Below, piece by piece: positions 1 through 64,000 of a stretch of 64,000 bases of DNA (position 1 is its first letter; the number at the start of each line of letters is the position of its first letter). The stretch lies in assembly GCA_016748015.1 (NCBI GenBank), contig JAAOMT010000258.1, forward strand, positions 622,173-686,172, read 5' to 3'. Under the pieces are notes generated by a model, which searched no databases, was not told where the DNA came from, and saw nothing but the letters and a program-made list of their open reading frames with translations. Made by a program: the position numbers and the translations under genes. The DNA comes from Geosiphon pyriformis uo1. Taxonomy: Eukaryota > Fungi > Glomeromycota.

Positions 1-1769
1 TCTTTATAATCAAAAATAAAAATAAAAAAAAAAGAAGTAAAGAATATATTTCATAAATTTTCAACAAAAAAAGAAGTAAAATGAAAAAATTTATGAAATT
101 CTTTAATAAAAAAATCATATTATGAAAAGATTTACCATCACAAAGCTTTAATATTAATTCTATACATTTTTACTTTTAGGAAATCTTTTTCCACCACGAG
201 ATACACGATGTATATAATTTAAATATTTCATTTTAAAAAAACTTTTTAACAACAACAATAATAATAATAATAATAAAACTTAATAGGATTTAATATGTTT
301 TAAAATGAAAATAGCCACATAAAATGATAAAAACTTTGAACCTTATGATTAACGATTTGTGAAATGAACAGGATATTATAATGAAGAGATAAAGCGATAA
401 TAATAGGATTATCATATCAGAAACCAACAATTTCTCATTTCGTTATTAGTCACCAACCAGAAACGTACTTTAAAAATATATATATATATATATTTTCTAT
501 TTGGAACAATACTCGAAAACATAATTTATTTAAAATAACTTTGATAACCCATTTCTAGCTATAATAAAAAAAGTAGCATCAAAAATCAACAAAAATGGGA
601 TTTTTGTTCTTTTAAAAACAAATTTTTAATCAAAATCATTAAACAATGACACAATTTCTAGTAAAAAAATTTTGAAAAAAACTGCAAGTTAATAAGTTTT
701 ACAATCAAAAAAATTGAAAGAAATTATGAATCTCAAAAATTGTTGGAAAATTTATTTGTAAAAAATGATTTCATGCCCAAGAAATTTACAGGGCTATCAT
801 AAAAAAAAGTAAGGGTAATTTTTGTAGAAGAAATAAAAATTGATTTCCTGTTTTGATTAGCAACAAAAACAAATTTAAGAATTTGAGTACAGTTTTCGAG
901 AGTTATTATTTATTTTTAATTTTAAAAGACACCCAAACAGCCAAACAGCCAAAAACTCAAAAGAATGCCCCTGAAAATCTACGTCAGACGGAACACGTGA
1001 ACATATGCTGTGTAGACTTTTTTCACGAAAGCTCAATCCGTAAAATTCCGCTTATCTCATTTACGTTTGATAGTAAAGTTCCCCTGATCCAAAGATTTTC
1101 TAATTGTTAAGTGCCAAGTAAAATTGGGTTGGTTCGAGACTCTAAAAAATTTTATGACGAGCTGTGAGTAATTTGTTTTTAATAGTTAAACTTTGATTTT
1201 GTAAAAATGTCACGCATAATATTCTTTAGGGGGAAGGGGGTCATTCTCTTAAAGAAAAGCAATATATATATATATATATATATTTTTAACATTGTTCCAA
1301 ATAAAACACAATGGCAATAGAAATCTTTTTTGTTTTAAATATATTGACCACATTTTTTATTTTCGGATGTATTGAGATTTTCTACCTTTTTAAAATTCCA
1401 GAAAAGGATAAAATAACATTTTTTACTTGGGAAAAGGATAAATTTTTTTTGTACAAACTTTTTTTTTTACAGATAACATCAAAAAATTCAGAATGTTTCA
1501 CATTGAAAAAAGTCTCTTACAAAAAAAAATTCTGAAAATAAACTGTTGTTTCTAATATTTCAAGATAGATAAATCTTTGCTTCTTTATTTACGGGTTTAC
1601 GAGTTTTACAAAGTTTTAGAATTCGTGAACGAATCAAGTTTTTTGTTTTAGTATAGGAATATTTGATGATTAATTTATAATTAATTTCATTTTTTTAAAA
1701 TAAAATGTTTTATAATTAAAAAAAAGGTAATAATTTGGGTATGTTATATATTTGGTAGATTTTAACTTT

Positions 1770-1806
1770 CATGATGATGATGATGATGATGATTATTATT
1801 ATTATG
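1770..1806. repeat. (ATG)n/(ATT)n microsatellite
   Basis: Sequence reads atgatgatgatgatgatgatgattattattattatg. Other simple repeats, (TA)n, occur at ~476-493, 1262-1283 and 2358-2374. Confidence 0.85.
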
Positions 1807-3588
1807 TTTATGATGATCAGAGATTCTGATAAATCTTCAAAAGTGAATGCATTTATTTTTATTCTCATGACCACCAAACTTTACTTCATTGTAAAGGATC
1901 CAAAATAATCGTTTCACATTTGTGTTACATCAAAAAATAATAATTTATTATTATTATTTAATTTTAATTTTAAGAACCTTTCAACACTGCAGGGTTCGAT
2001 GACACCATTGTTTCTCGATTATTCGTTAAACTAGCCCTATTTTTAACAAACATTTAAAAAAAAAAAAAAAAAAGGTTAAAAAAGTTTTTTATTTTAGATG
2101 GTCCAAGTGGCGAGGATCTTTTTATGCAAACTGCATTGATTACTAATCTGTTATATGATGGGAATTTTTTTTATTAAAATCATTCTCAAATTTTGGTGAA
2201 AACTATTGAAACGAGAAAGGATTAAAAATTTTTTTTTGATATTGTTGATGATGGTTATTTTCTTTTGAAATTACATCTCTTAAATTAAATTCAAACATAC
2301 CAACGAATGATCGAGGGAGCATATATTTGTTCAATATAAAGTATGAAAGAATGTCATTATATATATATATATATGTGTTCTGAACCGAATTAGGATTTGA
2401 CCGATTCTAAGAATGGGTTGATCAACATCTGAACTATTCTAGAATTGGGTCTTCTACAAACTAGTTTAATACAATTTTCGGCTTTAATATCCGACGGTTT
2501 TTTTTTTAAAATTTGCAAAAATATGCTTGACTTTTCATATTTACAGTTTCGTATTGATATCATCTGTTTCTAATTTGTTAGAGATCGATTCACAAAAATG
2601 ATGAATAAAGGAAAATACATACATACTTGACGTTTCAAAGATTATTTTCCATTATATGCGAGAATTAATTTAAATAAATCATTTCTAATTTTGTAAATCA
2701 TGCTAAAATTTATTTTAACGTTTCTTATCATCAAAGATCCTTGGAATAAAAAATTTTATGGTTCATTCTAGAAAAAGATTCAAACAAACTTTATAACTCG
2801 TTTGGAAAACAAATTGACATTTCAATAATGTACATGTATCATGTGCCCTTGTTAAATCGGGTAAAGATTTCTCATTCAAAATGTCAAATAAGGGAACTTG
2901 ATACAGTTTTAAAAAAAACCATTTCATGGAAAAATAAACAGGATCTTGACATAATATCTTTCATTTCAAATCATTTATCAACTATTGACGGAAAATTTTC
3001 AAAAAAAAAGAAAGTTTTTAATGAAAATCCTAAGCGTAGATCTCAATAACACTAAATTCGTGTATCAAAGCAAACTGTGGAACTGTAACATGATAGATCT
3101 TCATCATCTTCATTGTCATAAACATTATTGGCAAAAATATCAAACAAAAAAGGATCCCATTGTTTTAATATTGTTGAAAGGATTCATACAATATTAACAC
3201 GAGAACATTTCGGCTCTATCTAGGCTGTGGTGACATTGTGGCCGAGGGTTCAAAAGATTTCAAACGATGACAAGTTTTTCTCGGTGGTATTTGGAGAAAT
3301 CTCAAAGTTTCAAGATTGAAATTTAAAAAAGAGATAGAAAGAAAACAATGGTACGAGTTTCTTTTTTTGGTAAGATAACAAAGTGTGAAGCATTAAAAGT
3401 AGAGAAGGGGAAAACAAGAAGAGTTAAAGAGTCTAAAAAATATAGAATATAAAAAGCGAGACAAAAAAACCAACCAACTAAACAACAAATAAACAAACAA
3501 ACAAAAAAACAAAACAAACAAACAGATTTTCTCCTAGAAGAAATTAGAGAAAATCTTTGTGAAAAAATAAAATTCTTTATTATAAAAA

Positions 3589-4098
3589 ATGACCGTACCG
3601 TATTTAAAATCAACCACCGATCAAAAAGTTCCCGATCTTCAATCGAAACACGATGATCCATTCTATGAAGATCTCGGCATGTTCCAAGATGAAATTCCAA
3701 TCGCTTATATCTTGGCCGAATTACACGCTCTCGGTCCTTCCTATTTTAATGATAAATTTACAGCCGATGTCGAGCTTTGGGTAGAAGGGATCAATAATCC
3801 ATTCTGGGTCCATAGAGAATTTCTTGTATTCCAATCAAGTTTCTTTGAAGAGATTTTTGGAAAAATTAATAACGGTGATTTAGTTAAAATTAAAGTTCCA
3901 GCACCGGAAACTTTTTCATTCATCTTTGAGGTTTTATATGATGGTAACTTGGAAAAGTTTTATGAATGCTTGACCATTGAAAATTATTGGAGTGTTTGGA
4001 AAAATGTGGAATATTTGGGATTAGGTAATGATTTGAGGACCGTTTGTTTCGATTATTATCAAAATGAAGTATGTGAAAATTTTGGTTTGCCAATTTGA
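3589..4098 (+). CDS. BTB/POZ-domain protein
   Basis: Intact 169-aa ORF. ADVELWVEG...FWVHREFLVFQSSFFEEIF...PETFSFIFEVLYDG matches the BTB pattern (sDv.l.v....f.aHr.vL...S.fF.....F..ll.ylY.g). CpGs are retained. Confidence 0.85.
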   Translation: MTVPYLKSTTDQKVPDLQSKHDDPFYEDLGMFQDEIPIAYILAELHALGPSYFNDKFTADVELWVEGINNPFWVHREFLVFQSSFFEEIFGKINNGDLVKIKVPAPETFSFIFEVLYDGNLEKFYECLTIENYWSVWKNVEYLGLGNDLRTVCFDYYQNEVCENFGLPI

Positions 4099-6148
4099 AA
4101 TTTTTTGAATCTAAATTTTTTCAAGGATCCCACCTTTTTTTCAAATTTAATTTATTCTTGGTCTTTGGGTTACTATCTTGTACATTGTATCTGTATATTA
4201 AAATTTTGCTTTTTATTTGCTAAAGAAGCATATCTTATCTTGAATTTTTTTTAGTTTTTAGTTTTTCGTATAACTTATTTGACCATAGTACCCTTAAATT
4301 AAACCTTTTGATATTTATATTTTTTTTAAATAAATTTTTGATTCTATCCAAAAATGTGTGATTGATTGATCATTGTGATGACCATTAGTGCTGAAAAATG
4401 ATTCATATGATTAGTTTTACAGGAGGGGGAAAGGGAGAGCTTGAAAAAATCCAATAAAATAAAATTTTATATATAAAAAAAAAACTTTTATCATACACTA
4501 ATTTTTACTATACTTTCTGTTAGATTTCATTTTATAATGTTTGTAATAACCGTTTTTTTTTTCTTCTTTTTTAGGGTCGGAATATAGTAAAAATATATAT
4601 ATTACAGATAATTTACACATGAAATTTTGAGTTTAAAACAAAAGATAGAAATTTTTTTTTTAAAAAAAAAAAAAAAAAAACCATGACCCTCCAAATAATT
4701 AAGAACATTAGAAATCGACCTCATAAGTTACATATGACTTGAAATCTTTTAAATTTAGATTTATTTGTGACCGCTGCCAATTCCTCAAATTTCAACGAAC
4801 ATGTTGCCTAATCATTTTAAATGCATTTGATAATCTGGTAGAACAACAGTCTCTGAAAAAAATTAAAATTAAAAAAAAACCTTAAATCTTTGTAAAATGT
4901 TTGTTAATTAGTACAACATATCACTACAGCGTCCGAGCCCCTGCCATATCGAAGTTTTAACTTTAAAGTTAAAAATAGTTTAATTAAACAATGAGGCGTT
5001 TAAATTTTCAATCCGGAATCACAAGAAACGCCATCTTAAATGCCAGACACTCTTAAATCAAACCCCTTAATGGATTTTTTGATATCAAAGGTCAATTTTC
5101 CCCAAATGACACGATGCATACCGATGATCATTTTAGTGCAGTTTCGAACTTTATACTGTAGCTGGGAATTTCTCAAAAGTTATTTTTTTTTCCCTGGCTA
5201 ATAGTTAAAATAAAATGAAATGAATTAAAAAATATCAAGATATCTTGAATAATATTGATTTTATAGTCGTGACTTTAATCTATTTTTAAACCTTTGTTTT
5301 TTAAAAAAAAATTTAAAATTATCTTGAGCCTGGAAATTTCGAAGATTCTAGAAATAAATTATTTTTTTTTTTTAAAATGATATCATCATGATAAAATTTT
5401 CAAAAAAGTATTACAAATTCTTTATATCAAAAAATTAAATAAATCTTTTTACAAATAAAATAATTCGGAAATTTGAAATAACCATAAAAAAAATAAATGT
5501 AATAACATTAACTTGATTTCGTTAAATTTATCACCAAAAGTAACTATTATTAGAATTTATGTCAAAGAATAATATAATAATTATAAAATTACTAAATTAC
5601 ATCCACTGCTAAAAATTTTGGATTTTAGATCACTAGTAAAAGTTAAACATATATTTTTTCCATCTATATTTAATCTATTTTTGTGATAAACTGATAAATT
5701 GTAAAAAAATAATATTGAATTGTGATAAACTGATAAAAAAGTGTAAAAAAATAATTTAAATATAAATTATTTTTTACTTTCATATCTAAATCAAAAATAT
5801 AGATTAAAAATATAAATCAAAATGATATAATAAAAATAAGTATTTTTTATTTATACATTTATATCATACACTTATCAGATTAATACTAATATAATTAATT
5901 TATTTTTAATTAGATATATTTTTTATAAATTATTATATAAATAATATATATATATTTTTTTTGAACACTAAATGTGAGAAAATTGCTATTTATAATAAAA
6001 ATAAAAAATGAATTTTTTAAGTATAATAAATATTGTTTAAATTACAGTATATCTGTTTTAAAACTAAAATATCAACTAATAAAATTTATTTTCATTATAC
6101 TTTTCAGCTTTAAACTCTTTATCAGTAGACTGATTATACAAATTTTCT

Positions 6149-6625
6149 TTAATACATCTCTGTAAGCATCTCTTCAACTTCTTTAATAGTAAAATCATTG
6201 AATGAATTATCATCCCAACACTTTTCAATTACTTCAGCAATACAAGATGAAATAAGAGGGAAGGTAAATTTATTATTATTTAAAATATCTATCACGAGAA
6301 AATGATAAAAAAAAGAGGCTTTTCCGTTGCTAATTCCTATAATAAAATCCTTAAACTATAAATATCCCCAGCCATTCTATAATTTTCTCCTCTTGAAACT
6401 TTTGGTAGAATGTTTGAAATCATTATAAATATTTTTTAACACACAATCGAGGTCTCCTATTGATGCTACACTGGCTGCGTATCGTAGAATGTTGCCCGAG
6501 ATGAATTTATACACCAGCAGAATGAATTTGGGTTAGTCCTCTAGCTATACTTCGCATTATCGATAATTAACAGACCAATCAGTGAAATGAAAATGTGGAT
6601 AATAGATTTTTCCGCATATTTCCAT
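6149..6625 (-). pseudogene. Tyrosine-kinase-like (TKL) protein kinase pseudogene fragment, subdomains V-XI
   Basis: Manual minus-strand translation across frameshifts gives MEYAE...SIARGLTQIHSAGV*...SGNIL...SIGDL...LPKVSRGENYRMAGDIYSLRILL*ELATEKPLF...LVIDIL...IAEVIEKCWDD...TIKEVEEML. HRDL is missing and a Trp codon has become TAG. Not in the ORF track. Confidence 0.8.
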
Positions 6626-7448
6626 TTTTGGCGAAGCCCCGTAATCAAGTGTTTCATGAAAATAAATAAATAAATATTAACTAAATAAAAATTGTACGTT
6701 CAAATGAATATAATAATTTGATTGCCTCATTAAAAAGACTTCTTCATCATGTCTTCACAAATTTTATTACCAATCTTTTATATTTCATTTAACCATAATG
6801 TTTTTTTACTCATTTTTCATTGAATTCATCAATATAAATTAATTTATAATTGTAACCCAATTACAAATAGAAAAGATTCAAAGTTAAAATTCATTTTAAA
6901 TAGTATTTTTCTCGGGCCTTCCAAAACATAATAATTCTTGTACTAAGTGACTGTTTTACCTTATTTTGGCAGTATTTAAATAAATCTAAATTTAATTGCA
7001 TGAATCATATTTTATTTTCTACAATACATGGCTTAAATAAAAATTTTGAAATCATTTTATTGAACACTTATCTTTACTCAAATTGAGAAATTCAGAAAAG
7101 TAACTACAGGTCTCACCATTTGATTAATTTAAAGAAATATAAACTGTATGAATTTATTGAAAATCAATATAAATCAAAGCTAACCGAATTTCTGAAATTT
7201 TTTTGAGCAAGATTTTTTGCCAAGGAAACAAACTATTTTATATCTTTTCAAGAGTGTATAAAAAATTGTTTAAATTATAATTTATCGAGTTGTTGTATAC
7301 CTTTTTAGAACAGTCTTACAAGTTTTTATCTGCGTAACAATAATTTTTGGTAATAAACCAAGCAGTTGAGCTGCCAGAAATCAATAAACTTAAATATCCC
7401 GATGATTATTTATATTTACTTGATATGCTGTATAATCTTTTGATCATC

Positions 7449-7898
7449 ATGGATATTTGGACTTGCTCCCAACGTGGTTTACTTTCTTCTCTTCAATCGC
7501 TTCCCAAGGCTCAAATCTTAAGTTTAATAAATACATTAGGTCTAGCAAAAGATGACTCATCTTATGGACGTAAAGATAAATATGGTTACAAAGGTGTTGT
7601 ACTCACTCCACAAAAAAAATACGCTTTATATGGTGCTGCTTCACAAAATGATGCTACAAAGAAAGCGACACCCTTGGTTTTTGCGGTGATTGGAGGACAT
7701 TTGGATGTTATTAAATTTTTAATTGAGAATGGAGCTGATGTGAATAAAAAAAATAATGGATGTGGTGCAAGTGCATTAGAAATTGTAGAACGAAATCGGC
7801 TGAAGAGTGTTTTGAAGGTTTTTGAAGAGTTGGAACGGGAAAAAGATGAAGGAGAACCGCAGGAAGAAGAGAAATCAGAAATAATCGCTGAATATTAA
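7449..7898 (+). CDS. Small ankyrin-repeat protein
   Basis: TPLVFAVIGGHLDVIKFLIENGADVNKKNNGCGASALEIV is a canonical ankyrin repeat. ATG at 7449 (MDIWTCSQRG) is preferred over the TTG start in the ORF track. Acidic C-terminal tail. Confidence 0.8.
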   Translation: MDIWTCSQRGLLSSLQSLPKAQILSLINTLGLAKDDSSYGRKDKYGYKGVVLTPQKKYALYGAASQNDATKKATPLVFAVIGGHLDVIKFLIENGADVNKKNNGCGASALEIVERNRLKSVLKVFEELEREKDEGEPQEEEKSEIIAEY

Positions 7899-8288
7899 AA
7901 ACTATTATTTCAGCTAAGGAAATAAAGATTCAAATGAATGAATGAATGAATGAATAACTGAAAAAGCAGAAAATCTTTGGGCTTAAAACCGTTTTTGAGG
8001 TTCCGGCTTTTAAACTAAATTTTTGAGTTATTTCTTATGTATTTAGAAATTTGTCCAAGAATGTATTAAGAGTTTCAATGCTTAGACATTCCCAATACTG
8101 CAACTGCAGGAGATTTTTATGTAGATTGGGAAAGAATGTAACTTTTTCAATTTGGTTTAAAAAGATGAAAGGATTTCACCAATATATAAAACCTCATTCT
8201 AAACATCACAAGAACAATTGCTAATTTTTAAGAATATTTGGGACAATTTGGAAATTCATAGATTGAAAGATTTTAGAGAAAATTAACA

Positions 8289-9657
8289 TCAAATTGAAGA
8301 TTCATGTCGTAATTCTTTAATTACGTCATTATATTTCAAGTCATATCCAAAATATGGACCCCAATGAGAATCTTTTACTGACCGATCGTTTAGTATATTC
8401 ACAAAACTGAATTGTAAATTACATTGCTAAAAGAAATGAAAATTACCATTTTTTGAGTATTTGAAAAAATTTAAAGTTTTAATTATATAAGAAAAAACTT
8501 ACTGGATTTTCAGCGTAACTGTTTTTCACAAAACACATATAAACTTCGAGAGGTTTGGTTTCACAATCGCATTGATTTTGTTTTGGGATCCAATATTCCA
8601 TTCGTAAATGATTATACAATTTATCAGATGGAAATGAAGGAATTTGATCATCCGCGTGTGTGATACGATACACTTCAAGTTTTGAATCCACAAAACTTGC
8701 AAAGGCGATATTACCCATACGTGGTTGACCAAATGTAACAACTTTAGGTACTCCTTTAGAGTATTGACGAAACATTAGAGCGGCAAAAATGGCATAAACT
8801 AAAAAAGAAATAATGTCAATTTCAGCTTAAAAGTATTCAAAAACTAGATACTTAACAGGCTTACCACCACTAATACCGAGCCCCATAAATATTAGATCAC
8901 GTCTTCTTTCGGTTAACAAGAAATTCGTTCGATGATTTTCAAATGTACTTTCAAGTTTCGACATTATTCGAATCCAGTTTTCATAAAGATAATTATCAAC
9001 TTCAGCCCCGATAAATTCTGGATATGATATTAAAAAATGTTTTTGTTTATTCCAATCATCTAAAATTCTTTGCTTTGTTTTAAACAAGATAATTAAATCA
9101 CTGGGTGGTTCATTTCGTCTAATCGGTTTTCTCGATTTTGTGATAATTTGAACTGAAAGAAAAATTTGGATCCTTAATTAAATGAGACACTAAAAAGGAA
9201 TTCAAATAAATCTACCTCAAAGATTTAAAAAAATTGAACTATATTTACCCCAAGTTCCATTTGAAAGGTTTTCACCCCATATATGTGTAAAAGTAGTTAA
9301 TGCAAAAGAAGTATACTCTTTAAGCATAGACAATGTTTTCGGATTGATCACTTTTGCTGTAACATATTCATTATTTCTAGTTTGGAATCTTTCGTGTGAT
9401 GAACTAAAAAAGAAGCTTTTTTTGCTATTATTAAAATATTTCTTTGGCTGGGAAATGAGATGTTGTGAAGATATTTTAGGTATTATTTCATCACCTCGAA
9501 TATCTTTTAAATATGAAAATACTTGAAAAAATAAAAAAAATGTTATTGTGATTAGAAAAAAATATTTAGACAATCTTAAAATGAAAGGGTTTCCGAAAAA
9601 AAAATCCATCCTGATTTTTCGTATGTTGTGAAAGTAGCGGATTATCTTGGATTTCAT
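8289..9657 (-). CDS. Secreted/membrane-anchored class 3 lipase-like protein, 4 exons (9657-9249, 9152-8865, 8798-8503, 8426-8289)
   Basis: Three GT-AG introns (96, 66, 76 nt) splice in frame. Hydrophobic N-terminus; VVTFGQPRMGN, RITHADDQIPSFP and H-W-GPYFG are lipase-3 motifs. Start could alternatively be ATG at 9609. Confidence 0.8.
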
Positions 9658-10099
9658 AGTGGCAATTATCTAATTTAACAAGGTTGTGAATCTATTTTTT
9701 CATTTGAACACTTGATTCGAAAATAAAAAGAAAAGGTTTTATCTTCTCTACAATCATTTAATATCTGGTATGGGTAGATTTGTTGATTGAACAAATAACT
9801 GATGAACATGATTTTTCCGATCAAATCATGTTAAACATAAAAAACGAATCAAGAATAAGTTTCCAAACAACAATTATTTCTAAAAGTACTTTTTTTTTTT
9901 TTTTGATGATCTCACAATTAAAACACCACAACATTTTTAGCTTTCAAATGTTAAAATTACATAATTATTTTTCAATATTGCTAAACAAATTTCAACTTAA
10001 TTGATCAGATGTATAAAAATAAAATTTGGGCTTAAGGGTATAAAATTTTTAAAAAACTTTATCTTAAAAAATGAAATTATTTGGTTATTATGTAAAAAC

Positions 10100-10131
<32 letters not shown>

Positions 10132-10261
10132 ATCATAATAATGAATAAAAATTATTTATAATATATTGGCCCATTTGTACAATTAATTAATACAAAATTT
10201 TATATATTTTGATAATATTATAATATTTTTTTTTATCTCTTTAATTAATTAATTATTGAAT

Positions 10262-10944
10262 TCAATAGTGGCTGCAGTTACTTGTTCTACCCAATAACTT
10301 AAAGCTTGGTCTAATAATAGAGATTTAAGACTTTTGTGTTAAATAGATCTTTCTGAAATTTTATTAATTTCAAAATTCAACTACTTTGCATGCTCTTTAA
10401 TTATCTTGGAGACAATTGGACAAGAAATATGAAGTTCTGGATATTTATGATTAAGCTATAATATCATGTTTTATGCCATAGTGATTTTTGGAATATTGAC
10501 AAATTTTTTTACAAAGAGCATTATTAACTGCTGCTCATTTTTGTTTTTTGAATAAAGGTTCTGACATTGTGATAATTTAGCAAGTCTGTTAGAAAATATG
10601 CCTATAACAATAATATTAGATTTGGTTTTAGCAAGCCTAAATAAGGGTAAGTGGCCATAAATGAAAACAGACAAGATCAAAAAAAGTAAGTCCAATGTAA
10701 ATCGATTTAAAAGAAAGTTAAAATAAAATCAATTCAATAAGTTCTAACTCTTTTTAACACGTAATATTTGTTCTTATATGAAGGTAAATTTCGAATAAAC
10801 ATTTGATAAAATTATGTTCTTGTTCCTTTATAAATTGTTCTTATATAAAGGAAAAATTGTTAATTAATCAATTGGTCCTATAAAAAAATTTTCTTTGTAA
10901 GAGGTTGTTCTTTTATTGAGAGTTTTTTTATGGAGGTCTGACTG
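10262..10944 (-). mobile_element. pogo/Tigger-like DNA transposon 5' remnant (TIR plus CENP-B-type HTH fragment)
   Basis: Minus strand begins TA|CAGTCAGACCTCC. Repeated TTGTTCTT(A/T)TAT subterminal sites. Decayed translation VSKIIKE...HKSLKSLLLDQALSYWVEQVTAA resembles the CENP-B HTH. Other end not found. Confidence 0.6.
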
Positions 10945-10946
10945 TA

Positions 10947-12075
10947 TAAAAATTTAATTTGTAGATATGGCTGTCCAAAAAAGCTACTCTTAAACCAAAA
11001 AACCTATTTTGTAAACAATCTGCTCATGAAAATCAGCCAATGTTTTGAGATAAAACAATCTCTTTTATTACTTTACTATTCACAGACAAATAAATTGGTA
11101 GAATGTTTTAATAGAACACTATGCAAATCACTTGTGAAAATAAGCAATAAAATAGAATAAAAATGAGATTTATTTATTTCTTCAGTTTTATTGATTCATT
11201 AAACACTAAAACAAAACACTACAAAATTTATACTATTCAAATTAGCATGTAAAAAAAATGCTATATTATCAATAAAACTAATAATAAATACTTTTCCAAT
11301 AGAACCAATAAACAAAAACAATTTACAAAAAACTATTAAAAAATGGGCTTACAAACTACTAGAAAAATTAGAAAACAATTGTAAACATATAATTAATAAT
11401 ATTAAGTATTCTTAAAAACAATAAAAAGCTTGACATAATAGCAAACTTCCAGAATAATTTGTTGTTTACAAAATAAAAAACAAAGTTTTATTATACTAAA
11501 CAAAAACAGAAAAACAATAAAGTGAAAAATTTAATAATAAATAGGACAGATTCTTTTATGTTTACAATATTTTGGATAATAAAACATATAAGTTATATTT
11601 AAATAAAAAAATTCAAAGAAAATTGCACATGATAACTAATTAAAAATTTATTATCAACAATAATTATTTGATCTGTTAATATTTGAATTAAAAACACATA
11701 TATCAATTATGTCTTCTAACTAATTTTTTTTTTATTACATTTAATGAATGAGGTCCAAAACTAAATTTTACAAGATTTAGAATCAATAATAATTATTAAA
11801 TATTATTCAAAAGACAAATTATTTGACCAGTCATATTTTGTTGTTACTATTAATATTTAAAAAAAATTAAAACAATCTCAAAAATAGTTAAAAAAATTAA
11901 AAACATTAAATTATTAAAAAATTCTTTTAATTTTTATATATAAAAATAATTTATTTTATTATTACTATGAATATATTCAAAAACATTATAAATACTTTTT
12001 AATTTTTATTTTGATTACTACAAAAATCTAATTTTCAATTAAAAATTACTCTTAATAATTTTGAAATTTCATATA
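10947..12075 (+). mobile_element. Ty3/gypsy family 2, unit a: decayed integrase and start of 3' region
   Basis: ICRYGCPKKLL...QTNKLVECFNRTLCKSL integrase core. Homologous to minus strand 44740-45130. Continues at 19950 after LINE A. Confidence 0.75.
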
Positions 12076-12079
12076 AAAA

Positions 12080-15000
12080 AAAAAATACAAAAAACTTTTT
12101 TCTCTTGTCGATCTCCTGACCATGATGAAAGCAAAATTTTATCAAAGTTTTAATTAGTCTTTTTTTTTTTCTCTTGTTTCTTTTCTAATTATTTCTTCTG
12201 ACTTTCTTTTTTTTGTTGCTATGGATCCAGTAAGCACTTCTGCTGATGGTTCTGGTGCTGGTTTGGCTGAAGTAGAAATCTGGTCTAGTGGCAAAAAAAA
12301 GCTTGTGTGAATAGTATGTACTCTCATGGTCCATTATTTAAGAAGCCAAAGATGCTTGTGGTTGGTAATGTGGTCAATTTGTCTGCTGGTTCTTTGAGCT
12401 TGGTAGATATTGGTGATACTGGTGTTAAGTCTGTGGTGTTTTGAGGAAGTAAAGTTAGCAGTGTTTCTAACAGTGTGAGCAGTTTTTTGGATGTCAAAAA
12501 TATGGAAAACACAGTCACTAAAAAAACCAGTTACACTAAATCTGGTGGAAACAATAATATGAATGAAATGATGCTGAGAAAGACTTACACGTAAACATAC
12601 ATACTGGACAACCTGCTAAAGCAGTCTTTATTTAACTATATAAATAACAATGATACTGAGTTGGTACTTCCAGTGCCTAAATTTGTTGGATCCAATTGGC
12701 TTCTGTCTGCCAAGTCATGTGTCCTAGAAAAACATAGCTTCGAACCAGTTAAATTGTCTGCTGTGTTTGAAAAAACAAATAGTGATAAGTTAATTGCAAT
12801 CAAAAAAATTTTTTATTGAATTGATAGTTTTGGGAAGGCCTCCACTCTTTCAAAATTTTCTGGGATTATTAGATCTTTTTTTACATCTGAATTGAGTCTA
12901 AAAAAAGCTAAGGAATTGGCAATCCATAAGAAAATTGTAGTAAATAATAATGTTAAGCAGATAAACAAATGCATGAATTGGAAGGTGATCATCAAGGAGA
13001 TCCCAGTTAATCTTTTCAAATCAACTATAGAATCTGTTTTTTCTTAGTTTAAAAAGATTGTATTAGTCAAGATACAACTGATTGGTCTGTAACAAAAAGC
13101 TTTAGTAGAGTTTAAATTATCTGAAATAGCTGATTTGGTTGCAGCTAGATAGTCTGTTTTCATGGGAAAGAATTCTGTTTGTATGGCAAAAGCTATTAAT
13201 AATAAACAATTATGGGTTTTCAGGGATCTACATCAGGCATTGTTTTATACTCTTCCAATTGGTACTATGGCTTATGATCTTTCTGATTTGTTGAAATCAT
13301 ATGGTGGGAAGACTTGTTTTATTAGCCATAATCTCAGTTCATATATGCATGATAGATGTATGATTGTGTGTTTTGTTGATGAGACATCTAAATTGGCTGC
13401 TATTGGTTCTATTCCAGTGTTTAAGAGTGTGAATTTGCACTAGACTGGCCTTTTTTTGGCCCATTGTGCTCATTGCAAACAGTTTGGTCATATCTCTATA
13501 GGGTGTTCATTAAGTGGGAATTCTGGTGCTTGTGATAAATAGGTAGTAACTCCTCAGGATCAGGTCTGTTTGGCCAATATATATAAGAAGAAACAGGTGC
13601 CAATTGTTTGCCCAGTTTTTTTTGGTGAGAAAACTTGGGCCCAGATTGCTGGTAGTTTTTTTTTTTGTGTGGTTTTGTTGGATTTTTTTGATACTGGTTT
13701 ATTTTTAGGTGTAAAACTTGTCTCATTGGTTTCTAATTTTCTTGGTGATTTCTGTTTGGTTGATCAATTGGCTTCTCTAGAATGCTCTTTGGAGCTTTTG
13801 ACAGATCAGGTTTTGTTTATTATGAAAAAATTGAGCTTTGTGAAATTGGTGCCTCTGGCATTCAAATCTTATGTCTCTTTTCTGGTTGTCTTTGTATCTG
13901 TTACATCTAATTTGGACTTAGAAATGGCTCTGAATGATACACTGGCATCTCCTCTTCCCTCTCTTTTAATTGTTGTTGTAGACTCAGTTGCTGACCTTAG
14001 TTTAAGTAGTTCTAAAGTTTTGACCACCAAAATGGGTGGATTAGAATCCAAGATAGTGGCTTTGGAAGTGTCAGTTGAATTTGTTTTGGAAAAATTGGAT
14101 CATTTTTGCTCTGGCTTGGGTTTGTTAACTTCTCTTACTCCTTAATAAGTGATTTTGTGTGGAAATTTGTGACATGTAATATTTAAGGTATTAATGTCCC
14201 TACCAAGCAGAAAGACATTATCCATTGGTATAGAGATTTTGGGAATTTGGTTTCGATAATTACAAAGACAAAGCTGAGGTCTAGCAATAGGTCTTGAATT
14301 AGAAATAAGTTTGATGAAGTCAGGATTTTTTTATCTGGGTTGAATAAGGGGTTTTTTGGTGCTAGAGTCACAATTATTATGAACACTTTTCTAGCTCGTC
14401 ATATTTGTAAGGTTTTTAAAATGCCTGGTTGGCTCCTTTTAATCAAGCTGTTATTCAAAAATAAACTTTCTGTGTTAATTTTGGGGCTTTACGCTGGGGC
14501 ATTCCTGGCTGTTTATTTTTTTCAGGCCTAATAATATTAATTTTGTGATAGCAAAGACAGTCAATGAATCCTCATTTGTGGTTTTGGGTGGTGATTTCAA
14601 TGAAAATGGCTCTCAAAGATGTGCTAGTTTCAAAAAGTGTCTAGATTTTGGTTTGGTCAATTCTTTGGGTAGAAGTTCTTATGTCAAAATGCCCACATAG
14701 GTTAACTCTTAAGACATGGCTAAGACTATCAATTTCTTGTTCATTTTTTCAAACTTGGTCAATGCTATGGTGGATTGCGAGGTGTCTAATGTTGGTAAAT
14801 TTTTTGATACTAATTATTGGGCTGTTTTTGTGTCTGTGAGTTTGGATAGACTTTTGGATATGCAGTTGAATTCTCTTCACAAGCAAGCAAATAGGGATTG
14901 GTGGAAGTTTGAGTTCAAAGATGCTGATGAAAATAAATGAAACAATTTCAAAGGTGCTACATTGGCCAATGCTGTGATGTTCTTAAATGAGTTTGCCACC

Positions 15001-18000
15001 TCTGCAAGATTTTCAGATTTGGATGCAATGTGGGATACCATTCACAAAATAATGGTTCTTTCAGCTAATAAGATGTTTAAAAAGAAATAGTTCAAGGGCT
15101 TTGATGATGTTTTTACCAAAAAATTTTCAAAATTTCACAAGTTAAAGCTTTTGGTTTTTAGAATTGTCAGGACTTCACAAAAGAAGAATATTGTGAATTT
15201 TGATTCTCTTATGAGATGCTGGATTTCTTTAGAAAATGTTAAGACTTCAGTTGTTCAGGATATTGTAAACTCTGGTGTTGGCTCTAATCGCATCCATTTT
15301 GCTCTCTTTGGTATTAGAAAGTCTTATTGCACTGCCAAGCTTGCTGAATCTCTGAGAGCTAAGGAGACAAATATCAGATTAGCTATTGATAGAAGAATAA
15401 AGAGCTTTGAGGTTAATAAGAGTCATATAATCAGAAATGTGCTAGAACGTCTCTTTTGCAAAGTAATACTTGATCATCTGATAGTTAATAATGAACTGAT
15501 TCTAAAACCTGATTTAGTTAAGTCTAAGGTAGATGTAATTATGGAAAGTTGAACTAGGAAGCATAGAATGGTAGATAATATTTCTGGTAAATAGCACCAC
15601 TAATATCAACCATTAGAGTATGTTTTTGATGAGGCTTTTTCTTGTGTCATGTGTTTAATTGAATTTAATAAATTGGTTGATGTGGTTTCTGATCTGTTTG
15701 ATGGCAAAGCTGTTGGTCTCTTAGGTGTGTTAAATAAGCTTTGGAAGCATTGTGATAAGTCGATCATGGATATGCTTTTGGTGCTTTTGAACTACTGTTT
15801 GTTTAGTGAATTAGTGCCTAGCTTTTGGAAGAAGACTTAAGTCTCAATGATTCCCAAACTATATAAGTAGAAAAGTGTTCTAATAAATACCTATTCTATT
15901 GCTTTAATCAAGATGACTTGTAAGATTCTTTCCAAGATTCTCTCTGACAGGATTTCTTTGGCATGCAGCACTTTTGATGTTCTTTGTGGGGACAATTTTT
16001 TGGTTTTGAAGAGTATATTGACTCAGTCTCTCATTTTTGCTATTGGTTCAATTATTGAAAATGCTTTAAAAAAGAACCAGGAACTTTAGCTGGTTTTACA
16101 AGACATATAAAAGACATATGATTTGGTTGGCTGAGAACATTTTAAGAAAAGTTTGGTCAGGATCAAAATATACAACAAGTTCATTCATTTTTTTGATGGT
16201 ATTCATAAAGATTGCACCAACAGAGTTATGACAGATTTTGGTTTAACAGGTGGTTATCATGTGCATGACAGTCTGGACCAAGGAGAGGTGTTTTCTCCCC
16301 TTCTGTGATACATATTTTATGACTCTTTATTGTGTAAAGTAAAGCATCAGGAGAGTATATGTGGGTATAGATTGAATTCTTATTTTATTTCCAAAAGTGG
16401 TTGCACTAAGTCTCAGGCTGAATTTTCTTCTTTTTTTGCTACTGGTGTTTTTGTTAATAATACAATTTGGATTGGTAGCAGTTAGAAAGCTACTCAACAC
16501 ATTCTTGATATTGCTGGCAAATTCTTTCAGATCAATAACATTTCTATTAATAATAACAAAACAGTGGCCATTCTTATCAACAGCAAGACCAGTAATCTTT
16601 TTTTTTATTAGTGAATTACTAATCTTCATTGTTAAAAAGAGTGAATCTCATTGGTATTTAGATATTTTTCTCTCAACTAAAGGTCTTTCAAAGCCTAGTT
16701 TGGCTAAGACAAATTTAGACATTCATTTTTTTACCAATCTAGTTCTAAAAAAGGCTATTTCAGATAAGCAGCTTTTGTATTTGATATTAGCAGTTCTCTA
16801 TTCTATAGTCAGTTATTGAACACAATTCAGCTTTGTTTCTGTTGGTGTATGCAACAAGTGGAATGCTCTGATTTACAAAGGCTTAAAGCTTAAATCTGGT
16901 TTATAGCTTAACTTTCTTAGTAACACAATTTATTACTCTTTTTTTTATGGTTTGAAATCTTCCTTACAAGTTTAGTTTGAGAGTAAAGTTGCTTTCCTAG
17001 TTAATTTTGTGAACTCTGGTGAAGTCTTAAGTCACTTGTTTTCTTACAGATCACATGACTTACAAGTTCTGTATTGATGTCCTGTTTATTTATTGAATTT
17101 TTTTGTTTGTATGTGTGTCAGTGTTTCAAATAACTTTTTGGCAGGCATGGTTTGTATTTTTTTTAATTGCAATCTGTCTTTGGGTGGCTTTTTGGCCAAT
17201 TTTTTTTGGTTTCATGGTAGAACTCCTATGTTTGTTGTTCTGAAAGAGTCTAGATTTCTCAAGTTTCTTTTTTTTCTCTATTGGTATGGTGTAGTTTTTA
17301 TGGATCAACTTTGGGATAGTCATGGTGCTGTTTTTGACTAGTGTATTTTCAGGTGGTGGAAGAGACTGAACTCCCGTGGCCCTGTTCCTGAATGGTTCAA
17401 AATTTCTGTGGCATTTTTTAATGGTTTAGCTCCCTTTTTTGTTCATCTCTTAGATTTAAATGGAGTTGATCATCAAAACATTCTTAACTTTAATAATTTT
17501 GTGTCTATTTACAACCATTTTTTTCAAGTTAGTTCTGATAGTTTATTTGTATATACAGATGGATTTCTAAAGAATTTGGGCACAGTTGACTGTAAAGCTG
17601 GCACTGCTGCTTTTTTTGAGAACATTAATTTAGATTTGGGCATTGGTGTATTAGGTTTGATATCATCGACTATGGCAGAATTACAGGCTATTGTATTGGC
17701 CCTAAAATGTGTTCTCATATCTAGTTCTGTTCGCTTGTTTTCAGATAGTCAATCTGCTTTGGATGCTTGTAAGTTGGAATTGGGTCTGGTGTGTTCTGAC
17801 TTTTGCAATAAGTGCTGGGTCAAGTATTGACATATTTTTAATGTCATTTGTAGTAAAAATTTAAGAATTAGTTAACACAAAGTAAAAGATCACTCTAGTA
17901 TTTCAAGGAATGAATATGTTAACATGATTGCTGGTGCTGCCTCTCTCTCTAGTTGACGTTGTTACCAGACAAAATTAGAGATATTATTTAGTATGAAATT

Positions 18001-19949
18001 ATCTTATAATTTTTATCATTAATTAGCATATATTATCGTTTCAAATTATCACTTATTACATTAGCAAAAATGTCCGAAATTATCATTTAATTAATAACCC
18101 AAATTGTACACAACACAAATGTAACCTAATTGCGATGATCAATCATACAATACCCCAAACTATGTAACATTCAAAAGTTCGCTGAAATTTGTAGAAATTT
18201 GCCGAAATAATTGATAGTTCACCGAAATATCTAATAGTTCGCAGAAATAACTTGTAGTTTGCCGAAATGTATCTTTAGTTCAGTGAAATTGTAGAAAATA
18301 GCAAAGTTCAAGTTCATAGAATAGTGTTACGACAAGTTGTATAAAAGAAGAGCTTCTCTCTTTGAGAAAATATATCTTACTTTAGTTTTATCAATTAGAA
18401 CCATTCCTACACACACAAAAAAAAATAAATATCAAATAATTCGAAAAACCAAATTCTTTAATTATTTGCACTTGAAAAATTCCCAAGAACCCAACTAACA
18501 TTTTGAAATTGATTAGCTACCAATTTCAGTAAAACTGTTAGTGACTCCAGGTCTGGATAGAAAACGTTTCCCTTGACAGAATTCTATTTCTTTTACATTT
18601 TTTTTATTTTCTTTTTATTTTCTTACTATAATTATTAAGGTAGCCTATAGATGAGATTCCTGTAGAAGAGTTGACTTTCACAACAAAGTAACTACACATT
18701 TTTAGTGAACTTCAGACAAGCATTTCCTGGGAAAGAGTTGACATTTACTACAACATAACTACATAAAGCAACTGGCACAAAATTGGCCATTCCACTTATA
18801 AGCCCAGCAGTTCAAATTATAAGAGATAATTTGAAGATAAATTCAGTACTGGAGGTTCAACCACATCCAGAAAACGTGAATTCACAAACAAGCATTGACA
18901 ATATTTAAGAAAAGAGACCAAAAACCTCTAGTAACAATGTCTTTCTCCTTGCTTGAATGAATGCTTCATAGTAGCTAATAATGGTATTATTTCTGGCAAT
19001 TTTAGACATTTTGTACATGATATTTATTGTTCTGTTTGTTGTGCACACTGGGAAGTTAGGTCTGATTTCAAGTTTTTGATAAGCAGTTTGATTTTTAAAG
19101 TTGATTGGCTTTGTTCGTTTTTGGTGTGGTATCCCAACTTGCACATAGCTACCAGTTTCACTAGCAGACTCTCGGCTAATGCATGCACATACTTTATGAA
19201 AGCTTTGCATTATTGACTGCCAGTTGCTATATGGAAACACCTTTATAGTAAATTTTATTCTAGTGTATTGTGCTTATATTTTGGTAATGTTGAAGTGTTA
19301 AATTATGTGTTTTCTTGTAAGATTGATACATCTGTTTGATGTTGGATATTGGAATCTCATGTGAATTTCTGGAAGGCAGTTTCCAGCTTCTCTCATTCCT
19401 CTTCTGGTGTTTTATAACTGCTGTCATCCTATGGTTCTAATTCCTCTATATTTATGGCTCTTTGTAAAGATTTTGTTTTTAATGGTTGGTATTACAAAGC
19501 TGTTTCCATCTTCTATGATTCTAAGGTTGCTGGTTTGAAAGTTGTCAAATTTGTATACTCTCTTGGTCTAGCTTTTAGGGAAGATATTTGGTTAGTTTAT
19601 GCTAAACATCAAGCTTATATGGAAAAAAACAGGTTAATTCCTCTTGATGATTTGGCTCTTATTTTGGTTTTTGATTTGGCTTTGAGGTTTTCTGCTGAAG
19701 TGGTTAAATTGCTTGGTATTACTGATGCTTTTGGTATTCAGTTTGGCTTTTGCAAACTCTGTTTGTTTTTTTCAAGTATAGATAATCTGGTTTCAATTCA
19801 CATAACTGCATAGTGTTGTTCTGATCAGCTTGAATGGCTGGTTACATATAAAAAGTGCATGATTCACACTTAGTTTAAATCATTTCTTTGATGTATAGCA
19901 TTAAGTAGTGTTTGGACCTTACTTATTAAGCAAATAAATAAAAAAAAAA
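12080..19949 (+). mobile_element. LINE A: full-length decayed non-LTR retrotransposon (ORF1 with CCHC knuckle; ORF2 APE-RT-RNase H; poly(A)), interrupted by a solo LTR
   Basis: ORF1 from ATG 12221, with CAHCKQFGHISIGC at 13465-13506. APE motifs WKFVTCNI and LGGDFN. RT ~15.8-16.8 kb. RNase H VYTDG...AELQAI...FSDSQ at 17550-17760. ORF2 stop at 19813, then A-tail. Inserted in an A-run of gypsy family 2. Confidence 0.92.
17960..18936 (+). mobile_element. Solo LTR of gypsy family 1
   Basis: TGTTACCAG...CTAGTAACA termini. Colinear with LTRs at 31057-32028 and 39894-40866 (opposite strand). 4-bp TSD ACGT/ATGT; removing it restores the LINE ORF2 frame. Confidence 0.93.
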
Positions 19950-21996
19950 GAAATTTAGCCATGTAAAAAAATAAATCAACACATAAATTATTTTAATCTT
20001 TATTATAAAAAATAAAAAACTACTAATATATTGATTAATAAAATCATAAAAAAATTTTAGCTTCTAAAAAATACAATATTTAAAGAAAAAACAAACTTAA
20101 TTGTTTCTTTTTGTTATATGTACTTTATAATAGCCATATAATTAAACTTTTAAACAATTTATATTAAGAAAAATAATAGAGAATTAAACAAAACAAACTT
20201 TAGAAGTTCAAAAAACTGACTAAAAAAAGCAACTATAAGCACTATTTTAGGGCAGTATACTAACTTTATATACTATTTTAATACTATTCAGAAATACTGT
20301 TAACAAATAAAATAAATATATTCATTCTTAATAAATTAGAAAACCTATTGACAATAAATTTTAAAACTTATAAGAATAAATAATTTATATGAATAGGTAT
20401 ATTTTTGTATTAAATATTAATATAAAAAATATATATATTAATTTTAACAGAGCTCAATCTTAAGAAAAAAATAATATTATCTAATAAAATTAACAAAAAT
20501 CAAAAAAATAATATTATTATAATATAATAACCAATTATTAAATAATAATCTAAATAATACAAAGCAATAAATAAAAATAGAAAAATATAATATGTATATA
20601 ATACTATATAAAACATGTACAAATATATTTAATTTAATATAATTATAAACAAATAAGCCAAAAAACATTTACAGTTAAATAAAAGATCCAATAGATTAAC
20701 AATTACTTATTATTAAGTTAAAATAGACATGATTATATATAATTTAAAATATATATATATACTATAATTTTTTAATTAAAATATAAATAAACAAAAAATA
20801 AGTCAATTAAATAGAATCAAAAAAAAATTAAGTTATAGTTTCAAAAAAAGCTGTAAAGTATATCTTTTTAATTTTTTATTATAATATTTATTAATACTAA
20901 ATCAGTAAATTAAAAATTTTTTTCCTTTAAAATCTGAGTCTTAATAAAGATCTAAAAAAGACTGTTAAAATTTTTTCTTTTATTATTAATTTTTATTAAC
21001 AAAAATACAATAAAAATACTTAATACAATAATAAAATATAAATAAAATTCAATTTAATAAACTTAAAAACACATTAAAAAAATATTAAATACATAAAATT
21101 ATCTAAAATTTATTCATAATAATATTTTGGCCAAAATTAATAATTGACTAAAAACAAAATTCAGAAAAATTTCTTTGTCTTAAAAAAATAATTTCTAATT
21201 AAGATTATTCTCAAATACTAATTTTGTTAAAATTTTAATAATTTTTAAATCTACTATTTTTACAATCAAACTTTCAAACCATTTAGAAACTTAAATTTGA
21301 ACTAAAATTCAAGCTTAAACTTAGATTAAAAAAACACAAAAAGTAATTTTAACAAATAATTAAAATAAAATTTACAGTCTCCAAATTTTTTTTTTTTAAA
21401 AAACACAGTTGACTTTTGGTATTAAAATTTAATTCCAAATTTGATATTTTTGTATAGTTTTAAGACATATTTTTAAAATATTTTTGTAATTTTAATACTA
21501 TTATTAAACTCTAAAATAAATTCAATATTATTAAACAACAGTTTAATAAAACAGTTACTAAATATTTTGGTAAATTCAATTATATTTTATAACAAATTAA
21601 AACTATAAAAAACAATTATTATACATTTTTTCAAATTTTTAATGAGTTTGTAAGAGAATTAAGGAGTAGTATTCTAATATAAATAAGATTACAATACTTA
21701 ACAAATCTATCACAAATTGTTATATTAGTCTAAGATATTAAGTTTGCTAAAAAAGAAGTTAATTACAATAAAATAGTTAACTTGATAATAAATAATAATA
21801 ATATTAAAAAATTAAAAAACAAAATTACTTAATTTAAAGAGAAATTATTTCAAAAAATAGAAAGTTATCTTGTTGATATTAAGTTTCAAATATTAAATTA
21901 TTATTAATTATTATAACAATAAAACCAAGTATCTCTTTAAAATTATAACTATTAAAACCAAAATAAAAACTAACAAAATATATTAATATATTATTA
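19950..21996 (+). mobile_element. Gypsy family 2: ORF3 end and decayed PPT (~20460-20474), LTR from ~20475, then gag of next unit (~21540-21996)
   Basis: Aligns to the reverse complement of 44624-44700 and 30014-30586, and to 55465-55730. gag translation KTVTKYFGKFNYIL*QI...QIFNEFVRELR...EVNYNKIVNL parallels family-1 gag. LTR 3' end (~21125?) is uncertain. Confidence 0.65.
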
Positions 21997-22008
21997 TTGT
22001 TTAAAATA

Positions 22009-25000
22009 TTTTTTATTATTAATGCATTTAATAAGTGAAATCCAATTGTTATTTAGTACATAGAACCAAACTAAGTGGTTCATACTAAATGCAACTCACA
22101 TATTTACTACATGTGGCTAGCCACTCAGACTAAACAAGACAACACTATATATCTAACACAACTTGCATGTCACAATTAGACCCAAAAAAAAAGAGACATG
22201 ATTTACAATGGCCAAAACTAACAACAAAAGACTCAATAATGTCAAGCAACCTAACCATATCATTCAACAGCAAAGAAAACACATCACATGACAAGTCCAA
22301 TATTAAACCACCATCTTTAATCAATTTAGCCTTCTTCATATCTGCTCTGTATTTAGACCTAATCAGCCATACTTTAGACCAATACAACTCAATCAAACAC
22401 TTCATAAAATCAATAACCACACAAGAAGCCTTCTTCCTGTCATCAAAAATCTTAACAGCTTCTATGTACTATTCCTTTAGAACAAACTCTTTACACACAG
22501 CAGAGTACAGACCAACATCTAATGAACAATGGGCAAAAATTCTCAAGACAGTGGAGGAAGCCAAGTCACAAACACCTACCAAGGAAGTCAAGCAAGCAGC
22601 AGCTTCTGATAAGATCTCATTATGAACAAACACATTATAAGCACAGGTAAAAACATGATTTGGCAATTCAATCTCACCACAAAGTAAACACAAAACACTA
22701 GGGTAACTCCTATTATATAACTTTTTCTTTACAACTACCAAAAGTTTTCTATGCACAGCTTTTATCATGTATATGCAAAGACCCAAAGACTTTTGACTAG
22801 TGAACTCAACAAGCATGTACAAGTTAGAATGTTAAATCTTAGTAGTGGCATACCAATTGAAATCTTTCAACATAGTACTTGAAACCACATCATAACCAGA
22901 GCCAGTCTTCCAATGAGCATGACAAATAGAACAAAAAACATTCCTAATAAAGTGACAGGCATTGCTGGATACAACAGAGTTCTCAGCCATTAAAAAACAT
23001 TCATGTATTTCTGCTGGTAATATGAAAAAAGAGCCAGCAACTTTGCCAGTCAAGACATTAGCTCTTGTATTACTAGGGATCCCAGAATGACTTTTAATCT
23101 TGACCCAATACACAAAAAAATCTTTATTTTTAATTAGATTAAAAATGTGTCTTTTCTTGATCCAGCACTAATTGCAAAAATCTGGAACATTAAAAAAAAC
23201 CTCAGACACACACATATCAATAGCAGCTTGGCTGTCAAGATACAAAACTACTGAACTAGAAAAAGGAACACATTTCAAAGAAAGGGCAACAGCCTGCAAT
23301 TCAGCCATAATAAAAGAAAAAAGACCACAAACACCAACACCAATCTCCATATTCAAAGCAAAAAAATATGCAGCTGCACCACTAACAACATTGGCAGAGC
23401 CAGCAAATTTCAATAAATTATCTGTGTAAACATCAAATGAGCCAAACTAAATCTCAAGCAAACTGCTCAAAAACCAGAATGCTACAGTCAGAGACTTGCC
23501 CAAAACCCATAGTATTAAATGGCAATGAGCTCCTATCATGTAAAAATTTAGATGTAACATCAAACCACCATGGAATAGGACCTCTAAGACTGAGTCTTTT
23601 CCAATAATGGAATGTTTTCTACTTCATTATACCACTTTTTTTGTCAATAAGTCTATTACCAAAGGCAAACCCAAAATGTTTTAAAGAATGAACACAACCA
23701 AAAAATAAAGAATTCCCCAAAATTATTGACATAAGAAAATCACCAGAACTTTAAAAAGCACTGGACAAATTGTTTGCCAAAAACAATTCACAACTCAAGA
23801 AAATTTTGATTATACCAGCTAAAAAATTATTCACTGAACTAACAAGTAACTTAACAGAGAACTGCAAAAAATTTAAAGGAGCCCACTCAAAGACTTGTAA
23901 ATCCAAGAAGCAATGAAGAAACAGATGTCCAAGAATGTCTGAAGCATTTGAAAAAGAGACCACAGCAGCTATTTTACTCTCAGATTGCATCTGCTTAAAA
24001 GGTTTCAAACCATACAGAGAGAAATAGTGTAAAGCCTTACTAAGAAAGTCATGAGGCAAACACACTTTAGACTTGAAGCTTTTTCTAACCATAATGTCCC
24101 ACTTGTGGCACACTTCAGATAAAACAAAACTAAACTGCATTCTGTAACTCACAATGGGTTGTAAGACTGCTAAGACTAAATAGAAAAACTGATTATTAGT
24201 AATAGTCTTACTGAGCACTATATTAACAAAAAACCAAACATCCAAATAAGCCTTGGCCAAACTTGGTTTGAACAATCCATTAGTTAACAAAAAAATTCCC
24301 AGATATCTGTGTGCTTCTCTCTTCTTGGCTATAGAAATTGGCTGATTACTTATACTCAAAGAAACAACTTTAACACTCTAATTGATTGGAATGACTACTG
24401 TTTTCTCATTATTAATATAAATATCATTGATCGAAAAGAACTTACTAATAATATTTAAAGCATACTGCATAGAGGCTTGACAATTTCCAATCCAAATCAT
24501 ATCATCTACAAAGGCACCAGCTGCAAAAAAGAAGAACATCCTACCACTATTTTCAATTCTACCAGTTTTTGTTACAAACTTAATATTGATCCAGTATCTT
24601 CACAAATGTTCATGCCTCTTAATTTCACACAAGAGTGAATCATAAAAGATTCTCCAAAGAAGGGGCAAAAAGATCTCACCCTGATCAAAACCATCATGTA
24701 CTCTGTAGCCATTTGAAAAACCAAAATCAGTCATCACCCTATTAATTCTGTCTTTATGAATGCCACCAAAAAACTCAATAAACCTGTTACACATTTTAAT
24801 ATGATACAAGCTTGCTCTCAAGTAGTGTCATTTAATTGAGTTATAGACTTTACACATATCCTACAAAACCAACCAGAGTTCTTTGTTTTTTTCGAAAGCA
24901 TTTTTAATTATTGACTTGACAGCAAACACAGAAGATTGAGTAAAGATACTCTTCAATACTAAGAAATTGTTATCACAAAGAACACCAAACTTGCTGCAAG

Positions 25001-25635
25001 CAAAATAAATCCTATTTAAAAGGATCTTGAAGAAAATCTTCCTGGCCATCTTAATCAAGACAATAGAATGAGTATTTGTAAGAATCCCATCCCAATCATA
25101 AGGTTTAGAAATCATTGAAACCCAGACTCTCTTCCATAAAGCAGGAACTACACTTTCTTCCAGGCATGTATTGAGCAAACCCAAAAGACAGCCTAACACA
25201 TTATCTTTACAGTGCTTCTATAATTCATTGAAAATACCAGACAATTCAGCAGATTTGTCATCAGGTAGATCCTTAATACCTAAAATCAATTCACTCATAT
25301 TGATAGAATTTATTACACCTGAAAAAGCATCATTATTCACATAATCTAATGGTGCATACTGGCAAGCCCAGAGATTAGGCATAGCCAAAAGCACAGCCCA
25401 TTTCTGGGTCCAATCTTTCATGATCTTATTCACACTGAGTTTAACTTTTCCTGGCTACAACACCAAATTACCATTCAAAACCAAATAATCAAGAACTACT
25501 TTGTAAAAAAAATGATCCAAAACATTCTTAATTATATTACTTTTGTTAGAACAAAACTTCTCCATGCATCTTTCGATGACTGCCCAAACAGAAAATTTCT
25601 TAGCCATCCTTGATTCATACATCTTGAACTTTTTA
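22009..25635 (-). mobile_element. LINE X, 3' half (RT, RNase H, C-terminal Cys motif, 3' UTR, poly(A))
   Basis: AAGAFVDDMIWIG RT core (~24500), AELQAVAL...YLDSQ RNase H, CLLCGE...HVFTC. Begins abruptly at KKFKMYESR. Followed by TSD TATTTTAAACAA (21997-22008, minus strand). Confidence 0.9.
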
Positions 25636-28600
25636 GAATTTTAATAAAAATATGTCTAAAAAAGTGCAAATTTCAAGTTCTGCTCAGATCTGAGTTGGAT
25701 TAATTTTTTTAATGAGTATCTACTAATCAAAAATTCTATTTGAAAAAATTTGAGAAGTGCTAAAAAAGTCATTAATTATATTTTTGTAAGTAAGAGTCTG
25801 TAATAAGGTCAATTCTGTTTTTGAGTTTTTTGATACAAATTACAAAGCTGTTTTAGTTTCAATTGGTTTGGGTGTTCTCTTGAATGTTTAATTAAATAGC
25901 TTATACAAACAGATTAACAAAGATTGTTGGAAGTTCAGAATCAAAAATACAAATAATGCCAAATAAGCTAAGTTTAAAGAATATGCTTTAACCAAACTCT
26001 CAGTAGTAAAGACTGAGTTTTTTATGACTAGTGCATATGATAATGTAAATACTATATAAAAATTGTTAGAGAAAGTAATAGTAAAGTCAGCTAATGAAAC
26101 ATTTTTTAAATACTGGTTTAGTAAATATAAATGTTCTAGAAACAAACATTTTTTAAAGTTTTTTGGGTTGGAATTACTAATTGCCAAAATTGTTAAAAAG
26201 TTAAGCTTTGATAATGTGTTTGAATTTGATTGTCTTGCTAAAAATTGGTTAACTTTAGATAATAATGAGACTTTTAAGATTATGAATATGTTTTGAAATA
26301 GTGAAAATTCAATGATTGTTCTCAAGTATTTGTTAATGGTTCATAAAAAATACAGAAAATTCAAGCTCTATGAGTCAAAGTTAGTTGAAAAAGTGTCTAT
26401 TAAAAAGGCAATTGAGAAGTGTATAGAAAGTTTTTATTTTAATAAAGAGAATATGATTAAAAGTATTCTGGACTGGCCTTTTTGCAAAGTGATTTTAGAT
26501 TACTTGGTAGTCAAAAATAAGTTGATAATCAAGCCTAATGAGATAAAATTTAAAGTAGATGGGATTATGAAAGAGTGGACAAAGAAGTGGTCAATGCTTC
26601 CAAAGATGTTCAACCTTTGAATTTGTCATTATATGTTCTTAAACTATGTTAATGATAGTGTCTTTTTTGACATAAAAAAAAAGTTAATATGGAGAAGTTG
26701 TCTTTGGTTGTTAATAATCTGCCAAATAATAAAGCTGTCAATTTGTTAAAAATATCTAATGAGCTTTGAAAACATTGTGATAAAGAGGTGTTGGTTTGTT
26801 TTTTAAAGCTGTTAAATTTTTGTTTAATTTTAAATGTGAGTTTTGACTTCTTAAAAAAGAGCATGGGTTTCAATAATTCCAAAATTCTACAAATGGAATA
26901 GTATTTTGATGAATACTAGGCCTATTGCATTAATCAAAACAGTTTAGAAGATATTGTCTAAAATTCTTTCTGATAGAATTTTATTAGCATACAGCAAATT
27001 TGGTGTTTTTTGCAGTGATAATTTTTCAGTATTAAAAAGTACTTCAACTTAGTCTCCTATTTTTGCTATTAGGTTAGTTGTTAAAAATGCTCTGGAGAAA
27101 AACAGAAAGCTTCAATTGGTGTTGTAAAACATACACAAAGCTTATAATTTAGTGGGTTAACATTATTTAAAGGCTAATTTACATCACATTAAGATGTACA
27201 GTTGGTTTATCAGGTTTTTTGGCAATATTTATGAGAATTAAATCAATAAAATAATGACAGATTTTGGCCTCTCAAATGGTTATAGAGTACATAATGGCTT
27301 GAATCAGAGTAAAGTTTTTTCTCCACTTCTTTGGAGAATTTTCTATGATTTACTTTTGTGTAAAGTAAAGAGACATAAGCACTTGTATAGATACTATATT
27401 GATATTATATTGATATTAAGTTTGTGATAAAAACTGGCAGAATTAAGACTGTTAGAGAAAGAACTTTCTTTTTAGCAGCTGGTGTCTTTATTGATGACAC
27501 AATTTGAATTAGAAGTTATCAAGCTTCTACACAATACATTTTAAATAATGCCAGTAAGTTTTTTGATGTTAATGATATTTCAATTAATAATAATAAAACA
27601 GCAGCTATTTTTATCAATCAAGGTGTTAAGACTATATTACTAATAATCAACAATTCACCTATCTCAATTGTTAAAAAAAATAAATCACACATGTATTTAT
27701 GTATTTTTTTATCTATTAAGGATCTTTTTAAGCCTAGTTTAACTTAGGTTCATGTAGACATCAGGTTTTTTTTAAATATAGTGTTGAAGAAGACTATTAT
27801 AGATAAATAATTTTCTTATTTGGTTTCAGCTATTCTGCAGCCTATAGTTAGCTATCAAATGCAGTTTAGTTTTGTTTCAGCAAGTGAATATTGCAAATGG
27901 GATGTAATCATTAAAAAATGTCTTAAGATCAAGACTAGTCTGTTATATAACTTTTTCAATAAGGTTTTGCATTATCTTTCTCTATATGATTTGAAATCTT
28001 TTAAGCAAGTGCAGTTTAAAAGAAAGTTGGCTTTATTGATTTTTTTTTCTAATGCTTATAACATTTTTGGGCATTTTTTTGAGCATAAATTTTTGGATTT
28101 GCAGGTTTTGGGGTGATTCCTTTTGAATTTTTTACAGTTTTCTGTCAAGTTATATGTTAATTCAGTGAATAATTTTTTGGCTAGTGTAATGAAAATCTTT
28201 TTGGAAAATAAACTGTCTTTGGCAAACAACTTGTCTAATGCTTTTTGCAGATTGAAAAAATTTCTAATATCTGGCATCTTAGGGCAACTTTTGTATTATA
28301 ACTTTGTTTTTTTTTGAAGCAGTTTGGTGTTGTATTTGGTGACAGACTTCTGGACAAAAAAGAGAATATAATGAACAGGAAAACATTTCAGCAATGAAAA
28401 AGATTGGATTCAAAAGGCTCTGTGCCTTATTAATTTATATTAACATCTGAATTTATGAACAAAAATGGTTTTTTGGAGGTAAAATCTGCTGTTGTTCTTG
28501 AATTGTCTGTGTTAAATGTTTTAAAATCTAAAGAGTTCTGTAATGTTTATGATTGTTTACTAAAAATTTGGTCTGATTGTATTGAGATTTACACAGATGG

Positions 28601-30003
28601 GCTCTTGAAGAATGCTGGTTCTGCTAAAGTAACAAATAAGACAGCTGTTTATTTTCTGGCTGCAGATGTGGATGTTAAAATTAGAGTGCATAGGCTGTTA
28701 TTTTCTACTTTGGCTAAGCTATAAGCTATTGCTTTGGCTTTAGAGTGTGTTTTATTTTTAAGTGCTGTAGTTTTGTATCTGAACAGCCAATCTGCAATTA
28801 ATGCTTTTGTATCTGAAACTTTGTTTGTAATATTTGACTTCTGCAATTAATGTTGAATTTAAAAATTACATATAATCAATTTTATTAGAAATAAAAACAT
28901 TTTGATTAAGTAAGTAAAAGTTAAAAAACATTCAGAAATTATGGACAATGTTAAAGCTAATAAACTGGCTGGTAAAACAATTTTTTTTTCTTTGTATGTA
29001 AAGATTTAAGAGCAGTTTTTGGTTACTGAAAATACTGTTGTGTCTGATAATATTTGTTATTTTGTTCATAATCTGTACTGGTTGATTTGCTATGCTCATT
29101 AGAAAACTGGTTTTAGTTGTAATATTGTTCTGAATGTTATGATCAAAAAGATAGATTGGGCTATTATTACAATAATTTGATATTCTGACTCATACATGTT
29201 CTCTAAATTTACTAGTAAAAAATCAGCTAATCTGCACACATATATAATAAAAGCAGTACATAGATAGCTGCTAGTAATGATTAGGAAGAAATTATATAAC
29301 AGGAATTATCCTAAAATATTATGCTTATTATGTGGTAAGGTGGAGTTGTCTAATTATGTTTTTACTTGTTTTGGTAATGTTGATCTCTGTAAAAACATTT
29401 TGATTAAAGTTGCTAAAAAATAAGTGTTATTGACAGATTCTTTTTGCTTACCTGTTTCTGCTATTTTGTATTCATTTTCAATGTGTGTTTTGAATGTAAT
29501 TCTGTACACTACAATTTACAAAGACTTTATGTTAAAAAATTGATATGCTGAGGCTGTTATGATTTTTGAAGAGAAAAAAAAAGCTGTTCTGGCTCCAGTC
29601 AAATATATCTAGTTTGTAATAGAATTGCATGACTCTAAAGTATAATTGATTAGATTCAAACATAGGATGAATATAGAAAAAACTGGTTTGGTCAAGAATG
29701 ATGATTTAATTGTAGATTTGTCTTACTGTATGGTATTTATGTTGTTGAATAAAGTAGTTTGTATGTTTAGTGTTATAGAATCCTTTGCTATTAGTTTTGG
29801 TAAATGCAAAATATGTTATTTTTTCTCTAATTTAAGTGATGATGCTTTTATTAATATAGACATATAATAATGTCTTAACTGGCTTGAATAGCTGATTACA
29901 TGTAATAAATATGTGAACTGTATTTAATTTGCTCTACTTAGTTTGGTTTTATATACTAGATAGCAGTTGGATTTTATTTGTTAAATCTTGTAATAAAAAA
30001 AAA
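25636..30003 (+). mobile_element. LINE Y, 3' part (APE C-terminus, RT, RNase H, poly(A))
   Basis: Starts mid-APE at (G)NFNKN. GVFIDDTI RT core, IYTDG RNase H. Poly(A) to 30003, followed by TSD TTATATATTA (30004-30013). Confidence 0.9.
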
Positions 30004-30013
30004 TTATATATTA

Positions 30014-30586
30014 TTATGTATATATCATATTTTTTTATATTTATTTATTGCTCTGTACTATTTATATTATTATTTAATAATTGATTAATATATTATAATA
30101 TTATTATTTTTGTTTTTTATTAATTTTTATTAGATAATATTTTTTTTTTAATATTAAGATCTGTTGAAATCAATATATGTTTTTTTGATATTAATGTTTA
30201 ATACAGAAGTCTGTATACTTATTTGGATTATTTATTCTTATAAATTCTTGAATTTGTTGTTAGTAAGCTTTTTAATTCTATTAAAAATGAATATATTTAT
30301 TTTGTTTGTTAATAATACTTCTAAATAATATTAAAATAATATATAAAATTAATATACTGCTTTAAAATAGTTCTTAGCATTGCTTTTTTCAATCCATTTT
30401 TTGAATTTTTGGAGTTTTGTTGTTAAATTTTCTGTTATTTTTACTAATATAAATTGCTTAAAAATTTTATTATATAGTTATTATAAAATATATATAACAA
30501 AAAAAACAATTAAGTTTGTTTTTTCTTTAAATATTATATTTTTTAAAAGCTAGAATTTTTTTATAATTTTATCAATTAATATGTTA
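30014..30586 (-). mobile_element. Gypsy family 2, unit b: ORF3 end, PPT and LTR start
   Basis: Reverse complement aligns with ~20025-20612. Confidence 0.7.
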
Positions 30587-31056
30587 TAATGCAAACTATT
30601 TGTAGTCATCAAACAATTTATATAATTTTAATAATATTAAAAAACTAAATCATAAATATGATAGATTAAGTTCTTTTCTTTTATATTTACAGTTTAATTT
30701 TTTGAATTATATTATAATTTATAAAGTTATTAAAGTTTAAAATTAGCCACTTTTATTATTAATCTTTAATTTTCAGATGCTAATCAATCAAATTTTAGCT
30801 AATCAGCAATCATTAAAGTTATGTTATCATATAATAAATTATTAAAGTATTATTATTTTCAGAAAGACTTTCAATTAATATTAATCTAATTTTTAGATAG
30901 TTACTTTTTTATAAAAATATAATATCTTTTGATCTGTATATCTTCTGTTAGTAACATGGCACCATTAACTATGAATATTTTATTTATACTACTATCATAT
31001 TTGGTTGTCATTATTGAAACAAAAACCCAAATATCAATATTGTTCACATTAGGTAT

Positions 31057-32028
31057 TGTTATCGGAGGTTTTTGGTCTCTTTTTTTAAATGTTGTTGATG
31101 TCTGTTTGTTGTGAATTCACATTGTCTGGATGTGGTTGAATCTCTAGTAACTGAATGTATTTTCAAATTATCTCCTATAATTTAAACTGCTGGGCTTATA
31201 AGTGGAATAGCCAATTCTTTGCCAGTTACTTTATGTAGTTACGTTGTAGTAAATGTCAACTTTTTCTCAGGAATTGCTCATCTGGAAGCTCACTAAAAAA
31301 TGTGTAGTTACTTTGCTGTGAAAGTCAACTCTTCTACAAAAATCTCATCTGTAGGCTACCCTAATGATTGTATTAAAAAAAGAAAAGAAAAATAAAAAAA
31401 ATGTAAAAGAAATAGAATTTTTATCAAGGGAAACGTTTTTCTATCCAGGTCTGGAGTAACTAACAGTTTACTGAAATTGGTAACTAATCAATTTCAAAAC
31501 ATTAGTTGGGTTTTAAGGATTTTCCAAGTGCAATAATTAAAAAATTTGGTTTTTCGAATTATTTGATATTTATTTTTTTTTGTGTGTAGGAATGATTCAA
31601 AGTGATAAATCTAAAGTAAGATACATTTTCTCAAAGAGAGAAGCTCTTCTTTTATACAACTTGTCATAACACTATTCTATAAACTTGAACTTTGTTTTTT
31701 TTCTACAATTTTGCTGAACTAAAGCTACATTTTGGCAAACTACAAGTTATTTCTGCAAACTATTAGATATTTTGGTGAACTATCAATTATTTCGGCAAAT
31801 TTCTACAAATTTTGGCGAACTTTTTAAATGTTACATAGTTCGGGGTATTGCATAATTGATCATTGCAATTAGGTTACATTTGTGTTATGTACAAATTAGG
31901 TTATTAATTAAATGATAATTTCGGATATTTTACTAATGTAATAAGTAATAATTTGAATTACTAATTAATGATAAGAATTATAAGGGTAATTTTATGCTAA
32001 GCAATATCTCTAATTTTGTCTAGTAATA
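31057..32028 (-). repeat. 3' LTR of gypsy family 1, with PPT GAGAAGGAGG adjacent at ~32032-32042
   Basis: Colinear with 39894-40866. Purine tract immediately upstream on the minus strand. Confidence 0.92.
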
Positions 32029-32029
32029 T

Positions 32030-32716
32030 AACCTCCTTCTCAAGACTGAGCTCTATCGAAGTCCAAGTACTGTCTGTAATTTCCAGATAATAATCCAAAA
32101 TTATTGAAGAAATTTGGTCTGAAAATTGTTGAAATTTCAGTTCTGTGAGCTTTCCAATGTATTGAATTTTCAAAGGTTGTAAAATTGGGTTTTGTAAAAC
32201 GTTTTCACAGGTGTGGAATAGGTCATAAAGTCTAAGAGCAGCTCTTAATTTATAACAACTGTTTGTAAGTCCAGCTGTTGTTTTGAATTCATTGTAGAGT
32301 TATTTCCAAATAGCTTCTTTTGTGAGGTTTGCTCTTGTAAGCTCCCATTTTTGTTCGTGAAATGTTTTTCCAATGTAGAAATATCTATATATTGCAGTAT
32401 AGTTATAGTTTTCTTCATTAAAACACAGTTGAAGTTTTTGTTGAATAGTAGCATTTGGTGGAATACTAATAGGAATGAGCATTAAGTTTTCTTTTAAAAC
32501 AAGCTTTAAAAGTTCTGGCAAATAAATTCCAGAATAACTTCTTGTGTTTTTTTTATACAGATGATATTTTCGTGCATTTAAGGCTAAATTTGTAACTACT
32601 TCTGTTTAGGTATAATTAATGTGGTTTCCAGTAACAGTAATGGATAATTTGGGTATTGTTTTTAAAGCTAACATTAGTTTTTAGGATAATTGTTGAATGT
32701 TTTAAGGAATAGTCAT
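32030..32716 (-). pseudogene. ORF3 of unknown function between integrase and PPT
   Basis: Joined across stops/frameshifts: MT...LMLALKTIPKLSITVTGNH...ISIPPNATIQQKLQLCFNEENYNYTAIYRYFYIGK...YKLRAALRLYDLFHTCENVLQNP...WTSIELSLEK. Colinear copy at ~57365-58045. Confidence 0.6.
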
Positions 32717-35700
32717 TATAAGAGATTTGAAAATAAAAGAAAATTATTTTTGGTGTATGGGTTTTTATGTTATTTTTGTTTTGTTTTTGTGAGATTGTTT
32801 CTAAATTATAAAGAGATAACTATAATAATAAATTTAAATTAAGTGTTCAAGTTGGGAGGTTGTTCAATGACAACTATTGGTTCTAAATTTCGGGGAATAT
32901 CTTCGGGATTGATTAAAAGAGAATGTGTACCAATTTGTGGAATTATAGTGTTTCAAACAATCTCCATGTGCAACTTTTGCTAGGATTTTGTCATCAAGTC
33001 TTAACTTGTATGATCTATTGCCTAGGATTTCATGGATAAAGAATGGTTTATCCCATTTATTTTCAAATTTTCCACTCCATTGTTTTTCGGCTTTAGTTCT
33101 GTGTAAGAAAACTTTGTTTCCAATTTTAAATTCATTGGTGACTGGTGGCAATTTGTTGTCATGCTGTTCTTTTTGTTAAGCTTGGGAGTGTTTAATATGG
33201 ATTGCTGCTATTCGTTGTTTTTTTTCCAATGTGCTAAGCAGAGTGTAGGCTCTTCATTGTAGTGTTTTCTGAAAGTTGTTTTCATTAATTAACTGTACTG
33301 GGTATGTTTCTACTGTGAAACTAATTGGTAACGTTGTTGTCCTTCCATAAGTTAAATCAAATAGTGTGTGTTTTGTGGTATCTTGTTTTAGTGTTCTATA
33401 TGCTAGTAACACTGATGGAATAAAAATATCCCATTCCTGCTCAAAATTTGCTAAGACTTTGGCTAAAGATTCACATAATGTTCTGTTAAAACATTCTACA
33501 AGTCTATTTGTTTGTGGATGGTAGAGTGAAGATAATGGTCTTTTAATATTGAATTGTTCACAGATTTTTTGAATTAGATTGTTTACAAAATGTGTTCCTT
33601 AATCAGATAAAAGTTTGATTGGGCATCTATATCTACAAATAATGTCTTCATAAATGAAGTTTGCTACTGATTTTGCATCTGCTCATTGAATAACTCTGGC
33701 TTCAGGCCATTCGGTGAGATAATCTACAGCTACTGTAATATAATGGTTTCCTTGGTTTGTAATAGGTAGTGGTCTGACTAAATTGATACCTACTTGGTCA
33801 AAAGGCTGTCCAACTTTGATTGGATTTAAAGGTTCTGTAGGGCGAGTTCCTTTTTTTCTTTGACAAATATTGCAAGATTTAATGTATTCATGAATGTTTT
33901 TTTTTATTTGGGACCAAAAGTAGTGTTCTAATGTTCTTTGGGTGGTGCTATTTTTTCCTAAATGTGCTGATGAAGAGTCTAAGTGCATGTTGTATAAGAT
34001 AGTTTTCTTTTTATTTTCCTGTATTAATCTGAGTGGTTTGTCTGGGTTTTTGAAGTTTTGATAATAAATGGTGTTGTTGTGTAAAAAATATTGTTTGGCT
34101 TTTTGTTGTAATTGGTGTTTTTCATCTGAAGACCAATCTGTTGGGATTGTTAGTGTCTCCAAATATTGTTTAAGATTGTTGTAGTTTTCAGGATTCATTG
34201 TTTGTTGTTTTTTTTTTGTTACTGCTAATTCAAATGGGTGTTGGTTTTGTGTTCTAATTTTGCCTCATTCTTGAGAGACAATCACCATTGGTGTGGAGCT
34301 TTCCTGGTTTGTGATGTACATTGTATCAGTAGTTGGCTAAAAATCCTGTTCATCAGGTTTGTTTGGCATTTAGCTGAGTGTTTTTGTTCTGAAACCATTT
34401 GAGTCCAATATTATCAGTGATAATATCAAATTCTTTAGTCCTGAGATAAAAGTTGAAGTGGTGTAGGGCCCAAATTATGGCTGCTGTTTCTAGTTCTGTG
34501 GCAGGATAGTTTTTCTTAGCTGGTTTTAATGTTCTGCTAGCATAAGTAATTACTTGTTCATTTCCATTGTCGTCTACTTGTGATAAAATAGCATCAAAGG
34601 CAGTATAAGAAACATCTGTAGCTAGTCAAAATCAGTTACTGAAGTCTGAGTAGGTGAAAATTGGAGCTGTTGTCAGCTTTTCCTTGAGAATTTCAAAAGC
34701 TTTTTGGTGTTCTTCTATTCATTTGTATTTGACATTTTTAGTAGTGAGCTGGTTGAGAGGTTTTGTGATTTCTGAGAATTCTTTGATGAATTTTCAGTAA
34801 TAGGAAGCTAATCCAATAAATCCTCTCAATTCTGTGGTATTTCGTGGAGTTTTGAAGTTCTTAACAGTGCTGATTTTTCCAGGGTCTGGTTTAATTCTAT
34901 CTTTGCTCACAATGTGGCCAAGAAAGACCAAACTCATTTTTCCAAAGTATTATTTTTCAATGTTCAGTTTCAGTCTTGCTTTCTGTAATCATTGAAAAAC
35001 TTCTTGCAGGTGTGTTAAGTATAATTCAAAAAATGGTGAATAAACATCAGTATCATTGAAATAGACAACTACTGATTTCCAAAGGAGGCCTTTGTAAACA
35101 ACATCCATGAGTCTTTGGAATGTTGCTGGTGCATTGCATAATCCAAAAGACATTATATTAAACTCATAATTTCCTCCTTGAATGGTGAATACTGTTTTGG
35201 GGCAATTTTTGGAATCCATGGCAACTTGCTAGTATCCGCTCTCTAAATCTAATGTCGAAAAGTATTTGGACTTTCTAAGGGCATTCAACATGTCATCAAT
35301 TCAGAGAAGAGGGTAGACATCTCTAATGGTGACACTGTTGAGTTGTCAATAATTAACACAAAATCATATCTTTCCATTTTTCTTTTTAATTAGGACCACA
35401 GGTGAAGTCCATGAACTCATTGATGATTGAATAAGCCCATTGTTAAGCATCTATTGTACTTCTTTTCTGATAAATTGGTGACTTTCTGGAGCAATTTGGT
35501 AGGCTTGTTGTCACCTTGGTTTGGCATCTCCTGTATAGATTTGGTGTTGAACCAAATTAGTTCTTCCTAAGTCATTGTTGTTTTTGGCAAAGATATTAGC
35601 AAATTCTGCAATTAGCTCTTTAAGCTGGTTCTGTTGTTGTGATTCAAGTTGTCCCATGTTAATTTGAGATAGTTTTTCCATGACAACATGGTAGTTTTTA

Positions 35701-36099
35701 GAGCTGGGGTTTGGATTGATTTTTGGTAGTGAATGTCCAATAATTTCCGAGAAATTAAGAACTGTTTGGGGTTGTTCTTGTTGAAAGATGTTATTGTGAA
35801 TGACTTCAATTCTAAGTTGTTTAATAAAACTATGGGATAATTGTTGGAATTGTAAAAAGTAACTCGGACTTTCTTTGTTTCTTCTGGAATATAAATGTTT
35901 GGAATTGAGATATTATGTTCCAAGCAGACTTGTTTGTTGGATTCAAAAATTTGTTGTGTGGTTGTTGGCTTTGGGCAGGTGTAGATTTCCGGATGTTTCC
36001 CAAAGGGTAAAATAGTAATTGGTTGTGGAAGTTATAGAATCTAGTGAGATTCATTTTGTTCATTAAGAGCTATGTTTACTGAAACTGTGAATTGTTCAG

Positions 36100-36470
36100 T
36101 TGAACCAAAACCATTGGTTTCTCTTTCACTTTTCCCAATTGTTTTTTTTGATTGACTAATTGTAAACCTGAAATGTTGATTAAGAGTAAATAAATAGCTT
36201 GAGCAATTTTTTTGGCATGTTCAATCTGAAAAGATTTATTGGTTTCATTTTGTAATATGATTGTAATGTCTTCTGTATATTTAGCATCTATGATTCCTCT
36301 TCTAATATTGATTTCTTTGCTTGCCAATGATAATTGTGAAGTGATTTGGATCATTGCTCTTGGTGGAATTTCGAGAACAATTTTGAGATTGATCTTGGTA
36401 AGGGAATTTGGTTGAAGAACCAAAGTGTCTTTTTTTGGATATCATAGATCATATTCAGCATCAATTTTAT
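36100..36470 (-). pseudogene. dUTPase domain within gypsy pol
   Basis: Decayed versions of all five trimeric dUTPase motifs in order: DAEYDL, SQLSLA (RSSLA), GIIDAKYTE (GxIDxxYxG), KIAQ, RETNGFGS. Confidence 0.85.
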
Positions 36471-39400
36471 GTGCTTTTTCAGACTTTATTCCTTGTCCAT
36501 TGTTGTTGAAGTATTTGAGCTGTAAAGCAGACTGATTTTTGATAAGATAGATGGGTGTCGTTTCAATTTTTTCCATTGCTTTAGGTTCACCAAATTCGAT
36601 TTCATATTTGTCACTTTCACTGGGTAATGGAATGCTAAGGGCATAGCATTCAGAACACCATTGTTCATCACAAGGCATTATGCATTCCTCACATAATTTA
36701 ATGTTCATTTGTTCTAGCTGTTGAGCTTGAGCTTTTTTGGTTGGGTAGGTGTGACTTGTGATTTGATGATACACTTCTACTTCATCTTCATAATCAAATC
36801 CAGCTAATTTCAAGGTATATTTAATATATTCAGCTTCTTTCATTTGAAGGATGTCTTCTTTGGTTCCTCTGTTAATTAAAACCATGGCAAGTTTGTAAAT
36901 TATTTTGGTGTCATGGGGGTAATGATAAAGTTTGTTAAGGGCGCTATTGTATGCGGCATTGAAAAATGTTCCATGTTTTACCTTTTCTGCAATAGAAAAA
37001 GCATATTGGCAAGTTTGATTGCAGACTCCTTCTCTAAATGTGACATCAATCCAGTCATATTCATCAAGAAGCTGCTTTCTACAAGTAAGACAGAGTGTTT
37101 TATCCCATTTCCTGCTTCTTTTGATCAAGTGGCCCCATCGTTCTTGATGGCAGGCCTTGCAGTAGTAGCAAGTATGACTTTTATATTCTTCCTCAAATGA
37201 AATACAAGCTCCTATTGACAATAGTTTCTTGTGGCAGTCCTTATATTTAAAAGGAATATAGAGCATTGTTTCCTTGGTTCAGGCTTTGAGTAAGAGATAT
37301 TCCATCCAGGAGTTTTAGGTTCAGAGTGTGGAGTAAAATGTTTTTATTCAGTTTCTTTGGCCCAATTGGATGTTGATCCAAGAGCCATGAATGTTTTAAT
37401 TATTGGTTTTTCTTTTTCTGGTTTGAATTCAAAAGCCGGGGCTTTTTCGGAGCATTTGTTGAATGTACCACAAGTGGCAGATACTTGAATGTATTGTCCT
37501 TAGTAAGAGATTTGTAGTTCTTGGGTTTTCCAGTCTAATTTTGCATTGGCTTTTTGAAGCCAGTTATTTTTGACAAGAGCTTGATACTGAGGAGTGTTCA
37601 TTACAAGAACTTTGACTGGAATGGTGATTTCATCAAGAGTGAATGGAAAATTGTCAATTTCTCCCACTGGAGTCTTTTTCATGCCATCAGCAGTAACAAT
37701 TACTGTTTGGGCTGGTCAGTCAACATTTCTTTTTAACTGTTGTATTAACTGGTAAGTAATAATACTTTCAGCAGATCCACTGTCTAGGATTAAACAAATT
37801 GTTTTTTCTTCAACTTCAGCTTCAGTATACATAGCTGTGATTGCTTTTTGTTTGTTTGCAGCAGCATTGCTGAGTAAAAATGGTGATTCATTGGCTTCGA
37901 ACTCGAAAGAAAAAATATCAGAAAGATTGGCATTTTCAGCAATTCTGGCTGGTGGAATAGTAGTGTGGTTATGAGAAGAATTTTGTTGTTGTGCTGCAGC
38001 TCTACTTTCCGAGAGTGCAGTATGGTAAAAATCCTATTCTTTTGGTATTGTTAAATAACTGAGTTGAGTGTGATAGTGGTTGGGTCTTAGTTGAGTGGAA
38101 TTTTGGAGAACCAATTGGTTATTCGAACTGATTCTATTGTTGTTTACTTGGTATCGGTTTTGTGGTGTGAATTGATTTTGTGTAATCAATCTTCGAGCAG
38201 GTACTTGATAATGTTGTGTGGGTAATTGTCAGTATTGCTATTAGATTGGCTGTAGGGCGGATTGATAATAGCTATTTTGGTATTGAGGTCTTGGTAGATA
38301 GTAAGCTGGTGGTGGTAGTTGATAATAAGATTGCTGTGGTGGAGGGTAATATTGATTACTCCTATTTTGTTGGTTTCATTGTAGCTTTTTGCAATCTCTT
38401 TTCCAGTGGCCAGGGATTCTACAGTAATGGCAATTTTGGATTTGGTTGTTGGATGGTGGTCCGAAGTTGTTTTGATTGCGTCGTTGTAGAGGTTGGTACC
38501 TTTGTGGTTGTTGTGATTGCTGCAACTGCTGCAGCTGCTGTTGTTGCTGTTGGTTGGTGAAGTAGTTTTCAACTTTTTTGGTTAATTGGTCAATCTTTTT
38601 TTCAGCTGTTGAGCTGGTTTCTCCAATAGCCAGATTAACAAGTTTGGTATGATTGGCTTCTTCTATAGCCATTTCATAGTTTTTCACCTATTGAATAGCA
38701 GTGGCTAAATCTTCTGGTGCATGTGGGCAAACTTTTTTGATAAGTTTGTCTTTTAGTTCAGCAATGAATTGGTCCAAGATTTGTGCATTGAAGTAGTATT
38801 TATTGGTTTCCAATTGGCAAATCCTTCTAAGCAGTTTGTCAAATTTCCCAAAATAGGTCATAACTAATTTACTTGGCTCTTGCTTGATATTTCGGAACTG
38901 ATTTCGAAGGGTAATGGAAGTGTTATTGTCAGTGAACTGTTCTAGAAAAGCAGTTTTGAATGCTTCCCAGTGTTTTGGTGAGGCTTCCAAGTTTTCAAAC
39001 CATTCACCAGCCATTTCTTGTAAGAAATATGGAATTGCTTTTAACATTCTGGCAGTATTCTAACCATTTGCATCTCCTGTTTTTAAGACTTTGTCAAGCC
39101 ATTTTTGAGGACTGGTTTCACTGTCTTCTTCTGTGAACTCAGGGATTTTTGCAATGTATGTGGAAGCCATTTCTTCTTCATTTTCTGAGTCTTCTGTTTT
39201 TTGTTCTGATTTGGTCTCTTCACTTTGATTTTCTGCTAAGTAGTCAATAAGGTTTGTGCTGGTTAATATTGGTTTTTGTTGTTGAATAGTGCTTTTGGGT
39301 AACTGAAAATCTTCTATTTTTGAAAACCAAATAAGTAGTGAGCTTGGTGTTTGCAGTTGAGCAAATGAAGCTGGAAATGGTGTGATTGAGAGTGGTAATT

Positions 39401-39877
39401 TAAAGCTGGTTCCTGGTTCTGGAGTTTGTAAATGTTTGGCAGTGGTTTTAGATGTATTGGGAGTAGTTCTGAGTTTTTGTTTTTTTTTCCTTTTTCTTCT
39501 TCTGTTTCCAATTCAAAACCAAGAGAAAATTTCTGTTCTACTGAGTAATTCTCTTCACAATACTAAATGATATTGAAATTGAGTTCTTAGAAATATGTTT
39601 CAAGTGTTTGACTGTTAAAATCTTGAGTGTTTAAACGAGAGTGATGTACTAAGCTTTCATATAAGTTGTGTCTAACTTTTGAAATGTTGTAGTCTTCAAA
39701 AAGATAATTGTTGATGCAATTTTCAATGTACTGGTAAAGTGTTTTCTTGAATGTTTCAATTCCGTCTGGGATGTTAAATCTCTACTTACAGTGAGTATAG
39801 ATTGACTGATAATAATCTAGAGTTCTTGAATCTGTTTGAGTTGTCACTTTTGAAGTTGTTGTCACTGTGTTATTTTT

Positions 39878-39891
39878 GTGGGAGAGCACCA
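39878..39891 (-). promoter_or_regulatory. Primer-binding site TGGTGCTCTCCCAC
   Basis: TGG-starting tract 2 nt inside the 5' LTR end, complementary to a tRNA 3' end ...GGGAGAGCACCA. tRNA identity not assigned. Confidence 0.7.
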
Positions 39892-39893
39892 AA

Positions 39894-40866
39894 TGTTACT
39901 GGAGGTTTTTGGTCTCTTTTTTTAAATGTTGTTGATGCCTGTTTGTTGTGAATTCATATTGTCTAGATGTGGTTGAACCTCCAGTAACTGAATGTATTTT
40001 CAAATTATCTCCTATAATTTGAACTGCTGGACTTATAAGTAGAATGGCCAATTCCTTGCCAGTTACTTTATGTAGTTACATTGTAGTAAATGTCAACTCT
40101 TTCCCAGAAATTGCTCATCTGGAAGCTTACTAAAAAATGTGTAGTTACTTTGCTGTAAAAGTCAACTCTTCTACAGGAAGCTCGTCTGTAGGCTATCCTA
40201 ATGATTATAATGAGAAAAAAAAATAAAAATAAAAGAAATGTAAAAGAAATAGAATTTTTATCAAGGGAAACGTTTTTCTATCCAGGCCTGGAGTAACTAA
40301 CAGTTTACTGAAATTGGTAGCTAATCAATTTCAAAACATTAGTTGGGTTTTGAGGATTTTCTAAGTGCAATGATTAAAGAATTTGGTTTTTCGAATTATT
40401 TGATATTTATTTCTTTTTGTGTATGTAGGAATGGTTCAAAGTGATAAATCTAAAGTAAGATATATTTTTTCAAAGAGAGAAGCTCTTCTTTTATACAACT
40501 TGTCATAACACTATTCTATGAACTTGAACTTTGTTTTTTTTCTACAATTTTGCTGAACTAAAGCTACATTTTGGCAAACTACAAGTTATTTCTGCAAACT
40601 ATTAGATATTTTGGTGAACTATCAATTATTTCAGCGAATTTCTACAAATTTTGGCAAACTTTTTGAATGTTACATAGTTCGGGGTATTGCATGATTGATC
40701 ATTGCAATTAGGTTACATTTGTGTTATGTACAAATTGGGTTATTAATTAATGATAATTTCGGATATTTTACTAATGTAATAAGTGATAATTTGAAATGCT
40801 AATTAATGATAAGAATTATAAGGATAATTTCATGCTAAGCAATATCTTTAATTTTGTCTGGTAACA
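39894..40866 (-). repeat. 5' LTR of gypsy family 1
   Basis: TGTTACCAG...CCAGTAACA termini; adjacent PBS. Confidence 0.93.
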
Positions 40867-40870
40867 GCAT

Positions 40871-42335
40871 CAAAGAAATTGTAAAAGTACTATAAGTAAT
40901 TGTTAGAGAATTTGGGAATATTATTTGCACTCTATTTGTAAATTTGCATTATTATAATGTGAATAATTACTTTGAATTTACAAATAACTTTTCAATGACT
41001 ATAATATTGCATTTCAAAAAATTGCTTAAATCTAAAAGATATATAAAATTCCCTATAATAAAGATTTTTAATTAAATTTAATATTTGAATAATGAATTAT
41101 ACCAAAGAGAAATATAATAACCAAAATACCTATTGTGTATTTGACCAAATTATGATCTAATTTTAGAATTGGTTTTCTAGGCTGTAAAAAATTTTAATTG
41201 TTGAATATTTTAACAACTTATTAGAATATAATATATAATAGCTTATTATAATAATTAAAAAACTTACATCAGTTGGTGTTAATTTAAGAAAATCAGATTA
41301 GAATTGAAAAATCTTTGGCTTTACCTTAATTAAAAGAATTAAAGTTGTCTTAAAATCTATAATCTTAAATAGTTTTTTTTTGTTAGTGTTGTATATTTTT
41401 TAATGAGTTTGTTTTGATGCAAAAAATATATGAAACATATTAGTTTAAATAGATAAAACCCAGATTTTTTTGTAAAGATCTAATAGACTTCTCACTTATA
41501 AAAATTTGACATCTTTGAAAATATATGAATCATCATTAAAATACATAGCATTTTTGAAATCAATTGCAAGTTCTAATCAAATTCATAAATAAATAATATT
41601 TTTTTCAAATTTTTCATTGATGTAATGTAGAAAACATATGTCAAGTATTAAATAACTAATAAGAAAGAAATGCATAGTACTAACTTTAATTATGTTTAAG
41701 AATTTTGCTCTTTGATTACATTATAATATTCTGGATATTTTTTTTTAAACAGTAAATCCATAAATAATTCAGCATATTATTGGCCATTAAATATGAAAAT
41801 AAGAGGTTGCAATTAGGCTGTAATACTAAAATTGAAATCTATTTCAAATATCTTTATTTATTATTTTTTTAATTAACAATCATTTGCAATAAATTTTTCA
41901 TCAGCTTTGAGAGATTGGCTTTAATTTAAAAATCAGGTTTCTTTTAAGTTGGTTATTTAATTGTTAATGTTAAACTTTTTTGCCCAAATTCTTTGTCATA
42001 AGTTGAAAAAATTTTTGTAATAACTATTTTTATTGATATCATCTGAATTTTCGACTCAAATAATCTTTTTAATCCCAATAAAAATTTTTTTGATGAATAC
42101 TAAAGGAGCTTTTTTTGATTGTTTTTTATGCAAAACTACAAAACAGAAATTAAAGTTTAAATTGGAACCAAAGAAATTTAAAAAATAAATATATACCTGA
42201 GTTAAAAAAGTCATTTCTATTGTGATACAATTTTGTTGTATAATATTACATGGTTCAAATCTTTTAATTTTATCTAAGCACTAATTATACACTAGATTAA
42301 TATTACATTACATGAAAAAATGCTATTTTATTCTA
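40871..42335 (-). pseudogene. Spliced passenger gene inside the Tc1-like element (continues at ~31052-30700 beyond the gypsy insertion)
   Basis: Minus-strand splice signals: intron 42196-42136 (GTATAT...TTCTGTTTTGTAG), acceptor near 42335, further GTAAGT/TTTTAG sites. Frame reads through the gypsy TSD (...TFTISLM|PNVNNIDIWVFVS...). Product unknown. Confidence 0.45.
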
Positions 42336-42799
42336 AAGGAAAAAGAAAAGCTAAAGATTAAGTTAGAAATGCAAAAGAATCATATAAAAAAACACATTAT
42401 ATTACTTTAATAAATGATTATAATATTGAATTAAATGAATTTAACAGACTGGATGTTAATAACAGTAGATAGAATGATATAAAAGATATAAAAGCCACAA
42501 TTAAAATAAATACAAAATTAAAAAAACTTAGTTTAATATAAAAAAATAACAATCATCTAAAAAAAAGAAGTGAGGCCCTTACATAACAAAAAAAATACCA
42601 AAGTTAACCTATTATGATAAATATGGATTAAGTGATTTATTTACCAAAGCAGCAGCTAGAACTAAAAAAATTACTATTTTTTTTAATATTAGTAATGCTT
42701 AAACTACAGACTTATAATGGCCCAAATTTAATAAATCTTCAAGCAATTCAGAAAGTAAGGTTAATCCATATGCTAATTAAATAAAAAAAAGGTAAGAAT

Positions 42800-44420
42800 T
42801 AAAAGAACATTTAGAAAAACAACATATTCAGTTAACTGTCTTTAAATATAATCAAAAAAGAGCTATTTTTCGATATTTTATCTTATTAAATGATAATAAT
42901 GAACATAAAAAAATTAATACCAGTTTGAAAATTGTCCAAAAAGTTTTTATTGATAGTAGTATATAGAAAGCACAAAAATTTGATATCTTACAAAGTATTA
43001 ATTGCTTAATGATAAGTTTCTAATATCAAAACATGAAAAATACCAAAAAACAATTAGAATAATTAATAATAAAAACATTGCTAAAAGATGTTATATTTAA
43101 ATTAAAAACCAAAACTTTAATGTTATTTTAGCCATATTTAAAAAATTCATTGAGCATAAATTGTTTTCTAATATTAGAATAATAATAAAAAAAACTATTA
43201 GTCTTATAACTTAGTGGCAAATTTTTATGTTCAGTCTATATGTCATATTTGCCATTATTTGAATAAAAAATACATTTATCATGAGCTACAAGAATTTTTT
43301 CTTTTTTTATTAAGTAAGTTAGAATATATTTGATTCATAAATTCATCTTTATACTTTGATATATACTTTTCAAGCTCATATATTTTTTCTAAAAATTTTT
43401 TTTGAGATTACAAAACATTATTTTTTTTATGTACATTATAATATAAGCCTTAATGATATTGTTGGAATATATAACTAAGAGTTTTGAGCCATCTTACAAT
43501 AGAAAAAAAGGAAATAGAAGATCAATCATGATTAGTAAATTTCTAACTAAAATTGATAAATATTTATGTTTACAACAAAATAATATAGAAAACTATTTTA
43601 ATATACTAAAAAAAACACGATGCTATTTGCAACTTAATATAAATTAAGATGATTATTAGACAACAAACCATCTTCTTAAACAAATTAAATATAAAGCAAT
43701 TTCAATTTTTGAGAAATTATATTTAGATTATACAGCCATATTTGTTTTTGATAATAACTCTAATCATGTAGCATTTAGTAAAGATGCTTTAATTACAAGC
43801 AGAATAAATTTAAGTTTAAGTAGAAAGCAATTATTAATGCAAAATACTTCTTTTGGATTAAATAATTAATTACAATTGATAATTTTTTTGAAAACATATT
43901 TAGATGAAAAACTTTAAAAATTGCTAAAAGAATTAAACAAGTATTAATAAAATAAAGAAAATGGCCATCAAAAAAATTAGTATTAAAATACCAAAAATGC
44001 AAAAAAAAATCAAAAATTCTTCAAGAGTTTTTTGTTGTGTATATTAAGTAATATCTTTGGAATTTGATTTTTTTATTCAAAAAAATGCAATTAAAGAATT
44101 AATCAAAAGTATAGGACATAAGTGCATTTTTTTCCAAAATTTTATTACAAATTAAATTTTATTAAAAAATATTAAAAGCTGCTAAAAAATATGCACATAA
44201 CAAATGCAATTATTTATGGAAAAAATTATAAAAAACAGTATCTTAAAATCTTGAATTAATATTTTTAATAACTATTAGATGATTTTCAAGAAAATATTAG
44301 TATTATATGAATTTTTATAGAAAGATCTTAATAAAAAATTAGTAGAATATGCTATAAAAAAGTATAAATCTCATAAAAAAATTCCAGATAATATTTTTGA
44401 AGAATAAGACAAATTAAATA
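42800..44420 (+). pseudogene. DDE transposase (IS630/Tc1/mariner superfamily) with internal inversion at 43212-43500
   Basis: Motifs VAHDKCIFYSNNG (in the inverted part), RKKGNRRSIMISKFL, AIFVFDNNSNH, and CIFFPKFYYKLNFIK (decayed PxxxxELNxIE). 5' limit approximate. Confidence 0.8.
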
Positions 44421-44623
44421 ATATTTAAACTTTGTAATACTCTATTTGGTTTTATATTATATAAAATTTAATAAAATTTTATTTTTTATTATAAATAATA
44501 TATTAAAAACACATATATATTAACCAATAAAATTTAATTATATAAATAAAAACACATGAAAATTATTATTTAAAATTTTGGACTAATCTACATTTTTAAT
44601 GATTATAAATAGTTTGCACCATA

Positions 44624-47600
44624 GCATTTTTTGTTTTTTATGATAAGAGTTAAAACAGTTTGTGTTTAACTCATTTTTTGGTGGCTGAATTTCTTTTTCT
44701 ATATAAAATTAATTAATATTAGCAATTGGGTTTTAATTTTTTTAGTAGTTTATAAGCTTATTTTTTAATAGTTTTTTGTAAATTGTTCTTGTTTATTAAT
44801 TCTATTAAGTAAGTATTTATTATTAATTCTGTAAATAATATAGCATTTTTTTTACATGCTAATTTAAATAGTGTAAATTTGTAGTATTTTGTTTTGGTGT
44901 TTAATAAGTCAATAAAACTAAAAAAATAAATAAATTTTATTTTTGTAAGTAATTTACATAATATTTTATTAAAACATTTTATTAATCTATTTATCTGTAA
45001 TAAATAAAATAACAAAAGAGGTTATTTTATTTCAAAATATTAGTTGATTTTTATAAAAAATTGTTTATAAAGTAAGTTTTTTAATTTAAAAATAACTTTT
45101 TTGGACAGTTATATTTACAAATCAAATTTTTGTACATAAAATTAACAACTAATTTAGTGTTTGTAGTTTTAATAGCTTTTGTTTTTGGTTATTTTGTTAA
45201 GTAGTTTATAATAACTGCAATATATTTATTCTTTTTGATAATAATAGTTAGTAGTTTTATTAAATTAATTCTTATTCTATTAAATAGTTTTTTTATTTTA
45301 ATAAATTTTAAGAATTTAGTTTCTTTTAATCTTCTTTTTTTTGACATATATTACAATTATAAATGTATTAAATAATATTGGTATATATTTTTAATTAATA
45401 GTACAGACTAATTGCCTATTAAATTGTAAATTTTTTTGCAAAATATTTTATATTTAAATTTGAGTATATATTATAAAGAATAATTTTTTTTGTTTTCAAT
45501 AATTTCTTTAAGTAAATTATATTAATGGTATTTATATAGTATTTATTTTTAATCAAGTAGTATTTAACTTGTATCTGAATTTTTGTTTGTTTTTACAATG
45601 ATAATTTTATTAGTAATTAAAAAATTATAAAATAATCTATTAAGTATTAATGTATTTTAATATTTATTTTAATCAAATTATAGATAGTTTTTAGTAATTA
45701 TGTATATTTTATTTAAGACAAACAGTTTACATTAGTGTTTTTGGTTCTCTTTTTATAAATAATATTATATATGTAAAGATATAATAAAATAATTTATTTG
45801 ACATAATATTTTTCTAATAAGTTTTTGTTTATTAATCAAATAAAACTTTTATGATCTGTAATAATATTAAAAAAGTCATATAGTAAATATTGTCAAAAAT
45901 ATTTTATGGTTTATACAATTATGAAATATTTAATTTTATAGATAAATTAGTTATTTTGATTATATTTAGATTTTTACTAACATATATGATTATGTGGTTT
46001 TTTTTTTATTATTTTGTGACAAAATAGCATCCAAATTTGTTCTAAAAACATTAATTACAAGTACAAATTTATTGGTAAAGTTAAGTTATACCAAAATTAA
46101 GACTTTAATAATCTTTTATTTTATGTAATTAAATATTTATTTTACTTTATTTTTGTCTTAAATTTTTAGCTAATAATTGATTTAAAAATTAGATTACTGT
46201 TGAAAAATTTTTTATAAATCTTTAGTAGTATAAAGTAAGTTTTAAAAATGCTTAAAATTCAGTTAAATTTTGAAAACAAAAATTTTTTTTGATTTTTTTG
46301 ATTTTTGTAATATTGAATTTTATTTCATTTTTTTTAATAATATAACTTAAGAAAATAAGTTATAATTTTCTAAAAAAGTATTTTTTGTAGTTAAGTTTTA
46401 TTTTGGCAGTTTAAAGTTTTTCAAAAATTTGTTATAAATATTGGAAATAGTTTTCAAATATTAAAAAAACACATTTGTATTTTTTAAATAAATTACAACT
46501 AATTTTCACAAGATTTCAAAGTAAACAATATCTATTAGCCATTAAAATATTGCAAGAGTATTAGTTAATCTGAATAACATTATATTAAATTTGTAATTGC
46601 TATTTTAAGTTATAAAAATAATCTTTTCTTAATTATTGAAATTTATGATTATTTGTTAATATTTATTAATAAAATTTAAAGTTAAAAACCATTTGAATTT
46701 ACTTAGAACATCCAAAATTTCATTAAAAATAAACATTCTTTTTGTAACATTATTAAGTTTTTTATAATTAACACAGAATTTGATTTTTTGGTTTTTTTTA
46801 TATTAGTATAATAAATAAGAACTATAGACTTATAGAAAATTGTATAAGTTTGTTTTTTAATATTTAATTAACTTCTTCTTTTATAAAATTATATTTGGAT
46901 AATAGTACTTAGTATATGTATTGCTTAATAAATAACATATTTTTTGTATGAATTTGATAATAAATTAAATTAGTTTAACCAAATCTTTTTTTGGCAAAAA
47001 TACTTAAGTATCTTAAGATAAGTGTTTTTAATTGTTTTTATTATAAAAAATTTAGTAATCTAAGATTAAGTTTAATTATTTTTTTATTAGTTATATAATA
47101 GTATTCAATATTTGGTTTTAATAAATTCAATTTATTTTTGCAATATAAGATAGTCAAAAATTTTCTAAGATTTATGTTGATTAATAATATTTATATTCAG
47201 ATATCTTAAGATCATATTCTTAAATAAATATATAATTTTCTTGAATAAATTGTAAATAAATATTTTTATTTGTAAGTAGCTATATAAGTTGAAAAAACTA
47301 ATTAAAAATTGTTTACAAAAAATAATATAAAGTTTGAATAAAAAATTCATTTCTATTATTTTTTTGTATATATTAAATAAGTATGTTTTAAATAGTAAAA
47401 TTGTAATTGTTCTATTAATTTAAATTAATTTTAAGTTTTTCTGTATTGTTTTAATATAATTGACAAATAGTGTAACTGTTTCTGTAAAACTAAGATCTTG
47501 GATTCTATATTCAGTTTTTTTAATTTTTTTTAAGCTTTAGTGATAATTAATCTAACAATTTAGAGCAAAAATAAAAAAATTTCTGTGCAATTTTTTTTAA

Positions 47601-49736
47601 TTCAATTACATATGATTAATTCAATTTATTATGTAATAAGATTATAAAATTTTTTGTATATTTAGAGCTTATAATTTTTTTTTAATATTAATTTTTTTTG
47701 AGCTAAGCTAAATTAAAAAACTATTTGTACTATAGTTTTGTGTGTTATTTTTAAGTTAATTATAATAACAGCAAAATATTCTAATGTTAATATTTAATTT
47801 TTAGAGTATTAAAAATCAAATTCAATATTTATTAGATGTATTTGTTTTAGTAGAATTCTTTAATTATCATTAATAAAACATTTAATATTCAGTTTTTGTC
47901 TAAAATCAATAAGAATATGTATATTATTTGTTAATATTTTTAGTGTTTAGAAAGTTTTATCTTGTGCTTTAGAGTTTGGATAATTTTCAAATTGAATTAT
48001 TTTTTTAAATAATTTAGACTAGAATTAACAATCAAAACACTATTGTAATTAATAAAAAATTAAGCAGTTTTTATACAGATAAGTATTAATCTGTACAAGA
48101 TATTGTTTTTGCTTTTCTTATGTTAAATAAAATTCTTAATAATAATCTTGAAATTTTTGTAAAAGATTTAAAAGGTTGTATTTAACAATTTTTTTGATTA
48201 TTTTTAATAGTACTTTCCAATTTCGAATTTTTTTGACTAATTTATTCTGTATACTTAATTTAATTATATTATATAATTGTTTGACATTATATAAATAATA
48301 ATATATGTAATTAAAAACTTTATTATAAGTAACATTAAAGAAAGTTTCTTTTTTTATTTAGTCAATAATAAAAATAGTATATTGATAAATGAGATTATAT
48401 GTAGTTTCTTTAAATTACATATTAACTTAGTTATATTTATTGAGTAAGAAATTTTTATAGACAATATAAGAAATTTTATTTTATTTTTTAATCATTTGAA
48501 ATATTTATATGTTTTTTTGTAATATTAATTATAATAATAGTATATAATCTATTAATTATTTTTGTATAAAATAATATAAACAGTCATAAAAAATAATTTT
48601 TTTTAACAGATTAAGTATTGTAGTCTTGATTAATATTTTGATAATATTGAAGATAAAAAAGAAAAAATAATATAGAATTAAAAATTTTGGTGTTTTATAA
48701 GAAAACAAATAGCAGTTTTTTATAATTATTCTTATTTTATATAATCTAATATGTTTTGATGACATTTGTTTCTAATGTTTTTTCAAATTTAAACCAAAAT
48801 AAATTGTTTATATTAAGAGTTTTTTAAAATATCTGTATATAATAAGTATTTTTGTATATTGTTTTTAATATGTTAGCTGTAACTTTTGAATCAACTAATT
48901 TAAAGTGGCATTTATTTTTTTAATCAATTATTTCTAATTAGTGCTTAGTATTAAATTGTATTTATAATTAATATTTTAATAGAAATGATTATTCTATTTA
49001 TGTTAAAAAAAAAGAAGTTAAGTTTTTTAATTACTAATTTTTTGGTTTTATTAATAGTAATAATAAGAATAATAATGTTTTTGTTAATTTGTTAATTTAA
49101 TTGGTTTATTAATTAAAAGATAATAGTACTTTTTGCTAATCTACTGTTTAAAATCAGTTTGATAAATTTATTATATACTTTTATTTTAGTATATATAACA
49201 ATAATTGATTTATTTTTATTTAAAACAGTTCTATTAAATAAAATAAGAGTAGATTCTTTTTTTTTAAAATCTAAAAAAATATGGCTGCTAAAGTTTTATT
49301 ATTAATAATAATAACCAAAAAAATTATATTAATATTTTTATTAATATTAATAGTAAGATTTTTGATTGTATTTTCATTTTAATTTTTATAAAAACACTTT
49401 ATTATAAACATCTAATTATTTAAATAAGTTAAAAAATATTTGTTAATAATATATATATGTATTGTATAATTTAGATTTTATAGTATTATTGTATTTGCTA
49501 CTAGTTAATCCAAAAAATTTGAGCTAATAATTGTCACTGTTATTGTAATAATCTAAGTATTATAATTAGACTGTGCTTTATTGTCATAATAGTTATTATT
49601 AAAAATATTATTAAATTAGTACTGAATATTAATTCTAAAATATTATGTATTAATTAACAAAAGATAAGTTTTATAAATTGTTTTTTATGAGTTTTAATAA
49701 GATTATAATAGTTAGTATTTGGCTTTAATATGTTTG
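44624..49736 (-). mobile_element. Gypsy family 2, unit b internal region (gag C-terminus, PR, dUTPase-like, RT, RH, IN), heavily decayed
   Basis: IN 44740-45300. RH LVINVFRTNLDAIL (from LxTDASxxGLGAIL) ~46040. RT NYKFNIMLFRL (from YEFNVMPFGL) ~46590. KIAQ and IISSKYTK dUTPase traces ~47590-47680. Confidence 0.65.
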
Positions 49737-49748
49737 TATTTTAAACAA

Positions 49749-52700
49749 AAAAAATAAAAAATCTTTCTCTTGTTGATCCTCCAGTCACAATAAAAGTGAG
49801 ATATTGTTAAAAAAAAAGTCTCTCTTACTCCTTATTTCTTTCGTGTTTTTAACTATTTCTTCAGACATATCTTTATTTGTAAACATAGAACCAACGGATC
49901 CTGCTGCTAGTGGCTCTGAATTTACTTTTACTGGGTTAGAGAACTGGCCTGATACAAAAAAAAAAGAGTAAATAGTGTGTACTCTTGCAGTACATCTTAC
50001 AAAAAGCCTAAGAATCCTAAAGTCAGTGTCAGTATGATTAATTTATCTACTAGACCATTGGGCCTGGCCAATATTGGTAATGTTGATGGTAAGTTTTTGA
50101 AATCTTGGAGCAGTGAAATAAAAAGCAAAGCAAGCAGTGTGGGTGGCCTGTTGGACTTAGAAAACATGAAAAATACTGTTACTAAAGAAACTAGTTATGC
50201 TGACTTAAACGCTTCTGTAGTCAATGGCATAGAGAATGATACCATATTCAAGAAAATGTATACTCACATGTACATATTAGGTCAATCTCTGAAAACTTTT
50301 TCATTCAATGTTTTAAGTAATAATGAAGATATGGTGGCTCTTCCATCTTCTAAGTTTAATGATTCTAATCAGCTGCCAAGTATCAAGTTATATATTTTGG
50401 AAAAAAAAACTTCGAGCCAGTAAAATCATTCACATTAAATATTGACAAATTGATTTCAATAAAAAAATTTTTTTATTATGTTGATGGTTTTGGGAAGGCC
50501 TCTGCTCTCTTAAAATTCTCAGAGATTATCAGATTATCATTTACTTTAGAATTGAGCTTGGATAAGACCAGAAAAATGACAATCTGTGAAAAAATTTTGG
50601 TAAACAATGATGTTAAAAAGCCAAGCAGTCATTTGAATTGGAAAATAATTGTCAAGAAAATTTTAGTTAATCTTTTCAAATCAGCTATTGTGGCAGTGTT
50701 TTTTAAATTTGGTAAAATTGTTTCAGTTAAGTTGCAGTTGGTAGGTCTTTGGCAAAAGGTCTTGATTTAGTTTAGATCTGTTGAAGTTGCCAAGTTGGTT
50801 GCTTTTAAGTAGTCTGTTTTGGTGGGAAAAAATTCTGTGTATGTGACTTTGGTCATTAGTGATAAAATGTCATGGATTTCAAGAAACATGTACTATGCTT
50901 TGTTGTATACTCTTCCAGTTAGTACAACTGTGCATGATTTGTCTAAGTTAATGGCATCTTATGATAAGAAAACATGTTTTATTGGCCACAATTCAAATAC
51001 TATATGTGTGTAATAGGTGTACTATTATTTGTTTTGAGAATAAAACATTCAAATTGGCTGTTATTGGTTTAGTTTCAATATTTAAGGATGTGAGTTTGCA
51101 TTGGGCTGGTCTTTTTCTAGCTTATTATACTTGATGCAAACAATTTGGTCATATTACTGTTAATTGTTTGGTGGGTGAGAATTTTGTTGGTCATAAGAAA
51201 TAGATAATATCTGCTCAGGATCAAATTTATCTGACTAGCATTTATAAAAAAACAGGCTCTTATCACTCATCCAGTCTTTTTTGATGATAAAACATGAGCC
51301 CAAGTTGCTGGTAGCTTTTCTTTTCATGTGATTTCTTTTGTTACTTCTGGTTGTAGTGTGCTTTCTGATGAGAAATCTTTTTCAATGGATTCTTCTCTTT
51401 CTGTTCTTGTTGGTTTAAGTAATTATTTGGTGTCTTTAGAATGTTTCTTAGAACTTTTAGCTGACCAGGTTTTTAATATTATGAAAAAGTTGAGTTTTAT
51501 TGAATTGGTGCTTTTGGTAACTCCCTTTCAAGTGTCTTCTATGGCTACTTCTGCAGCTGTTGATACAGGTCTGAACTTAGATATAAGATTGGATGACACG
51601 TTGTTGTCTTTCATTTTCCTTCTTCCAGTTGTGGATGATTTGGTTGCTGGTTTTAACTCAAATAGTTCAAAGGTATTAATCTTTAAGATGGGTGGTTTAG
51701 AATTAAAGATGGTGGCTTTGAAGGTATCAATTAGGTCTGTTTTGAATAAATTGAATTGTTTGTACTCCAGCCTAGGGTTTGCTGGCTCCTCTTTTCTTTT
51801 CTTCTCAATAAGTGATCTAGTATGGAAGTTTGTTACATGTAATATTCGAAGTATTAATATTTCTGCCAAACAGAAAAATGTTGTTTGATAACATAGAAAA
51901 TTTGGGAATGCGGTTTCAATTGTTACAAAAACAAAGTTAAAGTCTAGCATTAGGCTGTAGATTAAAAATAAGTTTGAAGGAGTGCGAGTTTTTACTTTTG
52001 GTTTGGATATGGGTTTTGCTAGTGCTGGTGTTATTATTATCATGAACAATTTCTTGGCTTATTATGTTGCTAAAATGAAGAAGATTTCTGGTCAGGTTAT
52101 TGTGGTATGTTTTTTGTTCAAAGGCAAGCTCTCAGTTGCAATTATTGGTTTGTATGTTGGTGCTTTTTTTGTTGTTTAGTTTGAGCAAGTGTCAATGATC
52201 AACTTTATTGTTGCAAAGGCTGTTAACTTTAGCACTTTTGTGGTTTTGGGTGGGGATTTCAATAAAAATGCACTAGGTAGAAGTGCAAGTTTTAAGTTTT
52301 GTCAGAGTCTGGTTTTGGTCAATTCTTTTAATAGATATTTGTTGGCCAAGGTCCCTACTTAGGATAATTCATGGAGTACTAAAAAGATTTTAGATTACAT
52401 TTTTGTCAGTAAGAACTTGTCATTAGCAGTTGTTGGTCATAGTGTTGGCTCTGTTTCTGCATTCTTTAACACTAATCACAAAGCTGTTATGGTGCCAATT
52501 GGATTGGATGGGCTCCTAGATATTTGTTTAAATAGCTTGTACAAGTGGGCTAATAAGGATCATTGGAAGTTTAAAATCAAAGATGTTAATAGTACTAAGT
52601 AGTTACATTTTAAGGAGTACTTTTCTGCCAAATTTTCAACTGTGGCCTTGGAGTTTTCAAGTGTTCAGGCTTGTATTGATATGAATGATATGTGAGTGCT

Positions 52701-52988
52701 ACTAGAGAAATTGATGGTTAAGTTGGCAGATGTAATATTTTCAAGACTTTAGTTTAGCAAATTTCAGTGTTCTAAAAACAAGCTTTCTTCTAAGTTTTTG
52801 GAATTGAAGCTATTGATTGCCAAATTAGTCAAGAAGTTGGGTGTGAGTGATATGTGGGAAGTTGATTGGCTTATCAATATATGGTCAAAGTTGGATGGTG
52901 ATAAAGCTGTTATAATCACAGATATGGTTTGGAATAGATTGAGATCTTTGGATATCCTTAGGCAGTTGTCATTATTTTACAAAGAATA
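49749..52988 (+). mobile_element. LINE X, 5' half (5' UTR, ORF1, APE, linker)
   Basis: Preceded by TSD TATTTTAAACAA (49737-49748). Conserved TTTCTCTTG 5' motif; ORF1 homologous to LINE A; WKFVTCNIRSIN and LGGDFN. Ends abruptly at LSLFYKEY. Confidence 0.9.
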
Positions 52989-55454
52989 CCACCTAAAATT
53001 ACAAAAATGTTGGAGTTAATGGTCTTAACAATAAAAGAATTAATTTTTGCAGCTTAATTAAATCTGGTTTCAGCCAATATACCAGTATATAGACCCAAGA
53101 TTGTAATCAAAAACTTGCTTTTAAAGAAAAACCACACTGAAATAACTTGATTAGAAACTTCTTCAATCTTAGAAACATAATATGCCAGAGAATTGTTTAT
53201 AATAATAGTCACTCCAACACTAAAAAACCTCTTGTCTAAACCAGATAAAAAAATTCTCATTCTATTAAACTTATTTATAATCTATGGTTTAATACCAGAC
53301 CTTAACTTTGTTTCTGTAATAATTAAAACCATATTCCTTGAATTCACATATTAGCAAACAACATCTTCCTGCTTGGCAAAAATATTGATATCCCAAATAT
53401 TACATATAGCAAATTTCCAAACTAGATTTGTTATTGATAAGAGAGATTTTTTACATCCAAGTTAGCATTGTTTATTTTTGCTATCAGACTCATAACCATG
53501 TTTAATAAACTGTTCAAAGTCTTTTTAAGTTTTAAAACAACCAAAGTATCAATATCTACTGCTTCTACAATAGTTTTATTACTAATAGCTATACCTAAAC
53601 TCTCACTTATTACTGTATTTGTCTCTTAATTCTGTGATAAAAAGGTTATTAACAATTAATATTCAGGATTAGACTAAGAAACTATTGGTCTGAATGTATT
53701 TAACTTTTTAGCCAGCTTATCTACTTTCTCTGCAAAACTGGTAAGATTGTGCTCAAAAGTGGCAAACCTATTATTTATTTCTAAAAAAACCAATGAAAAA
53801 AGTTTAAAATCCGAAAATAAACCAATACTAAAAAAAACCAAAAGCACCACATAAAAAGTAGAATTACCAGCAATTTGGGCCCAAATTTTATCACTAAAAA
53901 ATACTGAATGGACAATTGGTATCTGTTTTTTTATATATATTGGCTAAATGAGCCTAATTCTAAAAAGTTGTCATATGCTTATTACAAACACTAGGATTCT
54001 CATTCACAAAACATATACTGAAAACATAACCAAATTGTTTGCATTATACACAATAAGTTAAAAACAGACCAGCTCAATGCAAATTTACACTCTTAAAAAC
54101 TAGAACAAAACCAATAGCAGCCAAATTAAATGTCTTATCAGAAAAACAAATTATTGAATACCTATCATGTACATATAAACTCAAATTATGGCCAATAAAG
54201 CAGGTTTTTTTATCATAAGATTTCAATAAACCAGTAAAATTATGAGCAATAGTATTAACAAACAGAATATACAACAAAGTCTGATGTTGATCTCTGAATA
54301 CTCATGTTTGTTTATTATTAATTGTTTTTGTTATATGTACAGAATTTTTTCTTATAAGCACAAATTATTTAGCTACAACTAAATTAGCTATCTTAGATGA
54401 TTTAAATTCTATCAGAATCTTCTGTCAAAGACTAATTAACTGTATTTTGATTAATACAATCTTACCAAATTTAGAAAAGACTGACTCTACAGCTGACTTT
54501 GAAAGATTGACTGAAATCTTTTTAACAATCACTTTCTGATCTGAATAGCTGTTTACTTTCTTAAAATTATTATTAACTAAAATTTTCTCACCAATTGTTA
54601 TATCTCTAGTTTTTCTCAAACTCAATTCAGATGTAAATAATAATCTTATGATTTCTGAAAATTTTGAGAAAGTGAAAGTTTCTCTAAAACTATCAATTCA
54701 ATAGAAAATTTTTTTAATTATAATTAATTTATTATTAATAGTTTTGCCTAACATGACAGACAGCTCAATATCTAATACAAAAGATTTAGCAAACTTGAAA
54801 TCTCACTTTTCTAGAACACATAACCCAATTAATAATAGCTAATTGAAACCAATAAACTTAGAGAACAGAAAAGCCAAAACATCATTATTATTACTTATGT
54901 TGTCAAATAAAAGCACTTTCGGAGAATAATCTAACATATATGTTCAAGTGTGAGTTTTTCTTGGCATAAGTTTATTTATATTTTCATTATTTGCCAAAGT
55001 GTCTAATTCTGTGTAGCTGATTTTTTTAGCAATAGTGTTTTTCATATTTTTGATATTTGACAGATTACTAATACTACTTGCAATACTGCCAATATTGCTA
55101 TTCCAGAATACCACAGATTTAATACTGGCTCCACTAACAATTTCCAAACTTAAAGAGTCAGCTGACAAGTCAATCATATTACTAATTACAGATTTTTTTG
55201 GTTTTTTGTAGGATGCATCATAGGAGTAAATATTGTCTATATGTTTCTTCTTGGCACTTAAATAGATTTCCAAACCAGTCAAATCATAACTATTAGCAGA
55301 TATGCCTGCTAGTTCTATTGCAACAAAAATAAGAGTTTTAGAAGAAATAGTTAATGAAAACAAAGTGTAAAAAAAGATAATTTCAACAAATTTTTAACTC
55401 TTACTATGACCAAGAGATTGACAAGAGAAAAATTCACTATAAAATTTGGTATTT
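52989..55454 (-). mobile_element. LINE Y, 5' part (5' UTR, ORF1, APE N-terminus)
   Basis: Preceded by TSD TTATATATTA (55464-55455, minus strand). Conserved 5' motif, ORF1, WKFAICN. Ends abruptly at IFVILGG. Confidence 0.9.
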
Positions 55455-55464
55455 TAATATATAA

Positions 55465-55730
55465 AATATATATAAATATATTTAATTTAATACAATTATA
55501 AACAAGTAAATTAAGAGGCAGTCACAGTTAAATAAAAAGCTTAATAGTTTAACAATTACTTATTAATTAGTTAAAATAAACATAATTATATTTAATTTTA
55601 AATATATATATATATTATAACTTTTTAATTAAAAAATAAGACAAACAAACAAGAAATTAATTAGATAAAATAAAAATAAAAAAAATTTCTAATTTAAATT
55701 ATTCTCAAATATTAATTTTGTTAAAATTTT
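55465..55730 (+). mobile_element. Gypsy family 2 LTR remainder
   Basis: Aligns with ~20613-20825 and ~21190-21237. Confidence 0.6.
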
Positions 55731-56229
55731 ACTTTTTTTATTTAATTTTTTCTAAATTTATTAGAAATAAGATACTGTTTACTATAAATAAAAAGATACA
55801 AACATCTAATATTAATGCAAAATAAAAAAAATATCTTTGTAAAAATTTTAAGAAAAAACATAATTAAAAATATAGAAATATAACAGAAGTTTTTTTTAAA
55901 AAACAAGTATAATAGAGGCTATCAACAATAATTTTGACAAAAATATTACACAATACACAAAATTAAATAAAAAAAACACTTATTAGAAAAAATTATTCAA
56001 TACTTATTAAGAATTAAAAAAAACTTATTGGGCTAATCTTCAGATTTTTAAATAGCTAAATAACAGTAATTTATTAAATAAAAATACAACATTAATTAAA
56101 CAATACTTAATGAAACTAATATACTTATTAATATATAATTATAATATAATTACAGCATCATTTAATTTAGAACACTTAAAAAAAATTAACTTAATTCTAT
56201 TATTAAGTTTTGTTTTTATTGTAATAATA

Positions 56230-56700
56230 ATAAAATAACTTATAATAATATTTTTAATTATAATACTGTTTAATTGACAGTAATTAACACAAAACCAGAT
56301 TTTTTTTTTAACAAATACTACTAAAAAAGTTTTTAACTTATTAATAACTAAATAAATCTATTATTAAATATTTGTTGGACTTTTTTTTAAATAAATTGAT
56401 AACTTTTTGATAAAAATTAATATGTTTATTAACATTTTGGTTTAATATTATCTGTATAAATTTGGACTAAATTAGTTTTTTCCAAATTATTGTTATTTTT
56501 AACAAATATGTTTGCATGTTTTGTAATTAATTCTTTGAATTGTTTTTGTTGTTGTAATTTTAATTGTTTTATGTTAATTTGAGATAATTTTTTGATAGTA
56601 AGAGTTAAGTTGAATTTTAAGAAAAAATATTTAATTATTTCTGTAAATTTATAACTATTTTAATTAAAAAATATTACTGTAAGTAATTTTTATTTTTAAA
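56230..56700 (-). mobile_element. Isolated gypsy RT N-terminal fragment
   Basis: Colinear with 35330-35670 (e.g. rc FCVNYCQLN). Confidence 0.55.
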
Positions 56701-56719
56701 TAATTGTTTAATATAATAG

Positions 56720-59700
56720 TATTACTAGAAATTTTTGGTTTCTTTTTTTAAATATTATTAATGTTATTTTGCTGTAAATTTGTTATTATTAAAAGCTGTT
56801 GAATCTCTAATAACTGAATTTATTTTTATATTTTTTTTATATTTTGAATTGCTAGACTTATGAGTAAAATAGCCAATTTCAATTAATTGTAAATAATTAA
56901 TGATTTTGTTTTTAAAATATTTATTTTATTGATAAAAATAAAAAGTATTTCTAAAGTAAAATAAGGTAATTCTGACTAAGATATATTTTTTCAATAAAAA
57001 AAACTTTTTTTTAATATAACTTGTTATAGTACTAATCTTTAAACTTGTATTTTTTTTTTGCTATAGTTTTAATGAATTTAAAAATATATTTTGGCAAACT
57101 ACAAGTTGTTTTTATAAACTATAAATTATTTTACAAAATTTTATAAAATTTGGCAAATTTTAAAATGTTATAGAGTTTAGTATATTACATAATCTAATTA
57201 TTATAATTGTGTATCATATAAATTAAATTATTAATTAAATAGTAAGATTTGATAGTTTAATTAAATAATAAGTAATTAAAACAATAATAATATATATTAA
57301 TTAAAGATAAGAATTATAAAAATAATTTTATGTTAATTAATGACTAAATTCTACTAATAACATAATTTTTTTCTCAAAATTGAGCTTTGTAAAAATTCAA
57401 ATACTATTTGTAATATCAAAATAATAATTTAAAATTATTGAAGTAATTAATCTGAAAATTGTAGAAATTTTAGTTTTGTAAATTTGCTAATATATTGTAT
57501 CTTTATTGGTTAAAGTATTGGATTTTGTAAAACATTTTCACAAATATTGAATAAATTGTGAAGTCTAAAAGCTGTTTTAAATTTGTAGTAAGCATTTTTT
57601 AATCTAGCTGTTGTTTTGAATTTATTGTAAATTTGTTTTTATATAGCTTCAAAAGTAAAATTGGTTGCTTTCAGTTCTAATTTTTGTTAATACAGTGTTT
57701 TTTTAATTTAAAAATATTGATAAATTAAAATATATTTACTGTTTTTTTTAAGACACATTTGAAGTTTTTGTTGTATTGTAATATTTAAAAAAATGTTAAT
57801 AGGAGTAAATAATAAGTTTTCTTTTAAAGCTTGTTTCAAAAGTTCTGATAAGTAACTTTTAAAATAACTTCTTGTTTTTTTTATAAGAGTAATAATTCTG
57901 AAAATTATTTACTATTAAGACTGTAATTTTTTTTTAATATAATTAATTTGACTTCTATTAATTATTATAAATAAGTTAAGAAGTGTTTTCAAAGCTAACA
58001 TTAATATTTGGAATATTTGTTAAATATTTTAGAGAATAAGTATTATAAAATTATTAAAATATATAAAATTTGGTAAAAATAAAAAAATAAAGAAGAAATT
58101 ATTTTTGGTATAATAATTTTTATATATTTTTGGAATTAAGTATTTTTTAGTAATTATTTTATTATTTTTGTTTAATGTTTCTATATAATTTAAAAAGAAT
58201 TACTAATATAATTAAAAAATTTAAAAGTTCAGATTTGGTGATTATTGATTTTAAATTTTAGAAAATATCTTTAAGATTAATTAAAAAGAAATATATACCA
58301 ATTTGTAGAATTAATAGTTTAAAATTGATTCTGAAATAATAATATTTTAATTAATTTTTATATGAAACTTTTACTAAGATTTTGTTATTAAGTCTTAACT
58401 TATATGATCTATTGCTTAGAACTTTATAAATATAAAATAGTCTATTTTATTTATGATTAAATTTTCTATTCTATTGTTTTTTAGTCTTAATTTTGTATAA
58501 AAAAACTTTATTTCCAATTTTAAATTCATTAATAACTGATAACAATTTGTTATCATGCTATTTTTTTTGTTTAGCTTGAGAATATTTAATATAAATAATT
58601 ACAATTTGTTATTTTTTTCTAATATACTAAAAAGAGTATAGACTTTTTATTAGAGTGTTTCTTAAAAGTTTTTTTTGTAATTGGTTGTACTGGATATGTT
58701 TCTACTATAAAATTAATTGGTAATGTTGTTGTTTTTCTATAAATAAAGTTAAATAGTATGTATTTTATAATATCTTGTTTTAGTGTTTTATAAGTTAGTA
58801 ATATTAATAAAATAAATATATTTTATTTCTGTTCAAATTAGTTAAAACTTTGGTTAATAATTCAAACAGTGTTTAGTTAAATTATTTTACAAGTTTATTT
58901 GTTTGTAAATAATAAGATAATTATAGTAATTATTAAACATTAAATTTTTTACAAATTTTTTTAAATGGTAATTAGTAATAATCTAACTAAATAAATTTTT
59001 ACTCTGTTAAAGAGTTATTAAACTTTAATTAGATTTAAATTTGGTAAAACAAATTCCTCCTTTTTTTAATAACTGTTATATAATTCTATATATTGTTAAA
59101 TATCTTTTTACATGTAAAACCAAAAATAAAGTTCTAATATTTTTTGGATTGTATTATTTTTTTTTAAATATATTGAAAATAGGTTTGTATACATATTGTA
59201 AAAGATGATTTTTTTTTGTTTTTTTGTATTAATCTAAGTAAATTAATTAGATTTTTATGATTTTGGTAATAAATTTTGTTATAATAAAGAAAATATTACT
59301 TTGTTTGATATTGTAATTAATGTTTTTACTTAAAAACCAATTTTTTGGCATGATAAGAGTTTCTAAATAGTTTTTAATATTGTTATAGTTTTCTGAATAC
59401 ATTAATTGTTATTAAGTTGGTAAATTTTAGTGGACTTAATATAGATATTAATTTTGTTTTATTGTTAAAAAACTATTAACATTGGTGTGTAATTTGCTTG
59501 ATTTGTGATAAATAATATATTTACAATTAACTAGAAAATCAGTTTATTAGAATTGTTTAGCACTAAGTTTAAATTTTTTTTATTAACTTATTTAAAGCCA
59601 ATATTATTAATAATAATATCAAATTTTTTTTTCATAAATATTGTTAAAAATATTTGAAGACTCAGATAATAGCTACTGTTTTTAGTTTGGTTAAACTATA

Positions 59701-62700
59701 TTTTGTTTTAATAAGTTTAAATGTTTTGTTAGTATAAACAATAATCAGCTTATTGTTATTATTATTTAATAATAATAGAATAGTACTAAATGTTATATAT
59801 AAAGCATTAGTGGCCAACTAAAACTGTTTGTTAAAATTAAAGTAAGCAAAAATTGGAACTATTGTTAATTTTTTTTTTAAGATGTCAAAGACCATTTGTT
59901 GAACTGAAGTTCATTGGTATTTTATATTTTTGTTAGTTAGATAGTTAAATAATTTGGTAATTTCTGAAAATTTTTTGATAAATTTCTGATAATAAGAGGC
60001 TAATTCTATAAATCCTCTTAATTTAGTGATATTGTAAAGAATTTAGAAATTTTTTTACAATACTAATAATTTTTGGATTGAATTGAACTCTATTTTTGCT
60101 AACAATATGTTTAAAAAAAATTAAATTTGTTTTTCTGAAGTGCTATTTTTTAATGTTTAACTTTAATTTTGCTTTCTGTAATTATTAAAAACTTTTTACA
60201 GGTAAATTAAATAAGCTTTAAAAGTTGGAAAATAAACATCAATATTATTTAAGTAAATGACTACTAATTACTATAAAAGTTTTTTGTATATAATATTCAT
60301 GAGTTATTAAAATGTTGCTAATATATTGCAAAGTCTAAAAGACATAATATTAAATTTGTAATTTCTTTCTTGAGTAGTAAAGACTGTTTTAAATTGGTTT
60401 TTTAGATCTATTATAACTTATCAGTATTTACTTTCCAAGTCTAATATTAAAAAAAACTTGGTTTTTTCTAATACATCTAATATATTATCAATTCTGAATA
60501 AAAAATATGTATTTTTAATTGTAATACTATTCAATTAACAATAGTTAACACAAAATCAAATTTTTCTACCTTTTTTTTAACAAAAACTACTAATAAAATT
60601 TAAGAGCTTTTTAATAGCTAAATAAAGCTATTTTTAAATATCTATTGTATTTTTTTTTGATGAATTAATAATTAACTAATAAAACTTAATAAGTTTGTTG
60701 TTATTTTGGTAAAGCATTTCTTATATAAATTTAATGTTAGATAATATTGGTTTTTTTAGATTATTGTTGTTTTTGGTAAATATATTTGCAAATTTAGTAA
60801 TCAATTGCTTCAATTGTTTTTGTTGTTGAGATTTTAAAAGACTCATGTTGATTTTAACTAGTTTTTTTTATAAAATAATAGTTTTTGGTATTTAAAATAA
60901 TATTTAAATTTAGAAAAAGAGTGTGTCTTACAATTTAAGATGTTTTTTTTTGAAAAATATTACTATGTATGATTTTGATTTCTAGTTTATTTAATAAAAT
61001 AATCAGATAATTATTGTGATTATAAAATATAACTTAAAACTTTTTTATTCTCTTAAAAATATAAATATTTAGAATTAAAATTTTATGCTTTAAACAGATT
61101 TGTTTAATTCGAATATTTGTTGTGTAATAATAAGGTTTGAGCAAGTGTAAATTTCTTGATATTTTTTAAAAAATAAAATGATAATTGGTTGTAAAAGTTA
61201 AAAAATTTAGTGAGATTTATTCTGTATATTAAAAGTTATATTGACTGAAACTGTAAATTGTTTAATTAAACCAAAATTTTAAGTTCTTTTTTCACTTTGC
61301 TTAATTGTTTTCTGTAATTATCTGATGATAAATTCAAAATATTAATTAAGTGTAGATAAATAGCTTGAGCAATTTTTTTGACATGTTTAATTATGAATGG
61401 TTTTTTAATTTTATTTTATAATATAATTGTAATATTTTTAATGTATTTTGTATCTATAATTCTTTTTTTAATATTGATTTTTTTGTTAGTTAAATATAAT
61501 TACGAAGCAATTTGAACTATTGCTTTAAGTGAAATTTTGAGAACTATTTTAAAATTAATTTTTATAAGTAACTTGAATTAAAGAATTAAAGTATTTTTGC
61601 CAAAATATTATAAGTTATATATTATATTAATTTTATGAGCTTTTTTGGTTTAATTTTTTGTCCATTGTTATTAAAGTATTTAAGTTGTATGGCAGATTGA
61701 TTTTTGGTAAAATAAATTGGAATTGTTACAATTTTTTTTTGGTTCAAGTTCTCCAAATTTGATTTTGTATTTGTTACTTTTATTAAGCAAGAAAATACTA
61801 AGTACATAGTATTTTAAACATTATTGGTCATTGTAAAACATGATATATTCTTTGCATAATCAAATGTTTATTTGTTTTAATTTTTAAATTTGGGCTTTTT
61901 TGGTCAAGAAAACATAATTTACAATTTAATAGTAGATTTTTATTTTATTTTTATAATCAAATTTAGCTAATTTATAATGTATTTAATATATTCTGCTTTT
62001 TTTATCTGGTGAATATTTTTTGAATTTTTTTATTGATCAGAATTATAGCTAATTTATAGATTATTTTCGTATTATGTAAGTAATAATACAGTTTATTAAG
62101 AACACTATTATATGCTGTATTAAAAAAAGTTTTTTTTTTGACTTTTTTGGAAATTAATAAAGCATATTGACAAGTTTGGTCACATACTTCTCCTTTTATT
62201 ACAATATTAATTCAGTTGTATTTCTTAAATAGTAATTTTTTACATATAAAACAGAATGTGTTATCTTATTTTATGCTTTATTTTGGGCTGCTAAATTGTT
62301 CTCTGTGACAAGTTTTATAGTAATAGCAAATATAAGTTTCATATTTCTCTTTAAATAATATGCAAACTCTTATAGATAAAAGCTTTTTGTTGTAATTAAT
62401 GCATTTAAATGAAATATAGAGTGGTTGTTTTTTGGTTCTAATTTTGAATATAAAACATATCAATTATTAACTGATTTGATTGTAAAGATGGATTGTTAGC
62501 TGGTTTTTTTGGGCTATAATTATGTTAGTTATAATATAAATATTTCAAATAGCTGTTCTGTTTTCTTAGCCTAATTGAATGTTAATTCAAAAGCCATATA
62601 AGTCTTAGTAATCACTTTTTTTTTTCTTCTCAAATTTAAACACTAAAACTTTTTTAAATTATTTGTTGAAAATACTATATATAATAAATATTCAAATATA

Positions 62701-64000
62701 TTGTTTTTGGTATAAGATTTTAAATTCTTGGGTTTTCTAATTAAAATTTGCATTGGTTTTAAAAAGTCAATTGTTTTTGACTAAAACTTAATATTAAAGT
62801 ATATCTATTATTAAAACTTTTATTAAAATAATAATTTTATTAATTATAAAAGAAAAATTGTCAATTTATTTTACTGAAAATTTTTTTCATACTATTGGCT
62901 GTAACAATAACTGTTTAGACTGATCTATTTATGTTTCATTTGAATTGTTATATTAATTGGTATATAATAATATTTTTAGTAGATTTACTGTTTAAGATTA
63001 AGCAAATTTGTTTTTTTTTACTTTAGTTTTAATATATATATCAATAATTGTTTTTTGTTCTATAATAGCTGTATTATTAAACAAAAATAATGATTTGTTT
63101 GCTTTAAATTCAAATAGAAAGATATTAGAAAAATTGGCATTTTTAGCAATTTTGGCTAATAGAATAGTGCAATTATTGTTGGAAAAGATTTGTCTTGATG
63201 TTGCAGCTTTATTTTCAAAAAATGCAGTTTAATAAAAATCCGATTTTTTAGGCATTGTTAAATAGTTATGTTGTATGTAAAAATAATTGAGTTTTGTTAA
63301 ACTGTATTACAAAAAATTAATTGATTATTAAAATTAACTCTATTGTTGTTTGAAAATCGATTTTGTGATATAAATTGGTTTGTTAAACCAATTTTTGTGC
63401 AAATATTTGATATTATTAAATGAATGGTAATTAATATTGTTAAATTTGTAGTAGTTGCTGAAATTATTGTTATATTAATTGTGAAACAGATTAGTAACAG
63501 TTGTTTTGAAATTTTTATAAGTAATAAACTAGTGGTAATAGTTAATAATATAACTACTAGAGTTAAAAATAACATTAATTATTTTTTTGCTATTGGTTTT
63601 GTTGTATTTTTTGGTAGTTTTGTTTCTAATATTCTAAAATTCTACAATAATAACAGTTTTAAAATTAGTTATTTAATAACATATTGCTTTGGTTTTGTTA
63701 TTATAATAATTAATATTTTTGTTGTTGCTGCTATTGTTGATTTATAAAATAGTTTTTGACTTTCTTAGTAAGTTGATCAATCTTTTTTTCAACTATTGAG
63801 CTGGTTTTTTTAATAGCTAGATTAACAAACTTGATATAATTTGCTTTTTTTATAATTTTGTAGTTTTTTATATATTAAATAATTATAACTAAATTTGTTA
63901 AAGCATGAAAACAAACTTTTTTAATTAATTTACTTTTTAATTTAGTAATAAATTAATTCAAAATTTGAGTATTAAAATAGTATTTATTGGTTTTCAATTG
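56720..64000 (-). mobile_element. Older, more decayed gypsy family-1-related copy (3' LTR 56720-57362 with ~310-bp deletion; ORF3, IN, RH, RT, dUTPase, Cys-rich, PR, gag); runs off the window
   Basis: Colinear with 31057-38815 throughout, but much more AT-rich. Confidence 0.88.

Follow-up and report, generated by a model that had tools for sequence, protein, structure and literature searches.

A probable cut-and-paste inversion of 27,353 bp joining two LINEs at non-homologous sites in Geosiphon pyriformis

Elements of the Locus

The DNA considered here, 'the window', is a stretch of 64,000 nucleotides from Geosiphon pyriformis uo1 (contig JAAOMT010000258.1, positions 622,173 to 686,172), and positions are given relative to its first letter. 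Enclosing everything to be described is gypsy C, an old, decayed and AT-rich LTR element. Its 5' LTR (20024-20844) and its gag (21470-22008, plus strand) are found together, i.e., over 20024-22008. Its protease, reverse transcriptase and integrase occupy 44708-49736, with pol domains matched from 49295 to 44708, and these lie on the minus strand, which is now the strand opposite the element's own gag. The 3' LTR of gypsy C is itself divided, by the insertion of a LINE, into a first part at 30004-30586 (minus strand; 83% identity to 20024-20611) and a second part at 55455-55698 (plus strand; 82% identity to 20602-20844), with both parts therefore matching the 5' LTR.

Within gypsy C are two LINEs, X and Y, each full-length in sum and encoding endonuclease, reverse transcriptase and RNase H, and each present as two separated parts. 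The 5' part of X (3,240 nt; 49749-52988, plus strand) consists of the 5' UTR, ORF1, the endonuclease and the start of ORF2b to residue 113, while its 3' part (3,627 nt; 22009-25635, minus strand) holds the reverse transcriptase, RNase H, 3' UTR and a short A-tail. This 3' part matches intact ORF2 proteins by tblastn and is 78-81% identical to two other copies, L006 and L008. The 5' part of Y (2,466 nt; 52989-55454, minus strand) carries the 5' UTR, ORF1 and the first approximately 149 residues of the endonuclease ORF, and its 3' part (4,368 nt; 25636-30003, plus strand) starts midway through the endonuclease domain and continues to the A-tail. Each LINE has been cut only once. In X the cut is at ORF2b residue 113/114, approximately 175 residues upstream of the reverse transcriptase domain, and in Y it is at approximately residue 149/150 of the endonuclease ORF, that is, inside the GG(D/N)FN motif. 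These domains were placed via intact copies of the LINEs, a Pfam search of single ORF pieces from X and Y having returned no match. An alternative genetic code was also considered as a source of the broken ORFs and was ruled out, as all three stop codons are present and the frames shift.

Next to each LINE end is one member of a target-site duplication (TSD). For X these are TATTTTAAACAA (12 bp; 49737-49748), beside the 5' end, and its reverse complement at 21997-22008, beside the 3' end. For Y these are TTATATATTA (10 bp; 30004-30013), beside the 3' end, and its reverse complement at 55455-55464, beside the 5' end.

Between the two cuts lie 27,353 bp (25636-52988), consisting of transposable-element sequence only, with no host gene. 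Carried within this segment is a younger passenger, gypsy A (31055-40873, minus strand; LTRs 94% identical), along with a separate, nested inversion of approximately 289 bp (43211-43497). Two inversions, one of 289 bp and one of 27 kb, therefore are seen in the same window.

Recovery of the Ancestral Order

The segment between the two breakpoints is the reverse complement of its ancestral state, as expected of a cut-and-paste inversion. Here the ancestral order is rebuilt within one isolate, from the split LINEs, the TSDs and the split LTR element. To judge the effect of flipping the segment, natural pieces were compared by alignment with natural, uninterrupted copies, with no consensus and no repaired element being made; joins by script were limited to 30-nt junction strings and to both parts of a single 817-nt LTR, for counting.

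The initial annotation had proposed that flipping would, at once, restore LINE X, pair the TSDs and return gypsy C to gag-pol order, and all three proposals are borne out against natural reference copies, independently of the translations in that annotation. For X the clearest relative is L008, an uninterrupted copy to which the 5' piece aligns to its last base and the 3' piece aligns from the very next base. The TSDs, which pair only after the flip, were confirmed at both sites on uninterrupted host copies: The flanks of X overlap by exactly 12 nt in all four of the uninterrupted host gypsy-family copies, for Y the overlap, taken on the intact LTR at 20560-20660, is exactly 10 nt, and each of these sequences, duplicated here, is found as a single copy in the uninterrupted host-element relatives. 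Lastly, the LTR-gag-pol-LTR order of gypsy C is recovered only by the flip, which brings its gag and pol into register and rejoins the split LTR.

Exactness of the Joins

Two junctions result from the inversion. At the first, J1 (25635/25636, within 25621-25650), the minus-strand 3' part of X meets the plus-strand 3' part of Y, head to head. At the second, J2 (52988/52989, within 52974-53003), the plus-strand 5' part of X meets the minus-strand 5' part of Y. Genome-wide matches to the J1 region stop at query positions 236-239. The ancestral X join is exactly contiguous on five of seven X-family copies, and the ancestral Y join is so on all five Y-family copies; nucleotide alignments across both show no indel, that is, no insertion and no deletion. 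When X and Y are mapped onto each other, the LINE halves are again exactly contiguous. The rejoining consequently is as had been suggested, reciprocal and base-precise, with neither loss nor gain against natural family copies, and alignment to those copies, where alignment to family consensus sequences had been put forward as a check, reveals no sizeable loss or homology at the joins.

The Y join reads GGT GG/G AAT TTT AAT. It had been described as restoring the endonuclease motif GGDFN, and this restoration is confirmed, the motif reading GGNFN in Y and in copies L003 and L004, and GGDFN in the remaining copies.

The joined ends have 0 nt of microhomology at J1 and at J2, in agreement with the earlier claim of co-oriented LINEs broken at non-homologous sites with essentially none. 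Nor do the two break sites have an inverted core in common, with 10 of 30 positions matching, and neither join shows the inverted duplications flanking the inverted segment that are the signature of staggered breaks.

The ancestral X junction was sought in the assembly and is absent. The ancestral Y-junction string, when sought in the organism's own genome, finds no match beyond three other Y-family copies, all of which differ from it by 2 mismatches, and there thus is no second allele. Beyond this genome, the exact ORF across J2, given either of two start choices, has no record in public assemblies, and public metagenome contigs contain no match to the J2 string or to the ancestral X-junction string.

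Rearrangement or Artefact?

Both breakpoints are found in a very abundant LINE family, with more than 4,600 candidates in the genome, and it is in just such families that assemblers tend to break. Gaps flanked by duplicated sequence also occur elsewhere in this assembly (L015). One might therefore suppose that a 27-kb piece has been misoriented in the course of assembly, scaffolding or curation. Countering that supposition is a 455-nt contig, from a k-mer assembly made from reads alone, which covers 25346-25800, and hence crosses J1, with 0 differences. Its depth, 85, is at the single-copy level (neighbours, 81-97), and there is no branch at the junction. This read support covers J1 only, which leaves some room for the artefact, and it derives from a run that possibly is the assembly's own, so that it is independent of scaffolding though not of the sample. 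J1 nevertheless is present in the reads, and misassembly fails to explain it, just as had been argued earlier. The window furthermore is without any N, and so there is none at J1 or J2, and it is improbable that a misoriented piece would abut to the exact base at each of its ends, in positions that are not repeated. Overall, an artefact is a very unlikely source of this arrangement.

How the Segment Was Inverted

The best explanation is that of a real, fixed inversion of 27,353 bp, formed by two blunt breaks followed by direct end joining, i.e., an inversion of the cut-and-paste class, a reading to which we assign a probability of roughly 0.7. The event is a well-preserved example of an already described kind of inversion rather than a new class. 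The sequence of steps would have been as follows. Co-oriented LINEs X and Y would first have inserted into an old gypsy, X into its gag region and Y into its 3' LTR. The duplex would then have been broken flush once in X and once in Y. The freed segment, lastly, would have been religated in flipped orientation by direct end joining, with no trimming or filling. In enzymological terms we infer blunt ends, repair of the Ku/ligase IV type, and both breaks arising within one event. Genes with Ku domains are present in the genome, and a search for ligase IV motifs gave no match, with its controls silent as well. The event probably was neutral, as the segment is made up solely of transposable-element sequence. 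Counting against the explanation is that spontaneous breaks do not usually give two joins as perfectly clean as these.

Alternative mechanisms differ in what they should leave behind. Ectopic homologous recombination between X and Y might come to mind, given that these are paralogues (65-74% identity) and that their swapped TSDs recall inversions of the Galileo type. Co-oriented copies, however, would yield a deletion rather than an inversion, and the breakpoints, approximately 730 nt apart in LINE coordinates, have been joined in opposite strand sense. Ectopic recombination is refuted by this geometry, and the earlier dismissal of it, as based on direct LINEs and non-homologous breakpoints, was sound.

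Conservative exchange, whether subunit exchange by topoisomerase II or the action of a tyrosine or serine recombinase on pseudo-sites, has in its favour that the product is reciprocal and lossless, and so resembles that of conservative recombination. Recombinases require a common overlap sequence in inverted orientation. Here, though, 0 nt are common at the join, to go with the limited overall match already noted. With topoisomerase II, by our own reasoning, 4-nt staggers predict a 4-nt loss together with a 4-nt inverted duplication, neither of which is seen. The topoisomerase- or recombinase-like activity that had been offered as an alternative thus lacks its expected marks, i.e., loss, duplication and a shared core, and their absence argues for plain blunt-end joining over such an activity. 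Conservative exchange accordingly is improbable.

The nested small inversion bears upon two further possibilities. Its piece of approximately 289 bp runs in the opposite direction to its own flanks, and to the corresponding stretch in about 40 other copies of the 1.5-kb repeat in which it resides. That repeat is not called here a transposase, because a Pfam search of it was empty. The joins of this small inversion are unclean, with approximately 1 nt missing at the left and 3-4 nt altered at the right. Replication-based template switching, that is, fork stalling and template switching or microhomology-mediated break-induced replication, is known to yield small, nested inversions, and so would fit the 289-bp one. 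Joins made in these ways typically carry microhomology and are accompanied by a change in copy number. The large inversion's joins, to the contrary, are without either, which makes template switching a poor candidate for it, about as remote a one as misassembly.

Somewhat less improbable, though still unlikely, is that both inversions were made in a single, chromoplexy-like event of four breaks, with the two large fragments trading places and turning over, and the 289-bp piece staying in its original chromosomal orientation. That piece indeed retains its original orientation relative to DNA outside of the large inversion, and two independent inversions in 27 kb would otherwise be a coincidence. 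The joins of the small inversion are unclean, however, and those of the large one clean, which suggests different repair events.

Clean non-homologous inversions are perhaps unusually frequent in this organism, an idea prompted by the nesting of the 289-bp inversion in the 27-kb one, and one that we regard as unlikely. Their origin might then be a recurrent source of flush double-strand breaks, or multi-break events, tolerated because meiosis in this lineage would be rare or absent. A search of the genome for full-length LINEs returned only 21 young, colinear copies, a set that is uninformative on the frequency of inversion. Should the idea be correct, then one could read from split transposable elements, to the base and across the genome, the spectrum of ways in which inversions form in such fungi.

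Significance and Comparison with Known Systems

As the ancestral sequence usually is missing, the breakpoints of natural inversions can seldom be placed to the base. Here the broken LINEs, the TSDs and the host LTR provide that ancestral sequence internally, and both joins are shown to be flush, making for a clear case of accurate end joining that yields a structural change. The locus also can serve as a template for a genome-wide search for transposable-element halves with swapped TSDs, a search that could measure the rate of inversion and the junction spectrum in fungi of the arbuscular-mycorrhiza type.

In LINE twin priming, the 5' part of a single insertion is inverted and lies adjacent to the rest of the element, between one pair of TSDs. 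LINE pieces of opposite orientation are seen here as well. These, however, come from two complete insertions, each with its own validated TSD, and with 20 kb of host DNA in between.

With Galileo, of Drosophila, inversions arise via ectopic recombination between transposon copies, with TSDs exchanged (PMC2775673). The resemblance is that breakpoints lie inside transposable elements and that TSDs pair only after a flip. Inverted copies of Galileo recombine at homologous positions, though, giving chimeric but colinear elements, whereas here direct copies were joined at non-homologous sites, leaving halves that are head to head and tail to tail.

Staggered-break inversions, for which isochromatid and chromatid models are attributed to Ranz et al. 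2007 in a passage of PMC7584159, likewise arise when non-homologous sites are broken and their ends joined. The segment in those inversions nonetheless is flanked by inverted duplications, and none flank this one.

Cut-and-paste inversions, lastly, are those described for Drosophila as clean double-strand breaks plus non-homologous end joining (Wesley and Eanes 1994, as cited in the same passage of PMC7584159). It is among these that the inversion most probably belongs. It differs from them in that the ancestral state is internal, as preserved in split LINEs, TSDs and a split LTR, rather than being supplied by another strain, and in that it is found in a fungus, occurred wholly within nested transposable elements, and can be followed at single-base resolution at both joins.

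Two LINEs, Each Cut Once

The genome assembly that holds the window (as G000:C637:622173-686172) is 128 Mb, AT-rich, and eukaryotic, with more than 4,600 candidate copies of a single LINE superfamily. Intact members of this superfamily carry ORF1, an apurinic-type endonuclease (Exo_endo_phos), a reverse transcriptase (RVT_1), and RNase H, and young full-length copies are approximately 6.25-6.8 kb long. Four LINE parts were delimited around the 27,353-bp inversion (25636-52988) using tblastn with intact LINE proteins along with blastn among the pieces. LINE X thus consists of a 5' part at 49749-52988 (plus strand) and a 3' part at 25635->22009 (minus), and LINE Y of a 5' part at 55454->52989 (minus) and a 3' part at 25636-30003 (plus). 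As the summed halves come to 6,867 nt for X and 6,834 nt for Y, both elements are full length.

Counted on the reference copy L016, X is cut between residues 113 and 114 of its reverse-transcriptase ORF, about 175 residues upstream of the reverse-transcriptase domain. The cut in Y lies within the GG(D/N)FN motif of the endonuclease, at residue ~149/150 of that ORF. With each LINE used as the map for the other, the X join falls at Y 3' positions 717|718 and the Y join at X 5' positions ~2505-2507; each therefore is seamless in the other's coordinates, with the two breaks ~730 nt apart in LINE coordinates.

The inversion also has made two large, imperfect palindromes, spanning 21961-30046 and 50447-54730. 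The 3' halves stand head to head, with 65% identity over 3.2 kb, and the 5' halves tail to tail, with 69-74% identity. If transcribed, these could supply hairpin RNA directed at the LINE family. Besides X and Y there is a third full-length LINE, Z, on the plus strand at ~12085-19950; nested within it, at 17953-18938, is a gypsy A-family solo LTR that is 88% identical to the LTRs of gypsy A itself.

Precision of the Joins

The initial annotation had claimed that neither join gains or loses bases. This was assessed using natural, uninterrupted genome copies, with no repaired element constructed, by aligning to them the 150 nt on either side of each ancestral join (the end of the 5' piece and the start of the 3' piece). 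The pieces abut exactly on five of seven X-family copies, the other two being the most diverged of the set, and on all five Y-family copies (5/5). No indel was found at either join in these alignments, and the claim accordingly holds. The halves of each LINE furthermore are about equally distant from a common relative: 78.8% and 78.3% identity to L008 for X, and 76.2% and 76.3-78.4% to L003 for Y.

The Enclosing Element

Target-site duplications of 12 and 10 nt are present at the coordinates previously proposed (49737-49748 with 21997-22008 for X, 30004-30013 with 55455-55464 for Y), and both were tested on uninterrupted host sequence. The left X flank and the reverse complement of the right X flank overlap by exactly 12 nt in 4/4 intact host-family copies (L031-L034). 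For the Y flanks the overlap is exactly 10 nt, as measured on the LTR at 20024-20844, which is intact.

The host, gypsy C, is old and strongly AT-decayed. Its parts are a 5' LTR at 20024-20844 (plus), gag at 21470-22008 (plus), protease, reverse transcriptase and integrase at 49295->44708 (minus), and a 3' LTR that is split by Y into 30586->30004 (minus) and 55455-55698 (plus). Only by flipping the segment are these placed on a single strand in the order LTR-gag-pol-LTR. The rejoined gag knuckle, YYYCLKY|KHIKAKY, likewise is present and fits CX2CX4HX4C, the first and last Cys codons now reading Tyr, changes that are consistent with G-to-A decay. The whole of the event thus lies inside one ancient element.

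A gypsy C-family integrase fragment is found as well at 10943-11654, just upstream of LINE Z, and the LTR at 20024-20844 thus may be common to two tandem elements, in a three-LTR arrangement, rather than the 5' LTR of gypsy C only. G+C content is 14-17% in old gypsy B (56400-64000) and in the gypsy C interior (44700-49736), versus 33% in their relative, gypsy A. Gypsy B differs from gypsy A by 947 C>T/G>A changes, versus 204 in the reverse direction, with all four dinucleotide contexts affected about equally (49-59%). Given that equal context use, the pattern is not that of classical CpA-type repeat-induced point mutation.

The inverted segment carries as passengers a younger element, gypsy A (31055-40873), whose LTRs are 94% identical, along with other repeats; no host gene lies in it. 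Host-gene-like features seen in the vicinity of the transposable-element nest are limited to a BTB/POZ-domain ORF (3589-4098) and an ankyrin-repeat ORF (7347-7898). Genes of these two kinds, together with the great abundance of LINEs, are in keeping with a mycorrhiza-type fungus.

Inside the large inversion, a segment of ~289 bp (43211-43497) is reversed relative to its own flanks, being opposite in orientation to all of ~40 further members of its 1.5-kb repeat family, a family in which no Pfam domain was found. The joins of this segment look less clean than those of the large inversion, the left one lacking ~1 nt and the right one having 3-4 altered nt, a picture blurred by 12-15% divergence between copies. 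This smaller inversion may be an independent event or instead part of one multi-break event.

Reads and Assembly

One public run contains 98% of sampled words of 24136-27135; it is from the same sample as the assembly and may be the assembly's source, its contigs here built from reads alone. A 455-nt read contig spans 25346-25800 with 0 differences, no gap, and a depth of 85.2, versus 81-97 for neighbouring unique contigs, and without branching at 25635/6. A scaffolding or long-read orientation error is therefore excluded at this left junction only. That the contig is unbranched and at single-copy depth also tells against admixture of the ancestral allele. The ancestral X junction is absent from the assembly with up to two mismatches allowed, and for the string of the ancestral Y junction the sole matches are in three other copies of the Y family.

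The window contains no N characters. At L015, another LINE locus (G000:C710:495500-504500), a short N run lies inside ORF2 with a coding stretch of ~75 residues repeated on both sides, which looks like a gap-closing duplication artefact; the assembly thus has some local errors.

Mechanism and Comparison

Joins, target-site duplications, host order, and the left-junction read contig together confirm the inversion and support its reading as base-precise and reciprocal. Homologous exchange between the LINEs is rejected as X and Y were co-oriented, an arrangement for which the outcome would be deletion, not inversion. Staggered breaks with fill-in would leave inverted duplications, and these are missing. 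Similarly, topoisomerase II exchange with a 4-nt stagger should, by our own strand bookkeeping, give a 4-nt loss plus a 4-nt inverted duplication, neither of which is present. Tyrosine and serine recombinases require a common overlap sequence, but the two ancestral sites have no core in common (10/30 positions match inverted, 8/30 direct). Under template-switching models one expects microhomology together with a change in copy number; microhomology is 0 nt at both joins, and neither feature is seen there.

What remains after exclusion of these other routes, we infer, is two flush breaks directly joined. The duplex, that is, would have been broken flush at two points, one in X and one in Y, and the ends then joined directly with the segment reversed, i.e., accurate end joining. 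Ku-domain genes occur in this genome. That both breakpoints lie in LINEs is unremarkable, as about 38% of the 36 kb in the ancestral region belongs to X and Y, implying by our arithmetic a ~15% chance under uniform breakage.

The mechanism is ordinary in kind and unusually well documented here; it would be of wider interest only if flush inversions of this sort proved to be in excess across the genome. Galileo-type ectopic exchange has been described (PMC2775673), and the Drosophila inversion literature sets a 'cut-and-paste' class against both staggered breaks and ectopic recombination (PMC7584159). It is to this 'cut-and-paste' class that the 27-kb inversion is assigned.
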